Origin: Nitrospirota bacterium
GTDB taxonomy: Bacteria > Nitrospirota > UBA9217
Length of the DNA: 64,000 nucleotides
Direction of reading: 5' to 3'
Assembly: GCA_029858565.1 (NCBI GenBank)
Contig: JAOUEV010000005.1
Span: 32,001-96,000 of the forward strand
The notes below the pieces were generated by a model that saw only the letters and a program-made list of their open reading frames with translations, was not told the DNA's origin and searched no databases. The position numbers were made by a program, and so were the translations under genes. This document shows positions 1 through 64,000 of this stretch, piece by piece (within the stretch, counting starts at the first letter, position 1; every line of letters begins with the position of its first letter).

Positions 1-718
1 AGGCCCGGATGATCTCACGGCCCCTCGGCGAAATCGAAGTGAACTGCAAACCCATTCCTGAAAGGCCGGAATTTCCAGCTCCCGCCGGACTAAGGTAGAC
101 CACCCTCGCTTCAGCGGTTATCGTCTCGCCATGGAGGGTCAGATCGATACGGACCAGCGTCTGCACGGTAAAGGTCGTCCGGCTGCGAAGATACACGCCA
201 TTGACCGACAGGTTCGTCACGGCCTCGCCCGCGCCGGCATCAAGCGCTCGGCCGTTCAGCATTGCGGGAAGACTGGTCGGAATGCGAAAGTCGGCGCGGC
301 GTGAACGGGGGTTTATGATACGGTTGATCGCCTGGTACAGATCATTCGCCTGAACAGGGATCGGAAGCGCCCCGGCTGCGCCAGCATCGCCGCATCGTTT
401 GCTGAAATCCCGGTCGTGTTCCCGGGTCATGATGAGAACCGGGACTGCAGCGGTCCGGACTTCGTCCCGCAGGCGGTGCATCAGAGCGAGACCGGTCATC
501 CCCCTGAGGTCCATGGCGGCGATGACGAGGGACGGCGGAGAATAATGCGCCATTTCAAGGGCCTTATCCGCCGCGTTCGCCGTGCACACGAGATACCCGA
601 GCCGCTGGAGGATCATGGCCATGATGACCAGGCTCTGAGCATCGCTGTCCACGACAAGCACAAAGCCGCTGCCGCGCCCCTCTGCTGGCGGTTTGTTCTT
701 CCCTCCGGGTTCACCCAT
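1..718 (-). CDS. Pseudo-receiver (REC-like) + PilZ domain protein, 3'-truncated by window edge
   Basis: Not in the ORF track; translated by hand from ATG 718 (AGGAGG RBS upstream). MGEPGGK..FVLVVDSDAQ..PSLVIAAMDL..VPVLIMT (REC-like), then RRADFR and NLSVNG (PilZ RxxxR and D/NxSxxG), and GMGLQF. Confidence 0.8.
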   Translation of the reverse strand, partial: MGEPGGKNKPPAEGRGSGFVLVVDSDAQSLVIMAMILQRLGYLVCTANAADKALEMAHYSPPSLVIAAMDLRGMTGLALMHRLRDEVRTAAVPVLIMTREHDRDFSKRCGDAGAAGALPIPVQANDLYQAINRIINPRSRRADFRIPTSLPAMLNGRALDAGAGEAVTNLSVNGVYLRSRTTFTVQTLVRIDLTLHGETITAEARVVYLSPAGAGNSGLSGMGLQFTSISPRGREIIRA

Positions 719-841
719 GATATATTCCTCCTGCTGATGAGGAAAGTACTCTACCTGAGGAAAAAGGGCAAGCGAAAAGAGTGGAGAAGGAGGGGAGAAT
801 GGATCAACAGGCTGGATACGTGCGGACCTTCGCGGCCGCGG

Positions 842-1663
842 TCATTTACCGATCTTCTTGAGCCGTTCCTTTGCTTTCTCGGCCTCAGGCGTCCCGGGAT
901 AGTCCTTCACCACCCGGTGCAGGTGCTCCCTGGCCTTGGCATTGTGCTTTTCGTTCAGGTAAGAATAGCCGATCTTGAGCCTGGCTCCCGGAGCTTTTTC
1001 GCTCTTGGGGTATGCCTTCAGGACCTTGGTGAACTCGGTGATCGCCTTGTCGTATTCCTTCTTGCTGTAGAAACACTCTCCGATCCAGTACTGCGCGCTG
1101 TCAGCCTGGCTGGTATCGGGAAATTGCTTCAGATAGTTCTCGAATCCGGCGATGGCAAGATCGTAGTTCCCTTTGTCGTAATCGGACTTGGCCTGCTGAT
1201 AGGCTTCGGTCGGTGTCGGCTGTTTGGCCTCGGGCTTCTTCTCGCCCTCGGCAGCATCCGCGGTCCCGGTGGGCAGGGACTTTGTCCTGTTCTCGAGCTG
1301 CTCGACCCGGGCTGCCAATTCGGCAAGCCTGAACTTGTTGTCATCGAGCTTCTGGGCGAGCTCCTTGATGCGGAAATTGTTCTCTTCGAGCCGCCCCTGA
1401 AGGATCTGAAGATCGGTCACAAGCTGGTCGTGACGCGTGCCCTGGTCAGCCATTTTCTGCTGGATGTCCAGCGTGCCCTTGATGTTCTCCTCGAGCAGAT
1501 CCTGGCGCTTCTGGATGCCCGACAGGTCCGGCACCTGCGACCGGACCACCTTCATCTCGGCGCGAAGGTCGCCCATCTCACCCCGCAGTTTGACCAGTTC
1601 AGCCTGGGGAGCGCAGCCCGTTGTGAGAAGCAGTATGCCAAGAACGTACGTTCGCGCGGACAT
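842..1663 (-). CDS. cpoB: Tol-Pal system protein CpoB/YbgF
   Basis: Lipobox TTGC, coiled-coil N-terminus, TPR C-terminus (AQYWIGECFY, ARLKIG); directly downstream of pal. Confidence 0.92.
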   Translation of the reverse strand: MSARTYVLGILLLTTGCAPQAELVKLRGEMGDLRAEMKVVRSQVPDLSGIQKRQDLLEENIKGTLDIQQKMADQGTRHDQLVTDLQILQGRLEENNFRIKELAQKLDDNKFRLAELAARVEQLENRTKSLPTGTADAAEGEKKPEAKQPTPTEAYQQAKSDYDKGNYDLAIAGFENYLKQFPDTSQADSAQYWIGECFYSKKEYDKAITEFTKVLKAYPKSEKAPGARLKIGYSYLNEKHNAKAREHLHRVVKDYPGTPEAEKAKERLKKIGK

Positions 1664-1679
1664 GGGGACCTCTTCAGGG

Positions 1680-1717
1680 AAAAAGCAGGCGGGGACGGAT
1701 TGATTCCCGTCCCCGCC
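1680..1717 (-). terminator. Intrinsic terminator-like hairpin after pal
   Basis: GGCGGGGACGG / CCGTCCCCGCC inverted repeat followed by a T-rich tract on the minus strand. Confidence 0.6.
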
Positions 1718-1724
1718 GCAGGGA

Positions 1725-2333
1725 TCACTCGTTTACGACAAAATCATCGCGCCGATTCTTCTGCCAGCACTCTTCGGTGGCATCGGTGCAGGTCGGCTTT
1801 TCCTTGCCATAGCTGATCAACGATATCCGCTTCGACGAGATGCCGAGGTCGGTGAGATATTTCTTCGCAGCAGCGGCCCGGCGCTGTCCGAGCGCCTGGT
1901 TGTATTCAATGGTGCCGCGCTCATCGCAATTGCCCTCGATACGGATCTTGGCCTTGGGATTCGCCTTCATCCACTGGGCGTTCGCCTTCATTGCCTCCTT
2001 GGCGTCGGAGCGCACAAAGGACTTGTCGAAGTCAAAGTAAATGGGCTGCATGCTGTTTGCTTCCTTGGCTGCCCGCTCCTTTGCCGCTTCTTCCTCGGCG
2101 CGCTTCGCCGCTTCAGCAGCCTCGGCTGCTTTCCGCTCCTCTTCCGCCCTGCGGGACTCCTCGGCAAGCCGCTCTTCCTCTGCCTTGCGCTTCTCATACT
2201 CCGACTGGACCGGCTCGGCCTGCTTCTGCTCTTCCGGCGCAGAGCTCACTTCCGCCTTCTTGGGACAACCCCACAATGTGGTCAGGCTCAACAACAGGAT
2301 GGCTGACAACATCAAAGCACTGGTTCTTCTCAT
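1725..2333 (-). CDS. pal: Peptidoglycan-associated lipoprotein Pal
   Basis: Lipobox LWGC; OmpA-like domain IYFDFDKS..IEGNCDERGTIEYNQALGQRRA..SYGKEKP..NRR. Confidence 0.96.
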   Translation of the reverse strand: MRRTSALMLSAILLLSLTTLWGCPKKAEVSSAPEEQKQAEPVQSEYEKRKAEEERLAEESRRAEEERKAAEAAEAAKRAEEEAAKERAAKEANSMQPIYFDFDKSFVRSDAKEAMKANAQWMKANPKAKIRIEGNCDERGTIEYNQALGQRRAAAAKKYLTDLGISSKRISLISYGKEKPTCTDATEECWQKNRRDDFVVNE

Positions 2334-2434
2334 ATCGTCCTCCTCGTAGTTTTTTATCTTGCTGGTAAAGCCCTGCGAATCCGGAAAAGATGTGGAAAGA
2401 AACGCGATAACGATCGCATCGCGCTATGAACTAT

Positions 2435-2463
2435 ACAATAGCACAGAGCGAAGATGAAGTCAA
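2435..2463 (-). promoter_or_regulatory. Putative sigma70 promoter for pal-cpoB
   Basis: TTGACT-17 bp-TATTGT with TG extended -10 on the minus strand. Confidence 0.55.
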
Positions 2464-2476
2464 TTCATTGCTCGCA

Positions 2477-4453
2477 TTACCTGCTCCGGCCCAGCTGTTT
2501 CATGACGCTGCTGCCATGGATAGAACGCGGCAACTCCGCCTCGGTAATGACCGGAGCAAGGCAGGTATCACCGATGCACGGTATGACCCTGCCATTGTCC
2601 TCGCCATAGATGATCACGGTCGCCGGTCCACACACCCGTAGCGCAGCCCTGGCGAGGTCGCTCTCGGGAGCCGCCTCGACCGTGAACTTCACCATGCTGA
2701 ACCAGGCTTCAAGACCTGCATAGTATGTTCCACCGTGCACGCCAAGTTCAGTTGCCGATGGCGCGAATATCCGGAGCGACGATTCGGCGGCACTTAGATA
2801 TTCCTTGCGGTCCGTAAGATGATAGAGCTTAAGCAGCACCGGGATCGCGGTCCCGTTCGCCGAGGGATGAGGAATATCCTCGATCCGCATCAGACGGGTT
2901 CCGAGCACACCACCGTCGGTATCGTTGAATCCGCCTGCCTGATCGCCGAACCGCCGGATACACCGGTCCATGAGTTCCCGGGCCAGCTCAAGGCAGCGGA
3001 CATCGGCCGTTGCCTCATAGGCAGAGACCAGCGCATCAATAAGATGGATGTAGTCATCCAGCAGTCCCGCAACGCCCTCAACATGAAGCACGCTGCTGTC
3101 AATGACCCGTTCACGCAGGATTCGTTCAAGGCTGAGCAGCGCGAAATCCCTGAGGTCAGCGCGCCCCAGCACGCGGTAGGCTTTCAGGAACGAGCTAATG
3201 AACATGCTGTTGAGCGACGTATAAAGGGTCCGGTCAACAAATGGCGCCTTTCGCTCCTTCCGCGCAGCAAGCAGCTTTCTCGTTCCCTGTTCGAGGAGCT
3301 CATGAACCCGGGCCGGCTGCATCCTGAGCTCAGACGCCACGGCTGACTCGGTCAGCGCCTCGCGCAGCACCCGTTTGTCCGGATCGTGGTGCAGGGTCCC
3401 CCGTTCATGGAGGAAGCGCAGGGTCAGGACCTGGTACTCATCGATCGTCAGCAGCCCTTTGAACTCCTCATCGGTCCAGGTGAAGTACCCCCCTTCATCA
3501 TCAGGCGTCACATCAGCGTCCTGGCTGGCAAAGAACCCGCCGTCGGGATCGGACAGCTCCTCGCGGACGAACCGGATGATGTCCTCCGCCACCTCGCGGT
3601 AGCGCTCGTCGCCGAACAGTCCGTAGGCATCGAGATAGTTCCGCAGGAGCCAGGCGTTGTCATCGGCCATCTTCTCGAAATGCGGGACATGCCATCCCTC
3701 ATCCACCGAATAGCGGTGGAACCCGCCGGCAAGCTGATCATGAAAACCGCCGGCAGCCATGGCATCGAGCGTGGACCTGACCGCTTCCGCGGCCTGTACG
3801 CTGCCCGAGGCCGCACGGCGGATAAGGAACTCCAGCACCCCGGGCAGGGGGAACTTCGGCGCTTTCCCGAATCCGCCGTTCACCGGGTCGAAGTGTTCCA
3901 GCATGGCTTTTTCAGCACGGTCGAGCGCGCCGCGTTCCAGGTCGCCCGGCGTGAGCTGTTCCGGCGCAAGCGCCTCCATGACTCGGATGCCGTATGCTGC
4001 AGCTTCCAGCGATCGGGAGCCATAGAAATCCCGCACAGATGCGAGCACTTTTCTGAATCCCGGCCTCCCGAAACGGTCTTCCGGAGGAAAGTAGGTGCCG
4101 CCGAAAAAAGGCGTGCGGTCCGGGGTAAGGAAGACCGAGAGCGGCCATCCGCCTGCGCTCCCCATGAGCGCGATGGCTTGCTGGTACCTGCGGTCGATGT
4201 CCGGCCGCTCATCGCGGTCGAGCTTGATGCTGATGAACTGTTCGTTCAGGACCCTTGCTACCTCGCCGTCGGAGAAGGTCTCCTGCGCCATCACATGACA
4301 CCAGTGACACCACACGCCGCCTGATGACAGGAACACCGGTTTGTTCTCGGCGCGGGCCCGCTCGAATGCTTCGTCGCACCAGGGATACCAATCAATGGGC
4401 TGGTCAGCCGCATGTTTGAGGTACGGTGATCGTTCGTTGGCAAGTCTGTTCAT
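2477..4453 (-). CDS. YyaL/SSP411-like thioredoxin-domain + six-hairpin glycosidase-like protein (DUF255)
   Basis: MNRLANERSPYLKHAADQPIDW, WCHWCHVM, DRDERPDID, GGWPL, PHFEKM motifs. Confidence 0.9.
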   Translation of the reverse strand: MNRLANERSPYLKHAADQPIDWYPWCDEAFERARAENKPVFLSSGGVWCHWCHVMAQETFSDGEVARVLNEQFISIKLDRDERPDIDRRYQQAIALMGSAGGWPLSVFLTPDRTPFFGGTYFPPEDRFGRPGFRKVLASVRDFYGSRSLEAAAYGIRVMEALAPEQLTPGDLERGALDRAEKAMLEHFDPVNGGFGKAPKFPLPGVLEFLIRRAASGSVQAAEAVRSTLDAMAAGGFHDQLAGGFHRYSVDEGWHVPHFEKMADDNAWLLRNYLDAYGLFGDERYREVAEDIIRFVREELSDPDGGFFASQDADVTPDDEGGYFTWTDEEFKGLLTIDEYQVLTLRFLHERGTLHHDPDKRVLREALTESAVASELRMQPARVHELLEQGTRKLLAARKERKAPFVDRTLYTSLNSMFISSFLKAYRVLGRADLRDFALLSLERILRERVIDSSVLHVEGVAGLLDDYIHLIDALVSAYEATADVRCLELARELMDRCIRRFGDQAGGFNDTDGGVLGTRLMRIEDIPHPSANGTAIPVLLKLYHLTDRKEYLSAAESSLRIFAPSATELGVHGGTYYAGLEAWFSMVKFTVEAAPESDLARAALRVCGPATVIIYGEDNGRVIPCIGDTCLAPVITEAELPRSIHGSSVMKQLGRSR

Positions 4454-4463
4454 AAGAAATCCC

Positions 4464-4608
4464 GATTAAGGATTAATACGCCAAACAGGGATTACAGGAT
4501 CAGAGGATTATGAGAATACTTGTTCTGCCATATCCCCAGATCTTTTACCCCGCTAGTCCTTCCTTAGCGCCTTGATCCTTCCCTCCTCACAGTCCTTGCT
4601 CCTTCCCC
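4464..4608. repeat. Degenerate GGATTA-family tandem array with a TCCT-rich opposing arm
   Basis: gattaaggattaa..gggattacaggatcagaggatta (4464-4510), then repeated tcct units (4553-4608); related to 49611-49720. Confidence 0.5.
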
Positions 4609-4610
4609 AG

Positions 4611-5057
4611 TCAGAACGTCCCGGGGTCTTCCTTCGGCAATGTTTCCTCATCGAACGGGAGGACGCCCAGCTCGGTCATCAACTTCTCGAAATCCGACAT
4701 CAGCGACCGGTGGTCGATGTCGGAAAGATCATCGCTGAAGCTCCGCACGGTGAGACGGTCGAACAGGTCGTAATCGAAAATACCGGAGATCGCTTTGGTT
4801 CGGACCAGGGCCTGGTACACCATCCGATCGTCCTGCGCATCACGAGCGGAACGGAGGCCGATCTGCACGCGCCGCTCAGGCGATGCTGCGTACCACTCAA
4901 GCGCCGCACTCAGCGCGTCGGCAATTGCCGCGACGCCCGCGGCGATCTTTCCCTGGCGAAGCCGCCGGCGTCCGCCGCGGATATGGAGCCGGGCCCGAAG
5001 CAATGGCCCTTCCTCCGGCCCCATGGACCGCTCATGCATCAAACCTGCGTGGGGCAT
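4611..5057 (-). CDS. Conserved hypothetical protein
   Basis: ORF MPHAGLM..RARLHIRGGRRRLRQGK..LPKEDPGTF with a GAGGTGG RBS before ATG 5057. Confidence 0.7.
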   Translation of the reverse strand: MPHAGLMHERSMGPEEGPLLRARLHIRGGRRRLRQGKIAAGVAAIADALSAALEWYAASPERRVQIGLRSARDAQDDRMVYQALVRTKAISGIFDYDLFDRLTVRSFSDDLSDIDHRSLMSDFEKLMTELGVLPFDEETLPKEDPGTF

Positions 5058-5164
5058 GGTCACCACCTCTTCTCTTGTCAATTGCGGATAAGGTTTCCCT
5101 GATTTAGATTATAGCACCGGGGAACGGGAGAATGGGCGAGTAACAGGCGCGTTCTGGGGATGGT

Positions 5165-6445
5165 TCAGGGCGACCAGGCCGGCGAGGTATAGTTGGCGTC
5201 GTTCGGCGTCAAGCGTTCGATGTCCGTGCCGTCGGCGTTCATGATATAAATGCCGTACTTCCCGGACCGGTTGGAACTGAAGAGGATCTGCCTGCCTGAA
5301 GGGGACCACATGGGATTCTCGTCGCTGCCCGGACCGTCGGTGATGATGCGCATGTCCATGCCGTCGGGAGCGATCGTGGCGATCTTGAACTGCCCGCGCA
5401 CCTGCGATGCGAACACGATGCGGTCGCCGCGGGGCGACCAGTGGGGAGACGCGTTGTAGTTCCCGTCGAAGGTGATGCGGCGCACGTCGGAGCCATCCAC
5501 GCTCATGATATACAGCTGGGGCGTACCGCCCCTGCCCGAGGTGAACACGATCTCCCGTCCGTTGGGCGACCAGGCAGGCGAGACATTGTCCGCGATGCCG
5601 TAGGTGAGCCGCTCCAGATCGTTGCCGTCCCTGTTCAGGGTGTAGATCTCCGCTCCGCCGTCGCGGGACAGGGCGATGGCAAGCCGTTTGCCGTTCGGCG
5701 ACCAGGCAGGCGAGATGTTCAGCCCCTCGTGGCCCGAGATCTTCCAGCGCCGACCCGTCTCCATGTCCAGGCCGTACAGGTCCGGGTTCTTTTCCTTGTA
5801 GGAAACATAGGCCAGGATCTTGCCGTCGGGGCTCCATGCCGGGGACATGCAGATCGACCGGTCGGCGGTCAGCCGCTTGGGATTCAAGCCGTCGTAGTCC
5901 ATCACATAAAGTTCTTTGCGGCCGGTCTTGTCGGAAACAAAGGCGATGCGGGTCTTTGCGATCCCCCGTTCGCCGGTATATTGGGAAACGATCTCGTCTG
6001 CAAAGGTATGGGCCATGCGCCTGAGCAGTTCCCCGTTGCCGATGTACTCCCGGCTGGCCATGCGAAGGCCGGTTGCAGCGTCATAGAGCCTGCCGGTCAG
6101 CACAATATCTCCGCCCCGCCGCGACAGGCTTGCCCATGCCACACCCGACAGGCCAAAGGTCCCTCCGCGCTTGATCACCTCGGCAGGAGGCTCCTCCGCG
6201 GCGCTGTAGCGCAGGTCCAGCTTCTTCGGGTCCATGACATCGAAGATCTGGGAGCGCCTGAGGTCCGCCTGAAGCACATCACGTGCGAGCTTGCGCAGAT
6301 CCGGTGCCGAGAGGTCATCGAATACATCGAGCACCACGATGGGGATCTTCTTTGCCTCGCCCTTGATCACGCCAAGATAGAACTGGGCGGCTGCGGGAGC
6401 GGCAATGAGCAGAGACAGCAGTATGATTGAGAAAATGCGTTTCAT
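5165..6445 (-). CDS. tolB: Tol-Pal beta-propeller protein TolB
   Basis: Signal peptide, TolB_N region, repeated SPAWSP PD40 blades. Confidence 0.95.
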   Translation of the reverse strand: MKRIFSIILLSLLIAAPAAAQFYLGVIKGEAKKIPIVVLDVFDDLSAPDLRKLARDVLQADLRRSQIFDVMDPKKLDLRYSAAEEPPAEVIKRGGTFGLSGVAWASLSRRGGDIVLTGRLYDAATGLRMASREYIGNGELLRRMAHTFADEIVSQYTGERGIAKTRIAFVSDKTGRKELYVMDYDGLNPKRLTADRSICMSPAWSPDGKILAYVSYKEKNPDLYGLDMETGRRWKISGHEGLNISPAWSPNGKRLAIALSRDGGAEIYTLNRDGNDLERLTYGIADNVSPAWSPNGREIVFTSGRGGTPQLYIMSVDGSDVRRITFDGNYNASPHWSPRGDRIVFASQVRGQFKIATIAPDGMDMRIITDGPGSDENPMWSPSGRQILFSSNRSGKYGIYIMNADGTDIERLTPNDANYTSPAWSP

Positions 6446-6460
6446 GGAATCGTTCTTTTA

Positions 6461-6580
6461 TGACGTCGTAATGCAGTCATAGGGCAGTCGTACTGCGGTC
6501 ATGATGCAGTCATAAAGCCGCCAGACTGCTTCTCGACCGCCTTTCGACTGCTCTTAGCGACTGCCTCATGACTGTTTCTC
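6461..6580. repeat. Inverted pair of 11-bp-period tandem arrays (GCAGTC x5 / GACTGC x5)
   Basis: Cores at 6462, 6473, 6484, 6495, 6506; reverse-complement cores at 6524, 6535, 6546, 6559, 6570. Confidence 0.85.
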
Positions 6581-6582
6581 GC

Positions 6583-7317
6583 CTATTCCTGTTCCATCAG
6601 ATCCACGCTGAAGGTCTCCTGCTCCTTGAAGAATCCCTCGGGCAGCGGGGGAAATGGGCTGGACGAGAGAATGGCGCGCATGGCAGCCTGGTCGAAGTAG
6701 AAGTTGCCGCTCGACGTCATCAGCTTCGCGTCGCCCACCCGTCCCGAGCGCAGGACCGAGAACAGGACCGTAACCTTAGCGCCCTTGACCCCGGGAGGCG
6801 GTGTCCAGTTCCGCTCCACCTTGTCCCGCAGGATCGCTACATAGGGCGGGAACGGGAACGCCTGCCCGCCGCTTGCCACAGCCACGGATACCGCTTCCTG
6901 GCGCTTGCCTGTTCCTTCGGGAGCGGCTGCAGGCTTGTCATCGGCGGCCTCTTTTCGTTTTCCCGTTTCAAGGTCCGGCATGGCGCTCTTTGGCGCGGGA
7001 GCAGCCTTGGCAGGGCCTGTTTTGGCTTTCGAAGCACCCGGCTTTGTCCGGGAAACGCGGGGAGCCGGCTTCTTCGGCGCGGCAGCCGGCTCAACCGGTG
7101 CGGTCTGCGGTTGTGCCGACGGCGGCAGCGACGTGTCAGCGGGAAGGTCCACCAGGTTCACCCGGTAAAAAGGCGGAACAACGACCCGCTGCCTGATCTG
7201 CTGGGTAAGGAAGAAGGCTCCGAAAAAAAAGATGATATGGATGAAAAAAGAAAAGAAGACAGCCGCCGTGAGTTCGCTTCCGGACTGGCCGATCCTCTTG
7301 CCGGTGAGCAGCCTCAT
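6583..7317 (-). CDS. tolA: TolA/TonB C-terminal domain protein
   Basis: N-terminal TM helix with SxxxH, P/A/K-rich linker, TonB_C-like domain (VERNW..SSGNFYFDQAAMRAI..PFPPLP); lies between tolR and tolB. Confidence 0.8.
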   Translation of the reverse strand: MRLLTGKRIGQSGSELTAAVFFSFFIHIIFFFGAFFLTQQIRQRVVVPPFYRVNLVDLPADTSLPPSAQPQTAPVEPAAAPKKPAPRVSRTKPGASKAKTGPAKAAPAPKSAMPDLETGKRKEAADDKPAAAPEGTGKRQEAVSVAVASGGQAFPFPPYVAILRDKVERNWTPPPGVKGAKVTVLFSVLRSGRVGDAKLMTSSGNFYFDQAAMRAILSSSPFPPLPEGFFKEQETFSVDLMEQE

Positions 7318-7739
7318 TTGCCGCTGTCGCCTCCCGGCGGCACGGCCTCGGTGACCATCCCCAGCTTGTCGATCCCCGCGCGCTTCACCAGGTCCATGAC
7401 CTGCACGACGGCCCCGTAGGGAGCGTCCCTGTCCGCGCGGAGGTAGACATTCACCTGGGGTTTGCTCTTCCGGATCGCCCCCAGCACGCCGCCGAGCTGC
7501 TCGATGTCGACGCGCTCCTTCTCCACGAAGACCTCCCGGCCCTTGGTCACCGTGATCACGACGCGGTCCTCGGACTTGATCGTGTTCGCGCCCGACCGGG
7601 GCAGGTTCACGTCCAGCCCTCTGCTCATCATGGGCGAAATGATCATGTAGAAGAAGAGCACGACAAGCAGCACGTCGATGAGCGGCACCAGGTTCAGTTC
7701 GCGCATCACGTGGCTTTGCCGGCGCTGCGGTTTTCTCAT
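7314..7739 (-). CDS. tolR: TolR/ExbD biopolymer transporter
   Basis: ELNLVPLIDVLLV and LRADRDAPYGAVVQVMD motifs; tol operon context. Confidence 0.88.
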   Translation of the reverse strand: MRKPQRRQSHVMRELNLVPLIDVLLVVLFFYMIISPMMSRGLDVNLPRSGANTIKSEDRVVITVTKGREVFVEKERVDIEQLGGVLGAIRKSKPQVNVYLRADRDAPYGAVVQVMDLVKRAGIDKLGMVTEAVPPGGDSGK

Positions 7740-8458
7740 GACCGCTTCCTCAGATGGGTCCTGTTGATGAAGCTCAGAAGCTCGATGGAGAACGAATCCA
7801 TCCGCGTGCCGATATCGCGGATCTTCTCGGCAAAGAAATTATAGGCGATCACCGCCGGAATGGCCACGAACAGGCCGCCCGACGTGTTGATCAGCGCTTC
7901 GGCCAGGCCCGGCGCCAGCGCGCCAATGTCCCCGGAGCCCTTCAGCCCGATGCCGTAGAAAGCGTCCATGATGCCCCAGACCGTTCCGAAGAGGCCGAGG
8001 AGCGGTCCGACCGTGCCGGTCGTTCCGAGAAAGGCGAGGTAGCGTTCCATGTACATGACCTCGTCCTGCGTGGTCATATGCAGAGCCCGCTCGATCTCCT
8101 CGCTGATGCCCGGGATATCGCCCTCCGCCACCTTGCCGGCAGGAAGGGTCCGCACGATCGCCTCGGTCTCCCGGTAGCCTTCAAGGAACAGCGTCGCAAG
8201 AGGGCTGTATTTCATCACCTCGGCGCGCTTCAGCAGTTCCTGCACGTCCTTGGTCCTCCGGAACTCGACGAGAAAGGCCTTGGATTCCCGTTCCGCGCGC
8301 CGCAGATACTGGTACTTGAGCAGGATCATGGCCCAGGACACGATGGAGAAGCAGAGCAGGATGCCCATGATGACCTTGCCCATCCACCCCGCTTCCCAGA
8401 ACAGGCCGACGATCCCGGGCGCCATGCCGGGGGAAGCTGCTACCGCGAGTGCGAACAT
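7736..8458 (-). CDS. tolQ: TolQ/ExbB proton channel protein
   Basis: GPLLGLFGTVWGIM, APGLAEAL, AIPAVIAYN motifs. Confidence 0.9.
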   Translation of the reverse strand: MFALAVAASPGMAPGIVGLFWEAGWMGKVIMGILLCFSIVSWAMILLKYQYLRRAERESKAFLVEFRRTKDVQELLKRAEVMKYSPLATLFLEGYRETEAIVRTLPAGKVAEGDIPGISEEIERALHMTTQDEVMYMERYLAFLGTTGTVGPLLGLFGTVWGIMDAFYGIGLKGSGDIGALAPGLAEALINTSGGLFVAIPAVIAYNFFAEKIRDIGTRMDSFSIELLSFINRTHLRKRS

Positions 8459-8478
8459 GTGATACCTCCAAAGGATTC

Positions 8479-8590
8479 AGTGACAAGTGAGAGGAGACCG
8501 AGGAATCAGCGACAAGTGACGAGGGACAAGCGACAAGAAAAAGCGATCGCCTCTCCCTTGCTCGTCTCTGGTCACTCGTCGCTCGTCACG
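8479..8590. repeat. Inverted 7-bp tandem arrays (AGTGACA-like / CTCGTCA-like)
   Basis: agcgaca-agtgacg-agggaca-agcgaca (8508-8535) plus 8479-8499, versus ctcgtct-ctggtca-ctcgtcg-ctcgtca (8561-8588); the last unit contains the moeA stop codon. Confidence 0.8.
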
Positions 8591-10517
8591 AGATTATTCC
8601 CAAGACCTTCCCCATCTCGCCCACATCATACCCGCCCATTTCCACGAGCTGGGCCCGGAACTCGCTGCTTTCACGGATGATCGCCAGCAGCGCCTGGAGC
8701 ATCGGCGTCTCATAGTATTCTTCGAGAATAGCGAGATCGTACCGTTCCTGCGCGACCGGGATGAAATCAAGCTCCAGCGCCTTGGCCGCGGACAGCACCG
8801 CGAGCCCGGTATCAGCGGCGCCGGACGATACCGCGGCAGCGACCGCCATATGGGTGAACTCTTCGTGATCATACCCTTTTACGTTCTTCGGGTCAATCCC
8901 TGATCGTTTGAGATAGAGGTCCGTCAGGAGCCGTGTGCCTGCCCCGGCCTGACGGTTCACGAACATCACGTCCTGACGAGCGAGATCTCCGAATCCGAGG
9001 ATGTTCTTCGGGTTCCCGGGCCGCACAATGAATCCCTGGGTACGGTGAACCAGGTTCACCAGCACGACCTTTTTGCCTGCAAGATGCTTACGGATATAGC
9101 TGACATTGTATTCACCGGTTTCCTCGTCCAGAAGGTGCGTGCCCGCCAGGTGCGCTTCCCCGCGCTTGAGCGCCAGCAGCCCGCCCAGGCTGCCGACATG
9201 CGCCGAGGAGAGCGACAGCCCGGGGTGGGTTTTCTTGAGGTGGTTCGCCAGCACATCCAGCGCGTTGTCATGGGACCCGATGCATACAATGGTGTTCGCG
9301 ATCTGATATTTCCTCCGCAGGAGCTCGACGACCACTTCGCTTCCTGCGGCAAGACCCTCGCTGTCAGCGGGAATGCGCACGACCCCATCGGCACGCACGA
9401 GCGACATGAGCGCTCCCGCGCCCCGGGTGACCGGCGTCGCTACGAGATTGCCCGACACGCTGCCGAGCTTCACCCGCAGGAACTCCTCGCTCCCGAGCGA
9501 TGACGCGACCTGCCGGGAAAGCCTGGCGACCAGCGTTTCCACCGGCGGAGTTGGACGACCCTGGAGTGAATACAATAGCGGCCGGACAAATAGATTGAAC
9601 GTAAGCGCGGCGGAAACCGGGTAGCCGGGGATGCCGATCACCGGTTTGCTCCCGACAACAGCGAGGATCACCGGCTTGCCCGGCTTGATGCCCACGCCGT
9701 GAACATGGACCGTGCCAAGCTCGGCAAGGATCGAAGCGGTGAAATCCTCCCTGCCTGCCGAGGAACCGGCATTGATCACCACTGCGTCGCACTCTTCGAG
9801 AGCATCGAGGATCGCCTGCCTAAGGAGCGCGGCGTCATCTTTCACGATCCTCTTCCTGACGCCCTCGCATCCGTTCTCCGAAACCATGGCAGCGAGCATG
9901 ATGGAGTTGAAGTCGATGATGTCCCCCCGCCTGAGCTCTTTGCCCGGCTCCACCAGTTCAGTGCCCGTGGGAATGACCGCGATCCTGGGCCGCTTCCTTA
10001 CCAGGACCATGGTATGGCCGCTTGCGATCATCGCAGCCATGTCCATGGGACGGACAACATGGTTCTCCGGAATGATCAACTCGGTCGCGACGATATCCTC
10101 GCCCACGAGCCGCACATGCTGCCAGGGAGTGGCCGCTGTCAGGATCTCGATGCCCCCGGGGACCTGTTCAACGTCCTCGATCATGATCACCCCGTCGAAT
10201 CCCTCGGGCATGGGATCGCCGGTGTCGACTGCCGCGGCCTGGTCCGGCACCTTCAACCGCTTGGGCCGTGTCTCGGTTGCTCCGAAGGTGTCGGGAAACT
10301 TGACGGCATAGCCGTCCATGGCAGCCGAGTGATAGAACGGCGACGACAGCTTCGCGATAACGGCTTCCGCGGTCACCCGCCCGAGCGCGTCCGCAACAGC
10401 GATCCGCTCTCCGGAAAGCGGCTTGCGCAACCCGGCAGCGTCCAGGGCGGCATCGTATCTGCTGATCGCTTCTTCTAGGGGCGTATTGGAGAGGAATTTT
10501 TTTTGTTTGAAGGACAT
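8586..10517 (-). CDS. moeA: Molybdopterin molybdo/tungstotransferase MoeA fused to a PBP-like substrate-binding domain
   Basis: AAMDGYAV, PTGTEL, IKPGKP, GIPGYPVSA; C-terminal IGSHD..VGSLGGL..NRQAGAGTR PBP-like domain. Confidence 0.9.
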   Translation of the reverse strand: MSFKQKKFLSNTPLEEAISRYDAALDAAGLRKPLSGERIAVADALGRVTAEAVIAKLSSPFYHSAAMDGYAVKFPDTFGATETRPKRLKVPDQAAAVDTGDPMPEGFDGVIMIEDVEQVPGGIEILTAATPWQHVRLVGEDIVATELIIPENHVVRPMDMAAMIASGHTMVLVRKRPRIAVIPTGTELVEPGKELRRGDIIDFNSIMLAAMVSENGCEGVRKRIVKDDAALLRQAILDALEECDAVVINAGSSAGREDFTASILAELGTVHVHGVGIKPGKPVILAVVGSKPVIGIPGYPVSAALTFNLFVRPLLYSLQGRPTPPVETLVARLSRQVASSLGSEEFLRVKLGSVSGNLVATPVTRGAGALMSLVRADGVVRIPADSEGLAAGSEVVVELLRRKYQIANTIVCIGSHDNALDVLANHLKKTHPGLSLSSAHVGSLGGLLALKRGEAHLAGTHLLDEETGEYNVSYIRKHLAGKKVVLVNLVHRTQGFIVRPGNPKNILGFGDLARQDVMFVNRQAGAGTRLLTDLYLKRSGIDPKNVKGYDHEEFTHMAVAAAVSSGAADTGLAVLSAAKALELDFIPVAQERYDLAILEEYYETPMLQALLAIIRESSEFRAQLVEMGGYDVGEMGKVLGIIS

Positions 10518-10521
10518 AGCG

Positions 10522-11100
10522 TCATCCTTTGACGAGTATCTTCGCTCTGCTCATCCCCACCTTCGGCCCCCCGGCAACAGTGAAGCCGGCGCTCCGCGCG
10601 TGCCCGAGGATCTCCTCGAACCGATTTCGTGTCACATGCATCCGCGGTTCTGCATACAGCATCTTCCCGCCCGTTTTGAGAACTGATGCGACCTGACCGA
10701 AGAACCGGGGAATATCCTTCACCTCGTGCACCATCCAGAAAGCCAGGATAAAATCCACCGGCTGCGATAATGCAATATCATCGGCAGCACACAAAACCGT
10801 CTCGATTTGGCGGGATACTCCCGCACGGTAAGCACGTTTGCGGCAAAGGTCCAGCATCATCTGCTGCAGGTCGACCGCAAGGACTTTTCCGGCCGGCCCG
10901 ACCATCTTCGCCATGGCCACGGAGAAATACCCCATTCCGCAGCCGATGTCCGCCACGGTCATGCCTTCGCGAACATGCGCGCCGAGGATCTGCCGTGGGT
11001 CGTGAAGCCATTTCCTGAGCGGATTGTCGAAGGTCCAGGCCAGCCACCAGGGGCAGACATGCTCGTCGCGGGAAAGGAGTTTATCCGATATTCGTGACAT
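10522..11100 (-). CDS. Class I SAM-dependent methyltransferase
   Basis: VADIGCGMG motif I; VLAVD; LKTGG. Confidence 0.85.
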   Translation of the reverse strand: MSRISDKLLSRDEHVCPWWLAWTFDNPLRKWLHDPRQILGAHVREGMTVADIGCGMGYFSVAMAKMVGPAGKVLAVDLQQMMLDLCRKRAYRAGVSRQIETVLCAADDIALSQPVDFILAFWMVHEVKDIPRFFGQVASVLKTGGKMLYAEPRMHVTRNRFEEILGHARSAGFTVAGGPKVGMSRAKILVKG

Positions 11101-11131
11101 TTTTCTCGATCTTCCATTTCGAATTCCCCAT

Positions 11132-12418
11132 TCAGAAAAGTCTCACTTCCACTTCCTCGCCCGTTTCGATCCCGATGGCGTTCTTCGGGATGACGACCGT
11201 GCCGACAGCCTTGACCAGCGTACTGATCAGCCCGGAAGCGCCGAACACGGGCTTTGCCCAGAGCCCGTCGTCGCGCCGTTCGAGCATCACGCGCACATGG
11301 TCCTCGCGTCCCGGTGCGGACGGGACACTGCGGGAAAGCTTCGCTTTCACGACCTGGCCCAGATAGATGCCCGTGAGCGCGGGGTGCATCACTGCGCCGG
11401 TGAAGAGGGCGAGCACGGGCTTTACGAACAGTTCAAAACAGATTGCAACGGCAGCAGGATGGCCGGGCAGGCCGAATACGGGGATATGCTCGCCGCTGGT
11501 CCTGCGCTTTACGATGCCGACGATCAGCGGCTTGCCCGGCTTGATCGAGATGCCGTGCACCAGCACGCCGGGAGATCCGATGTCATTGATCACCTTTGCG
11601 GTGAAGTCCGCAGTGCCGACCGAGCTCCCTCCGGAAAAAAGAACGATGTGGCAGTCCGTCATAGCCGCGAGGAGCGTCGTCCTCAGACGATCCTCGTTGT
11701 CCGGGATAATGCCCATTCTCCGGGTCGTTCCGCCGGCAAGGGTGATGAGGCCCTCCAGATTGTAGGAATTGCTGTCCCTGATCTGTCCCGGTCCGGGAAG
11801 GGAGTCCGCGGAAACTATCTCATTTCCCGTGGAGATAATGGCGACGCGGGGCTTCTCGAACACCGGCACGGTCGCCACGCCGATGCTGGCCAAGATGCTC
11901 ATGTCCTGCGGCCGGAGCACCTGGCCCTTCGGGAGCACCCGTTCGCCCTTCTTCAGATCGTCTCCCGCCGAGATAACATGGTCCCGGGGACCCACTGGTT
12001 TGACGACCTCGATGGTCGCGGCGTCAACAGCCTGGACATGTTCGAACATCACAACCGCGTCCGCGGCCTGGGGCAGGGCTCCGCCGGTAGCGATCTTCAT
12101 GCACTCGCCTTTTCCGATCGTGCGGTCGGGCATCGTCCCCATAGGGATGTCGCCGATGACCGTCAGCAGCGCGGGGTGCGATTCGGCGGCGCCAAAGGTG
12201 TCGGCCGACCTGACGGCGTAGCCATCCATGGTGGATCTATCGAATTCGGGGTGATCGGAAGGAGAAAGGATATCGCGGGCAAGGACGCGGCCGAGGGTCT
12301 CGCGGAGCGGGATGTCCTCCGGGCGCAGGTCTGGAATGGCGAGATGCTCATCCAGCGCCTTGAGCGCTTCCTCGCGGGATACGACCCCGCTTCGGCCGAG
12401 CATGTCCTTGATGGTCAT
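11132..12418 (-). CDS. moeA: Molybdopterin molybdotransferase MoeA (gephyrin-like)
   Basis: RSTMDGYAV, IATGG, STGNE, DSN, GGSSVG, KPGKP, GLPGHP motifs. Confidence 0.92.
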   Translation of the reverse strand: MTIKDMLGRSGVVSREEALKALDEHLAIPDLRPEDIPLRETLGRVLARDILSPSDHPEFDRSTMDGYAVRSADTFGAAESHPALLTVIGDIPMGTMPDRTIGKGECMKIATGGALPQAADAVVMFEHVQAVDAATIEVVKPVGPRDHVISAGDDLKKGERVLPKGQVLRPQDMSILASIGVATVPVFEKPRVAIISTGNEIVSADSLPGPGQIRDSNSYNLEGLITLAGGTTRRMGIIPDNEDRLRTTLLAAMTDCHIVLFSGGSSVGTADFTAKVINDIGSPGVLVHGISIKPGKPLIVGIVKRRTSGEHIPVFGLPGHPAAVAICFELFVKPVLALFTGAVMHPALTGIYLGQVVKAKLSRSVPSAPGREDHVRVMLERRDDGLWAKPVFGASGLISTLVKAVGTVVIPKNAIGIETGEEVEVRLF

Positions 12419-12424
12419 AAAAAC

Positions 12425-13357
12425 TTACTTCCCCGCCGCCTTGGTCTTGATCCTGCGGATCACCGCGGCCGAGCGCATGCCGGCGACGGCGCCTTCGCCC
12501 GCCGCGGTCACTATCTGCATGCCGCCGCAGGTGCAGTCGCCTGCGGCGAACACTCCTTCGATGTTCATCTTCTGGTTGCGGTCCGTGAGCAGGCATCCGC
12601 GGTCGTCCGCCTGACCTCCGGAATTGACGATGAGGTCGTTGATCGGCGTTGAACCAAGTGCGATGAACACGCCTTCGAGCGCCACGACGCGCTCCGCGCC
12701 GTCCGTGGCTATCTTCAGACCGGTGACCAACTCGTCGCCCACGACCTGCTTGACCTCGGAGACCGGAAGGATCTCGATGTTCGCCTTTGCCGTGAGACGG
12801 GCCAGCGCGGAATCGACGATCTCCGGCTTCTTGTGGGGGATCAGCGTCACTTTGGACGCCAGTTCGGCGAGATGCAGCGCCTCATCGGCAGCCTCATTGT
12901 CCGCGCCGACCACGGCGACCTGCCGGCCGCGGAAAAAATTGCCGTCGCAGGTGGCGCAGTAGGATACGCCCTTTCCCAGGAACTCGCGGGCGCCGGGAAC
13001 CTTCAGTTTCTTGCGCGCCACGCCCACGGCAATGATCACCACATGGCCCTCATATACCTCGTCGCGGGTCTTCACCCGCTTGACCTCGCCCTTCAGCTCC
13101 ATCTCCACCACCTCGACCGGGAAAACGAGCTCGGCGCCGAACTTCTCCGCCTGTTTCTGCATGATCGCGGTGAGGTCGAAACCGCTGATCGCCTCGTAGC
13201 CGGGATAGTTCTCGATATCGGCGATCTTGGCGGTGTAGCCGCCGGGGAACTCCTTCTCGAGAATGACACATTTCTGACCCGCCCTTCCAAGATAGAGCGC
13301 GGCGGTGAGGCCCGCGGGACCGGAGCCGATAATGATTGCGTCATAGGACTTCGCCAT
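12425..13357 (-). CDS. trxB: Thioredoxin reductase-like flavoprotein with a degenerate NADPH motif
   Basis: IIGSGPAG FAD motif, IENYPG, GVSYCATCDG, FAAGD. Confidence 0.82.
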   Translation of the reverse strand: MAKSYDAIIIGSGPAGLTAALYLGRAGQKCVILEKEFPGGYTAKIADIENYPGYEAISGFDLTAIMQKQAEKFGAELVFPVEVVEMELKGEVKRVKTRDEVYEGHVVIIAVGVARKKLKVPGAREFLGKGVSYCATCDGNFFRGRQVAVVGADNEAADEALHLAELASKVTLIPHKKPEIVDSALARLTAKANIEILPVSEVKQVVGDELVTGLKIATDGAERVVALEGVFIALGSTPINDLIVNSGGQADDRGCLLTDRNQKMNIEGVFAAGDCTCGGMQIVTAAGEGAVAGMRSAAVIRRIKTKAAGK

Positions 13358-13389
13358 GAATGAACCCTCCTGTTCGTTGATCAGTTTTC

Positions 13390-13418
13390 ATTGTATCCAA
13401 GCGCCCCGGGCAAGTCAA
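13390..13418 (-). promoter_or_regulatory. Putative sigma70 promoter for the trxB-moeA operon
   Basis: TTGACT-17 bp-TACAAT on the minus strand. Confidence 0.6.
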
Positions 13419-13440
13419 CAACGGCCCGGTGGTGAAACAA

Positions 13441-13472
13441 CAAAGGCATGTCCCCTGGAGAACATGCCTTTG
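13441..13472 (-). terminator. Terminator-like hairpin
   Basis: CAAAGGCATGT / ACATGCCTTTG inverted repeat downstream of 13501-14295. Confidence 0.55.
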
Positions 13473-13500
13473 CACGATCCGAACGACCGCCAGAGGACGC

Positions 13501-14295
13501 CTACTTCGAAACTTTCGCGTCCTCGACAATGACCTTGTAGAGATAGCCGGCGCCGAAATCCCGGTCCTTGGACATCGTCCCGGTGACCGTGACAACATCA
13601 TTGACCGCGGCCATGTCCTGCATCGTCACCACAAGATTATGGGTGCCCTTCTGCTGGTCACCGGTGCCGTCCTGGATATGGATCCAGTTCCTGCCCATGA
13701 TCCCCTCGGAGACCTTGACCACCTTGCCCTTGACCTTGACCGTCTTCTTGTTCAATTCGATGCGTTTGGCGTAGATGTCGGCGACCGTGTAGGCGTTCGC
13801 GCCCGCGGCCTTCTCGACCTTCACATTCGCGTCCTTCGGTGCGGTCTGCGATTTGCTGCCCGCTGCGCTCGCGGCCCCGGAATTGACGGGCGGATGTCCC
13901 GACGGCATGGACGGGCTTGCTGCCGCGGGCTCGGCGGCAATGGGTCCTGCCGAGAATATGATCTCGTCAAAAGTGCGGTTCAAGGTCTTGCTCTTGAAAT
14001 TAGCCATGGTCTGGCCTGGCTGGAAGGACATCTCCTTGCCCACCGTCACCTTGGACTCGGGAATGGCGATCCAGGTCTTTTTGCCGGCCTTTTCAAGACA
14101 CACATAGGTATACCCGCCGGCGTTCATGGATTCAACCACCTTGCCGGAAAGCCCGGACGGGGCGATCGACACCTTTTCGGTCTTTACCGACGGGGTCTTG
14201 GCAGCAGGCGCGGCTGTCTGCTTTTCCGGTGCTGCGCCGGCGCTGTGCGCACCCGTCACGATCATAATGCAGAACAGAACAAGGAACCTTTTCAT
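13501..14295 (-). CDS. Exported OB-fold protein (NrfJ-like N-domain, MPSGHPP linker)
   Basis: Signal peptide; GKVVESMNAGGYTYV..WIA; VKVKGKVVK..IMGRNWIHIQDG..DFGAGY. Confidence 0.7.
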   Translation of the reverse strand: MKRFLVLFCIMIVTGAHSAGAAPEKQTAAPAAKTPSVKTEKVSIAPSGLSGKVVESMNAGGYTYVCLEKAGKKTWIAIPESKVTVGKEMSFQPGQTMANFKSKTLNRTFDEIIFSAGPIAAEPAAASPSMPSGHPPVNSGAASAAGSKSQTAPKDANVKVEKAAGANAYTVADIYAKRIELNKKTVKVKGKVVKVSEGIMGRNWIHIQDGTGDQQKGTHNLVVTMQDMAAVNDVVTVTGTMSKDRDFGAGYLYKVIVEDAKVSK

Positions 14296-14339
14296 CAGAA
14301 CACTTCCTCCTGGAATGTAGGGGTGGTTGACGTTGGATA

Positions 14340-14822
14340 TTACAGCTTATACCCGATCTTCCGCAAGAATTCTTTTCGTTCACCCCGGTCCGCGTCTGTC
14401 TCCACGCCTTTTGGCGGGAATCCGTCCACCACGCCGAGGACCCCCCTGCCCTGTCCGGTACTTGCAACGATCACCTCGAGCGGATTTGCCGTTGCGCAGA
14501 AGATCCTGCAGACCTCGGGGCAAGCCTTGATCTGGTTCAGGACGTTCACGGGAAAAGCGTTCCGCAGATAAACGCAGAACACATGGCCCGCGCCGATCGC
14601 CTCGAGCGCGCTGGCCGCAGCCGTCCGCAGTTCACCGTCATTTCCCTCGACGCGGACCAGACAGGGGCCCGACGCTTCGGTGAACGCGACGCCGAACTTA
14701 GCACCCGGGACCGCACCGGCAATGACCTCATAGAGGTCCTCGACGGTCTTGATGAAATGGGTCTGGCCGAGAATGATGTTGCTGCCTTCGGGGACCGGCA
14801 CGGGGATCACGGCGATATCCAT
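14340..14822 (-). CDS. Adenosine-specific kinase family protein (DUF355)
   Basis: [36 protein letters not shown]; GGAGG RBS before ATG 14822. Confidence 0.88.
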
Positions 14823-14909
14823 GGCGCCTCCTGAACTGATCACGGATGGTGACGCATCAAGTATACCACGATTGGTGAGCGCGAAGGAGGCTGGGGAAGA
14901 TGCTGCGGA

Positions 14910-15596
14910 TTACAGGGGGCTTCGCTGGAGTACCGAGGCTTCGATGCCGTTCTCGAACAGATCAAGGGTCCTGGCTATGGACTCGAAGTGAAGCTTGTTG
15001 AGATGGTCACGGTCCATGGCGCGTTTCCGCTTCTTGTTCAGGAACGACAGGAATACCACGCTCTTGTAAATGCGTTTGTTCGTCTTGAACGAGAACAGGT
15101 ACCGATCGAGGGCGCTTTCCATGAACAGGTCGTTTCGCCGCTGGACCGCCTTGCTGAAAGTGACGGACTGGACCCAGTAGGTCTTCTTGATCATGCTGTC
15201 AGCCTTCAGTTCGGCCCAGGTGTGCTCCATGTTCTGCATGTCCTCGGTCAGGATCTCATGCGCGACCGTGTCCGCGGCAAGGTGGCTCAGATAACCGTAG
15301 GCAAAGGCCTTTTCCGCGTCGGTCTCCGCCTGACTCAACAATCGGAGCGCCACTTCCCAGCTGTGAGAGCTCTTGTCCTCGGGCAGGTACTTCTTCCCGA
15401 TGATACTGTCCGCCATGAGGTTCCCGTAGAGGAAGTCCTGTCGGTACTTCTTGATCAGCGCGTAGATACCGGCAGGAATGAGCGGGCCGTAGGAGAACAG
15501 CTCGTTCCCCAGATACATATGGGTCAGGGGACCCCAGGCAAAGGAAAGTGAAGGGACCAGCAGGAGACCAAGGATGTATAGGAGAATGAATGTCAT
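14910..15596 (-). CDS. Zinc-dependent phospholipase C family protein
   Basis: Signal peptide then mature N-terminal WGPLTH; GYLSHLAADTVAH; H..E zinc ligands. Confidence 0.8.
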   Translation of the reverse strand: MTFILLYILGLLLVPSLSFAWGPLTHMYLGNELFSYGPLIPAGIYALIKKYRQDFLYGNLMADSIIGKKYLPEDKSSHSWEVALRLLSQAETDAEKAFAYGYLSHLAADTVAHEILTEDMQNMEHTWAELKADSMIKKTYWVQSVTFSKAVQRRNDLFMESALDRYLFSFKTNKRIYKSVVFLSFLNKKRKRAMDRDHLNKLHFESIARTLDLFENGIEASVLQRSPL

Positions 15597-15731
15597 GAGT
15601 GTATTGCCGTGAGCCGGGATAACCTATGATGAATGCGTGAGAACTTGCTCGGGCCTCTATCGACCAGACAATTCATGTTACATCTCTGCTGCGCCCCGGT
15701 CAAGAAAAAATGGCCTGTCTGCGGGTAAAAC

Positions 15732-16631
15732 TCACAGCCGGATCAGGTCTTCGTGCTCCTCTTCATGGGGATTAATATGGATCATGATGTCACCCACGTT
15801 GTTGAACCTCTCAAAGATAAGCTTCTTCACCTCTGTGGCGATGGCATGGGACCGCCGCACGGTCATTTGCGGGTCCATGTCGAGTTTCAGGTCCACGATC
15901 AGATACTGACCGGACCGCCTGCAGCGGAGTTCGTGGACCTGCTCGACGCCCTCCACGCCTTCGGCCAGCTTGATCATATCGTCAACACAGATATCCTGAG
16001 GCCGTCCGTCCATCAGTTCATGGGCCGCGGTCATAAAGGTCTCATAGCCGATGTGGAAGATAAAGAACGAGGTGAGTCCCGCGGCGATCGGGTCCAGGAT
16101 GACGAGACCGAAGAATGCGCCGGTCACGCCCACAAGCGTACTGACCGACGTGATTGCATCCTTGCGATGGTCCTTGGCCGCCGCGAGGATGGCGGGGCTG
16201 CCGAGATGCTTTCCGACACCGATGGAATACCGGTAGAGGGCTTCCTTGATGATGATAGTGAGGAATGCGGCCGCGACCGCGACCGCTCCCGGCACCTCGT
16301 AGGTCCGGTCGATGATCGTGTGCGCCGAGCGGTACAGTATCCAGCCGCCGGTGGAGAAAATGACCAGCGATACGATGATGGCCGCGATACTCTCGGCCCT
16401 GCCGTGGCCGTAAGGGTGCTGATCGTCGTAAGGCTGCCTGCCGATATGCAGGGCGACCATGCTGGAAAAGATGGCGATGAAATCCGCCGCACTCTCCATG
16501 CCGTCGGCAAATACGGCCTCGGACCTGCCGAAATGGCCTGCAAGCAGCTTCATGGTCATGAGCGCCCCGTTCGCCCAGAACCCCGTCTGGATAACGCGGT
16601 TTGCGCTCCCGAACCGTTCGTGTCGTTCCAC
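15732..16631 (-). CDS. Cation diffusion facilitator (FieF-like) transporter
   Basis: SEAVFADGMES, HPYGHGRAE, DHRKD, IHINP motifs. Confidence 0.9.
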   Translation of the reverse strand: MERHERFGSANRVIQTGFWANGALMTMKLLAGHFGRSEAVFADGMESAADFIAIFSSMVALHIGRQPYDDQHPYGHGRAESIAAIIVSLVIFSTGGWILYRSAHTIIDRTYEVPGAVAVAAAFLTIIIKEALYRYSIGVGKHLGSPAILAAAKDHRKDAITSVSTLVGVTGAFFGLVILDPIAAGLTSFFIFHIGYETFMTAAHELMDGRPQDICVDDMIKLAEGVEGVEQVHELRCRRSGQYLIVDLKLDMDPQMTVRRSHAIATEVKKLIFERFNNVGDIMIHINPHEEEHEDLIRL

Positions 16632-16640
16632 AGGCCCTCC

Positions 16641-17054
16641 CTACTCCTCGATTCCCTTCGCGCGCAGGCGCTTTTTCGACGCCGTCTTTTTCTTGCTCTC
16701 CAGGATCCGTTCCTTGAGCGCGGCAGGCCGGGGCCGTTTTCTGCGCCGTTCCTTTTCCGCAGCCTGGACCGCTTCCTTCCGCGTCCGCTCCAGAACCGCC
16801 TCGATCTTTTCCGCAAGCTGGCGGTAGGCGATTTGGCGATTCCGGGCCTGCGAACGTTCAGTACTGCACTTCACCTCGATGCCTGTGGGAAGGTGCTTGA
16901 GGTACACGCAGGTCGAGGTCTTGTTCACATTCTGTCCGCCTTTTCCCCCGGAGCGGACGAACTTTTCCACAACATCCCCCGGCTGAAAGCGCGCTTTGCC
17001 CGAAAGCGCTGGCCGTCGCGTGGTTTGCCCTTTTACCTGCCCGGTAACTGCCAT
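16641..17054 (-). CDS. RF-1 domain peptidyl-tRNA hydrolase (ArfB/C12orf65-like rescue factor)
   Basis: FVRSGGKGGQNVNK GGQ motif, HLPTGI, ERSQ..NR, basic C-terminal tail. Confidence 0.85.
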   Translation of the reverse strand: MAVTGQVKGQTTRRPALSGKARFQPGDVVEKFVRSGGKGGQNVNKTSTCVYLKHLPTGIEVKCSTERSQARNRQIAYRQLAEKIEAVLERTRKEAVQAAEKERRRKRPRPAALKERILESKKKTASKKRLRAKGIEE

Positions 17055-17223
17055 GACCTGATTCTACTCGATGAAGAATGTCTTTACAAGGTGCTAGTAT
17101 GTGGCGTTACAGATTGATGTAAAATTACATATTTACATTGCGGAAAGACTATAATTTATGTTATATGTGAAATTAACAAAATATATTGTCAGTTGTACCG
17201 TCATTTTTCGGGAGGGCGTATTC

Positions 17224-17844
17224 ATGAGTACCGGACCGGATATTGCAATGGACCAAAAACTGCAGGCCTATATCAACCAGCAGGTCGACCGGAGGGTCAT
17301 CAGCGCATCCAAGCAAATCTTCGACGCCTTGACCAAAAAGATCAATGCCGTCGAGAGCAAAGTGCAGCAGGTTGAGGCAAAGGCGGTCAAAAACCGCGTT
17401 GCCGTCGTCGCCTCCAAGGGAACCCTGGACATGGCCTACCCGCCCCTCCTGCTCGCGACCACTGCGCGCAGCATGGGAATCGAAGCATCGATCTTCTTCA
17501 CGCTCTACGGAATGAGTATCCTGAAAAAAAACGCCCGGCTCAAGGTCGCGCCCCTGGCCAACCCGGCCATGCCCATGCCGGTGCCGAACATCATCGGCGC
17601 GCTCCCCGGGATGACCGCCGTGGCATCGATGATGATGAGCGGGATGTTCAAGAAACAGCAGGTCCCGCCCATCAAGGAGCTCCTGACCATGGCACGGGAA
17701 ACGGGCGTCAAGCTCGTAGCATGCCAGATGACAATGGACGTCCTGGGCATCAAACAGGAGGACCTCGTCGAAGGCATCGAATTCGGCGGCCTCGCGACGT
17801 TCATCGAGTACGGCATGGAATCGACCATCACCCTTTTTGTGTGA
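17224..17844 (+). CDS. DsrE/DsrF/DrsH-like (DsrE2) sulfur-relay protein with N-terminal coiled coil
   Basis: ASKGTLDMAYPPL, IFFTLYG, ACQMTMD motifs; GGAGG RBS before ATG 17224. Confidence 0.85.
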   Translation: MSTGPDIAMDQKLQAYINQQVDRRVISASKQIFDALTKKINAVESKVQQVEAKAVKNRVAVVASKGTLDMAYPPLLLATTARSMGIEASIFFTLYGMSILKKNARLKVAPLANPAMPMPVPNIIGALPGMTAVASMMMSGMFKKQQVPPIKELLTMARETGVKLVACQMTMDVLGIKQEDLVEGIEFGGLATFIEYGMESTITLFV

Positions 17845-17892
17845 GCAGAGAACTGCTCGCAGAATCTTTGAACAGAAAGGCGGGACCACACC

Positions 17893-18321
17893 ATGTCATC
17901 AGGCATCCCGGTTTTGACGCAAAAAGGCAAAGAGGCAGTCAAAAACCTCCAGATCAATCTCACCGCGCGCTGCAGAAACATTCTGGTCCAGGTGGACGGC
18001 AAACGTTCGCTTGACGACATCCGCGTTCTCTTCCGGGGGCTCGACGGCCTGGAGGACGGGATCCAGCGGCTCGTGAGCGAAGGATTCATCGACATCGGCA
18101 AGGCATGCACCGATATCGTGAAGGAACTGGTGAACAATCAGCTCGGAACGAAAAGCGCAACGCTCCTTCGCAAGATCGACGAAATGCATGGAAAATACGG
18201 AGATACCTGCTGGGAACATCTGGACGAACTGAACAAGGCCGCGCGCCTGTTCTACGGTGAAATCGTCGCGCAGAACCTTACTTCCGAAATCACGAAAATC
18301 CTGAAGGACGCGAAGCGATAG
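17893..18321 (+). CDS. Hypothetical protein with winged-helix-like N-domain
   Basis: LTQKGKE..RNILVQVDGKRSLDDI..LVSEGFI pattern; AAAGG RBS. Confidence 0.65.
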   Translation: MSSGIPVLTQKGKEAVKNLQINLTARCRNILVQVDGKRSLDDIRVLFRGLDGLEDGIQRLVSEGFIDIGKACTDIVKELVNNQLGTKSATLLRKIDEMHGKYGDTCWEHLDELNKAARLFYGEIVAQNLTSEITKILKDAKR

Positions 18322-18433
18322 CGTTGTTGCCGGGCCCCTCCCTCCCTCTTCCCGCTGGAAAAAGCCTTTCAACTGTGCTAGAGTAATAGCCATTGGTTCC
18401 CCATTTTTCGCGTCTCTTTTTAGGAAAGGTGCC

Positions 18434-19921
18434 ATGGCCCAACTCGACAAGCTCATCGACAAACTCCAAGACGATCAGGAGATCATCATGGAATCGGGCA
18501 AGACGCCGATGCTCAAATCCGACGCCGGCATGAAACCGATGATCAACCAGCAGCTTTCAGCGCAGCAGCTCATCGCGCTGCTCCAGGAGATCGCGCCGCT
18601 CTCGAACCGGGCGACGCTCGCCCAGCGGAAGCCGGCGAAATTCGATTACACCGTTGGCAGCAAGACCGTCACCGTGAATTACGCGCCCCAGGGCGACCGG
18701 ATCACGGCGACCATCGCGGTTCCGGGCGATGAGGTGCTCGAGGATGTGGCGGCCAAAGCGGCAGCAGCAGCGCCCGCCGCCGCCACTGCCATGGATGCGC
18801 TCATCAAGGCAAAGCAAGCAGGCGGGGAACCGGAGATCAACCTGCTGCTCCGCCGCATGTTCAAGATGAACTGTTCGGACCTCCATCTTACGTCGAATCA
18901 CAAGCCCATGGTCCGGCTGCACGGTGAAATGCAGGAGTTCGAGGACCTCCCCCCCACGACCCCGGAGCGGATGAACAGCATGCTTCGGGAGATCATGCCG
19001 CCGCACAATGTGGTCCAGTACGATGAGGTGCACGACGCGGACTTTGCCCATGAGATCCAGGGACTGGCACGCTTCCGGGTGAACGTGTTCATGGACCGTT
19101 TCGGCATGGGCGCCGTCTTCCGCCAGATCCCCATGGAGATCGTGACCGCGGAAAAGCTCGGGCTCTCCAAGGAGGTCCTGGACCTGTGCTACCTGTCCAA
19201 GGGGCTCGTTCTCGTGACCGGGCCGACGGGGTCGGGCAAATCGACCACCCTGTGCGCGCTGGTAGACTTCATCAATCGCAACAGAAAGGACCATATCATC
19301 ACGATCGAAGACCCGATCGAGTTCGTACATCCCAAGAAGAACTGCCTGATCAACCAGCGCGAGGTGCATGTCCACACCAAGTCGTTCTCCAACGCCCTGC
19401 GCGCCGCCCTGCGCGAAGACCCGGACATCGTGCTCGTCGGCGAAATGCGTGACCTCGAGACCATCGCCATCGCGATCGAGACCGCGGAGACGGGCCACCT
19501 CGTCTTCGGCACGCTGCACACGACAACGGCGGCGTCCACTGTCGACCGCATCATCGACCAGTTCCCCGCCGACCGGCAGGCACAGATCCGGGCCATGCTC
19601 GCCAATTCCCTCAAGGGCGTGATTTCCCAGACCCTGTGCAAAAAGCTCCAGGGAGGACGGACCGCCGCGCTTGAGATCCTGTTCATCAACAGCGCGGTCT
19701 CGAACCTCATCCGGGAAGGCAAGATCTACCAGATCCCATCGATCATGCAGACCGCCAAGAGCCAGGGCATGGTCCTTCTGAACGAGGCGCTCTTCAAGCT
19801 GGTTGTCGACAAGACCGTAGCGCCCGAAGAGGCATACATCAAGGCCATTGACAAGCAGGGGTTCGTCACCATGCTCAAATCAAAAGGCATCACCGTGAAC
19901 ATGCAGGGATTGGGCGAGTAA
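18434..19921 (+). CDS. pilT: Type IV pilus retraction ATPase PilT with extra N-terminal domain
   Basis: SDLHL, GPTGSGKS, TIEDPIE, LREDPD..GEMRD, AETGHLVFGTLHT, AVSNLIRE. Confidence 0.9.
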   Translation: MAQLDKLIDKLQDDQEIIMESGKTPMLKSDAGMKPMINQQLSAQQLIALLQEIAPLSNRATLAQRKPAKFDYTVGSKTVTVNYAPQGDRITATIAVPGDEVLEDVAAKAAAAAPAAATAMDALIKAKQAGGEPEINLLLRRMFKMNCSDLHLTSNHKPMVRLHGEMQEFEDLPPTTPERMNSMLREIMPPHNVVQYDEVHDADFAHEIQGLARFRVNVFMDRFGMGAVFRQIPMEIVTAEKLGLSKEVLDLCYLSKGLVLVTGPTGSGKSTTLCALVDFINRNRKDHIITIEDPIEFVHPKKNCLINQREVHVHTKSFSNALRAALREDPDIVLVGEMRDLETIAIAIETAETGHLVFGTLHTTTAASTVDRIIDQFPADRQAQIRAMLANSLKGVISQTLCKKLQGGRTAALEILFINSAVSNLIREGKIYQIPSIMQTAKSQGMVLLNEALFKLVVDKTVAPEEAYIKAIDKQGFVTMLKSKGITVNMQGLGE

Positions 19922-19936
19922 GAGGAGGCGCATGTC

Positions 19937-20401
19937 ATGAACGGTCATCGAGAATTTGCGGTTCCCAAGGAAAAACAGCTTGTCACGGTCCACCTCCTCG
20001 GCGGGGAAATCGGAGAAGGCAACATCTTCCTGGAGTTTTACCCCGATGCCAGAACGCTCCATCAGAAGATCGTCGCTTTTCTCGAGGACAAGAACGAGTT
20101 TTTCCCCCTCTCCAGCGGAGGTGCGCCGGAGTTCGTAAGGAAAAGGTCCATCCGCATGGTCGAGGTCCACTATCCCGAGGACGAAGACCAGTTCAACATC
20201 ATGCACGTCGAGCTTGTCACGGTCGTGTTCCGCGACGGTTCGCAGGTGAGCGGTGACCTGCTGGCCGATGTTCCCGAGGAGAAGAAACGTCTCTCCGACT
20301 GCCTCAATCTCCCCTTGAACTTCCTCTGCACGCGCACCTACGGGAAGGTGAGCTACATCAACAAGGATTCCATCCTGAAGGTCACGACCGCGGGGAAGTA
20401 G
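19937..20401 (+). CDS. Hypothetical protein with two internal repeats
   Basis: Two similar halves (VTVxxxxGxxxxG..FxP/L..V/IxKxSIxxV); GAGGAGG RBS. Confidence 0.7.
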   Translation: MNGHREFAVPKEKQLVTVHLLGGEIGEGNIFLEFYPDARTLHQKIVAFLEDKNEFFPLSSGGAPEFVRKRSIRMVEVHYPEDEDQFNIMHVELVTVVFRDGSQVSGDLLADVPEEKKRLSDCLNLPLNFLCTRTYGKVSYINKDSILKVTTAGK

Positions 20402-20529
20402 CAGGACCAGGTTCAAGGTATTACCTCATCGCAGCACCCGGGAGCCGGGCAGAATCCTGCCTGATTCAGAATCGGATATTCGTCCGCCCGCGGGCACAGG
20501 CGAGCGCTGACAACAAGAACGTTACCGTC

Positions 20530-21618
20530 ATGACCGCTCTGCGCGACTACAAACCTCTCTTCTACAGCAAGCTCACGGAAACCCATCTGTTCAGCGAGGT
20601 TGGCCGGATCATCGCGTCCGAGCTGGAATCCCGGGACCTGATCCGCAAGATCATCGCCGCTATCGGGAAGTCCATCCAGTTCGAGGAGGCATCGGTCTAC
20701 GTGGTCAAGAAGGACCTTACGGGCCTCATCCCGATGTTCTTGAGCAATCCCGCGCCCGGCCGTGAACCATTCCAGACCATCTACTTCGACAATGGCGCTC
20801 CAGGCGAGATCGCGGCGAGCGGCGAACCTCTCATTCTTACCGACTGTTCCGCGTGGGAAACCTTTCTCCATTTCCCCGGCGAACAGCGCAGGTCCGGCAG
20901 TTATGTGGGCATTCCCCTCAAGAACGATATCCGCATTGTTGGCGTAATGGGGTTCAGCCACAGCAGACCGTCAGCATTCACCGTCGACGACTTCGACCTT
21001 TTACGCACACTGTCCCATACGATCTCGGCAGGCATTGAGAAGGCTGACCTCTTCATGAAGGCAATGGAGATCGCGAGGTCCGACGAGCTGACCGGCCTGT
21101 TCAATTACCGGGTGCTCCTGGAGAAGCTCGCTGAGGAGATCGGCAGGCAGGCGAGAACCGGCAGGGACCTTTCCTTTATCATGATCGACATCGACAACTT
21201 CAAACGCGTCAATGACCGCTATGGCCACCTCGAAGGGAGCCGGGTCCTGGCGCAGCTGGGCGCGCTTCTGCGGGATACATTCCGGACGGGAAGCACGGAC
21301 AGCTGCTACCGCTACGGCGGAGAGGAATTCTCGATCCTCCTGGCCGAAACGGATATCGGCAAGGCTTTGGAGGTTGCCGAGCGGTTGAGAAGTGCGATCG
21401 AGCAATACCCCTTCACGCTGAAATCGGCTCATTCCGACGAGGTCCTGACGGTGAGCCTCGGCGTTTCCTCCCGCCGGAAAGGCGACAGCAAGGGGGCCAT
21501 GGAGCTGATCCGGGAGGCCGATGTAGCTCTCTATCGGTCCAAATCCCTGGGTAAGAACAGGGTCACCGGCTACAGCGCTGACCTGACCATGCCGGACCGG
21601 ACCCAGAATATCCCGTGA
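20530..21618 (+). CDS. GAF-GGDEF diguanylate cyclase
   Basis: GAF domain, DELTGLFN, DIDNFKRVNDRYGH, RYGGEEF, ADVALY..GKNRV. Confidence 0.92.
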   Translation: MTALRDYKPLFYSKLTETHLFSEVGRIIASELESRDLIRKIIAAIGKSIQFEEASVYVVKKDLTGLIPMFLSNPAPGREPFQTIYFDNGAPGEIAASGEPLILTDCSAWETFLHFPGEQRRSGSYVGIPLKNDIRIVGVMGFSHSRPSAFTVDDFDLLRTLSHTISAGIEKADLFMKAMEIARSDELTGLFNYRVLLEKLAEEIGRQARTGRDLSFIMIDIDNFKRVNDRYGHLEGSRVLAQLGALLRDTFRTGSTDSCYRYGGEEFSILLAETDIGKALEVAERLRSAIEQYPFTLKSAHSDEVLTVSLGVSSRRKGDSKGAMELIREADVALYRSKSLGKNRVTGYSADLTMPDRTQNIP

Positions 21619-21708
21619 TGCCTGCCCGAGCTGCAATACATTCCGGTAGTCTGTCGCCACAGGGAATTGACGTCGGCCAACAGGTAATGGCCGTGCCGGG
21701 CGCACAAC

Positions 21709-21738
21709 AAAAAACGGCCTGTCTTCGAAGACAGGCCG
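21709..21738 (-). terminator. Intrinsic terminator after ychF
   Basis: CGGCCTGTC-ttcgaa-GACAGGCCG hairpin followed by T6 on the minus strand. Confidence 0.75.
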
Positions 21739-21769
21739 CTCGTTATTACTTGCTCCACTTTTCTCCCGG

Positions 21770-22864
21770 CTACACATTGAACCGGAAGTTCATGATATCC
21801 CCGTCTTTGACCACGTACTCCTTGCCTTCGGAGCGGAGCATTCCCGCAGCCTTGACCGCCTGCTCGTTCTTATACTTCATCAGGTCGTCAAAGTGGAAGA
21901 CCTCCGCGCGGATGAATCCCTTTTCAAAATCCGAATGGATCTTTCCCGCTGCCTGCGGCGCCTTGGTGCCCTTGACAATGGTCCAGGCCCGCACTTCCTT
22001 CTCGCCCGCGGTCAGATAGGTGATAAGCCCTAAAAGTTCGTAGCCTGCGCGGATCATCCGGTCGAGGCCTGATTCCTTGAGCCCCATGCCGGCGAGGTAC
22101 TCTTTCCGCTCGTCGGGCGGCAGCTGGGCGATCTCGCCCTCCACCTGGCCGGAGATCACAACAACCCGGGCGCCCTCCGCTTCAGCGATCTTCTTCACGG
22201 CATCCACATGGGGATTCGGCTTGTCCACCATGTCCTCGGCGACATTCGCCACGTACAGGACAGGCTTCGCCGATAACAAGGCATAGCTCTTGAGCCACAG
22301 GAACTCTTCATCGGAATGGCTGGCTCTGCGGATGGGTTCGCCCTTTGCGAGCATATCCTTGAGCCGCCGCATGAACTCCACTTCCTCCAGGGCCTTTTTA
22401 TCGCCGGTCTTGGTCATCTTCTCCGCCTTGTACAACCGCTTCTCGACGGCATCCAGATCGGCAAGCATAAGCTCCGCTTCGATCACTTCGATGTCCTCTT
22501 TGGGATCCACCTTGTTCGCGACATGAATGACGTTGGGGTCCTCGAAGCAACGGACCACATGCGCGATCGCATCCACCTCGCGGATATTGGCCAGGAACTT
22601 GTTGCCCAGCCCCTCTCCCTTGGAAGCGCCCTTCACCAGTCCGGCGATATCCACGAACTCCATGGTCGTGGGTACGATCTTTTGCGAATGGTAGATCTCG
22701 GCGAGTTTCCCCAGCCGCTCATCAGGCATGTCCACCACGCCTACGTTCGGATCAATGGTGGTAAAAGGATAATTCGATGCCTGTGCTCCGGCCGATGTGA
22801 GCGCGTTGAATATAGTGGACTTGCCCACGTTGGGAAGCCCTACGATGCCGCAATTGAAACCCAT
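21770..22864 (-). CDS. ychF: Redox-regulated ATPase YchF
   Basis: [45 protein letters not shown] domain. Confidence 0.97.
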
Positions 22865-22884
22865 GCTGAACTCCTTTGTAATGA

Positions 22885-23448
22885 TTACTTCTGATTGACC
22901 GCATTCATCGCCTTGGTCAGGCCGTCGGCAATGATCATCCTGACGGCTTCCGCGGCCCGGTCGATTGCTTCGGCTGCTGCTGCACGTTCCTCTGCGCCAA
23001 AGGGGCTCAGAACATAATCAGCAGACTCCATTCCTGTGGGCGGCCGACCGATCCCCACCCGGACCCGGATGAAATCAGCGGAGCCGAGGCTGTCGATCAG
23101 GGAGCGCAGTCCATTATGACCGCCATGGCCGCCTCCGGTCTTGATGCGGACCGTCCCCAGCGGAAGGTCCAGCTCGTCATGGACAACGATAATGTCCCCC
23201 ACCGCGGCATAGGCATCGCGCATGACAGCAGCGACAGACCTGCCGCTGTCGTTCATAAATGTCTGTGGTTTGGCTACGAGAACGTTCTCGGCACCCAGAC
23301 GAAGCTTTCCCATGAGCGCGTGATGCTTTTCCTGCGCAAGCGGGGCGGCCGCCTGCCGCGCTAGCTCGTCGGCTGCCATGAACCCCGCGTTATGGCGGGT
23401 ACGTTCGTACTTCCTGCCCGGATTGCCGAGCCCGATAACGATCCTCAT
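22885..23448 (-). CDS. pth: Peptidyl-tRNA hydrolase
   Basis: GLGNPG..TRHNAGF, KPQTFMN, HDELDL, GGHNGL. Confidence 0.97.
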   Translation of the reverse strand: MRIVIGLGNPGRKYERTRHNAGFMAADELARQAAAPLAQEKHHALMGKLRLGAENVLVAKPQTFMNDSGRSVAAVMRDAYAAVGDIIVVHDELDLPLGTVRIKTGGGHGGHNGLRSLIDSLGSADFIRVRVGIGRPPTGMESADYVLSPFGAEERAAAAEAIDRAAEAVRMIIADGLTKAMNAVNQK

Positions 23449-23582
23449 CGTTCTTGACCGGTCCGTCCCCCGCGGGGAGGAAATAGGCTGGGGTGCGTAT
23501 TGTCAGCATTCAAGGGAAAACCCATCTTCACGCGACCGCTCTTCAGGGGAGAAGAGAGCGTTCTGAACAGCCCCCAAAATAT

Positions 23583-23616
23583 CGGAACCCGAAACAGACT
23601 CCTGTTTCGGGTTCCG
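23583..23616 (-). terminator. Stable hairpin (terminator-like) after rplY
   Basis: Perfect 15-bp stem CGGAACCCGAAACAG / CTGTTTCGGGTTCCG. Confidence 0.6.
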
Positions 23617-23643
23617 GAGCGTACATGACAGTTGCAGCTAAGG

Positions 23644-24384
23644 CTACTTCTTGGGAGCGGCTTCCTTGCCCTTGGCGCCGGCCGCGGGAGCAGCTTCCTT
23701 GCCCTTGGCGCCGGCCGGTGCAGCAGCCGCTTCGCCTTCTTCCTTCTTCTTGCCCACAACCTCGGGCTCGCCGGTTTCAGCGGTAGGCGCGGCCGACAGC
23801 ATGGCCTCAAGCTTCTCTGCCGAGATCGGCGGCTGAATGGTCGCGACCGTGGCGTCTCCGTCGGTCAGGATGCGGACGCCCTCAGGGGCCTTGATGTCCC
23901 GCACGTGCAGCGACTCGTTCACCTTGAGGTTGGTGATATCAACATTGATGGAGTCCGGGATATTGGTCGGAAGGCACTCCACCTCGAGCTGGCGCTGACC
24001 GTACTGGAAGATGCCGCCTTCCTTCACGCCGATGGAATTGCCCGTGATATGCACAGCCACCTGGATCTTCACCTTTTCGTTCATGGCGACTTCCATGAGG
24101 TCAAGATGCATCAGCGCTCCGGAGAGCGGATCGAGCTGGTAGTCCTTGATCAGCGCCAGGCGCTCGCCTGCGCCGGCACCGCCCTCCAGTTTCAGGTTGA
24201 TCAGCGCATGTTCGCCGCCCTCCCTGTTCAACACCTTCGTCACGTCCTTGTTGACCATCGAGATGGGCAGGGACTTGCCGTGGCTGTAGAGGACCGCCGG
24301 GATCATCTTGTTCCTGCGCAAACCCCGGGCAACCCCTTTGCCCGCATTCTCTCTCACTTGTGCCGTCATAGCTACGCGTTCCAT
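23644..24384 (-). CDS. rplY: 50S ribosomal protein L25/Ctc
   Basis: GKGVARGLRR..IPAVLY, HLDL, GVKEGG; GGAGG RBS before ATG 24384. Confidence 0.95.
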   Translation of the reverse strand: MERVAMTAQVRENAGKGVARGLRRNKMIPAVLYSHGKSLPISMVNKDVTKVLNREGGEHALINLKLEGGAGAGERLALIKDYQLDPLSGALMHLDLMEVAMNEKVKIQVAVHITGNSIGVKEGGIFQYGQRQLEVECLPTNIPDSINVDITNLKVNESLHVRDIKAPEGVRILTDGDATVATIQPPISAEKLEAMLSAAPTAETGEPEVVGKKKEEGEAAAAPAGAKGKEAAPAAGAKGKEAAPKK

Positions 24385-24420
24385 TGCTTCCTCCATATAC
24401 CGTGGTAATTACCCTAAAAT

Positions 24421-24487
24421 GACCACTGATCAAGACAAATGAACACAGTTAAGATCAAACTGCCTTTATCTCTTCTTATCCGTGGTT
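24421..24487. repeat. Degenerate inverted 10-bp-period array
   Basis: gaccactgat-caagacaaat-gaacacag versus the reverse complement of the right arm, aaccacggat-aagaagagat-aaaggcag. Confidence 0.55.
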
Positions 24488-24509
24488 GATGCTCTGTTTT
24501 ATATCATCT

Positions 24510-25460
24510 TCATACGAACAGCGAACTGAGCGACGATTCGTCATGAATGCGGTTCATCGCTTCGGCAAGAAGCGGCGCCACGGACAGGACCGTGAGCTTT
24601 TTGCATTCCTTCTGTTTGCTGTCGAGGGAGATCGTGTTCGTCACGATCAGCTCGTCGAGCGCGGAATCGTTGATCCGCTGGATCGCCGGTCCGGAAAGCA
24701 CCGCATGGGTACAAGCCGCCATGATCGCTCCGGCGCCCGCCTTCTTCAGAGCGCCCACGCCCTCGGTCATGGTACCCGCGGTATCCACCATGTCGTCAAG
24801 CAGCAGACAGTCGCGCCCATTCACGTCCCCGATGATATGCATGACCTGGGCCACATTGGCCTTTTCCCGGCGCTTGTCGATGATCGCCAGGGAAGCGTCC
24901 AGCCGTTTGGCAAAGGCCCGTGTGCGTTCCACGCCGCCCGCATCGGGTGATACCAGCGTAAGGTTCTTCAGGTTCTTCGACCGGATGTAGTCCAGCAGCA
25001 CCGGAGCGGCGAACAGGTTGTCCACCGGGATATTGAAGAATCCCTGGATCTGCCCTGCGTGCAGGTCGATGGTCAGCACCCGGTTCGCGCCGGCGGAGGT
25101 GATCAAATCGGCAACGAGTTTGGCCGTGATCGGCACGCGGGGCTGCGCTTTCCGGTCCTGCCTGCTGTACCCGTAATAGGGAAGCACCGCGGTGATGCGG
25201 GCTGCCGAAGCGCGCTTGAGCGCGTCGATCATGATCAGCAGTTCCATGAGATGCCGGTTCACCGGATTCGAGGTCGGCTGCACCACGAAGACCTCGGAAC
25301 CCCGGACATTATCAACGATCTGGACATTGATCTCCCCGTCGCTGAAACGGGTGACAACGGCGTTCCCCAGCGGAAGGTTCATCCGCTCACAGATCTCTTT
25401 CGCTAGAGCGGGATTGGCGTTCCCGGAAAAAACCTTGATGCCGTGCTTGGCTCTGACCAT
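24510..25460 (-). CDS. prs: Ribose-phosphate pyrophosphokinase
   Basis: FSDGEI, PYYGYSRQDRK, DLHAGQIQGFF, VSPDAGG, DDMVDTAGT. Confidence 0.97.
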   Translation of the reverse strand: MVRAKHGIKVFSGNANPALAKEICERMNLPLGNAVVTRFSDGEINVQIVDNVRGSEVFVVQPTSNPVNRHLMELLIMIDALKRASAARITAVLPYYGYSRQDRKAQPRVPITAKLVADLITSAGANRVLTIDLHAGQIQGFFNIPVDNLFAAPVLLDYIRSKNLKNLTLVSPDAGGVERTRAFAKRLDASLAIIDKRREKANVAQVMHIIGDVNGRDCLLLDDMVDTAGTMTEGVGALKKAGAGAIMAACTHAVLSGPAIQRINDSALDELIVTNTISLDSKQKECKKLTVLSVAPLLAEAMNRIHDESSLSSLFV

Positions 25461-25497
25461 CGTTCCCTCTTGGCGCTGCCGCGTCATGCCGGTTCTG

Positions 25498-25571
25498 TGG
25501 TTCGGGGACAGGGAGTCGAACCCCGATTCAAGGCTTCAAAGGCCTCTGTCCTACCATTAGACGATCCCCGA
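25498..25571 (-). tRNA. tRNA-Gln(TTG)
   Basis: TCGGGGA acceptor stem, anticodon loop CTTTGAA, GGTTCGACTCC T-arm, encoded CCA; classic position between ispE and prs. Confidence 0.96.
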
Positions 25572-25647
25572 GCATGGGGTGAAACAGGAAAAGGATAGGC
25601 GCTGCGCCTATCCTCTCTGGATTGATACCGAATCGGCTGCGTACTGC

Positions 25648-25953
25648 TTATGGTGCGTCCGGAGGGATTTCCGTCTTCTCCGGCCGCTTGGTGGGATTGG
25701 CAAGCTCCCGCTCATATTCCGCCAGCACCCTGGTCTCGATCATCTGGCGGGTTTCGCTATTCAGCGGATGGGCAATGTCCTTGAAGGTCCCATCCTTCAT
25801 TTTTCTGCTGGGCATTGCCACGAACAGGCCCGTGTTCCCATGGATGACCCGGAGGTCCCTGATAAGAAAAACAGTATCCAGGGTGATGGTGGCATAGGCC
25901 TTTAATCGCTCTTCGTTGACGACAGGAAACACCCGGACTTCCGTGATCTCCAT
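25648..25953 (-). CDS. spoVG: Septation regulator SpoVG
   Basis: MEITEVRV..LKAYATITLD..GLFVAMPSRK..FKDIAHPLN. Confidence 0.95.
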   Translation of the reverse strand: MEITEVRVFPVVNEERLKAYATITLDTVFLIRDLRVIHGNTGLFVAMPSRKMKDGTFKDIAHPLNSETRQMIETRVLAEYERELANPTKRPEKTEIPPDAP

Positions 25954-26013
25954 ACGCGCCCCCCTACCGTATGAACACCCAGTTCCTGTTGCTGGACAAC
26001 GCTGCGTTCCCCG

Positions 26014-26889
26014 TTACGGCGTGGACCGGAGATATTCCCCATACAGAGGCTCGGTCACGACCGGCGCCGGGAAGACCTTCCATCCCCGGGACCCGATCCG
26101 TTCCGCGGCCGTTCTGCATGCTGCCTCAGTTTCAAAGATCCCGAATACCGTCGGTCCGCTGCCGCTCATCCGCGCTCCAAGCGCTCCGGCATCCCGGAGT
26201 GCCTGTTCCATCTCTCCGATGACCGGATGGGCCGGCGCCGTGACCGTTTCCAGGTCATTGTGAAGCGACTGGGCCAGCTGACCGACTTTGAGCCTTGCAA
26301 TTTTATTACAGTCGACCTTCTTTGTCAACCGTAAATTTAGGTTCTTATAGACCCAGGCGGTCGAGGTCTCGAACCCCGGGTTCACCAGAAGTACCCAGAA
26401 CAGGGGAGGCGGCGGCAGGGTTTCCAGCACCTCTCCCCGTCCCCGGGCAATCGCCGTCGGGCCATGGAGAAAGAAGGGCACGTCCATGCCCAGGCCTGTG
26501 CCGATCTCCGCCAGCTGCGCCCGGGACAGGAGCCCTCCTGTCAAGACATTGCATGCCACGAGCACAGCTGCGGCATCACTGCTGCCGCCCCCCAGTCCCG
26601 CGGCAACGGGAATATTCTTGTTGATCGTGATGGAGAGCCCCATCCCGGGACGGGACCGGTCCAGCACTGCCCGGGCCGCGCGGTACGCGATGTTCCCCTC
26701 GCCGACCGGAACACCTGCGGCATCGCAGGTAACACTGATGCCGCCCTGTGCTTCCCGGACCGAAACACGGTCGTACAGGCCCACGGCCTGCATCAGCATT
26801 TCCACATCATGATAGCCGTCAGACCGCTTACCAAGGACAGAGAGGCAGAGATTGACCTTCGCCGGAGCGAACAACACCAGTTCCTTCAC
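26014..26889 (-). CDS. ispE: 4-diphosphocytidyl-2-C-methyl-D-erythritol kinase
   Basis: APAKVNL, GYHD, KNIPVAAGLGGGSSDAA, MSGSGPT. Confidence 0.96.
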   Translation of the reverse strand: MKELVLFAPAKVNLCLSVLGKRSDGYHDVEMLMQAVGLYDRVSVREAQGGISVTCDAAGVPVGEGNIAYRAARAVLDRSRPGMGLSITINKNIPVAAGLGGGSSDAAAVLVACNVLTGGLLSRAQLAEIGTGLGMDVPFFLHGPTAIARGRGEVLETLPPPPLFWVLLVNPGFETSTAWVYKNLNLRLTKKVDCNKIARLKVGQLAQSLHNDLETVTAPAHPVIGEMEQALRDAGALGARMSGSGPTVFGIFETEAACRTAAERIGSRGWKVFPAPVVTEPLYGEYLRSTP

Positions 26890-27644
26890 TGCATATCCCC
26901 CTGAAAGATCGTCTCCTCCACCGGGCCATTGATCTCTACTTCCTCGTAAAGGACCGTAAGCCGCAGCGCCCGGTCGGGATTCTCGAGCACCACTGTCATC
27001 GGAAAGGAGTATCCCGAAATGGAGCGTCGCCCCTCGAACCGCCCCCGATAGACCAGCCTGTCCCCGTCGTACCGTTCCTCGCTGTCGGCAAGGCCCCTGT
27101 CCGCCGGTTCTCCGGACGGCCGGAACACATGAACCCTCCGAACGGCCCCGCCTTCGGAGAACTGGACCATGCAGCGGCCTGCTGTTTCACAGGCTGCCCT
27201 GACCGGGACCTCGGTCTGCGGAGCGATCACGTTCCCGCCAAGAGCGGCGCAGAGCTCTCCGGGAGACAGCGACACTCCCAGCGCGCGCTCCAGCCCGGCC
27301 TGACCCACGGAAATGAACTCCTCTTCGCCCGGCGGCCGGAGCAGTACCGTTCTCCCGTCCGAGAGCAGCGCGAACAGGGATTCTCCAAGAGGGCCGAACC
27401 CGTCGACCCGGAGCTTTCCGCTGCTGTTCATCACGATGGCAACGCTCTCATAGGACCGGCGCCTGCCCTTGCGTTCGGTCTCGACCCGCGCGACCGCTTT
27501 CACGGTCACGAGCTTATGCCGCTGCGCGTCCAGCGCCTGCACCAGCGGGCCGGGAGACACCTCCTGCCCGGGAAGGTCCGGCAATCGGTGGTGGCATGCG
27601 GCAGGCAGGGTAAGGAGCAGGAGGGCGAGAAAGCGGATCTTCAC
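26886..27644 (-). CDS. LolB-like outer-membrane lipoprotein
   Basis: Lipobox PAAC, LRVDGFGPLG; sits in the TPR-lolB-ispE syntenic position. Confidence 0.6.
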   Translation of the reverse strand: MKIRFLALLLLTLPAACHHRLPDLPGQEVSPGPLVQALDAQRHKLVTVKAVARVETERKGRRRSYESVAIVMNSSGKLRVDGFGPLGESLFALLSDGRTVLLRPPGEEEFISVGQAGLERALGVSLSPGELCAALGGNVIAPQTEVPVRAACETAGRCMVQFSEGGAVRRVHVFRPSGEPADRGLADSEERYDGDRLVYRGRFEGRRSISGYSFPMTVVLENPDRALRLTVLYEEVEINGPVEETIFQGDMQ

Positions 27645-29413
27645 GGTTTGGCTTTCTGAGGGTTCTTTTTTGGCTTCTTCGCCGGCTGGTCAGGGCTGAC
27701 GATCTTATCGGGATCGCCGAAGCCCGCTGCGCGGAACTTGTCGCGGAGCTTGGGATTCCTGGGCTCGGTCTCGAGCGACCGGATCCATTGCTTCTGCGCC
27801 TGGGTCTTTTTTCCGCGCTTCAGCAGTATATCGCCGTAATGCTCCAGCATCACCGGGTCTTCAGCCTTGGACTTTTCCATTGCCCTGGTCATGACCTCAA
27901 GGGCCTCGGCATACATGCCCTTCTGGTAATAGACCCAGGCGAGACTGTCCAGTATATAGCCGCTATCCTGCTTGATCAGCAGCGCACGCTTGATCAGCGA
28001 CAAGGCCTCATCAAGGTTCTCGCCAGCCTCTGCGTAGGTATACCCCAGATAGTTCAGAGCGTCGGCATGGTCCGGCTTTATCTCCAGTGTCTTGCGGAGC
28101 GCGGCCCGCATATCGTCTTTCTTTCCCTGCTTTTCATAGGTGATGGCCAGGGAGAAGTACAGGTCATCGCGGTCCGGGGCCATGGTGATCCCCCTGAGCA
28201 GGACCGCGGACGCTTCGGCGTATTGTTCAAGGTCCATATAGGCATCGGCAAGGTAAAGATAGAGCTCCGGCTTGCCGGGCTGTTCCTTCACCGCTTTGTC
28301 GAGGAGCGGAATAGCGTCCTGGACACGGTTCTGGCGGGCCAGGATGTATGCCGTCTGCAGGATCGCATCGGTGTCTCCTGCGTCAAGTTTGAGGATGTCG
28401 CTGTAAACGGCCCGCGCTTCGTCATAGCGGTCCTGGGCAATGAGGACCGACCCCAGATAGTGGCGGACCTTGATGTTGTCCGGGAGAGCATCGACCGCAA
28501 CCTGGAAGGCGGCCGCGGCCTCGGCATAGCGTTTTTTCTCGACGTAGATGAGACCCATCTTCACATAGGCGTCATAGTTCTTGTCGTCATCCGTCACGAT
28601 CCGCCGGAACTGGTCAAGCGCCTGGTCAAGCTCGTTCTCCTGGATCAGAAGCTGCGCCATGCGCTGCCGCAGTTCGGTATTGTGCGGATTCAGGGTCAAC
28701 GCTTTCCGGTAGGACGCAATGGCATCGGCGGTACGGCCGGTCATTTCATAGACAATGCCCATGCCCGTGTGCGCCGGTTCGAACTCATCACGTATGGATA
28801 TGGCGCGCTTGAACTCGGCAAGCGCCTCGGGAAACATCTTCCGCTCGGTGTAGATCCTGCCGATGTAGTACGGGGACATCAAAGAGGCCGGGGTCTTCTT
28901 TTCCAGGGACCGGAACGTCTCGATAGCGTCATCATATCGTTTCAGGCTCGCCAAAAGGGACCCCAGGTACAGAGCTCCCTCCTCATTGCCCGGATCGATG
29001 GCCAGGACGCGGCGATAGAGCTCCACCGCTTCGTCATACTGCCGTTTCCCCGAGCTGATGCCGGCGAGCATCAGCAGCGTCTCGGTCCGGTCCGGCGACA
29101 GTTCGATCGCCTTGCGCGCGTACCGGGCCGCGTCGTCCGTCCTTCCCCTGCGAAGCGACAGCGCGGCGAGCGAATGGGCGATATCAGCGGACCGGGGATC
29201 GAGCTGCGACGCCTTTGCATATTCGGCCATGGCATCGTCGAGCTCGCCCTGCTCCTCGAGCAAGGTTCCGTTCATGAAGTGCAGATAAGCGTCGGACTGG
29301 CGTGTTTCGGACTCATCCAGGCGGCCCTGCAGCACCTCGGGAACACGGGGAGCGGTCGCGCCGCAGGACGCAGCAAGTAGCGCGACCAGGCATATGATAG
29401 GAAATGCTTTCAT
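27641..29413 (-). CDS. TPR-repeat lipoprotein
   Basis: Lipobox AASC; many TPRs; ALNYLGY..YILDSLAWVYY..EHYGD C-terminal signature. Confidence 0.88.
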   Translation of the reverse strand: MKAFPIICLVALLAASCGATAPRVPEVLQGRLDESETRQSDAYLHFMNGTLLEEQGELDDAMAEYAKASQLDPRSADIAHSLAALSLRRGRTDDAARYARKAIELSPDRTETLLMLAGISSGKRQYDEAVELYRRVLAIDPGNEEGALYLGSLLASLKRYDDAIETFRSLEKKTPASLMSPYYIGRIYTERKMFPEALAEFKRAISIRDEFEPAHTGMGIVYEMTGRTADAIASYRKALTLNPHNTELRQRMAQLLIQENELDQALDQFRRIVTDDDKNYDAYVKMGLIYVEKKRYAEAAAAFQVAVDALPDNIKVRHYLGSVLIAQDRYDEARAVYSDILKLDAGDTDAILQTAYILARQNRVQDAIPLLDKAVKEQPGKPELYLYLADAYMDLEQYAEASAVLLRGITMAPDRDDLYFSLAITYEKQGKKDDMRAALRKTLEIKPDHADALNYLGYTYAEAGENLDEALSLIKRALLIKQDSGYILDSLAWVYYQKGMYAEALEVMTRAMEKSKAEDPVMLEHYGDILLKRGKKTQAQKQWIRSLETEPRNPKLRDKFRAAGFGDPDKIVSPDQPAKKPKKNPQKAKP

Positions 29414-29500
29414 GGTATCAGTCTAAGTGACGGTATGTCCCCTGTCAAGACAAAGAGATGATGATCTTGCGGCGGCCTGGCAGTTCGGGCGTGAAGCGGA

Positions 29501-30271
29501 TCACCGGGACCGCAGGAGTTCCCGCAGCCGTCCGAGACCCGGCTCGATATCCTCGGCATCGTGGGCTTCCAGCGTGTACACCGGACGCAGGGCATGCTCC
29601 CGCAGCAGCCCGAAGAACTTGGCGAAATCCACCGTGCCGGTCCCCGGGACCAGGTGGGAGTCGGCTGACCCGGCATTGTCGTGCAGGTGGGTCTCGATGA
29701 TATGTTTTCCCAGGCGCTGGAACCACTGCTCCATGGGTACGGATGAGAAAATGTTGAAATGGCCGGTGTCAAAACAGAACCCGAAATCGCGGTGCCCGAT
29801 CTTCTCGATCAGGAGCGCCAGCGCCTCGGGGTCCTCGTCGAACACGTTCTCCACGGCCAGACGCGTCCCGGCCTTCACCGCCGCTTCGACCACCCGCGGC
29901 CAGACCTCCATGCTGTTCTCGAGCCAGATGTCTGTCCGGCCCGCATAGCGCCACCGGTCATAGGCCGCGTGAAATACGATAACGCGCGGCCGCAGGACCG
30001 ACGCCACGCCCAGGACCTGCTTGAACCGCATCTGGGTCGCCGAGCGCACCATGCGGTCCACGGCCCCGGGATTCAGGTCCATGAAGGGAGCATGGATCGT
30101 GATCGACGGTCCCCAATCCAGGGCGTCGGCGATCAAGGCCAGGTCCCCGTGCTCCAGCTGGTCGAGCACCGACGAGGGAAAGTAGATCTCAAGATCGTAC
30201 TTCCGCTTCCGGAGCAGTTCCCGGTAGTCCTTCAGCTTGGGAAAAGGGATATGGACGTGGATGGGGTCCAT
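29501..30271 (-). CDS. Sugar phosphate isomerase/epimerase (AP endonuclease 2 / TIM barrel)
   Basis: HAPF, VEN, FDTGH, HLHDN..DSH..G.G, LE motifs. Confidence 0.88.
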   Translation of the reverse strand: MDPIHVHIPFPKLKDYRELLRKRKYDLEIYFPSSVLDQLEHGDLALIADALDWGPSITIHAPFMDLNPGAVDRMVRSATQMRFKQVLGVASVLRPRVIVFHAAYDRWRYAGRTDIWLENSMEVWPRVVEAAVKAGTRLAVENVFDEDPEALALLIEKIGHRDFGFCFDTGHFNIFSSVPMEQWFQRLGKHIIETHLHDNAGSADSHLVPGTGTVDFAKFFGLLREHALRPVYTLEAHDAEDIEPGLGRLRELLRSR

Positions 30272-30277
30272 GAGACC

Positions 30278-30562
30278 TCAGCTCTTGGATGGACAGGACC
30301 CGCCTGCGCAGCCCCCGCATGCCGCGGGTTTTGCCTCCGCTGCCGGCGCGGGAGCGGTCTCGGAGGACTTTTTCTTGTCCGCAGAAGCGTAGTCAGTTGC
30401 ATACCATCCGCTTCCCTTCAGAACAAAGGACGTGGGAGAAAGCACCTTGCGGACCGCTGAAGCATGACAGATCTGGCAGACAGTCGCCAGAGGATCGCTG
30501 AACTTCTGCATGACCTCGAACCTGCCTTTACAGGAGTCGCATTCGTATTCGTAAACCGGCAT
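30278..30562 (-). CDS. FmdB-family zinc-ribbon protein
   Basis: MPVYEYECDSC..CQIC..FVLKGSGWYATDY. Confidence 0.9.
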   Translation of the reverse strand: MPVYEYECDSCKGRFEVMQKFSDPLATVCQICHASAVRKVLSPTSFVLKGSGWYATDYASADKKKSSETAPAPAAEAKPAACGGCAGGSCPSKS

Positions 30563-30604
30563 ACCATTCACCTTCCTTCAAAACGATTGTTGCAGGGAAG
30601 GTTA

Positions 30605-30633
30605 ATTATAAACAATGCATTGGTTAAAGACAA
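30605..30633 (-). promoter_or_regulatory. Putative sigma70 promoter (leftward)
   Basis: TTGTCT-17 bp-TATAAT on the minus strand. Confidence 0.6.
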
Positions 30634-30801
30634 CATTTTTTCAGTCGCTTTTATTGATGAACAGGGCTCTTCCTAGCGATGAACCCAGGCTTGGCCGCTC
30701 TTTGTCCCAACATATTAACGCATAATTTGTGTTTACCAAGACTAATTTGCTGTTTTCTCAGGGTATTTTTCGGGTATTTTTAAAAAAAGGGGAATAGTCA
30801 C

Positions 30802-30829
30802 TTGACAACCTGGGATTTATTGCTACAAT
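30802..30829 (+). promoter_or_regulatory. Strong sigma70-type promoter for the surface lipoprotein gene
   Basis: TTGACA-16 bp-TACAAT with TG extended -10 and upstream A/T tracts. Confidence 0.65.
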
Positions 30830-31047
30830 TGACGCTGTCACGGGAAAAACCGCTGATTTGCTGCGTTCGATCGAGCTCTTTCAGTGGACGTTGATGATTT
30901 CCCTTCGCTCTTACTGTTACCTGAAAATTCACTCTATTGCAAGGAAAGGAGGGGCAGCTTCATTTCTGATTCTTTAGTTGTATCGGCATAAACAGGTTAC
31001 TATCGCATCAATTCATGGCGTTACTATTTCAACAAGGAGGAAAGACG

Positions 31048-32682
31048 ATGAAAAAGTTTTTGTATGTTACACTGGTTTTGTCTTTGATGACGTTCGGGCT
31101 CTTCGGCTGTTCTAATATGCCGACCAATTTTGCGGTAATTGAAGGAAAAGCAGCCAACCCGGGCGTGCTCTACGGCAAGGTGGTCGACTACTCGACCCGC
31201 GCCGGAGTTGCGAATGCCACGGTGTACCTGAAAGTTTCCGGCGAGTGGCGCCAGGTGAACACCAAGACGGCCACGACAACGGGCGCTGAAAATGTCGCCG
31301 GCGATTTCACCATCAACAATCTTCCGCTTGCGTCCTGCATGCAGATGGTCATCAAGACCCCCCAGGGCGCTTCCTATGTGACGTACAAGGACGACTGCGT
31401 CTGGATCGACCAGCAGGGCAACTACGAAAACCAGTCGAACTGGGAAGTGGCCTATGATTACGGCAATGTCGAAATGGTGACCGGCGTGAACTTCAGCGTT
31501 TATGTCGTCAACACTGACACGGGCAACTACGTGACCAAGTCCGACGGCAGCGCGCTCGCGATCTACAACGGCTGGTGGACCGATACCCTGGCCGACGAAA
31601 TGGCAACCCGGGACACCACTGACACGAACAAGTACACGATAATCGTTCCTCAGACGTTTGCCAACTTCCAACTTTGCACACCCGCGGTTGACACTACCGG
31701 TGATGGGATATTTGATGTGACCAGCGGCTGCGCTTTGGTTGCGAATTATAACTCATCAATGCTCACCAATGAAGGAACGCTGAACACGAACATCCTCGTA
31801 TCGAACATCAACACGTACACAGCGGTTGCCAAGGTTGCCGACAACATGGCGCCGAAGGGCGCAAATGCCGGCGGAACCACTCTTGATGTGCTCGCCAAGA
31901 CCGACAACATGAAGATCTTCTTCAACCAGCCTGTTGAGATCGCCTCGGGCGGCAACAGCCTGCGGCTGAACTACACAGACAACCTGAAGACCCTGACCGC
32001 CAATGCAGTGGTGACCGAGCTCACTGCCACGATCGCGCTCAGCTCGAGCAACACCCTGATGACCATCACGCCCTCGGCGGCGTTCATCGAGAACGAAACG
32101 TACACCTATGATGCGGACAGCGTCTCACTCCGCGCCCAATCGGCGACAAACGGCAACCAGGACACGGTGTACTCGCTTGCCAACCTTATGGGCACCAACG
32201 GTTCGTTCTACATTTATGCAACCGGCAACGGCACGATGGGCTCCACGCCTGCCCTCTCGGTTGACAATGCCAACTTCTGCAACAATAATACGGCGATCAC
32301 CACTGGCGACCCCGTAGTCTGCGCTGCCGCAGCCCCGATGCTGGTCTTCCCGGAGAACGTCTGGGGTACGGTCAGCCTGATCAGCAGGCAGTCCGGCACG
32401 ACCACGGTCACCTACGTGAACAACGCACCGGCGGCCATCACCGGCCAGGGCGCTATTTCCTACCTCGTAACACAGGCATCTACGTCCACGGCCTTCACCG
32501 GCAACACCTACGGTTACAAAGCAACCGGATCCGCGTTCCTGTTCAACCTGAACACCGCTCTCGGCACCGGAGCCATTGCTGACAACACGACCGCGGCTCC
32601 CCAGACACTGAATCTCGAAATCAATGCCTATGACGCGGAAGGCAATGTTTACCACCAGGTAGGCAGTTTCGCAGTTCAGTAA
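31048..32682 (+). CDS. Thr/Asn-rich beta-sheet surface lipoprotein (S-layer/adhesin-like, Ig-like domains)
   Basis: AAGGAGG RBS; MKKFLY..LFGC lipobox; LYGKVVD..GVANATV and IFFNQPV..LMTITP Ig-like patterns; three Cys pairs; own promoter and terminator. Confidence 0.75.
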   Translation: MKKFLYVTLVLSLMTFGLFGCSNMPTNFAVIEGKAANPGVLYGKVVDYSTRAGVANATVYLKVSGEWRQVNTKTATTTGAENVAGDFTINNLPLASCMQMVIKTPQGASYVTYKDDCVWIDQQGNYENQSNWEVAYDYGNVEMVTGVNFSVYVVNTDTGNYVTKSDGSALAIYNGWWTDTLADEMATRDTTDTNKYTIIVPQTFANFQLCTPAVDTTGDGIFDVTSGCALVANYNSSMLTNEGTLNTNILVSNINTYTAVAKVADNMAPKGANAGGTTLDVLAKTDNMKIFFNQPVEIASGGNSLRLNYTDNLKTLTANAVVTELTATIALSSSNTLMTITPSAAFIENETYTYDADSVSLRAQSATNGNQDTVYSLANLMGTNGSFYIYATGNGTMGSTPALSVDNANFCNNNTAITTGDPVVCAAAAPMLVFPENVWGTVSLISRQSGTTTVTYVNNAPAAITGQGAISYLVTQASTSTAFTGNTYGYKATGSAFLFNLNTALGTGAIADNTTAAPQTLNLEINAYDAEGNVYHQVGSFAVQ

Positions 32683-32713
32683 AATCGCATAGTGATGCGC
32701 AGGATCGCACCTC

Positions 32714-32744
32714 AGCCCCGTGGGTTTCCCACGGGGCTTTTTTT
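32714..32744 (+). terminator. Intrinsic terminator
   Basis: AGCCCCGTGGG-ttt-CCCACGGGGCT followed by a T run. Confidence 0.9.
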
Positions 32745-32887
32745 GACAACAAACTCTTGCGGCCGCTTTCGGGCGGTTTGCCTTTTATCGAAAAAAACCG
32801 TATAGTTACCATGCGCAATTTCCCGGATCATCAACCATTCCGCGGCTGCTGTATATACTCACTTTTGTCCGGAGGCCAGAACTGATC

Positions 32888-34078
32888 ATGAATCGCACAC
32901 TCCTTTCCCTGCTGACACCTCTGCTTCTGTTTTTTGCGCTGATCCTTTTCGCCCTGCAAGTCCTGTTGCCGCAGGCATCGGCCGAAAACACCGCCCCTGA
33001 ACTGACCTGGGCATGGCGGAAGAACTTCAAGAATGCGGAGCTTCATAATCTCGCCGCCGCCTGGAACGGCTCCCTCTTCGCAGTTGCGGTCACCGACAGA
33101 TCGCCGGCCAAGAATAAAGGCGAGGTGATCATCGGCGTTGACGCCGACTCCAAGGTGATCAAGGACTGGAAGATCGGAAAAAAGGTCCGGAACCTCGCTC
33201 TGGACGGCGGCGGCACCCTGCTGTTCGCGGAACTGGAGGACGGAACCTTTCACATCTACGACCATTGGAAAACGAAAACCCAGCCCATGACGCTCCCCGT
33301 CAAGGTCCGGGAAGCGATCGTCTCTCCGAAGTCCGGCCTGATCGTCGCATCAGTGGTGAATAACGACGGGACCTCTTCCCTCCGGGCTTTTTCAGGAAAA
33401 GCAAAGCAGCTCTGGAAGTATGAGAGCGTTCCGGCTGACGGATGGATGGGAATGTTCCCCTTCGCGGAAAAGGACAAGACCGTCCTCCTTGCCTCGAAAA
33501 CCGGCAAGATAACGCTTTTCGAAGATGCGAAACCGCTCTGGAGCATCGACACCGGCGGCGGGCTCAGTTCCCTTTCGTCGTCTTTTCTTCAGGGCTCGCT
33601 CATCGCCGCGGCCTCGGCAGGCGACAAGGGGTCAGTGCGGTTCTTTGACGACAAGGGAACGCAAACGGCGATGTCCGGCCTGCCGTCGGAACGCATCTCG
33701 CTCTCCTGTGCCGACGCGGGTGAAGCCTGCGCCGCCCTGACGATCAACAAGACGGACCGGGAACTGCGTTTTCTTTCCCCCCAGGGCAAGGAGCTTTGGA
33801 AGGCCCGCTTTCCAGCGGCGACCCTCGCGACCAGCGCTGTCGTGGCCGCTGACCACGCCAGAATCGTCATCACGGCAGTCGAACAGCAGGGCAAGGAATC
33901 ACTGCGCGCATGGGACGCAAAGGGGAAGGTGCTCTGGAATGCTCCCATCGAAGGCGGCATAAAGGAATGGAAGACCTCCTGGAACGGCAAAAAGATCATC
34001 GTCGTGACAAAGGACTCGCGCCTGGTCTTTTTCAACCTCGAACCGCGCAAAACCTCCGCACCGGGAGCCGGTAAATGA
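32888..34078 (+). CDS. Exported WD40/PQQ-like beta-propeller protein
   Basis: Signal peptide; repeated GK.LW blade ends (KQLWKY, KPLWSI, GKELWK, GKVLWN). Confidence 0.75.
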   Translation: MNRTLLSLLTPLLLFFALILFALQVLLPQASAENTAPELTWAWRKNFKNAELHNLAAAWNGSLFAVAVTDRSPAKNKGEVIIGVDADSKVIKDWKIGKKVRNLALDGGGTLLFAELEDGTFHIYDHWKTKTQPMTLPVKVREAIVSPKSGLIVASVVNNDGTSSLRAFSGKAKQLWKYESVPADGWMGMFPFAEKDKTVLLASKTGKITLFEDAKPLWSIDTGGGLSSLSSSFLQGSLIAAASAGDKGSVRFFDDKGTQTAMSGLPSERISLSCADAGEACAALTINKTDRELRFLSPQGKELWKARFPAATLATSAVVAADHARIVITAVEQQGKESLRAWDAKGKVLWNAPIEGGIKEWKTSWNGKKIIVVTKDSRLVFFNLEPRKTSAPGAGK

Positions 34079-34850
34079 GCGGAAGAATGCTGTTCTCCGT
34101 CGCCGGCGCCGTCTTTCTTTTCACGTTCCTTTGCTGTCCGGTCACAGGCGCTTATGCCTCGGAAAACGGCCTCCTCTGTCCGTCCTGCTCACTGGAACCG
34201 ACGCTCCATGCCGGCGTTGTGTTCGAATTTGCCGGCCATGATCGGCAGTACCGGGGATTCGAGCTTGTTGGCCGCTATGCTCCCGCGCCCTGGATGCTGT
34301 CCGCCCGGTACCGGATCGACTCCTACCGGTTTGACTACTTCGGCATGACCTGGGACACCTTTCAACAGGTCATACACAATCAGACGCTGACCGGGACCGC
34401 TCTGACGGCGTATGACGCAAAGGAGCGGAGAACGGAATCCGATGTTGCCGCGGGATACAGCCTTGCCTCGGGCAGGATCACGCTCTCCGGGGGGGGGCGC
34501 TTGCTTGATCTGGACAATGATTTCTCAAGCATGACAGCGGTCGGCCCTTGTTCAGGTTCGAAGGCAATCAGCAGACCGCGATCGGGAAATTCGAATTGGG
34601 TGCGAATATCGCCTGGTTCACGCACACCTCCGTCAGGAATATGCGCGGGTATTACGAATTTGTTCGTCCCGAGGGAGAACGCACCATTTCCTATCTCGGC
34701 GAACCCCGTTACGAGATCGGCTGGACGCTTCTTGCCAGCCCGTTCAGCGGATCCCTGAAACGGCTTTCCTTCGGCTACGACGGGTCCACGCTCGGCCTGA
34801 AGTACAATAACCGCTATTATCATGGCCTTGCCATCCGGGCGGTTTTCTAG
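34075..34850 (+). pseudogene. Outer-membrane beta-barrel-like protein split by a 1-nt frameshift (pseudogene or assembly error)
   Basis: ORF 34075 gives a signal peptide and amphipathic strands; ORF 34548-34850 continues with strands and ends YHGLAIRAVF (terminal Phe). One extra C at 34545-34547 joins them into 258 aa. Confidence 0.65.
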
Positions 34851-34943
34851 ACCCTCCTCCGGGAGATCGCCTCCTCTCTCAGTTCCAACTTATATGATTC
34901 CCTTCCTTGCATTCTCCTCTTTCCCATGGTACCCTGCCTTCCC

Positions 34944-36875
34944 ATGACCATCAGCAAGATCCTCGGCACCAGCGGCGCTGTTGCCCGGGCAATGGGCCCG
35001 GACTTCGAGGAGCGGCCGCAGCAGCTCCAGATGGCCGAAGCCGTGCTCCGGTCCCTCCAGGCGAAGAACCATCTGATCGTCGAGGCGGGCACGGGCGTGG
35101 GCAAAAGCCTCGCCTACCTCGTGCCGCTCGTGCTCTGGGCCCGCGAGGAAAACTGCCGCGTTGTGGTGGCGACGTACACCAAGGCGCTCCAGCAGCAGAT
35201 CATCCAGAAGGACATCCCCTTTCTCAAGAAAGTGCTCGGCGACTTTCGCGCGGCCCTGTGCGTGGGCGGGGAGAACTATCTCTGCCTCCGCAGGTTCGAC
35301 CAGCTCCGGATGCACGATCTCTACGAGCAGTCCGATGTGGAGCCGCTGAACCGGCTTTTCGAATGGTCCACCGGCACCAGGACCGGCCTCAGGAGCGAAC
35401 TGAACTTCGAGCCGCCTGCCGGGCTGTGGGCAAAAGCCTCGCGCGAAGCGGACCTCTGCTTTAACCGGGACTGTTCCTATTACAAGGAATGCTTTTACCA
35501 GCGGGGGAAACTGCTGGAGCAGCAGGCCCAGGTGCTTGTGGCGAACCACCATCTCTTCTTCGCGGACCTGGCGACCGGCGGCAATGTCCTGCCCCAGCAC
35601 CGCGCCGTGGTGTTCGACGAGGCACATCAGATCGAGGATGTTGCCACGGACTACCTGGGCATCGAGATCTCCAATTATTCCGTGCGCCATCTTCTCGATA
35701 ACCTGTTGAGCCAGCGGACCAGGAAAGGCCTGCTCACCCGGCTGAAGGCCCCGGGGCCGGAGGTCCAGGCCGCCCGGGAGATCGTGGACGGGCTGCGCCA
35801 GAGCGCGGAGAACTTCTTCCTGAACCTGCATGAAGTGCTTCGTCATGACCCGGTGCAGCGCGTACGGAAGCCGGACATCGTGCCGGACATCCTGAGCGAC
35901 CACCTGGCGCTGCTCAAGGACGCCCTGCTCAGCCTCACGGTGGAAACCCATGAAGAGGAACAGGAAATAAAGGCCTTTGCCGGACGCGCCGCAGGCCTCG
36001 CCGCCGCCATCCGGCACAACCTCGCCCAGAACCAGGAGGGTTTTGTGTACTGGGCCGAGCGCGAGAGCAAGCGGTACCGCCTGGTCGCTTCGCCCATCGA
36101 CATCGCGGACACGCTTCGCGAGCACCTTTTCGGCAAGCTGGACTCGGCCATCCTGACCTCGGCCACGCTTTCGTCCGCCGGTTCCTTCACCTACATCAAG
36201 GGACGGATCGGCCTGGACGAGCCGACCGAGCTTTTGCTTGATTCTCCTTTTGACTTCGAGAAGCAGGCGTTGCTCTATGTATCCCCGGGCCTCGACGACC
36301 AGCAGGCGGAAGGCTACCAGCAGCGGTTCGACCGGGAACTCCTGGCTGTTCTCGGCACCACGCGGGGACGGACCCTGGCGCTGTTCACGAGCTATGGCCA
36401 GATGAGAAAATCCGCGGAGACCGTCAGGCGGGAGTTGCCGGACATCACGATCCTGTGCCAGGGGGAAATGCCCGCCTACCGGCTGATCGAGCAGTTCAAG
36501 GAACGATCAGCAACCGTGCTCTTCGGCACTGCATCGTTCTGGCAGGGCATCGATATCCCCGGAGACGCGCTCCAATGCGTCGTGATCGCCAAGCTCCCCT
36601 TTGCCGTGCCTGACGAACCCCTGATCGAGGCGCGCATGGAGCGGCTCAAGAACCCTTTTTTCGAGTACCAGGTGCCCCAGGCCACGCTGCTCTTCCGCCA
36701 GGGATTCGGCAGGCTGATCCGGACCAAGACCGACCGGGGCGTAGTCGCGGTGCTTGATTCGCGTATTATGACCAAGAACTACGGCAAGTGGTTCCTCCGG
36801 TCCCTGCCCAAATGCAGGATCACCGACGACCGGGAGGAGTTCGCCGCTTTTTTCAGAAGCCTGCAAAAGGATTAG
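34944..36875 (+). CDS. DinG/YoaA-family ATP-dependent helicase
   Basis: ERPQQ, EAGTGVGKS, Fe-S cysteines, DEAH, TSATL, FWQGID, QGFGRLIR. Confidence 0.92.
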   Translation: MTISKILGTSGAVARAMGPDFEERPQQLQMAEAVLRSLQAKNHLIVEAGTGVGKSLAYLVPLVLWAREENCRVVVATYTKALQQQIIQKDIPFLKKVLGDFRAALCVGGENYLCLRRFDQLRMHDLYEQSDVEPLNRLFEWSTGTRTGLRSELNFEPPAGLWAKASREADLCFNRDCSYYKECFYQRGKLLEQQAQVLVANHHLFFADLATGGNVLPQHRAVVFDEAHQIEDVATDYLGIEISNYSVRHLLDNLLSQRTRKGLLTRLKAPGPEVQAAREIVDGLRQSAENFFLNLHEVLRHDPVQRVRKPDIVPDILSDHLALLKDALLSLTVETHEEEQEIKAFAGRAAGLAAAIRHNLAQNQEGFVYWAERESKRYRLVASPIDIADTLREHLFGKLDSAILTSATLSSAGSFTYIKGRIGLDEPTELLLDSPFDFEKQALLYVSPGLDDQQAEGYQQRFDRELLAVLGTTRGRTLALFTSYGQMRKSAETVRRELPDITILCQGEMPAYRLIEQFKERSATVLFGTASFWQGIDIPGDALQCVVIAKLPFAVPDEPLIEARMERLKNPFFEYQVPQATLLFRQGFGRLIRTKTDRGVVAVLDSRIMTKNYGKWFLRSLPKCRITDDREEFAAFFRSLQKD

Positions 36876-36904
36876 ACGGCAAAAAACACAGCAGATCCTT
36901 TTTT

Positions 36905-37053
36905 TCGCGCAAAGCCGCAAAGGCGCAAAGAAATTCTCCTATGAGGCGCCTAGGATACTTTTCTTCATTTGAATTGCCGGGACATTGGATGTTTTTTATC
37001 GTTTTGAACTTCGCTCGCGCCATTCTTTGCGGGCTTTGCGGCTTTGCGCGAGA
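36905..37053. repeat. MITE-like element with CGCAAAG-triplet inverted arms
   Basis: TCGCGCAAAGCCGCAAAGGCGCAAAGAA (36905-36932) versus TTCTTTGCGGGCTTTGCGGCTTTGCGCGA (37023-37051), with an AT-rich interior. Confidence 0.85.
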
Positions 37054-37128
37054 TAAAAGGTTTCGACTCTCATGTATTGAATAGTATTGCGGCAAGCAGG
37101 ACAACCCGCAGATCACGAGGAGCTTCAC

Positions 37129-38160
37129 ATGCAACTGCACTTCACCCGAACCAACGGCCTTGTTGACGAGGCCATCGACCGGCTCATCAGCCAGGCCGAG
37201 GGCGTGCGCAGGCCGGAGTATGTGCGCGAAATGATCCTGTCAGCGCTCAAGGCCGGGCAGGAGGACGATGAGCGCGCTGACATCAAGCTCATGAACTCCA
37301 CGCTCAAGGAGATGCGGTTCACGGCCAAGGTGTTCGGCCCCTACCGCCAGGTGCGCAAGGTGACGGTCTTCGGTTCCGCGCGCACTTCGCCCGATGAACC
37401 TGTTTACCAGATGGCACAGGATTTCGGGCGGGCGCTTGCCGCAGCCGGGTTCATGGCCATAACCGGAGGAGGAGGCGGGATCATGCGCGCTGTGAACGAG
37501 GGAGCGGGTCCCGAGCACTCCTTTGGCGTGAACATCAGGCTCCCTTTTGAACAGAACCCGAATCCCGTGCTGGCCGGAAATCCACGGCTGATCACTTATA
37601 AGTATTTTTTCAACCGCAAGGTCGCTTTCCTGAAAGAGGCTCACGCAATAGCCCTGTTCCCCGGCGGATTCGGCACACTTGATGAGGCAATGGAAACCCT
37701 CACCCTGGTCCAGACAGGCAAACGTGATCCCCTGCCGCTCATTCTGATCGACGAGCCCGGAGGCTCGTACTGGAAAGCCTGGATACGGTTCTTTGAAGAG
37801 GAAATGCTGACACGGGGATATGTGACTGGGTCGGATTTCGATCTCTTTGAGCGGGTCGATTCGATCGAGGCCGCTGTGGAAAAGATCAAGCACTTCTACA
37901 AACGGTACCACAGCCTGCGGTACGTGGAAGACCGGCTGGTTGTACGGCTCCTGGCTCCGCTTGAGCCGGACCAGGTCCGGGACCTGCAGGAGAGATTCCG
38001 GGATATGCTTGCACCGGGCGGCAGGATGGAGCTGTCAAGCGCAGACGAGGCCGAGGCCGGCGAAGAGGAGATCATCAGGCTGCCGCGGCTGGTCGTGGAC
38101 TTCAACCGCAGGGATTTCGGCAGGCTCAGGAATTTGATCAACGCGATCAACGAGTACTGA
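37129..38160 (+). CDS. LOG-family (Rossmann-fold, PGGxGTxxE) protein
   Basis: VFGSAR, TGGGGGIM, KYFFNRK, PGGFGTLDE; GAGGAG RBS before ATG 37129. Confidence 0.9.
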   Translation: MQLHFTRTNGLVDEAIDRLISQAEGVRRPEYVREMILSALKAGQEDDERADIKLMNSTLKEMRFTAKVFGPYRQVRKVTVFGSARTSPDEPVYQMAQDFGRALAAAGFMAITGGGGGIMRAVNEGAGPEHSFGVNIRLPFEQNPNPVLAGNPRLITYKYFFNRKVAFLKEAHAIALFPGGFGTLDEAMETLTLVQTGKRDPLPLILIDEPGGSYWKAWIRFFEEEMLTRGYVTGSDFDLFERVDSIEAAVEKIKHFYKRYHSLRYVEDRLVVRLLAPLEPDQVRDLQERFRDMLAPGGRMELSSADEAEAGEEEIIRLPRLVVDFNRRDFGRLRNLINAINEY

Positions 38161-38169
38161 GGCGGCCTG

Positions 38170-38598
38170 CTACCGCACGTACTCGGTCAGAAAATGCACC
38201 TGCGCCTGGAGCTTCTTCACGTGCGCCCTCACCACGTCGCGGATCGAGATGAGCCCCACGATCTCTCCTTCGTCCACGATCGGCATGTGCCGGAAGTTCT
38301 TCTGAACCATCACCGCCATGACGTAGTCGTTCTGATCGTCCGCCTCGGCCACGAGCAGGTTCTCGCTCTTGACCATGATGTCCGCGACGCGCACGCCGTC
38401 CAGGTCGCAGCCGGTCCTTCCCAGGATGCGCACCACATCCCGTTCCGTCACGATGCCGCAGAGCTTGCCGTCATCCTCCACGAGCAGGGCGCCGATGTTC
38501 TTGTCCATCATGATCCGCGCCACCTCGGGAATGCCCGTGTCCACGTCCACGGTCAGCACTTCGCTGCCTTTTTCCTTCAGAATATCCCGCATGGTCAT
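38170..38598 (-). CDS. CBS-domain protein
   Basis: Two CBS repeats (IGALLV..GIVTERD; RHMPIV..GLISIRD). Confidence 0.9.
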   Translation of the reverse strand: MTMRDILKEKGSEVLTVDVDTGIPEVARIMMDKNIGALLVEDDGKLCGIVTERDVVRILGRTGCDLDGVRVADIMVKSENLLVAEADDQNDYVMAVMVQKNFRHMPIVDEGEIVGLISIRDVVRAHVKKLQAQVHFLTEYVR

Positions 38599-38650
38599 AG
38601 AAATGACCTCCTAACCCGGACAAACCGGAACCAATACAGAGTCAAGATCG

Positions 38651-38739
38651 ATCTCGCGCAAAGCCGCAAAGGCCGCAAAGGAATTCACCGGTTATGAATT
38701 ACTTCGCCTTTCTTTGCGACTTCGCGTCTTTGCGAGAGA
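38651..38739. repeat. MITE-like element, same CGCAAAG family
   Basis: ATCTCGCGCAAAGCCGCAAAGGCCGCAAAG versus TTCTTTGCGACTTCGCGTCTTTGCGAGAGA. Confidence 0.85.
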
Positions 38740-38788
38740 ACAGCCTTTGTCTTTCGATTCTTGCTCTTTCATATATCTTTTTCAGCTG

Positions 38789-40300
38789 CTAATTCAGAAA
38801 ATTCATCGTCAGCTTGCTCAGACTGTCCAACGGCGTCCAGTAGAGGCCGAAGAGCAGCGTCAGGAACGTCAGGACCCCGAGCACGGCATAGGAAACGTAG
38901 CGCTCCGTCGTCATGGCCGAGAGCGGCGCTCCCTTCACCCGCTTGGACAGGAACATCATTTTTACAACCCGGGCATAGTAGAAGAGCGAAATGACGGTGT
39001 TCAACACCGCCACGACTGCGAGCCAGTATAAGCCGGGCCCCTTCTTGATCACCGCCATCAGCAGGTAAACCTTGCCGATGAACCCGGCAAAGGGCGGGAT
39101 GCCTGCCAGGGAAAAGAGCGCTATGGCCATGGCGGACGCCAGAAAAGCCCCCTGGGGGCCCTTCCATCCCAGCCCTTCGTACCCGTCGAGACGTTCGGTG
39201 TAGTATTCGTTCGCTATCACGATGGCCACCAGGAACGCCGCCAGGTTCATGAGCAGGTACACGGCGAAATAGAAGAACACGGCGCTGATCCCGAAGGCGC
39301 TCCGGCTCGCAACGGCCATGAGGGCATAGCCCGCGTGGGCGATGCTGGAGTAGGCCAGCAGCCGCTTGATGTTCCGCTGCGGCAGCGCCGCGAGGTTCCC
39401 CACGGTCATGGTGAGCGCGGAAAGGACCGCGATGGTGAAGGTCCAGTCGAACTGCGCCGCCGGCGGCGCCTCGGCCTGGGCTCCCACACCGAAGACCTGG
39501 TAGAGCACCCGCATCAGGATCGCGAAGCCTGCCGCCTTGGGCCCCACGGACAAAAAAGCGCTGAACGCGGTCGGCGCGCCTTCGTACACGTCGGGGCTCC
39601 AGAGATGGAACGGGAACGCCGCGATCTTGAAGCCCAGGCCGGTGAGGATGAAGGCGATGGAGATGAACAGCATGGACCCGGACACCTGGTTTGCAACAAG
39701 GTACGCTCTGATCGCGCTGAAATCCAGGGAACCGGTCAGGCCGTAGAGCAGTGAAAAGCCGTAGATCATCACCCCGGATGCGACCGCGCCGTAGAGCAGG
39801 TACTTCACCGCGGCCTCGGTGGTGCGCTCGTCGCGGTCCACGAAACCGGTCAAGAGGTAGGACGTGAAACTCAGGAGTTCCATGCCGAGATAGAGCATCA
39901 AAATGTTGTTCGAAGCAATGAACAGCATCATGCCGAGGCAGAGAGAAAGCGCGAGCACCGTGTACTCCATCGAGTCACGGAACCGCTTCGACGTTTCGCG
40001 CGCCAGCAGGGAAAAGAGGAGAAACAGAATACCCGAGACCAGGCAGAGGATCTTGAACAGACGGCCCAGGCTGTCGCTCCGGAGAAGACCATGGAATATC
40101 TCCGTTGAGCCGGGGCGGGTCGCGCAGGCGACAATTTCGAGCGCGAGCGTCACCGCAAGCCCGAATATTCCCAGCGAGTAATAGAGACCGGGCGTTCCCT
40201 GCTCCTTCCTGATCAAGAGGCTTGCAGCAAGCAGCAGGATGATGTAGACCGACAGGAACCCTTCGGATGCGAAGTATGTGAGACTTTCGAGGTTATTCAT
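38789..40300 (-). CDS. nuoN: Complex I subunit N
   Basis: EAAVKYLLYG, GFKIAAFPFHLWSPDVYEGAP, KRLLAYSSIAHAGY. Confidence 0.95.
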   Translation of the reverse strand: MNNLESLTYFASEGFLSVYIILLLAASLLIRKEQGTPGLYYSLGIFGLAVTLALEIVACATRPGSTEIFHGLLRSDSLGRLFKILCLVSGILFLLFSLLARETSKRFRDSMEYTVLALSLCLGMMLFIASNNILMLYLGMELLSFTSYLLTGFVDRDERTTEAAVKYLLYGAVASGVMIYGFSLLYGLTGSLDFSAIRAYLVANQVSGSMLFISIAFILTGLGFKIAAFPFHLWSPDVYEGAPTAFSAFLSVGPKAAGFAILMRVLYQVFGVGAQAEAPPAAQFDWTFTIAVLSALTMTVGNLAALPQRNIKRLLAYSSIAHAGYALMAVASRSAFGISAVFFYFAVYLLMNLAAFLVAIVIANEYYTERLDGYEGLGWKGPQGAFLASAMAIALFSLAGIPPFAGFIGKVYLLMAVIKKGPGLYWLAVVAVLNTVISLFYYARVVKMMFLSKRVKGAPLSAMTTERYVSYAVLGVLTFLTLLFGLYWTPLDSLSKLTMNFLN

Positions 40301-40309
40301 GATTGATAC

Positions 40310-41809
40310 CTACAATGCCGCCACCACCAGCGCATTCAGCGATCCCAGCGTGGACTTCATCAGGTTCAGCACCGGATGAGGGAATACGCCCAGGACCACG
40401 ACCAGGACCGCGAGCGGAGCAAGGCTTGCTATTTCCCGGCCGGTCAGGTCCGGCAATAAAGCATACTTCTGGTTTACCGCGCCGAGGAAGACCCGCTGCA
40501 GGGTCCAGAGGCAATAGGCGGCCGTAATGATCACGCCGGTCGCCGCGATGACCGCAAGCACGGTGTGCGTCTTGAAAGCGCCCAGGAGCACGAGCGCCTC
40601 GCTGATGAAGCTGTTCAGACCGGGCAGGCCCAGGGCCGCGAAGAAGGCCAGGAAAGTCACGAAAGCATAATTCGGCGTCACCGACGCAAGCCCGCCGAAG
40701 CCTTCGATCTCGCGGTGGTGCGCCCGGTCGTAGACCACGCCCACAAGCAGGAACAGCATCGCGGTCACCACCCCGTGATTGAACATCTGGAGCACCGCGC
40801 CGTTCAGACCTTCGTCGGTGAAGCTCGCCATGCCGAGCATCACGTAGCCCATGTGGCTGATGCTGGAGTAGGCCACGAGCTTCTTCAGGTCCTTTTGCGC
40901 CATGGCGCAGAGCGCGCCGTAGATGATGTTGATCGTGCCGATCACCGCCATGACCGTTGCCATGGAGCGGGTGACGTCGGGCAGCAGGCTGAAGTTGATC
41001 CGAAGGATGCCGTAGGTGCCCATCTTGAGCAGGATGCCCGCCAGCACCACGCTGATAGCGGTCGGCGCCTCCACGTGCGCATCGGGCAGCCAGGTGTGGA
41101 AGGGGAACAGCGGAACCTTGATCGCGAAGCCGATGAAGAGCCCCCACCAGAGGATCGCCCGGTAGCCCAGGACGCTGCTGTTCCTTGCCAGCTCCGTGAG
41201 ATCAAAGGTGTGCGGAGTCGAGACCAGGTAGGCATAGATGATCACCAGCAGCATCAGCACCGAGCCGACCAGGGTATAGATGAAGAACTTGATCGCCGCA
41301 TACTCCTTTCGAGGCCCCCCCCAGATGCCGATCAGAAAGTACATGGGCAGCAGCATCACTTCCCAGAATATGAAGAACAGGAAGAAATCGAGGGCAACGA
41401 AGACCCCCATCATCCCGGTCTCGAGCAGCAGGAACAGGAAGTGGTATCCCTTGACGCCCTTTTCGATGTTCCAGGAAGCCAGGATGCAGAGCGGGCAGAT
41501 CAGCGCGCACAGCAGGATCATGGGAATGCTCAGGCCGTCAACGCCCACGAAATAGTTGATATTGAAGTCCCGGATCCAGGCGTGCTTCTCCACGAACTGA
41601 ATGCCCGCTTCCGTGGTGAATCCCGACGAAGATGTGTTGAATCCGGCGAACAGCATGCCGGCCAACAGCAGCGGGATCAGGGTGAAAACGAGGGCGGTCC
41701 GGCGGATCGCGTCTTTCCGGTCACGGGGGATCAGCAGCACGACCGCGCCGCCAAGAAGCGGGAGAAAGGTGATGAGCGTCAGAATATGATTATGAATGAA
41801 CTCCGTCAT
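40310..41809 (-). CDS. nuoM: Complex I subunit M
   Basis: GVDGLS, FWEVMLLPMY, IKVPLFPFHTWLPDAHVEAP; start MTEF at 41809 with AGGAG RBS. Confidence 0.95.
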   Translation of the reverse strand: MTEFIHNHILTLITFLPLLGGAVVLLIPRDRKDAIRRTALVFTLIPLLLAGMLFAGFNTSSSGFTTEAGIQFVEKHAWIRDFNINYFVGVDGLSIPMILLCALICPLCILASWNIEKGVKGYHFLFLLLETGMMGVFVALDFFLFFIFWEVMLLPMYFLIGIWGGPRKEYAAIKFFIYTLVGSVLMLLVIIYAYLVSTPHTFDLTELARNSSVLGYRAILWWGLFIGFAIKVPLFPFHTWLPDAHVEAPTAISVVLAGILLKMGTYGILRINFSLLPDVTRSMATVMAVIGTINIIYGALCAMAQKDLKKLVAYSSISHMGYVMLGMASFTDEGLNGAVLQMFNHGVVTAMLFLLVGVVYDRAHHREIEGFGGLASVTPNYAFVTFLAFFAALGLPGLNSFISEALVLLGAFKTHTVLAVIAATGVIITAAYCLWTLQRVFLGAVNQKYALLPDLTGREIASLAPLAVLVVVLGVFPHPVLNLMKSTLGSLNALVVAAL

Positions 41810-41826
41810 GTACGATCTCCTTTGCC

Positions 41827-43905
41827 TTAAACCGTCATCAGCCGGATCACAATCCCCAGCGCCACCATGCAGACCAGCACCAGCACGTACACCTGCACCC
41901 TGCCAGTCTGCAGCTTGCGCACCTGTTCGCCGAAAGAGAGCGTCGAGTCGGCAACAAGGTTCACGGCGCCGTCCACGTAGGCCTGATCGAACCAACCGGC
42001 GATCCGCGCTTGCGTCCTGAGCGCGAGCCCGCTCACATTCACCAGCAGGTCGATGACGTGCCGGTCGAACAGGGCAAGGACGCGGCTCAGGATCTTCGTG
42101 CCGGTCACGAACAGGGCGCCGTAGATCTCATCGATATAATATTTGTTGTACACCAGCCGGTGAACGGGGCCGAGCCGTTCGGCCAGCATCACCGGGATGT
42201 CCGGCCTGGCCAGGTAGAAGAGATAAGCCAGTCCTCCCCCTGCCAGGGCAGCGCAAACCGACGCAGCCATGAGTACATACTCAATGGGATCGTGCGTCCC
42301 TGCGGTCCCGTGATGACCAAGAACCGGGGCCAGGAATTCGGCGATCCGGTTCGACCCTCCCAAGGCCGCTGGCACGCCGACTAGACCGGCTGCTGCCGAG
42401 AAACCTGCAAGGATGATAAGAGGAACCGTGATCGCGGCCGGCGATTCAGATATCACGCGATCATGAGCATGCTCACCGTGGTCGTCATGATGGTTATGAT
42501 GTGCATCCCGCCTCGTCTCACCGAAGAATGTCAGAAAGAGCAGCCGCGCCATATAGAATGCCGTGATGCCCGCTGTCAGGAACCCGGCGAACCAGAGGCC
42601 GGGATGGCCGTGTTCGCCGCTCCAGGCCTGCCACAGGATCTCGTCCTTGCTGAAGAAGCCGGAGAGCGGAGGCATGCCCATGATGGCAGCAGTGGCGAGA
42701 GCAAAGGTTGCGAAGGTCCTGGGCATGTGCTTCCGGAGACCGCCCATCTTCCTGATGTCCTGCTCATGGTGCATGCCCAGGATCACGCTGCCCGCGCCCA
42801 GGAACAAACAGGCCTTGAAAAACGCGTGAGTCATGACGTGGAACAGACCGGCTGACCAGGCCCCGACGCCCATGGCGAGAAACATATAGCCGAGCTGGCT
42901 CACCGTGGAATAAGCAAGCACCTTCTTAATGTCGTTCTGGAGGCATCCCATGGTCGCGGCAAGCAAGGCGGTTCCCGCGCCCGTAACCGCGATCACCGCC
43001 ATTGCCGTGTGGCTCATGGAGAACAGGAAGTTCAGCCTGCCGACCATATACACGCCCGCGGTCACCATGGTCGCGGCGTGGATCAGCGCGCTGACCGGTG
43101 TGGGGCCGGCCATGGCGTCAGGCAGCCAGACGTAGAGCGGGATCTGGGCAGATTTGCCGGTCGCGCCGAGGAAAAGCGCCAGGCAGATCACGGTCGCGAG
43201 GCTTGCGCCGAAGATCGTGGCGTCCTTCAAAAGGTGGGCATGTTCGGCAAGATACGAAAAACTCAGGATCGACGTCCCGGCGGACGGTCCTGCTGCCTTC
43301 GCAAGAAACCAGTAGAGCAGGAATAGACCTGCAATGAACCCGAAATCACCCACCCGGTTCACGATAAATGCTTTGTTCGCTGCCGTGGTATTTTGTTTCT
43401 CCTGAAACCAGAACCCGATCAGGAGGTACGAGCAGAGCCCCACCCCTTCCCATCCCACGAACATGAGCAGCGCATTCTCAGCCAGCACCAGAATGAGCAT
43501 GGAAAAGACGAACAGGTTCAAATAGGCGAAATACCGCGAGATCCCCTGGTCGCCGTGCATGTACGCGGTTGAGTACACATGGATCAGGAACCCGATCCCC
43601 GTGATGATCAGCAGCATCATTGCGCTCAAGGGGTCGAAGAGGAACGCTATCTCGACCTGCAGCGTTCCCAGGCTCATCCAGGTGTAGGCATGATTGACGA
43701 TCGCAGCGCCGTGGCTGCCGGCAACGACGATGAATGCAGCCGTGGACAGCAGAAAGGACAGGAAGACCATCGCGGAGGCGATATATCCCGATGCCGTCCC
43801 GCCGAACCGCTCCCGGAGCCGCTTTCCGAAGAAACCGTTCACCACCGCACCCAGCAGGGGGAGCAGAACGATGATAAAACCATATGATTTAATAAAATAG
43901 GTCAT
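41827..43905 (-). CDS. nuoL: Complex I subunit L with lengthened lateral helix
   Basis: GWEGVGLCSYLLIGFW, KSAQIPLYVWLPDAMAGPTPVSALIHAATMV, LQTG. Confidence 0.95.
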   Translation of the reverse strand: MTYFIKSYGFIIVLLPLLGAVVNGFFGKRLRERFGGTASGYIASAMVFLSFLLSTAAFIVVAGSHGAAIVNHAYTWMSLGTLQVEIAFLFDPLSAMMLLIITGIGFLIHVYSTAYMHGDQGISRYFAYLNLFVFSMLILVLAENALLMFVGWEGVGLCSYLLIGFWFQEKQNTTAANKAFIVNRVGDFGFIAGLFLLYWFLAKAAGPSAGTSILSFSYLAEHAHLLKDATIFGASLATVICLALFLGATGKSAQIPLYVWLPDAMAGPTPVSALIHAATMVTAGVYMVGRLNFLFSMSHTAMAVIAVTGAGTALLAATMGCLQNDIKKVLAYSTVSQLGYMFLAMGVGAWSAGLFHVMTHAFFKACLFLGAGSVILGMHHEQDIRKMGGLRKHMPRTFATFALATAAIMGMPPLSGFFSKDEILWQAWSGEHGHPGLWFAGFLTAGITAFYMARLLFLTFFGETRRDAHHNHHDDHGEHAHDRVISESPAAITVPLIILAGFSAAAGLVGVPAALGGSNRIAEFLAPVLGHHGTAGTHDPIEYVLMAASVCAALAGGGLAYLFYLARPDIPVMLAERLGPVHRLVYNKYYIDEIYGALFVTGTKILSRVLALFDRHVIDLLVNVSGLALRTQARIAGWFDQAYVDGAVNLVADSTLSFGEQVRKLQTGRVQVYVLVLVCMVALGIVIRLMTV

Positions 43906-43938
43906 CTTAGTTATCGTCGATCTGTTCTAAAGGTTTTT

Positions 43939-43958
43939 AATCCGCATTCCGCAATCGG
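43939..43958. repeat. Single-arm 7-bp array (ATTCCGC family)
   Basis: aatccgc-attccgc-aatcgg immediately after the nuoK stop. Confidence 0.6.
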
Positions 43959-43959
43959 A

Positions 43960-44271
43960 TCACCATTTCAGCGTCGTAAGATTATCCGCATTGATGTCGC
44001 GGTACCGCTTGTAGATCGCCAGCAGCAGCGCCAGGGCTATCGCCGCCTCGGCAGCCGCCAGCACGATCACGAACATCGAGACCATCTGTCCTTCCAGGTT
44101 GCGCGCGGTCAGCCTGCTGAAGGCCGCGAAGTTCAGGGCAGCGGAGTTCAGGATCAGCTCGATGCCCAGGAAGATGCCGATGATGCTCTTCTTCGAGACC
44201 ACGGTCAGGAGACCGGCAAGGAACAGGATCAGGCTGATGATGATATAGCTTGTAATGCCGGTCAGTTCCAT
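43960..44271 (-). CDS. nuoK: Complex I subunit K
   Basis: GIELILN, GQ..FVIVLAAAEAAIALA; start MELT at 44271. Confidence 0.93.
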   Translation of the reverse strand: MELTGITSYIIISLILFLAGLLTVVSKKSIIGIFLGIELILNSAALNFAAFSRLTARNLEGQMVSMFVIVLAAAEAAIALALLLAIYKRYRDINADNLTTLKW

Positions 44272-44282
44272 AGCGGTTCTCC

Positions 44283-44795
44283 CTATTGCACCGACCGCCG
44301 CGAGATCACGAGGCTGCCCACCAGGACCGCGAGCAGCAGGATCGAGACGATCTCGAAGGGCAGCAGATACTTGCTCAGGAGCAGGTCGCCCAGCCCCTTG
44401 ATCGTGGTCGCGGGATAGGCCGCATTCCCGTTCATTGCCCAGCGGGCGCCCTTGAGCGCGTAGAGGAAGGAACCCAGGAGCGCCAGGGCCGCCGCGCCCG
44501 CAAGCGCCATGCGCGGGCCGGAGATCATGTTCGTCTTCCGGATCTCGTCCACGTTCTTCGTCAGCAGGATCGCGAAGAGCAGCAGCACCGACACCCCGCC
44601 GATGTACACCACCACCTGGGTGATCGCCAGGAACTCCGCATCCAGGAAGAAATAGAGCCCCGACGTTCCGAGGAAGGTGAAAAAGAGCGCGAACGCGGAG
44701 TAGAGCACGTTCCGCGAAAAAACCACGATCAGACACGGAATCGTCGTCAAAAGCGCCACGCAGAGAAATACGATGTCTCTCATTCCGATTTCCAT
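44283..44795 (-). CDS. nuoJ: Complex I subunit J
   Basis: AEFLAITQVVVYIGGVSVLLLFAI, YLLPFEIVSILLL; start about 44795. Confidence 0.93.
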   Translation of the reverse strand: MEIGMRDIVFLCVALLTTIPCLIVVFSRNVLYSAFALFFTFLGTSGLYFFLDAEFLAITQVVVYIGGVSVLLLFAILLTKNVDEIRKTNMISGPRMALAGAAALALLGSFLYALKGARWAMNGNAAYPATTIKGLGDLLLSKYLLPFEIVSILLLAVLVGSLVISRRSVQ

Positions 44796-44801
44796 CAACT
44801 C

Positions 44802-44829
44802 TTCCTTCTTAATTCTTACTTCGTACTTA
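44802..44829. repeat. Single-arm 7-bp array (TTACTTC-like)
   Basis: ttccttc-ttaattc-ttacttc-gtactta spanning the nuoI stop and nuoJ RBS. Confidence 0.5.
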
Positions 44830-45289
44830 CAGCTGCCAGCTTCGCCACCGGAACCGGACCGGTCACGTGCCGCACGCACAGCTCCTGCATGTTGAAACAG
44901 GCGCCCTCGAACCGCTTCGAGAACACCAGGGCGTTCGACGGACACTCCTCCACGCAGAGCCCGCAGTACATGCACTTGGCCTGGTTCACGTCAAAGCGGG
45001 TGAGCATGCGGATCTCCGCGGTCTTTTCAACAGTGATCCTGATGCAGTTGATGGGACAGGCGCGCATGCACTGCATGCAGCCGATGCACTTGTCCAGGTC
45101 CAGCCGCAGGAAGCCGCGAAACCGGTCCGCCACGACGTCGGCAGCGGTCTTGCCCGGCCCCAGCCGGTCGGGATACTCCACGGTGATCGAGGGCTCCTTC
45201 ACCCAGTAGCGGAGCGTGATCTTCATCCCGGCGATGGTGGTCGTGACCGCGTCGGCGATATTCCGGAAATATTCGGCAACCGCGTTCAT
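44816..45289 (-). CDS. nuoI: Complex I subunit I (2x[4Fe-4S])
   Basis: TVEYPD, RFRG, CIGCMQCMRACP, CMYCGLCVEECP. Confidence 0.93.
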   Translation of the reverse strand: MNAVAEYFRNIADAVTTTIAGMKITLRYWVKEPSITVEYPDRLGPGKTAADVVADRFRGFLRLDLDKCIGCMQCMRACPINCIRITVEKTAEIRMLTRFDVNQAKCMYCGLCVEECPSNALVFSKRFEGACFNMQELCVRHVTGPVPVAKLAAVSTK

Positions 45290-46392
45290 AGCTTCGCCAT
45301 CCTCCAGAATATCCCGTTCCCGTCAAAGAGGAGCATCCAGGCCGCGGTCAGCACCAGGCAGGCGAAGGAGATCGGGACGAAGTATTTCCAGCACATGGCC
45401 ATCATCTGATCGATCCGGAGACGCGGCAGGGTCCAGCGCACCCAGATCGTCAGGAGGCAGAGCGGCGCGGCCTTGGCAAAAAAGACCGCCACCATCACGA
45501 GCTGCCAGCCCAGGCCGCTTGCGTAGGGGTCCCTGCCGATGTTCCCGCCGCCCAGGAATACGGCGGCCGCGAGCGCCGCGGTGATGAAGATGCTCGAAAA
45601 CTCCGCTGCAAAGAACAGGGCGAAGCGCATGCCCGAATACTCCACGTTGTACCCCGACACCAGCTCCGATTCAGCCTCGGGAAAATCGAAGGGCGTGCGG
45701 TTCATCTCCGCCAGACCGGAGATGAAAAAGATGATGAATGCAACAACAGTAAAGGGATTGTGGAACAGGAACCATTGCCACGGCCAGGGTCCCTGGGCCA
45801 TGACGATCTCCTGGAGCGAGAACGTGCCCGCGATCAGCACCACGGTCAAGAGCGAAAGCGCCGTGGGGATCTCGTAGCTGATGATCTGGGCAGCAGAGCG
45901 GATGCCGCCCAGCAGCGCCCATTTGTTGTTCGACGCCCAGCCGGACATGAGGAATCCGACCACCAGAAGGGAACTCACGACGATGATGAATATCAGCCCG
46001 ATGTTCAGGTCCGCGACCACGAAGGAGCCGCCGAAAGGGATCACGAGCGACGCCAGGACCGTTGAGGAGTAGACCAGATAGGGCGCGAGCTTGAAAAGTT
46101 TCTTGTCCGCCGCATCGGGGATGATGTCCTCCTTGAGCAGCAGTTTGACGCCGTCCACCGGGAACTGGAGCAGGCCCCAGGGTCCCACGCGGTTCGGCCC
46201 GACGCGGTTCTGGATATCCGCCGAGATCTTGCGCTCCAGGTAGGTGAGCATGCCCGCGATCATGCTCACGATCCCGATCACAGCCCCGCAGGGGACGGCG
46301 TAGGCCAGCAGCGTGATGACCATATCCGGCACGCCGTAGCCGCTGAGTGCAGGCTCAATGTTTTTATATATTTGATCTGCCGCGCTGTACAC
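45286..46392 (-). CDS. nuoH: Complex I subunit H
   Basis: ERK..RVGPNRVGPWGLLQ..KE, AQIISYE, AEMNRTPFDFPEAESELV. Confidence 0.95.
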   Translation of the reverse strand: MYSAADQIYKNIEPALSGYGVPDMVITLLAYAVPCGAVIGIVSMIAGMLTYLERKISADIQNRVGPNRVGPWGLLQFPVDGVKLLLKEDIIPDAADKKLFKLAPYLVYSSTVLASLVIPFGGSFVVADLNIGLIFIIVVSSLLVVGFLMSGWASNNKWALLGGIRSAAQIISYEIPTALSLLTVVLIAGTFSLQEIVMAQGPWPWQWFLFHNPFTVVAFIIFFISGLAEMNRTPFDFPEAESELVSGYNVEYSGMRFALFFAAEFSSIFITAALAAAVFLGGGNIGRDPYASGLGWQLVMVAVFFAKAAPLCLLTIWVRWTLPRLRIDQMMAMCWKYFVPISFACLVLTAAWMLLFDGNGIFWRMAKL

Positions 46393-46400
46393 AGGTGCTC

Positions 46401-46428
46401 CTTACCCCTTACGTCTTACGTTTCACGA
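46401..46428. repeat. Single-arm 7-bp array (CTTACGT family)
   Basis: cttaccc-cttacgt-cttacgt-ttcacga between nuoD and nuoH. Confidence 0.65.
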
Positions 46429-46429
46429 T

Positions 46430-47554
46430 TTATCTATCTATTTCCGGAGCCACCACGTCCAGGCTGCCGATGATCGCCACCAGGTCCGCCACCATGACAC
46501 CCTGGCTGATATGCTCGATGATTGTCATGGACGAGAACGAGCCGGTCCTGATCTTGATCCGGAAGGGATTCTTCTTTCCGTCGCTGATGACGTAGAACCC
46601 CAGTTCGCCCCGGGGACACTCGGTCCGGACGTAGATCTCGCCCGCCGGCACCGTGAAAAGCTTCGGCAGTTTTGTCCTGATCTCGCCGTCCTGAGGCAGC
46701 CGGTCCAGGGCCTGGCGGATGATCCTGCAGGACTGGACAACCTCCTCGATCCGGATGAAGTACCGGTCGTAACTGTCCCCGAGCGTCCCGTATTTCCCTC
46801 TGCCGACCGGGATGTCGAAATCAAAGCGGTCGTAGATCGAATAGGATTCGTCCTTCCGGAGGTCGAAGGCGACGCCGGAAGCGCGCAGGTTCGGTCCGGT
46901 CAGGGTGTAGTCGTTCGCTGTTTCCGCGGAAATGACGCCGACATTCGCCAGCCGGTTGATCAGGATGGTGTTGAAGGAGATCAGCTCATTGAACTCCTCC
47001 ACGAACTCGTATTCAAGATGATCGACAAAGGCCCGGCACTTTTCCGCGAATCCCGGCGGCAGGTCCTGGGCCACGCCGCCGATGCGCACGTAGTTGTGCG
47101 TCAGCCGCGCTCCGCAGAGCATTTCGATCAAATCGTTGAAGGTCTCCCGTTCCCGCAGCGCGTGCACAAAGGGCGTGACCGCGCCCAGGTCCAACAGCAG
47201 CGCGCCGAAGCCGATGAAATGGCTCGCGATGCGCGAAAGCTCCGCCGCGATCACGCGCAGATACTCTGCCTTTTCCGGGACCGCGACCCCTGCCAGCCGC
47301 TCCACCGCCACGGCATACCCCAGGTTGCAGTTGACCGACGCCACGTAATCGATGCGGTCCGTGTAGGGCATGAACCCCTGCCAGGTGACCCGCTCGGCGA
47401 TCTTCTCGATGCCCCGGTGCAGGAACCCGATATCCGGGGTTGCCTTCACCATCATTTCGCCGTCGGTCTGGAGGATGAAGCGCAGCACGCCGTGCGTGCT
47501 CGGATGGTGGGGCCCCATGTTCAGGACCATTTCCTGGGTAGAGTATTTGGACAT
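46430..47554 (-). CDS. nuoD: Complex I subunit D
   Basis: LNMGPHHPSTHGVLR, GFLHRGIEK, DRIDY, PRGELG, EIDR; no NiFe CxxC motifs. Confidence 0.95.
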   Translation of the reverse strand: MSKYSTQEMVLNMGPHHPSTHGVLRFILQTDGEMMVKATPDIGFLHRGIEKIAERVTWQGFMPYTDRIDYVASVNCNLGYAVAVERLAGVAVPEKAEYLRVIAAELSRIASHFIGFGALLLDLGAVTPFVHALRERETFNDLIEMLCGARLTHNYVRIGGVAQDLPPGFAEKCRAFVDHLEYEFVEEFNELISFNTILINRLANVGVISAETANDYTLTGPNLRASGVAFDLRKDESYSIYDRFDFDIPVGRGKYGTLGDSYDRYFIRIEEVVQSCRIIRQALDRLPQDGEIRTKLPKLFTVPAGEIYVRTECPRGELGFYVISDGKKNPFRIKIRTGSFSSMTIIEHISQGVMVADLVAIIGSLDVVAPEIDR

Positions 47555-47555
47555 A

Positions 47556-48137
47556 TTATTTCGGATTTCGGATTGCGGATTTCGGATTTAAAGTCGTTAT
47601 ATGTTCGATTGTTTCACTCACGCCGCATTCCGCATTCGACAACCCGCAATCGAGAAGGTCTTCACGGGCAGTTTCAATACCGTTGTAGCTCGTCGGATAC
47701 ACGTAATCCTTCCGGAGCGGATAGCCCTCCCAATCCTCCGGCAGCAGCAGCCGCTTCATATTGGAATGGCCGGTAAACCGGATGCCGAGCAGGTCAAAGG
47801 TCTCGCGCTCGTACCAGCCGATGCCGGGGAACGCCCGCTCCAGGCTCGGAATTTCCGGCTGCTTCCGGTCGAGAAAAACCCTGACCGTGATCTTCGCCCT
47901 ATGGACCTGCGAGTAAAGATTGTAGATCACCGCCATCCGGTCGCCGTAATCCACGCCAAGATGGTTCATGAGCGTCGAGAAACCGAGCGCCGGGTCGTTC
48001 TTGAGCGTTCCGAGGGACGCAATGAAATCCTTCAGGTCCAGAACAACCATCAGGTCGTTGTTCTTCATGGCCTCCATCGACCGGACGGACGCGCCAAGCT
48101 TCGCTGAGATCAGGTTTTGCAGCTTCTCCTGCGCCAT
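47556..48137 (-). CDS. nuoC: Complex I subunit C with repeat-derived C-terminal tail
   Basis: GVDY, WYERETFDLLGIRFTGH, LLPEDWEGYPLRKDY; start MAQE at 48137. Confidence 0.93.
   Translation of the reverse strand: MAQEKLQNLISAKLGASVRSMEAMKNNDLMVVLDLKDFIASLGTLKNDPALGFSTLMNHLGVDYGDRMAVIYNLYSQVHRAKITVRVFLDRKQPEIPSLERAFPGIGWYERETFDLLGIRFTGHSNMKRLLLPEDWEGYPLRKDYVYPTSYNGIETAREDLLDCGLSNAECGVSETIEHITTLNPKSAIRNPK
47558..47652. repeat. Inverted 7-bp tandem arrays (ATTTCGG / CCGCATT) inside the nuoC 3' end
   Basis: atttcgg-atttcgg-attgcgg-atttcgg (47558-47585) versus ccgcatt-ccgcatt-cgacaac-ccgcaat (47623-47650). Confidence 0.85.
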
Positions 48138-48139
48138 GT

Positions 48140-48643
48140 TCAAGCTTCCTTTTTGAGGAAGTACCTCTCCTTCTTGATCTTTTCCTGCACTTTCATCAGC
48201 GCCTCGGTCAACGCCTCGGGCCTCGGCGGGCACCCGGGCAAATACACGTCCACGGGCAGGATCTTGTCCACGCCGCGCACCACCGAATAACTCAGGTCAA
48301 AGGGGCCGCCGCAGTTCGCGCAGCTGCCCATGGCGATCACGTACTTGGGCTCGGCCATCTGCTCGTACAGACGGCGGAGCCGCGGGGCCATCTTGAGCGT
48401 CACCGTGCCCGCCACGATCATGAGATCCGACTGACGCGGCGTTGCCCGGAACAGGGACCCGAAACGGTCGATGTCCGCCCGGGGACCGCCGGTCTGCATC
48501 AGCTCGATGGAGCAGCAGGCAAGGCCCATGAGGAGATACCAGAGCGAGTTCGCCCGGGCAAGGTTCACGGCCTGGTCGATCGTGGTCAGGACCGGCTCGG
48601 AATCGCCGGGCAGCCGGTTCACGATGTTGAAACGCTCAAGCAT
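48140..48643 (-). CDS. nuoB: Complex I subunit B
   Basis: [33 protein letters not shown]. Confidence 0.95.
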
Positions 48644-49172
48644 CGTCCTTCTCCTCCTCCCGGGGCAGTGACGCCAGCCGGGCGTTGATGCGCGCCTGGA
48701 CCTCCGCGAGCCGCGCCTTGCCCCGCTCGCGCGCCTGCCCGGCCATCCAGTCCTTCAGGGTCGTTATGTTCCCCTCCACGCGAAGCTGTTTTCGCACGCC
48801 CCGGAGCCATTCGAGGTATCCGTTCTTCCAGGCATACACCAAACCGAGGAACAGCACCGCGGCGAACACGAAGATCTCCAGGAACACCGTCGCCCCGTTC
48901 CCCGCCAGGAGAGCGTCCCGGAACCGCGCGATCACCGGAAAGATCAGGATGATTTCCACGTCGAAGATGATGAAAAGGATTGCGATCAGGTAAAACCGGG
49001 CGTTGAAGTTGAGCCATCCCGAACCCACCGGCTCCTCGCCGCACTCGTAGGTCGCGTTCTTTTCGGCATTGGGCCTGCGCGGCGCAAGTATCTTCACGAG
49101 CGACATGGTCAGAAATACAAACAAAAGCCCGGCGCAGAAAAAAACAAAGATATTTCCGTAAACATTCAGCAT
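48636..49172 (-). CDS. nuoA: Complex I subunit A with 56-aa C-terminal extension
   Basis: [28 protein letters not shown]. Confidence 0.92.
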
Positions 49173-49379
49173 GGGATTGATCCCCTGAGAGCACAGGCAA
49201 ATCAGGATTTTCCAGACCCCTTTTCTGCAACGTTACCATAGAACGGCGTTCCGGAGAAATTTATTATTTTAATGTGAAAATTAGATTGTCCTCAGGAAAA
49301 AGAGGCGTGTGAAAAAAAGTAACGCGACAGCGGGACAGTGGCGAGCTCTCTTACCCATGGCGGGGCAAAGCGAGTTCGC

Positions 49380-49598
49380 TCATTTGCAGCCCGCGCAGGA
49401 CGATGATGAGCATCCGCTGCATCCCGAGGAACTTCCTGAGGAAGGGTCTCCCGAACCCTTCCCCAGACCGAACTTCGAGAGCCGCTTCTGTGTTTCTTTT
49501 GAACCGCAGAAAGGACACTCGACCACGGGATTCGAGCCGAAGACCAGTTTCTCGAAGCATTTGCCGCAGGCAGCGCATTGATATTCGTAGATAGGCAT
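49380..49598 (-). CDS. FmdB-family zinc-ribbon protein
   Basis: MPIYEYQCAACGKCFE..CPFCGS; Cys-rich tail. Confidence 0.88.
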   Translation of the reverse strand: MPIYEYQCAACGKCFEKLVFGSNPVVECPFCGSKETQKRLSKFGLGKGSGDPSSGSSSGCSGCSSSSCAGCK

Positions 49599-49610
49599 GA
49601 CACCAAGAGC

Positions 49611-49720
49611 AGGATTAATGAACACAGAGAAGGATCACAGGGTTAAGGATTAAACAGGGCCCAATCTCTACGCCCCCTCATCTCCGACCTTTAATCCTCT
49701 AATCCTTGTTCACTTAATCC
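49611..49720. repeat. Inverted GGATTAA-family arrays
   Basis: aggattaatgaacac..aggatcacagggttaaggattaa versus ttaatcctctaatccttgttcacttaatcc. Confidence 0.7.
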
Positions 49721-49730
49721 ACCTACTCCT

Positions 49731-50375
49731 TTACTTACCCAGCTTCTTCCAGTCCGCCAGGAATTTCTCGATCCCGATGTCCGTCAGGGGATGCTTCACC
49801 AGCTGATCGATCACGCTGAAGGGGATCGTGGCGATGTGCGCGCCGGCCATGGCAGCGTCGACCACGTGCAGCGGATTCCGGACGCTCGCGACGATGATCT
49901 CGGTCCCATATCCGTAATTATTGTAGATGGCGACAATCTGGCGCACCAGGTCCATGCCGTAGTGGCTGATATCATCAAGTCTGCCCACGAAAGGGCTGAC
50001 GTATGCCGCGCCTACCTTTGCCGCGAGCAGGGCCTGCATGGGCGAGAACACCAGCGTCATGTTCACCCTGATGTTCTTTTCCGCGAGCACCTTCGTGGCC
50101 TTCAGGCCGTCCCTGGTCATGGGCAGTTTCACCACGATGTTCTTGTGGATCTTCGCCAGGTCCTCGCCTTCGGCGATCATGTCGTCGGCTTTCAGGCTCA
50201 CGGCCTCGGCGCTGATCGGGCCGTCGACGATCGTACAGATCTCATTGATGACCTGCTTGAAATCCCGGCCTTCCTTCGCGATGAGCGAAGGATTCGTGGT
50301 CACCCCGTCCACCACGCCCAGGCTCGCTGCTTCCTTGATCTCTTTGACATTGGCGGTATCGATGAAGAATTTCAT
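49731..50375 (-). CDS. fsa: Transaldolase / fructose-6-phosphate aldolase
   Basis: [43 protein letters not shown]. Confidence 0.92.
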
Positions 50376-50438
50376 GGTTTATTCGTTCTCCTCTAATATA
50401 GTTCTTGGCCTTACACCTCTTGTATCACGATTACTTTC

Positions 50439-51734
50439 TTAATTTCTCACCTTCTCAATTTCTCGGTCTTCCGCACTTTGCACTCCGCACTCCGCACTTC
50501 GAAGCGCAGCTTCGATGACCTGCACCGTATGCATGACCGCAACTTCCGCTCCTTCCAGCCTCAGACTGTCGGCGATCTGCATCCTGCAGCCGGGACAGCC
50601 GGTAAGCACGGTCGCGGCGCCCGTGGCGATGATGTCGCGGGCCTTTGATCTTCCTATGCCGCGGGACAGGGCCGGATGAACCGCTCGCATCAGGCCGCCG
50701 AACCCGCAGCACTGATCAGGACGATCCATTTCCACCAGCATCACGCCGGGGATGCGCCGAACGACGCTCCGCGCCGTCTTTGCCAGACCCTGTCCCCGCC
50801 CCAGATGGCAGGGGTCATGCCAGGTAATGCGGCCGTGCAGAGGGGTGCTCAGGTCGCTGGCTGCTAGCTTGTCCGCAAGGAACTCGTGGATGTCCATCAC
50901 CGCAGCCGGCCTGATCCCCGACCGCGAGAGCAGTTCGGGATAGTCACGCTTGAACGTCATACCGCAGGACGCGCAGGCCGTGACAACAGCTTCGGCATCG
51001 AGCGCAGCCAGCACGCGGGTATTCTGTTCCGCCAGATTCCTGGCACCATCCCGATCGCCCAGGGACAGGAACGGTCTTCCGCAGCATTTCAGATCGTCAG
51101 GGATGACAACATGGTAACCGAGGTGTTCAAGCACAGCCGCCGTGGACTGTTGAATATCCTGTTGAAAGTGTCTGATCGCGCACCCGGGATAAAAAATGAC
51201 TTTTTTCCTCGCGGCAACCTGTTGACCGCTTCCATTCCGCATTCCGTAGTCCGCATTCCGAATCTTCCTGCTACCCTGCCCCGCGCCGCCACCTGCCACG
51301 GATCCCTTGCTGAAATGGAGCGCCACCGGCGCAAGCCACGAAAGGGAGCGCATTACCGCCTCATGCCGGAGCGCGCCAGCCAGCACCGACTGAACAATTC
51401 CGGCGCCGGACTCCTGGACAGCCTGTTCTTTGGCCGCCAGAATGATGCTCGTCACCGGCACCCCGCTCGCGCACTGTCCTTCGCATGCCATGCACCCGGC
51501 GCACGTGGCAAGACGGTCCTGGTACAGGTCCGACACCGCCAGTCGCCCGTCCAGGACTGCCTCGATCAAGGCGATGCGGCCGCGCGGCGACTGAGACTCC
51601 CGCCGGTCCTGCCGGAAGCTTGGGCAAACCGCGCTGCAGGCCCCGCATTTCACGCACCGGGAAATATCCTTCCGATAATTTTCTAAGGGATTTTGATGAG
51701 TTCTCTTCCGCACTTCGCACTCCGCACTTCGCAC
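50439..51734 (-). CDS. GlcF-like Fe-S oxidoreductase (2x[4Fe-4S] + two CCG domains)
   Basis: CVKCGACSAVCP, SPRGR, CAGCMACEGQC, CCG, HDPCHL, CCGFGG, CPGC. Start is GTG 51734 or 51713, both inside a repeat. Confidence 0.85.
   Translation of the reverse strand: MRSAECEVRKRTHQNPLENYRKDISRCVKCGACSAVCPSFRQDRRESQSPRGRIALIEAVLDGRLAVSDLYQDRLATCAGCMACEGQCASGVPVTSIILAAKEQAVQESGAGIVQSVLAGALRHEAVMRSLSWLAPVALHFSKGSVAGGGAGQGSRKIRNADYGMRNGSGQQVAARKKVIFYPGCAIRHFQQDIQQSTAAVLEHLGYHVVIPDDLKCCGRPFLSLGDRDGARNLAEQNTRVLAALDAEAVVTACASCGMTFKRDYPELLSRSGIRPAAVMDIHEFLADKLAASDLSTPLHGRITWHDPCHLGRGQGLAKTARSVVRRIPGVMLVEMDRPDQCCGFGGLMRAVHPALSRGIGRSKARDIIATGAATVLTGCPGCRMQIADSLRLEGAEVAVMHTVQVIEAALRSAECGVQSAEDREIEKVRN
50469..50503. 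repeat. 7-bp array (CTCCGCA) inside glcF-like 3' end
   Basis: ttccgca-ctttgca-ctccgca-ctccgca-cttcgaa. Confidence 0.75.
51234..51264. repeat. 7-bp array (ATTCCGC) inside glcF-like linker
   Basis: attccgc-attccgt-agtccgc-attccga. Confidence 0.75.
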
Positions 51735-51735
51735 T
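51706..51735. repeat. 7-bp array (CTTCGCA/CTCCGCA) at glcF-like 5' end
   Basis: ttccgca-cttcgca-ctccgca-cttcgca. Confidence 0.78.
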
Positions 51736-51739
51736 GGTT

Positions 51740-52366
51740 TTACGGCAGTATCGTCACCGGCGTGCCGAGCGACACGATGCTGAACAGTTCATCCACATCG
51801 GTGTTGGCCAGGGCGATGCATCCGTCGGTCCAGTTGTCCTTGGCGGCCAGTGCGGCCCGGTCCCCCTGGAGCCTGCCATGGATCCCGACCGCGCCGCCAA
51901 GCCTTGTTTCCCAGGGCGGCTGCTTCCCTTCCGCAGCGGACCGCTGAATCTCGCTGTATTCCCGCACGGAGATCATGCCTTTCCGCAATCCCCGCTCAGC
52001 GTGCTTCAGGCTGGGATAGCTCAAGCCCATGAACTTGTAGAACCGTTTGCTGTGGTTCATGGTGCAAATATAGAAATCGCCTTCAGGCGTTCTGCGGTCG
52101 CCGATGCGCTCCTTGTCGCCTTCGGCAAATCCCTTTCCGAACACCGCGGGATAGGTCTTGATGGGGATGTCGCCCTTGTACAGGGTGAGGGAGTAATGGG
52201 ATTTCCAGATAACGATAGCCGGATCGCCGGGCAGCGAGGAGAAGAGGGAAATAAAGGCCGCTGTGTTGGTACCTGGATCATCGGGGACCGGCGCGAGGAC
52301 CGCAACCGCCGCCAGTGCCACGATGAACCGGACGAAGAACGAGAGATATTTCCAGAACACCGCCAT
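51740..52366 (-). CDS. L,D-transpeptidase (YkuD family)
   Basis: GDRRTPEG, LSYP, VGIHG..WTDGCIAL catalytic motif; start MAVF at 52366. Confidence 0.88.
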   Translation of the reverse strand: MAVFWKYLSFFVRFIVALAAVAVLAPVPDDPGTNTAAFISLFSSLPGDPAIVIWKSHYSLTLYKGDIPIKTYPAVFGKGFAEGDKERIGDRRTPEGDFYICTMNHSKRFYKFMGLSYPSLKHAERGLRKGMISVREYSEIQRSAAEGKQPPWETRLGGAVGIHGRLQGDRAALAAKDNWTDGCIALANTDVDELFSIVSLGTPVTILP

Positions 52367-52377
52367 GGTCCGCTCCG

Positions 52378-52635
52378 TCAGCGCCGCCGCAGCCGCTCGT
52401 ACTCGTCGGCGCAGTGCGTACTGCAAAAATGCGTCGGCGCGCCGCTGATCCGGCGAATAACAGCCCGTCCCTTGACCACATAGGTCCGGCACTGCGGATC
52501 AAGCACCATCTCTTCGCCAGGCAGACGACCGGTATCCGAGGGATCCTGCGCCGCCCGTACAGCGGCCCGGAACACCGTTTTGACCGCCTGGTACAGGACC
52601 GCGAAGAGAATGAACAGGAGGATCGCTCGGATCAT
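52378..52635 (-). CDS. Small membrane protein with YHS/TRASH domain
   Basis: TM helix then MVLDPQCRTYV..HFCSTHC. Confidence 0.8.
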   Translation of the reverse strand: MIRAILLFILFAVLYQAVKTVFRAAVRAAQDPSDTGRLPGEEMVLDPQCRTYVVKGRAVIRRISGAPTHFCSTHCADEYERLRRR

Positions 52636-53213
52636 GGTGACTGCTTCCGCAGCGCCTGCCGGTAGGCGTGCAGGGAACTCTTGATCGTGTCCGCCTGAGG
52701 ATGTTTTGGCGCGATATGGAGGAGCTGGTCCCACGCCGCTATGGCCTTACGGTAATCCTTCTTGTCCTGACCGTACACAACACCCAGGTTGAACAGCGCG
52801 TTCTGATGTCCCGGCTCTATGGAAACGGCCCGTTCATAGGTCTCGATCGCTTTGTCGATCATTCCCAGGCTCCGGTAGCTTGTCCCCATATCGGTCATCA
52901 CATCAGCGCTGTGAGGATCGATCGTGAGCGCCTGTTCATAATAATGGATCGCGCCCTTCCATTGGTGCGCGTCGTAGTAGGCGTTCCCCAGTGCGATCAC
53001 CGCGGCGAGATTGTGCGGGTCCTCGGCCAGGATCGAACGATACTCATCGATCAGCCCCTGGTAATACGGCGTAGTGGCTTCCGGGGCAGCGGACCTTTCC
53101 TGCCTGCTGTCGTCGCCCGCGGCCGTCCGGTCCTGACGCTTGCACGATGCGCCAGCAGCCAGGGCGAACACGAGGACAACCGCGACGCCTTGTTGTAGAT
53201 TAGGAATGTTCAT
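52632..53213 (-). CDS. TPR-repeat lipoprotein
   Basis: Lipobox GASC; LGNAYYD, TDMGTSY, FNLGVVY TPRs. Confidence 0.82.
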   Translation of the reverse strand: MNIPNLQQGVAVVLVFALAAGASCKRQDRTAAGDDSRQERSAAPEATTPYYQGLIDEYRSILAEDPHNLAAVIALGNAYYDAHQWKGAIHYYEQALTIDPHSADVMTDMGTSYRSLGMIDKAIETYERAVSIEPGHQNALFNLGVVYGQDKKDYRKAIAAWDQLLHIAPKHPQADTIKSSLHAYRQALRKQSP

Positions 53214-53256
53214 CCCCTGTGAGATACCTTTTCTCCGGACGCCCTGCCGGTTCGGA

Positions 53257-54816
53257 TCAATGGCGGAAATGACGCATCTTGGTGAAGATCATGGCGATAC
53301 CGTGCTCGTCCGCCGCCTTGATCACTTCCTCGTCCTTGAGCGATCCACCCGGCTGGATCACCGCGGTGATCCCCGCTTTTGCCGCTTCGTCGAGCCCGTC
53401 GCGGAAGGGGAAGAATGCGTCCGATGCCAGGACCGTGCCCTTGAGCGGCGACTGCGCCTTCAGGACAGCGATCCTGACCGAGTCGAGCCTGCTCATCTGG
53501 CCCGCGCCGATCCCCACGGTCCGGTCCTTGGTCGTGAACACGATGGCGTTGGACTTTACGTGCTTGCACACCTTCCAGGCAAAAGCGAGCCCCGCGTACT
53601 CATCCTCGGTGGGCTTGCGCTTCGTAGCGACCAGGAGCGCCTTCACATCGCTGATCGTGCCAAGGTCCCGGTCCTGGTAGATCAGGCCGCCGACGACCTT
53701 TTTCAGGTCCATACCCTCGGGCGTCCCGGAGATCTTCGGACCGATGTCCAGAACCCGGACGTCCTTCTTTTTCTTCAACTCCTCAAGCGCGTCAGGCGCG
53801 AACTCGGGAGCCACGACCACTTCCACGAATGTGGCCGTCAGCTCCCTGGCGGTCTCCGCGTCCACCAGTCGGTTGAAGGCGATCACGCCGCCGAACGCGG
53901 ACACGGGATCGCAGTCACGGGCCTTGCGGTAAGCCTCGACAAGCGTATTTCCCGTGGCCACGCCGCAGGGATTGTTATGCTTCACGATCACCGCCGCGGT
54001 CCCGCCGTACTCCTTGGCAAGTTCCAGCGCGCTGTTCGCGTCAAGATAGTTATTGAAGGACATTTCCTTGCCCTGGAGCTGCCGGGCATGGGCCACGCAG
54101 GGTTCCTTCACGCCGAATTCCCGGTAGAACGCTCCCTGCTGATGCGGATTCTCGCCGTAGCGCAGGTTCTGGACCTTCTCGAGCTGAAGCGTCAGGATGT
54201 TGGGAAAACGCGTCTTCTCGTCGTCGGGAACCTGCTTCTCCATCCATGCCGAGATTGCGCTGTCGTAGCGTGCAGTGTGCAGGAACACGGTCCGGCAAAG
54301 CTCGAACTTGGTCTTGGCGGACACCTCGCCGGACGTTTTGATCTCTTCGAGCACCCGGCCGTAATCCCGGGGCGAGACCACCACAGCGACGTCACGATGG
54401 TTCTTGGCAGCCGACCGGAGCATGGTCGGCCCGCCGATGTCGATATTCTCGATGGCGTCCTCAAAGGTCACGCCCGGCTTGGCAACGGTCTGTTCAAAGG
54501 GGTAGAGGTTCACGACCACCAGGTCGATGGGCTGGATGCCGTGCTGGTTCATCTGCTTCACATGCTCGGGATTGCTCCGGATGCCCAGGAGGCCTCCATG
54601 CACCTTCGGATGCAGGGTCTTGACGCGGCCATCGAGCATCTCGGGGAATCCGGTGAACTCCGATACATCCTTGACCGGAACGCCTCCGTCGCGCAGCATC
54701 TTCGCGGTGCCGCCGGTGGACAGGATCTCGATCCCGAGCTTCGCCAGTTCCTTTGCAAAGTCCAGGACGCCTTCTTTGTGAGAGACACTGATAAGCGCGC
54801 GCGTTACTTTACCCAC
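53257..54816 (-). CDS. purH: Bifunctional AICAR transformylase/IMP cyclohydrolase
   Basis: STGGT, GRVKTLHP, NIDIGGP, LRYGENPHQ, KHNNPCG, SDAFFPF, RHFRH. Confidence 0.98.
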   Translation of the reverse strand: MGKVTRALISVSHKEGVLDFAKELAKLGIEILSTGGTAKMLRDGGVPVKDVSEFTGFPEMLDGRVKTLHPKVHGGLLGIRSNPEHVKQMNQHGIQPIDLVVVNLYPFEQTVAKPGVTFEDAIENIDIGGPTMLRSAAKNHRDVAVVVSPRDYGRVLEEIKTSGEVSAKTKFELCRTVFLHTARYDSAISAWMEKQVPDDEKTRFPNILTLQLEKVQNLRYGENPHQQGAFYREFGVKEPCVAHARQLQGKEMSFNNYLDANSALELAKEYGGTAAVIVKHNNPCGVATGNTLVEAYRKARDCDPVSAFGGVIAFNRLVDAETARELTATFVEVVVAPEFAPDALEELKKKKDVRVLDIGPKISGTPEGMDLKKVVGGLIYQDRDLGTISDVKALLVATKRKPTEDEYAGLAFAWKVCKHVKSNAIVFTTKDRTVGIGAGQMSRLDSVRIAVLKAQSPLKGTVLASDAFFPFRDGLDEAAKAGITAVIQPGGSLKDEEVIKAADEHGIAMIFTKMRHFRH

Positions 54817-54862
54817 GATGAGGTACCTCCGGAGGGGCTTGATGCACTGCAGAATGTGTAAA

Positions 54863-54892
54863 ATTGTAACCGGAAAACAAGGGTAAAGTCAA
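54863..54892 (-). promoter_or_regulatory. Putative sigma70 promoter for purH
   Basis: TTGACT-18 bp-TACAAT on the minus strand. Confidence 0.5.
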
Positions 54893-54989
54893 TTTATATA
54901 AAGCAGACAGCGGGCGCAGAAGCCTGATCTTCGCGGTGTTCTGGCATGAACTTTCTCGTCCATGTGATCGTCCCTGCTCCTGCGGTTCG

Positions 54990-55877
54990 TTACTTCGGTC
55001 CCCGGATGACCACAAGCGCGGCGGGAACGACCTCGATCTCGTACACATGGTCCACAGCCTCGAAGATCTCGCCGTCAACATGTACCGGGATCGGACCGCG
55101 GCCGATGATCTTCAGCTTCCGCGTCCGGGTGAGCCGCGCATGATGCGCTGCCCGTTCGATGGTGCCGAGAAATACCTTCGGCAGGTGCCAGAGCAGCGTC
55201 GGTATGCTTAGAGGCCGCACGATGGTCATGTCAAGCAGGCCGTCATTCAGCTTCGCATGCGGGGTGAGCTTGAATCCCCCGCCCACGGTGGTCCCGTTCC
55301 CGATGGTCAGAAGATAGAGCTCCCCGTCCAGCTCTTCGTTGCCGAACGAAACGATGACCCGGACCGGATCGTATCTGCCGAGGGTCCTGACCAGGGCGCA
55401 GAGGTAAAGCCACAGGCCCCGCTTTCCGTGGTTGATGCCGTAGCTCGCCCGGTTCACCGCAGCATCGAAGCCGATCCCCACAGCGTTGGCGAAGCAGGTC
55501 CCGTTGATACGGCCCGCATCGATCAATGACAGGTTCCCGGCAAGCACGATGTCCACGGCCTGTCCGATATCATTGGGAATACCCAGCGCCTTGATGAAGT
55601 CGTTGCCCGAGCCCGAGGGGATGATGCCCAGCGGTTTCCCGGAGTGGAGCATCGCCGGCACGATCTCGTTCACCGTGCCGTCCCCTCCCACGGCAACGAT
55701 CACATCGAACTCCTTGCACGCGGCGCGGGCGATCTCCGCTGCCTGCTTCGGGCCGGTGGTAAGTTCCAGGTCAAAGGCCGCGCCCCGCTCCCGAAAAAGC
55801 TCCTCTACCTGCAGGACCGCGGCACGGGCCTTGCCCCTGCCCGCGGCGGGATTCGCAATAAGCTTGTATTTCTTCAT
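54990..55877 (-). CDS. Diacylglycerol kinase family lipid kinase (YegS/DgkB-like)
   Basis: NPAAGRG, GGDGTVNE, PSGSGNDF, GFDA, DGLLD, VDGE. Confidence 0.92.
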   Translation of the reverse strand: MKKYKLIANPAAGRGKARAAVLQVEELFRERGAAFDLELTTGPKQAAEIARAACKEFDVIVAVGGDGTVNEIVPAMLHSGKPLGIIPSGSGNDFIKALGIPNDIGQAVDIVLAGNLSLIDAGRINGTCFANAVGIGFDAAVNRASYGINHGKRGLWLYLCALVRTLGRYDPVRVIVSFGNEELDGELYLLTIGNGTTVGGGFKLTPHAKLNDGLLDMTIVRPLSIPTLLWHLPKVFLGTIERAAHHARLTRTRKLKIIGRGPIPVHVDGEIFEAVDHVYEIEVVPAALVVIRGPK

Positions 55878-55886
55878 GGAAAGGAC

Positions 55887-55915
55887 ATTATAGGACGTGT
55901 ATCAGGGCAAGTCAA
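55887..55915 (-). promoter_or_regulatory. Putative sigma70 promoter giving a near-leaderless lipid kinase mRNA
   Basis: TTGACT-17 bp-TATAAT ending 9 nt before the ATG; no SD. Confidence 0.55.
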
Positions 55916-55939
55916 ACAGGAGAGCGATGGAGCGGAGGT

Positions 55940-57076
55940 TCACTGTTTCAGCTTCAAGGCGGTCTTGACCAGGATCTTCCACTGCTCTGCCGCGCCGGGA
56001 CGATTCGCCTTGATCTCGTCGCACAGGGCCTCCTCGTTCCTTGGAGGCACCGTTGCCGACGGATTCTGCAGAAGCTTGATCGACTGGGACGGGCAGGTCG
56101 GCACGCAGAGGCCGCAGCCAATGCACCTGCTCCTGTTGACCATGGCCTCGCCTCCCGGACCGGACAGGCTGATCGCTCCTACCTGGCACCGCTCCGCGCA
56201 GGTTCCGCAATGCACGCAGGTAGCTGCGGTCACTTCCGCGGAGTAGGTGCTCGCCCAGAAATCCACGGGACGGCGAAGGAACTTCTGGTACGCCAGCATG
56301 CCGCAGCAGCATCCGCAGCAGGAGCAGACGAACTCGGGCTGCTGCGCGTTCGCCGGCTGCAGCACCAGGCCGTCCTCCTCGTTCTTTTCCAGGATGGCCA
56401 TGACCACCTCCCGGTCGAGTTCCCTTCCATGACCGCGGCGCAGGACCATGGCTGCCATGTCGCCGAAGGCAAGACAGGTCTCATCGCGTGATGTCTTGGC
56501 GCAGGGCCTGTTCCGCATGGCGCTGCTCTTCCGGCAGATGCAGGGAAGCACCGCATAGGGGCCGGAAGACTCTTTCACCAGCGCCCGGATGCTATCGTAC
56601 GTGGCAACATGATGCTCAACAGAAATGCTCTTGTTGATGGGAATGGTCCGCATCTGGGAAGGTTTGACCGAGAGGAATGACTTCCCAAAGCTCAGGGTCT
56701 TCATGTAGGCGTCCGCGTCATAGAGGAACTCCAGCGACGGATTGCCGTCCTGGGCCTCGTACATGCCGATGAGCAGCGGCAACAGGTACCAATAGGAGGC
56801 GCCGGCTCGTTCCTTCCACCCCAGGGCGCCCCTCTGGAACATGCTTTCCAGCAGGCTGTCCGTCTGTGCTGCGGAGAATCCAGCGGCAGCGCGATCGATG
56901 ATCAGGTCCCGGTGAGCCGGCTGGTAGGTGAGGTGCAGGGCGAGCTTTGCTTCATCAGGCGTGAACAGCCGTTTGAGCAGCCGGATGTCGGCCCCGGTCT
57001 TTATTGACGGGAACCCGACGGCCTGATCATCAAGGTGCTGCTGGAGGATGCGGTAGATAGTGTCGCTGTCGGTCAT
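55940..57076 (-). CDS. Multi-[4Fe-4S] protein (ferredoxin-like C-domain)
   Basis: CICR, CSCCGCCCG, CVHCGTCAERC, CIGCGLCVPTCP. Confidence 0.85.
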   Translation of the reverse strand: MTDSDTIYRILQQHLDDQAVGFPSIKTGADIRLLKRLFTPDEAKLALHLTYQPAHRDLIIDRAAAGFSAAQTDSLLESMFQRGALGWKERAGASYWYLLPLLIGMYEAQDGNPSLEFLYDADAYMKTLSFGKSFLSVKPSQMRTIPINKSISVEHHVATYDSIRALVKESSGPYAVLPCICRKSSAMRNRPCAKTSRDETCLAFGDMAAMVLRRGHGRELDREVVMAILEKNEEDGLVLQPANAQQPEFVCSCCGCCCGMLAYQKFLRRPVDFWASTYSAEVTAATCVHCGTCAERCQVGAISLSGPGGEAMVNRSRCIGCGLCVPTCPSQSIKLLQNPSATVPPRNEEALCDEIKANRPGAAEQWKILVKTALKLKQ

Positions 57077-57124
57077 GGGATCGCTCCGGAGTGATCCGCT
57101 GAATGAAAAGGATCTGGGTGGACC

Positions 57125-58495
57125 TCACCCAACCACATTATACTCCCGCACGCGATACTTGGCGCCGAGCTCTTCCGCGATCCTGCGGCAGGCTTCGATG
57201 TCCACTTCCGGCGCTGAAACGACCGTGGCGGTGACATCGGGAATATACTTGGTCGCTTCCTTGATGAATTCCTTCACCGCGTCATAGGTCTGCGGTCCGA
57301 ACTTGGGCTGGGAGAGCCTTGCGTAGACCTCGGCATTCTGGCCGTTCAGGCTGACGCTCACCGCGTCCACAAGGCCCTGAAGCTCCGGCAGGATATTCCG
57401 TTTGTGGATCAGGTTGCCATGGCCGTTCGTGTCGATCCGGACCTTGCCGCCCTTCTTCTTCACTTCCGCGGCAACCGCCTTGATCACCTCGATCCGCAGG
57501 GTCGGCTCCCCGTACCCGCAGAACACGATCTCGTCATACCTCTTCGGATCGCCGATCTCCTTGATGAGATCATCTGCGGTCGGCTCCTCGGCAAGCCGGA
57601 GATTGTGACCTTTCACATAATCGGTGAAGTAGCGCACGCAGAACGTGCATGCCGAAGTGCAGCGGTTCGTGACATTGAGGTACAGCGAGTTCCTGATGGG
57701 ATAGGTGATCTTGCCTTTTTTCGGGACATCTCCGATGCCGAAAAGCTGCATGGCATTGAAGCTCGTGATCCGCGCCACGTCATCGAAGGATAATCCCTTT
57801 GCCTTCGCGATCTCTTCGGCCGTGAACCGGACATAGGCGGGCTCGTTCCGTTTTCCGCGGTATGCCTGGGGAGCGAGATAGGGAGCATCGGTCTCGATCA
57901 GCATCTGCTCGATCGGCACCTGCTTCACCACGTCCCGCAAAACCTGGGCCTTGGGAAAGGTGACCGGCCCGGCAATGGAAATGTAAAATCCCAGGTCCAT
58001 GAGCTGCCGGGCATACTCGATGTCCCCGGAAAAACAGTGCATGATCCCGCCGAGCACCGGGTCCCAGGCCTCTTTCAGGATCCTGAGCGTATCCTCGTGA
58101 GCATCCCGGTCGTGGACAATTATCGGCAGCTGCAGTTCTCGGGCCTCGTGCAGCATGTCCCGGAACTTGCGCTGCTGCACCGACCGCTGGGTGTGTTCGT
58201 AGTAGTAATCCAGGCCGATCTCGCCGTAGGCGACCACCTTCTTGTGCTTCGCGAAATGGCGGATGACCTCATAGGCGGGATGGAGGATGTCCTTGGCCTC
58301 GTGGGGATGGATGCCCACGGCCGCGTACACGCAGTCGTGTTTCTCAGCAAGCAGCACCGCGTCGCGGCTTGATTCGACCGTAGTGCCGATGGTGATGATA
58401 TAGTCAACGCCCGCTTCTTTTGCGCGCTTGATCACCTCGTCGCGGTCTTCGTTGAACTCGCGCATTTCGAGATGCGCGTGGGTGTCGATGAGCAC
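57125..58495 (-). CDS. tatD: TatD hydrolase fused to TatD-associated radical SAM domain
   Basis: IDTHAHL, GIHPH, GEIGLDY, HCFSG, ETDAPYL; then YLNVTNRCTSACTFC (CxxxCxxC), FCGYGEP, DTNG. Confidence 0.9.
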   Translation of the reverse strand: MLIDTHAHLEMREFNEDRDEVIKRAKEAGVDYIITIGTTVESSRDAVLLAEKHDCVYAAVGIHPHEAKDILHPAYEVIRHFAKHKKVVAYGEIGLDYYYEHTQRSVQQRKFRDMLHEARELQLPIIVHDRDAHEDTLRILKEAWDPVLGGIMHCFSGDIEYARQLMDLGFYISIAGPVTFPKAQVLRDVVKQVPIEQMLIETDAPYLAPQAYRGKRNEPAYVRFTAEEIAKAKGLSFDDVARITSFNAMQLFGIGDVPKKGKITYPIRNSLYLNVTNRCTSACTFCVRYFTDYVKGHNLRLAEEPTADDLIKEIGDPKRYDEIVFCGYGEPTLRIEVIKAVAAEVKKKGGKVRIDTNGHGNLIHKRNILPELQGLVDAVSVSLNGQNAEVYARLSQPKFGPQTYDAVKEFIKEATKYIPDVTATVVSAPEVDIEACRRIAEELGAKYRVREYNVVG

Positions 58496-58511
58496 TTTTC
58501 AAACCTCGTGG

Positions 58512-58586
58512 AACGTGATAGGTGAGACGTGAAACGGAAAACGTGAAGGATATCCATCCCTCACGTCTCACGTCTTACGTCTCACG
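58512..58586. repeat. Inverted 7-bp tandem arrays (GACGTGA / TCACGTC)
   Basis: aacgtga-taggtga-gacgtga-aacggaa-aacgtga versus tcacgtc-tcacgtc-ttacgtc-tcacg. Confidence 0.85.
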
Positions 58587-58597
58587 GGGAGCTATGT

Positions 58598-60604
58598 TTA
58601 TTTCACTTTCGCGCCCGGCGCGATCTCCTTGTCCGGCGTCACCACGGAAAGGATCTCACCGCTGCTCGCGGCCAGAAGCATGCCCTGGGACTCGACGCCC
58701 ATGAGCTTGGCGGGCTTCAGGTTCGCAACGATCACGATCTGCTTGTCCAGGAGTTGCTCGGGCGCGTAGTGTTTGCCGATGCCGGCCACGACCTGCCGCA
58801 CCTCGGTGCCGATGTCCACCTTGAGCTTCACAAGCTTGTCCGATTTTTCCACCCGCTCTGCCTGCACGATCTTCCCGACCCGGAGCTGGACCTTGGCGAA
58901 GTCCTCGATGCCGATAAGGTCTGTTCCCGCTGCAGCGGGTTTATCCGCTGGTTTCTGTTCTTCCGGCTTTGTTTCCATTTTCTTTCCTTCTTTTTTCGTT
59001 TTATCAGCGTTGATCATGGTCGATCCGCGTCCTGTGTCCTTTTTTGTATCGATCCTCGGGAAGAGCTGGCCCCCGGGACAGATCGCCGTCCCTGCCTGGA
59101 TCAATCCCCAGGACAGCTCATCTTCGAGCAGGGATGCGGAGATCTGCTTATCCATGCCGATACAATTCCAAATGCTCTGGCTCGTTCCCGGCATGACCGG
59201 ATAGAGATGGAGTGCGACCAAACGGAGCGCTTCGGCAAGATTGTACATCACCGTTGCAAGGCGGCCCATATCATTCTTTTTTGCCAGGGTCCAGGGTGCG
59301 TTCTCCTCCACGTACCGGTTCGCCCGGGTCACAAGCTGCCAGACGCTATGGAGATATTTGTTGAACGCAAGCTGGTTAAGATCGGCTTCCACCGCTGCAG
59401 GAATGGCGCAAGCCGTCTCCCGCAGTTCGCGGTCCGTCTGATGTTCATCCCGCGCGGCCGGCACCTTGCCGTCGAAATATTTGCTCACCATGGTCAGGAC
59501 GCGCGACAAGAGGTTCCCGAGATCGTTCGCCAATTCGGTGTTGAACCGAGTAACAAAGGTCTCGGTCGAATAATCGCCGTCCAGGCCAAAGGGCACTTCA
59601 CGCAGTACGAAAAATCGGAACGCATCCGGACCGTAGGTATCCACCACCTCGTTCGGATCGATCACGTTGCCGATGGACTTGGACATCTTTTTTCCGTCGC
59701 GTGTCCACCAGCCGTGGGCAAAGATGTTCCTCGGCAGCGGCAGCTCCAGCGCCATGAGCATGGTGGACCAGTACACGCTGTGGGTGGTCAGGATGTCCTT
59801 GCCCACGAGGTGATGGTCGGCCGGCCACCAGAAGGATTCCCGCGTCTTCGGGTCCGTGGAGCCCTTTGCCGCGGGGCTCAGATACCGCGTTGCCGAATAA
59901 TAATTCGTCAGCGCATCGAACCAGACGTAGGTCACAAAGTCCCGGTCAAAGGGGAGCTCAATGCCCCAGGCAAGCCGCGCTTTCGGCCGCGAGATGCAAA
60001 GGTCGCCGAGCTTGTGGGTCGTAAGGAATCCCAGCACCTCGTTCCGGCGCGATTCCGGCCTGATGAACGTCGGATCATCGGTGATGTGCCTGATCAGCCG
60101 GTCCTGGTATTTGCTCATCAGGAAGAAGTAGTTATCCTCCTGGATCTGCTCCACCTGCCTGCCGCAATCCGGGCACTTGCCGTCGACAATATCCTTCTCG
60201 GTCCAGAACCGCTCGTCGGGCGTGCAGTACCACCCCTCGTAGGTGCGGCGCTCGATCTCGCCCTTGTCAAAGAGCTTCTGCAGGAACTCCTGCACGACCG
60301 CGATATGCTCCTTGTCCGTAGTGCGGATAAAAGCGTCGTTCGTGATCTCGAGCTTTTCCCAGAGCTTCCGGAAATTGACCGAGAGCAGGTCCGCGTGCTC
60401 CTTCGGCGTCCGTCCGCGCTCGTGGGCCGCTTTTTCCACCTTCTGCCCGTGCTCGTCAGTGCCGGTCAGGAAAAAGACCGGATCGCCCTTGAGGCGGTGG
60501 TAGCGGGCCAGGACATCGGCCGCGATCGTGGTATACGCATGGCCGATGTGCGGCACATCGTTCACGTAGTAGATCGGTGTGGTTATGTAGAATTTCTTCT
60601 GCAT
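58598..60604 (-). CDS. metG: Methionine--tRNA ligase with C-terminal tRNA-binding domain
   Basis: TTPIYYVN, HIGH, GTDEHG, YVWFDAL, KMSKS; C-terminal NLKPAKLMGVESQGM. Start MQKKFY at 60604. Confidence 0.96.
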   Translation of the reverse strand: MQKKFYITTPIYYVNDVPHIGHAYTTIAADVLARYHRLKGDPVFFLTGTDEHGQKVEKAAHERGRTPKEHADLLSVNFRKLWEKLEITNDAFIRTTDKEHIAVVQEFLQKLFDKGEIERRTYEGWYCTPDERFWTEKDIVDGKCPDCGRQVEQIQEDNYFFLMSKYQDRLIRHITDDPTFIRPESRRNEVLGFLTTHKLGDLCISRPKARLAWGIELPFDRDFVTYVWFDALTNYYSATRYLSPAAKGSTDPKTRESFWWPADHHLVGKDILTTHSVYWSTMLMALELPLPRNIFAHGWWTRDGKKMSKSIGNVIDPNEVVDTYGPDAFRFFVLREVPFGLDGDYSTETFVTRFNTELANDLGNLLSRVLTMVSKYFDGKVPAARDEHQTDRELRETACAIPAAVEADLNQLAFNKYLHSVWQLVTRANRYVEENAPWTLAKKNDMGRLATVMYNLAEALRLVALHLYPVMPGTSQSIWNCIGMDKQISASLLEDELSWGLIQAGTAICPGGQLFPRIDTKKDTGRGSTMINADKTKKEGKKMETKPEEQKPADKPAAAGTDLIGIEDFAKVQLRVGKIVQAERVEKSDKLVKLKVDIGTEVRQVVAGIGKHYAPEQLLDKQIVIVANLKPAKLMGVESQGMLLAASSGEILSVVTPDKEIAPGAKVK
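59003..59032. repeat. 10-bp-period array inside the metG linker
   Basis: atcagcgttg-atcatggtcg-atccgcgtcc. Confidence 0.5.
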
Positions 60605-60649
60605 CTGGTCGTTAAAATCTGCTTCAAGTTTCCCCGTAAAAAAAATCAT

Positions 60650-60724
60650 TCCCACACAACGCCGCGAAGATCACAGAGAAATCCCCAAATTTTGTTCTTC
60701 GTGACTTCGTGTCTTCGTGTGAGA
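60650..60724. repeat. Inverted CACGAAG-triplet element (variant of the CGCAAAG family)
   Basis: tcccacacaacgccgcgaagatcacagagaa versus ttcttcgtgacttcgtgtcttcgtgtgaga. Confidence 0.7.
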
Positions 60725-60772
60725 TCGCCCTGCTTGTTGACCTGAGATTTACCTCATTATGATTCAGCTATC

Positions 60773-62149
60773 TTACTGTCCGCTCGGCGGCTGAGGAGCT
60801 CCTCCGCCCGGTTGCCCGCCGCCTTGTTGACCACCGCCGCCCTTCTTTTTCTTCTTCCAGAAACGACGCCGTCTCCGGCCGCCTCCGGTCTTTTCACCCG
60901 CCTGCTGCCCTTCCTGCGGTTCCTGTCCCGGTTCGATCGGCGTCTGTTCGGATCCGGGCTGCTTATCAGGACGGAGCTGCTGCTCCGGTCGCGGTTGTTG
61001 TTTCTGCGGCTGCCGCTGCTGCTGTTGTTTCTGCTGCTGTTTTTGCGGCGGTTTCCCCTGCTGCTTGTCCCGCTGTTTCTGCTCCTGCGGCTGCCGCTGT
61101 TTCTGCTCTTTCTGGTCCTGCTGGCCTTCCCTGCGCTTCTCGGGCTTGCGGCCCTCGCGCTGCTGGTCCCCGGTTTTCTGTTTTTCCCGCTTCTGCTCCT
61201 GACGTCTGCGGTCGTCTTCCTTGCGCTGCTGGTCCTCGGCAAGCTTGCGTTCCTCGGCCTCGCGCCGTTCCTCCGCGACCTTGCGTTCTTTCTCTTCGAA
61301 CTTCTCGCGGGCCGCGGCCTCTTTCATTCCCGCGATGTCCTTCTTGATCTCATCGTACATGGTGAATTCATAGGAGAGACAGCACAGGAGCCTGCCGCAG
61401 ATCCCTGAGATCTTCGCGGGATTCAGCACCATTTCCTGCTTCTTTGCCATGCGGATCGATACCGGTTCAAAACCCCGGAGATAGGAGGTGCAGCACAGTT
61501 CTCTGCCGCAGGGGCCGAAGCCGCCGATCATACGGGCGACATCGCGGACGCCCACCTGCCGCATCTCGATCCGGCTCCGGAGCTTGTGCGCAAGGTCCTT
61601 CACCAGGTCCCGGAAGTCGATCCGGTTCTCGGAAAAGAAGTAGAAGGTGACGCGGGTCGCGTCGAATGAATACTCGGCGCGGATCAGTTTCATGGCCAGC
61701 TCGCGCTCAGAGACCAGCTCCTGGCAGATCTTGTAAGCTTCGGCCTCGCGTTCGCGGTTCTTCGCAGCGCGCTGCAGATCGTCGTCCGTGGCCTTGCGAA
61801 TTATTTTACGCTGCCCTTTGGACTGCGGTTGCGGCTGGGATGGGGGTTGGGACTGGGCTTTTGCCGCCGAGCCGGGTGTCTCCACCTCGATCTCGATCTC
61901 CTCTTCCTGTTCCTTGCCGTTCTCCTTCCGTCCGGACTGAACGGACTGGCCGTTCTGACCCTTCTGGTCTGCAGCGGGCTTCGGCGGAAGCGGCATGGCT
62001 TCGGCCTCGCGAACGCGCACCACGCGGGCAAAACCCTGCCCGCGGTCGGACTCGACGATCACGCTGTCCCCCACGGAGACGGGGACCTCGGTCGTGTCAA
62101 AATCGTAGATTCTCCAGTTTTCAGGGAATCGAACACCTGCTATTTTCAT
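60773..62149 (-). CDS. PSP1/YaaT (RicT) family protein with low-complexity insert and tail
   Basis: RIDFRDLVKDLA..RIEMRQVGVRD..GPCGRELCC..KISGICGRLLCCL; located between holB and metG. Confidence 0.9.
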   Translation of the reverse strand: MKIAGVRFPENWRIYDFDTTEVPVSVGDSVIVESDRGQGFARVVRVREAEAMPLPPKPAADQKGQNGQSVQSGRKENGKEQEEEIEIEVETPGSAAKAQSQPPSQPQPQSKGQRKIIRKATDDDLQRAAKNREREAEAYKICQELVSERELAMKLIRAEYSFDATRVTFYFFSENRIDFRDLVKDLAHKLRSRIEMRQVGVRDVARMIGGFGPCGRELCCTSYLRGFEPVSIRMAKKQEMVLNPAKISGICGRLLCCLSYEFTMYDEIKKDIAGMKEAAAREKFEEKERKVAEERREAEERKLAEDQQRKEDDRRRQEQKREKQKTGDQQREGRKPEKRREGQQDQKEQKQRQPQEQKQRDKQQGKPPQKQQQKQQQQRQPQKQQPRPEQQLRPDKQPGSEQTPIEPGQEPQEGQQAGEKTGGGRRRRRFWKKKKKGGGGQQGGGQPGGGAPQPPSGQ

Positions 62150-62334
62150 GATGGTTTCTGGCTTCCTTCACCCGGGATCGCGCGGCGCGCCCCCTGCTGC
62201 GGCCCTGTTCCCGGGCCGACGGTGAACACAATAATACCCTTTTCCCGGGGGATGCACAATCGTTTTTCAGCAGGGACCGGTGGTTGATTAAGGAGCAGGG
62301 CAAGTTACGCACGGAGCATCGGACCGGGCAGGGA

Positions 62335-63300
62335 TCAGGTCCCCCGGAGCTTGAGAAAAAGGTTTTCCGCCACCAGCTGGGCGCTCACCCGCCGCTCCAG
62401 GAGCGACCGGCTCGCGGTAAAAAGGTCAAAGTCCGCAAGCAGCCGGGGACGGGACAACAGCTCCGCAGCGATGCTCCCGGGAAAGGTCAGGAGTCGTTCG
62501 TCGCCGGTCTCCAGATAGACGAGCCGGTCGCGCAGCAGCTCCACCCCCATATCGATCAGCCGCTCGAACCCATCCCGGTCCTTGGCCACTCCGTCCGCCA
62601 GGCCGAGGACCTCATCATTGCGCATGCTTCCCAGTGATGCAAGCAGGACCGCGACGTTCTCGCGCGCCGTTCGTTCCTCAGCTGCGTCCATGGCCAGCGC
62701 CCTGCCGAGACTCCCCCTGCTGAGCCCCGCAAGGAACCATGCGTCCGCCTCGTCAAGCGAGCGTCTCTCCCGCAGGACCTCCGCGATAGTGGTGCGCGGA
62801 AGAGGCTGAAACTGCAGTTCCTGGCAGCGCGACCGGATGGTGATCAAAAGGCTCCGGGGCATGGAGGTGACCAGGATGATGAGGGATTCACCGGGCGGCT
62901 CCTCCAGCGTCTTGAGGAAAGCGTTCGACGAAGCATCGTTCAGCGCATCTGCGCCGTCAACGATCAGCACCTTTCGCTGCCCCTCGAAGGGCCGGAGCGA
63001 CATATCCGCCTGCGCTTCCCGGACCTGATCGATCTTGATCTCCGTGCCGTCGGGCACGAGCAGATGCACGTCCGGGTGGCTCCTTGCAGCGATCTTCCGA
63101 CACGAGGGGCAGACTCCGCATCCGCCGTCAGAACCGGCTGAGGGGCAGTTCAATGCCGCGGCCAGCGCGTACGCCGCCATGACCTTGCCGATCCCCGCTT
63201 CACCCGAGAACAGGTAGGCGTGGGCAAGAGCGTTGTTGGCAATGGCCCGTTTCAGGATGGAAAGGGGCCGTTCATGGCCGATGATGGAGGAGAAGGACAT
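62335..63300 (-). CDS. holB: DNA polymerase III delta-prime
   Basis: HAYLFSGEAGIGK, CGVCPSC, HPD, NAFLKTLEEPP, TIRSRC. Confidence 0.95.
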   Translation of the reverse strand: MSFSSIIGHERPLSILKRAIANNALAHAYLFSGEAGIGKVMAAYALAAALNCPSAGSDGGCGVCPSCRKIAARSHPDVHLLVPDGTEIKIDQVREAQADMSLRPFEGQRKVLIVDGADALNDASSNAFLKTLEEPPGESLIILVTSMPRSLLITIRSRCQELQFQPLPRTTIAEVLRERRSLDEADAWFLAGLSRGSLGRALAMDAAEERTARENVAVLLASLGSMRNDEVLGLADGVAKDRDGFERLIDMGVELLRDRLVYLETGDERLLTFPGSIAAELLSRPRLLADFDLFTASRSLLERRVSAQLVAENLFLKLRGT

Positions 63301-63325
63301 GGTCAGATGGTTCTCTTAATGAACT

Positions 63326-63973
63326 TCACCGGTCTTTCGCGAGCAGTTCATCCACGACCTTTTTCAGTTCACCATGGATCGCTTCGGGTGTCCCGCCTGC
63401 GGCCACCAGCCGGAAGCGTGCAGGCTCCGCCCTGGCAAGAGCGAGGTAGCCGTCCCGCACCCGGGAATGGAACTCGATAGCCTCGTTCTCGAACCGCGCC
63501 TCGGCGTGGAGGTTCTGCGAAGAGTTCCTGCCGCGTGCTCGTCCGACGCCGGTCTTCGCATCAATGTCCAGAAGGACCGTGAGACGCGGCCGGAGCCCGG
63601 CGGTCACGATCCGGTCCAGGTCCCGGATCATGGCGATCGAGAGCCCCCTGCCGTAACCCTGGTAGGCCAGCGTGGCATCGGAGAACCGGTCGCACAGCAC
63701 CATGGCGCCCTTCTTGAGCGCCGGGATGATGACCTCATGGAGATGCTGTGAACGGCTGGCGGCGTAGAGGAGCAGTTCTGCGGATGGGTCCATTGCCTTG
63801 TTCGCGGGGTCGAGCAGGACCTTGCGGATCTGGTCGCCGATAGGGGTCCCGCCGGGCTCGCGGGTCAGGACAACGGTCCGTCCTAGGCGCACAAGGTGGT
63901 CGCGCAGGAGCGCGATCTGGGTCGACTTGCCTGAACCTTCGATGCCCTCGAAGGTGATAAAAACACCAGCCAT
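63326..63973 (-). CDS. tmk: Thymidylate kinase
   Basis: FITFEGIEGSGKSTQ, TREPGGT, CDRFSDATLAYQG. Confidence 0.97.
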   Translation of the reverse strand: MAGVFITFEGIEGSGKSTQIALLRDHLVRLGRTVVLTREPGGTPIGDQIRKVLLDPANKAMDPSAELLLYAASRSQHLHEVIIPALKKGAMVLCDRFSDATLAYQGYGRGLSIAMIRDLDRIVTAGLRPRLTVLLDIDAKTGVGRARGRNSSQNLHAEARFENEAIEFHSRVRDGYLALARAEPARFRLVAAGGTPEAIHGELKKVVDELLAKDR

Positions 63974-64000
63974 CTACTTGAGCTCCGACGCGGGGTCGTT
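63974..64000 (-). CDS. 3' end of an unidentified upstream gene
   Basis: Reads NDPASELK-stop, with TAG directly abutting the tmk ATG. Confidence 0.4.
   Translation of the reverse strand, partial: NDPASELK

Follow-up and report, generated by a model that had tools for sequence, protein, structure and literature searches.

The intervening sequence (IVS) in the 23S rRNA of Coxiella burnetii contains an ORF for a four-helix-bundle protein, and passages of its description report a 28-bp terminal stem that RNase III cuts in vitro and a 5′ arm of three to four tandem GACAGAT heptamers, the number of which varies between strains (PMC4990558). Paired tandem repeats in Geobacter metallireducens have been proposed by Aklujkar et al. 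(2009, PMC2700814) to be DNA sites bound by a multimeric protein or a global regulator such as IHF/HU, and Rehm et al. (2015, PMC4692102) describe an excess of heptamers in bacteria and G-quadruplex (G4)-forming GGGNATC repeats between co-oriented ORFs. We found no paper in the literature that links such arms to the small genes they enclose. Here we analysed a window of 64,000 nt from a Nitrospirota bacterium (contig JAOUEV010000005.1, positions 32,001 to 96,000) together with its whole genome and its relatives. The tandem arrays at the gene junctions of this window are probably the terminal arms of gene cassettes that are small, palindromic and similar in build to ORF-bearing 23S rRNA IVSs, and the C. 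burnetii IVS shares with these cassettes the tandem heptamers in the 5′ arm, the terminal stem and the four-helix-bundle ORF. A full cassette would consist of one small gene, encoding a GxxExxY PD-(D/E)XK nuclease-like or an IVS-type four-helix-bundle protein, within two inverted arms, each made of 3–5 tandem units of 7–11 nt.

Arrays in the window

A preliminary description had listed about 17 arrays of 3–5 short units, and TRF on the window together with direct reading of the sequence supported 15–16 of the 17: two-armed copies starting at 4464, 6461, 8479, 24421, 36905, 38651, 47558, 49611, 58512 and 60650, and one-armed copies starting at 43939 (two units only), 44802, 46401, 50469, 51234 and 51706. 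The site at 59003 was rejected, being a weak period-11 low-complexity stretch within metG (TRF score 32), and of two weaker traces the one near 50410 proved to be a genuine 8-mer array at 50435–50464, whereas the one near 11111 was unsupported. Ten copies had been called hairpin-forming; six of them fold far better than shuffled sequence, with none of 200 shuffles per copy matching (z −6.3 at 6461, −3.6 at 8479, −3.7 at 36905, −4.2 at 38651, −4.1 at 49611 and −6.6 at 58512), whereas those at 4464 and 47558 (both z −0.4), 60650 (z −1.25) and 24421 (z −1.7) are degenerate, and these 4 of 10 hairpins that fold no better than shuffles count against the cassette reading. Every copy in the window is an arm-only hairpin or a one-armed array and none bears a gene. 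In line with the absence of a catalyst gene noted earlier, a search of the whole contig for GxxExxY, four-helix-bundle and Y1-transposase genes found none.

All elements lie on the minus strand except that at 36905. The element at 4461..4610 (direct reading), with degenerate arms of AAGGATTA/GGATTA-type units, sits between two unnamed genes (4611–5081 to 2477–4453); its arm type brackets a four-helix-bundle gene at C123:4340, and of the relatives, G001 and G002 carry CACGGAGA-type hairpins at this junction, while G017 has a bare spacer of 34 nt. The tolA–tolB element (6461..6575; GCAGTC-N5, TRF period 11/22) folds at −54 kcal/mol; its arm type also brackets a truncated four-helix-bundle gene at C47:36026, the family is present at the same junction in G001, and G015 has a 31-nt spacer there. 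The GACGAGN heptamer element between moeA and tolQ (8479..8590, TRF) overlaps the moeA stop codon with its first unit; G003 has an orthologous copy with another loop, G015 and G002 lack the element, and this arm type brackets a four-helix-bundle gene at C7:9221. The names given to the junctions at 6461 (TolA/TolB), 8479 (MoeA/TolQ) and 58512 (MetG/TatD) were correct, and the nuo genes near 47558 match those of relatives.

The plus-strand CGCAAAGN element 3′ of yoaA (36905..37049, TRF) has three units per arm, TCGCG...CGCGA ends and an unrelated loop of 98 nt, and is one of 26 CGCAAAG copies in the genome; CGCAAAGN arms bracket a GxxExxY gene at C142:57080, and the junction is without the element in G003 (53 nt) and G001 (overlapping genes). 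A second CGCAAAGN element (38651..38738, TRF) has a short loop, and G002 (65 nt) and G015 (13 nt) lack it. The nuoC–nuoD element (47558..47650, TRF) has a GCGGAAT 5′ arm and a TCGGATT-complement 3′ arm that pair poorly, and the nuoC frame (ORF 47556–48233) reads through it and ends 1 nt before the nuoD ATG; G002 and G015 have 25-nt spacers without the element. Both CGCAAAG copies and the nuoC–nuoD copy are recent gains, absent from every relative compared. A AAGGATTA-type element lies 3′ of the transaldolase gene (49611..49724), where G002 has a CACGGAGG-type hairpin instead. The CACGAAGN element (60650..60722; right arm by TRF, left arm decayed) has GxxExxY-type arms, like those around a GxxExxY gene at C100:32807, and lies at the ricT-like–metG junction, where G003, G002, G001 and G017 hold other arm families. 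A decayed small hairpin at 24419..24485 (direct reading), matched in folding by 11 of 200 shuffles, has ACCACGGAT...ATCAGTGGT ends that resemble the arms at C58:12095 and C115:27786 and are tentatively a GxxExxY-type terminus.

Among the one-armed arrays, that at nuoK–nuoL (43939..43962, direct reading) has only two units, GCGGAAT/GCGGATT, and is below the TRF threshold. Between nuoI and nuoJ, AGTAAGA-type heptamers cover the nuoI stop codon (44800..44828, TRF 4.1 copies) and are absent in G002 and G015. CGTAAGA-type heptamers directly follow the nuoD stop codon (46401..46428, direct reading) and their last unit supplies the AAGGAG ribosome-binding site of nuoH; this junction is a 5-nt spacer in G015 and 102 nt of other sequence in G002. 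A glcF-like gene has at its 3′ end two adjoining arrays, AGTGCGG ×4 and then TGAGAAAT-type ×4 in the sense strand (50435..50498, TRF), which are translated as a C-terminal tail, and purine-rich arrays occur there in 6 of 7 genomes compared by eye, all but G007. A GCGGAAT-type heptamer array (51233..51260, TRF) lies in frame where the glcF-like protein has a variable linker, and tblastn alignments show this linker to be hypervariable in relatives. Four AGTGCGR units (51707..51735, TRF score 58) follow the upstream gene at a distance of 4 nt from its stop codon; G003 and G014 have this same unit at the position, G001 and G012 have GTCAGGA-type arrays, and G017 and G007 have no array. Presence/absence polymorphism was seen at every window junction compared.

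Excess, placement and polarity in the genome

Intergenic DNA makes up 495,120 nt of the whole genome and contains 167 arrays of period 7, compared with a mean of 1.2 (maximum 3) in 10 dinucleotide shuffles, and 120 of period 8, compared with a mean of 1.6 (maximum 5), an enrichment of about 100-fold for both periods. Gene positions for the genome-wide counts came from a crude in-house caller, which placed 132 arrays inside genes, at least some of these being in false antisense ORFs. Spacers between co-directional genes carry 0.89 arrays per kb, convergent ones 0.34 and divergent ones 0.26, and tRNA-operon spacers are filled by hairpins of the same kind. The cassettes occupy tRNA-operon spacers and the very short gaps that separate genes of one orientation. 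An inverted partner lies within 250 nt of 200 of the 526 arrays and a direct partner of 31; left arms are purine-rich in 91/107 cases and right arms pyrimidine-rich in 79/92. One-armed 7-mers had been said always to show their purine-rich strand in the mRNA, which holds for 6/6 in the window, whereas genome-wide (117 purine-rich, 56 pyrimidine-rich, 14 neutral) it is a bias of about 2:1 and not a rule.

Genes between the arms

All seven GxxExxY genes (TIGR04256) in the genome are bracketed by inverted tandem-unit arms, and so are all five four-helix-bundle (23S-IVS-type) genes that are complete or nearly so and match TIGR02436 strongly, so that the association of arms with these two gene types, put forward in the preliminary description, holds in this genome. 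Cargo orientation is always that of the host operon (12/12 genes co-oriented with their neighbours). The window arm families AAGGATTA, GCAGTC-N5, GACGAGN, GCGGAGT, CGCAAAG, CACGAAG and CACGGAT have filled counterparts elsewhere in the genome, and CGTGAGA is the only one without. Of 80 GxxExxY loci drawn from a wide range of phyla and from two archaea, 54 carry at least two C-R-C-R-R-A-R words upstream and at least two complements downstream, 9 have the reverse polarity, and a C-R-C-R-R-A-G unit is shared across phyla. The window units are therefore only partly unrelated, as CGCAAAG (36905, 38651) and CACGAAG (60650) belong to this family, and the decayed ACCACGGAT ends at 24421 may tentatively be added to it.

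Moreover, two cargo lineages that cut across genera carry CACAGAG or CACGGAG arms, respectively, with amino acid identities of 0.86–0.98 within the first, 0.75–0.82 within the second and 0.71–0.76 between them. Arms and cargo travel as one unit. The cargo is functional, because dN/dS was 0.02–0.07 in the 6 pairs with measurable dS, which indicates strong purifying selection. No cargo remnant was recognisable in the loops of 143 two-armed elements (best tblastn E-value 0.31), and among the 26 CGCAAAG copies the arms are nearly identical whereas the loops have no sequence or length in common (42–118 nt). Because loops are unalike and hold no remnants, a single master element is not the source of most gene-less copies, and these did not arise either by recent deletion from the cassettes that this genome has at present.

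Decay at one orthologous junction

One junction compared across 17 related genomes is filled in 7; G014 retains the arms, the last codons of the gene as a 3′ remnant and a nested hairpin, G043 has an arm-only hairpin, remnants of the right arm persist in G051 and G039, the alleles of G036 and G007 are empty (2 and 21 nt), and 4 genomes hold other sequence. Genus g8 alone contains filled, arm-only and empty alleles. This series directly displays the empty or decayed footprints that had been suspected: cassettes decay in place, losing the gene and then an arm, and arm-only hairpins and one-armed arrays are leftovers of this decay. One-armed arrays, the majority (326/526), could have a separate origin.

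The metG–tatD hairpin and other explanations

The CGTGAGA element between metG and tatD (58507..58586, TRF; −41.2 kcal/mol) has orthologous hairpins with compensatory changes in G044, G003, G017, G004 and G031, and is kept across five genera. Its arms pair in 85% of cells compared with 33–58% with slid partners, double-change cells number 15 compared with 2–8, and the covariation score was reached by 0/500 shuffles. By eye, an array or hairpin is present in 24 of 28 genomes. This hairpin is old and structurally conserved, and it lends some plausibility to the alternative of a structure-based RNA element, perhaps a second aspect of the cassette itself. A stricter form of that alternative, in which host RNA elements (intercistronic processing or stability hairpins, or translation coupling) arose in place by slippage and were kept by selection, the small genes being later insertions into loops, is unlikely. 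It would account for the long-conserved metG–tatD position with its covariation, for a one-armed ATTGCGG array that 8 genomes from 6 genera have 4–7 nt past the stop codon (by eye), for tRNA spacers filled exactly by hairpins, for the nuoH ribosome-binding site and for loops free of cargo remnants. However, the arms in G014 enclose the last codons of the gene, so that gene loss made the short form there; arms co-segregate with cargo lineage, and GxxExxY arms form one family across phyla, an outcome not expected of slippage in place. No trace of selection on the sense RNA was seen in stability (50 elements are more stable in sense, 43 in antisense) or in G-U pairs (309 vs 289), and essential junctions in close relatives manage without the element.

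It is likewise improbable that the arrays are DNA sites to which a multimeric protein of the chromosome or a global regulator such as IHF/HU binds, with the small genes as unrelated neighbours or as the binders. Multimeric binders typically recognise tandem units set in inverted pairs with variable spacing, as argued by Aklujkar et al. (2009, PMC2700814), and conserved arms with free loops in the CGCAAAG family and a unit common to GxxExxY loci across phyla would be expected if a protein reads the unit. Against this, density is lowest at promoters (divergent spacers), one genome holds 213 different canonical units, arrays also lie within coding linkers and tRNA spacers, close relatives have unrelated units at one junction, and compensatory arm changes preserve pairing rather than sequence. 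That these are mutually unlinked, slippage-prone simple repeats or G4 heptamers, as Rehm et al. (2015, PMC4692102) and the AAGGGGT family (17 arrays, potentially forming G-tracts) might suggest, is already disfavoured as very improbable, since most units, in contrast to the G4-forming heptamers, lack a G-run (GCGGAGT, CGCAAAG, GACGAGA, AAGGATTA), inverted pairing with fixed polarity would be unexpected, and every cargo gene is bracketed by arms.

A model for the cassettes

The reading as footprints of a junction-targeting cassette is supported overall, and its mechanism of movement is at present conjectural: neither a target-site duplication at the elements nor a catalyst of movement was found, and several elements are old, long-fixed parts of the genome and not mobile DNA. 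We infer both movement and a role at the RNA level. The element would be co-transcribed with the operon, and its purine-rich 5′ arm would pair with the pyrimidine-rich 3′ arm and loop out the insert, so that the stop codon upstream and the start codon downstream, or else two tRNAs, become neighbours again. By analogy with the C. burnetii IVS, the stem may be an RNase III substrate, and looping out together with stem cutting would let an essential operon tolerate the insertion. Selection against exposed C-rich, Rho-loading RNA would best explain the purine-first polarity and the 2:1 bias of single arms towards purines in mRNA; RNase III and Rho are both encoded in the genome. The cassette reading would tie the unexplained heptamer repeats of bacteria to rRNA intervening sequences.

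Tandem arrays in the window and in the genome

The preliminary description had listed 17 sites with short tandem arrays at gene junctions of the window, and by TRF and direct reading 15 of them are arrays of 2–6 units of 7–11 nt; the site at 59003 proved to be a weak low-complexity stretch within metG. The fainter trace at 50410 is a genuine 8-mer array, that at 11111 was unconvincing, and the flanking gene names (TolA/TolB, MoeA/TolQ, MetG/TatD and the nuo genes) were as given there. Ten copies had been described as two-armed, that is, as inverted pairs of arrays able to form a hairpin; six of these fold far beyond shuffled sequences (z −3.6 to −6.6, 0 of 200 shuffles as good), and the remaining four are degenerate (z −0.4 to −1.7). 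Rfam gave no match at any element, and its sole match in the window was the tRNA at 25501–25571. Two tandem repeats of the window are unrelated coding repeats: a 33-nt unit present twice at 23653–23727 (TRF score 123) in the gene at 23644–24396, and a 12/24-nt CTG-rich repeat at 61009–61123 in the C-terminal part of a RicT-like gene, which in relatives is a long Gln/Lys-rich tail.

The window belongs to contig C85 of a genome (G000) of 3.9 Mb in 144 contigs. Arrays of at least 2.8 copies were counted genome-wide with our own crude gene caller (87% coding) and compared with ten dinucleotide-preserving shuffles. The anticipated enrichment over shuffled DNA is large: the 495 kb of intergenic sequence hold 167 period-7 arrays against a shuffle mean of 1.2, and 120 period-8 arrays against 1.6, and periods 9, 10 and 11 are likewise above chance (20, 9 and 6 against 0.9, 0.5 and 0.1). 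The genome has 526 arrays of period 7–11 in 213 canonical units, the commonest being GCGGATT (49 arrays), GCGGAGT (48) and CCGCATT (28), with CGCAAAG-type 8-mers also among them. Arrays were densest in co-directional spacers (0.89 per kb), followed by convergent (0.34) and divergent ones (0.26), and 279 of 2667 co-directional junctions carry an array, including those of nuo, tol and aminoacyl-tRNA synthetase operons. These junction classes, and the 132 arrays called inside genes, are approximate because the caller is crude; moreover, some of the 132 sit in false antisense ORFs, and therefore the intergenic share is understated. One false antisense ORF, 3.6 kb long, is on the plus strand of contig C126 (67853–71446) over several minus-strand genes and four repeat elements; it illustrates how frames fuse where arrays are free of stops and G+C is high.

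Architecture, polarity and folding of the arms

An inverted partner was found within 250 nt for 200 of the 526 arrays, and a direct partner for 31. Of 107 left arms across the genome, 91 are purine-rich, and 79 of the 92 right arms are pyrimidine-rich, so the purine-rich arm comes first on either strand. The claim that all one-armed 7-mer arrays show a purine-rich strand in the mRNA holds within the window, but genome-wide it is reduced to a 2:1 bias, since single arms between co-oriented genes are purine-rich on the mRNA strand in 117 cases and pyrimidine-rich in 56. After merging, there were 143 two-armed elements with a median length of 87 nt, and the mean MFE of 108 genomic ones was −39 kcal/mol. 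Sense and antisense strands did not differ in stability (Wilcoxon p 0.47; sense better in 50 elements, antisense in 43) or in G-U pairs (309 and 289); because both fold equally well, there is no sign of selection specifically on the sense RNA. A check for concerted evolution found units only slightly more alike within arms than between them (identity 0.83 and 0.81; p 0.011, 56 pairs).

In the 26 two-armed copies of the CGCAAAG family the arms are near-identical, consisting of TCTCGCGCAAAGCCGCAAAGNCGCAAAG and its complement, and the loops are unrelated in sequence and length (42–118 nt, 42% G+C). Complementarity stops ∼9 nt inside the arms, and a purine-to-pyrimidine gradient continues through the loop (0.70, 0.54, 0.28). 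The loops are not decayed unit arrays, as they lack a period-8 signal (lag-8 match 0.243). Cargo remnants were also not found in loops: a tblastn search of 12 cargo proteins against the 143 two-armed elements gave 12 matches at E ≤ 10, the best at 0.31.

Small genes between inverted arms

Pairs of arrays with long gaps led to two ORFs scoring 139 and 136 bits against TIGR04256, the GxxExxY protein model. The genome holds seven GxxExxY genes (135–150 bits, cut-off 35), in which a D...E-x-K nuclease motif is invariant in five aligned copies (D63, E73, K75), and five strong four-helix-bundle genes of the 23S rRNA intervening-sequence (IVS) type (TIGR02436; 52.8–134.7 bits, cut-off 24); three further TIGR02436 matches are weak and lie inside larger frames. 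None of these genes is in the window. The preliminary description had put forward a link between such arms and both gene types, and indeed all 12 genes are bracketed by inverted arms of tandem units. The arms of all seven GxxExxY genes have units CACAGAG, CACGGAT, CGCAAAG, CGCAGAG or CACGAAG at a period of 8–10, and those of the four-helix-bundle genes have AAGGATTA, GACGAGA, AATTAAG, GCGGAGT/GCGAAGT or GCAGTC-N5. All arm families of the window except CGTGAGA occur on filled cassettes elsewhere in the genome, and the window elements at 36905, 38651 and 60650 carry GxxExxY-type arms (C-R-C-R-R-A-G, 8–10 nt period). The cargo is oriented as its neighbours in 12 of 12 cases, with both neighbours called for nine and one for three. 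Arms and cargo form one unit, and the cargo is co-oriented with its operon.

We then assembled 80 GxxExxY loci from Bacteroidota, Planctomycetota, Acidobacteriota, Chloroflexota, Proteobacteria, Patescibacteria and two archaea. At least two C-R-C-R-R-A-R words within 200 nt upstream together with at least two complements downstream were present at 54 of the 80 loci, and the reverse polarity at 9. A stricter test, requiring an exact tandem 6-mer upstream and its complement in tandem downstream, gave 26 of 80, against 6.4 for mis-paired flanks, a control that is inflated because different loci share one unit, and 9 for the direct orientation. Many loci that failed the word test hold, by eye, close variants such as CACTGAG and CGCCGAG. 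Thus, the GxxExxY arms are one conserved family rather than arbitrary repeats.

Filled, decayed and empty alleles among relatives

The junction of the GxxExxY gene at position 9750 of contig C142 could be compared in 17 genomes with both flanks (G-numbers other than G000 denote related genomes). Seven are filled, in three genera (G000 and G001; G012, G037, G044 and G050; G049). In G014 the two arms survive together with the final codons of the gene (...KDGIRRLVL*) and enclose another hairpin, the 63-nt spacer of G043 is an arm-only hairpin, G051 and G039 have right-arm remnants, and G036 and G007 are empty (21 and 2 nt). A different family occupies the site in G009, and other sequence lies there in G017, G018 and G040. 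The genus g8 alone holds filled, arm-only and empty forms. The suggestion that the elements are empty or decayed footprints with filled alleles elsewhere is therefore borne out at this junction by filled, gene-remnant, arm-only, one-arm and empty forms, which shows cassettes decaying in situ into arm-only and one-arm forms. Two lineages of cargo can be distinguished: that of G000, G012, G037 and G050 has CACAGAG arms, and that of G001, G044 and G049 has CACGGAG arms; protein identity is 0.86–0.98 within the first, 0.75–0.82 within the second and 0.71–0.76 between them, and the split crosses genus boundaries. A dN/dS of 0.02–0.07 in the six pairs with measurable dS shows that the cargo is under purifying selection. 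At locus L126 of G044, a junction homologous to C142:9683–10162, the left arm and ∼40 nt of inner sequence form four tandem modules of ∼60 nt, a higher-order repeat of the GxxExxY cassette arm.

The four-helix-bundle junction on contig C7 has a 14-nt TGAnnATG spacer in close relatives, a 537-nt cassette in G000 and a cassette with different (AAGGGTN) arms in G035; seven loci with flank identity of 54–60% on one or both sides were set aside as probably paralogous, and the sequence of G003 reads N here.

Polymorphism among relatives, which had also been proposed, was evident at the nuo, tal and glcF-like junctions, where elements were gained or lost among congeners and sister genera. The nuoC–nuoD element is missing in G002 and G015 (25-nt spacers), nuoJ–nuoK is empty in the window (11 nt) and filled in both of these genomes, and two hairpins at nuoB–nuoC occur in G015 only. 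After the transaldolase gene, the window has a AAGGATTA hairpin and G002 a CACGGAGG hairpin. The two CGCAAAG elements of the window are missing in every relative having that junction, and the elements at 8479 and 6461 have same-family orthologues in G003 and G001. Most element-bearing junctions have an empty allele of 2–34 nt in some relative, the shortest relative being chosen per junction; for comparison, 39% of array-free spacers are 25 nt or shorter. Because the TTAA flanking the C142 cassette is itself within a palindrome, a target-site duplication is unrecognisable there, and at other junctions a few native bases were lost on insertion.

Several reading frames of the window touch these elements. 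The nuoC frame (47556–48233) spans the whole element at 47558, which adds ∼35 residues, and stops 1 nt before the nuoD start codon (47552–47554); this ATG has no Shine-Dalgarno sequence, and in relatives lacking the element a GGGGAAGGG-type site occupies this position. At 50439–51734, a heptamer array encodes one seven-residue repeat in all three frames, so that SAECGVR-like peptides from the arrays at 51707 and 50470 stand at both ends of an apparent glcF-like ORF, which has a further in-frame array within a variable linker (51233–51260); ORF calling is inflated by arrays of this kind. G002 shares with the window a small zinc-ribbon ORF (MPIYEYQCAACG...; 49292–49606, flanked by the transaldolase gene and nuoA), which lies directly downstream of the hairpin in both genomes.

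A conserved hairpin between metG and tatD

Of 30 loci taken from the family, two lacked one flank, which left the metG–tatD spacer to be read in 28 genomes. By eye, an array or hairpin lies a few bases past the stop codon in 24 of the 28, with at least six unit families across genomes, the family of each arm likewise being assigned by eye. A one-armed ATTGCGG-type array occupies the same position in eight genomes of six genera, and a CCGTRAG...CTYACGG hairpin in a spacer of 92–106 nt is common to six genomes of five genera. In the alignment of these six, 85% of cells pair, compared with 33–58% with slid partners, and both sides changed in 15 cells, compared with 2–8. The covariation score was reached by none of 500 shuffles; the number of pairs with a double change, eight, was equalled by 51 of 500 shuffles and is less decisive. 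This pairing and covariation show that some hairpins are conserved with compensatory change, and therefore that some elements are ancient, their pairing being kept while the unit sequence drifts.

tRNA operons, the 23S gene and candidate catalysts

All copies of the element are in mRNA or tRNA-operon spacers, and none is in helix 25 or 45 of 23S rRNA. The seven-gene tRNA operon at C14:127864–129268 (locus L162, 365–1768; Pro, Arg, His, Arg, Arg, Lys, Leu) has spacers filled by GCGGATT/GCGGAGT heptamer hairpins and single arms, and its long Arg–His spacer also contains a duplicated 3′ part of the preceding tRNA. No ORF-bearing 23S IVS was found in the genome; the 23S gene is 3001 nt long against a 2925-position model, which leaves no room for one.

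G000 also has 12 Y1-transposase-like genes (C88:30641–31591, C123:5877–6851, C72:1699–2556 and nine others), most of 280–330 residues with a conserved C-terminal extension. As catalysts they can be dismissed, since arrays of period 7–11 come within 1.5 kb of only three of the 12 and bracket none of them; in the transposase search, which covered the Y1 family, no catalyst is evident.

Comparison with known systems

The observation of dispersed arrays at gene junctions is confirmed and its interpretation as cassette footprints supported: the elements are arms of IVS-like cassettes, with gene-less derivatives in mRNA and tRNA operons. The closest parallel is the IVS of Coxiella burnetii. Warrier et al. 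(2016, PMC4990558) describe a four-helix-bundle (‘S23p’) ORF enclosed by terminal inverted repeats, which pair into a long stem; three to four tandem GACAGAT heptamers, in strain-variable number, lie in the 5′ arm, RNase III cleaves the 28-bp terminal stem in vitro where the first repeat begins, and the IVS is viewed as selfish and of unknown origin. Our cassettes share with it the four-helix-bundle ORF, the inverted arms forming a stem and the tandem heptamers in the arm. However, they lie at mRNA operon junctions and in tRNA spacers, not in helix 45 or 25, and they include a second cargo type (GxxExxY) and hundreds of gene-less copies.

Aklujkar et al. (2009, PMC2700814) describe classes 1–3 of Geobacter metallireducens as dozens of paired repeats, each of 3–5 tandem 8-, 9- or 7-mers, whose members lie on opposite strands a variable distance apart in spacers like that of proB–proA, and interpret them as putative binding sites of a global regulator (IHF/HU on DNA). 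Reverse-complemented, their class 2 consensus TCTCCGTS gives SACGGAGA, which is the CACGGAGA unit found in our GxxExxY arms, and class 3, MTYCTGA, is the complement of GTCAGGA-type arrays in G001 and G012; their text draws no link to cargo genes or IVS (PMC2700814). Our 143 two-armed elements fit the paired-repeat layout as described there, the likeness being one of layout and consensus, descent aside. In the literature searched, largely outside subscription journals and supplements, no paper tied such arms to GxxExxY or four-helix-bundle cargo, and matches for ‘GxxExxY’ within this incomplete coverage came from unrelated contexts only.

MITEs have the terminal repeats of a gene-bearing element but no gene, and they outnumber that element many-fold; our gene-less copies likewise have the arms of a gene-bearing element and are far more numerous. 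However, no internal sequence is common to the copies of an arm family (the 26 CGCAAAG loops are unrelated, and the 143 elements are without cargo remnant), which argues against MITEs, and, in contrast to MITEs, we know of no transposase for these elements. REP/BIME elements are short imperfect palindromes present by the hundreds at operon junctions, directly past stop codons; they are co-transcribed and affect mRNA stability and upstream translation, and the associated RAYT proteins are Y1 transposases. The present elements resemble them as hundreds of junction palindromes after stop codons, probably co-transcribed, and differ in that the arms are tandem units of many unrelated families with cargo-filled forms. 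Membership in REP/RAYT is rejected because no Y1 gene is flanked by arrays.

Cyanobacterial STRR are dispersed heptamer repeats; like these, and like the GGGNATC and TAACTGA heptamers, many of our arrays have 7-nt units in about four copies and are intergenic, probably transcribed and phylogenetically patchy. A preference for co-oriented ORFs and for the vicinity of start and stop codons is common to them as well. The abstracts on GGGNATC repeats in Xanthomonas and Nostoc (PMC4692102) and on TAACTGA repeats in Beggiatoaceae (PMC4679880), however, present direct repeats, read as G-quadruplexes or sites of RNA-binding proteins, and mention neither an inverted partner arm nor a cargo gene. A G-quadruplex does not suit the main units here (GCGGAGT, GCGGATT, CGCAAAG, GACGAGA), which have no run of three G.

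Possible mechanism and implications

Within the operon transcript the two arms would base-pair, and the insert would be looped out, so that stop and start codons, or neighbouring tRNAs, would be brought together again. The paired arms would be a substrate of RNase III, as is the C. burnetii IVS stem in vitro; the genome has genes for RNase III (rnc) and for Rho. We suggest that a C-rich arm that emerges first, or alone, may be an exposed Rho loading site inside the operon; if so, this would explain both why the purine-rich arm comes first and why single arms show a 2:1 bias.

We consider it unlikely, although worth stating, that the arms are also the cognate recognition sites of the cargo, which would make the cassettes a new kind of homing element. 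The predicted GxxExxY nuclease would then act on arm DNA, as would, for the heptamer families, the four-helix-bundle protein with a putative partner. Break repair from other copies would keep dispersed arms alike while loops drift, and would occasionally copy the gene into an arm-only hairpin that lies elsewhere in the genome or in a different species. The RNA hairpin would render the element harmless in essential and stable-RNA operons, and the classical IVS of 23S rRNA would be a special instance, one inserted in an rRNA gene.

Read as IVS-like cassettes, the elements would bring three matters into one testable system: the heptamer and octamer repeat excess of many bacterial genomes, the role of the GxxExxY and 23S-IVS four-helix-bundle proteins, two very large families whose members are tiny, and the origin of rRNA intervening sequences. 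The four-helix-bundle proteins are relatives of the DGR accessory protein Avd.

As arms of IVS-like cassettes and their gene-less derivatives, the elements account for spurious ORF extensions and false antisense ORFs in annotation. Moreover, because about one in ten co-directional junctions carries one, they must bear on the cutting, stability and translation of polycistronic RNA.
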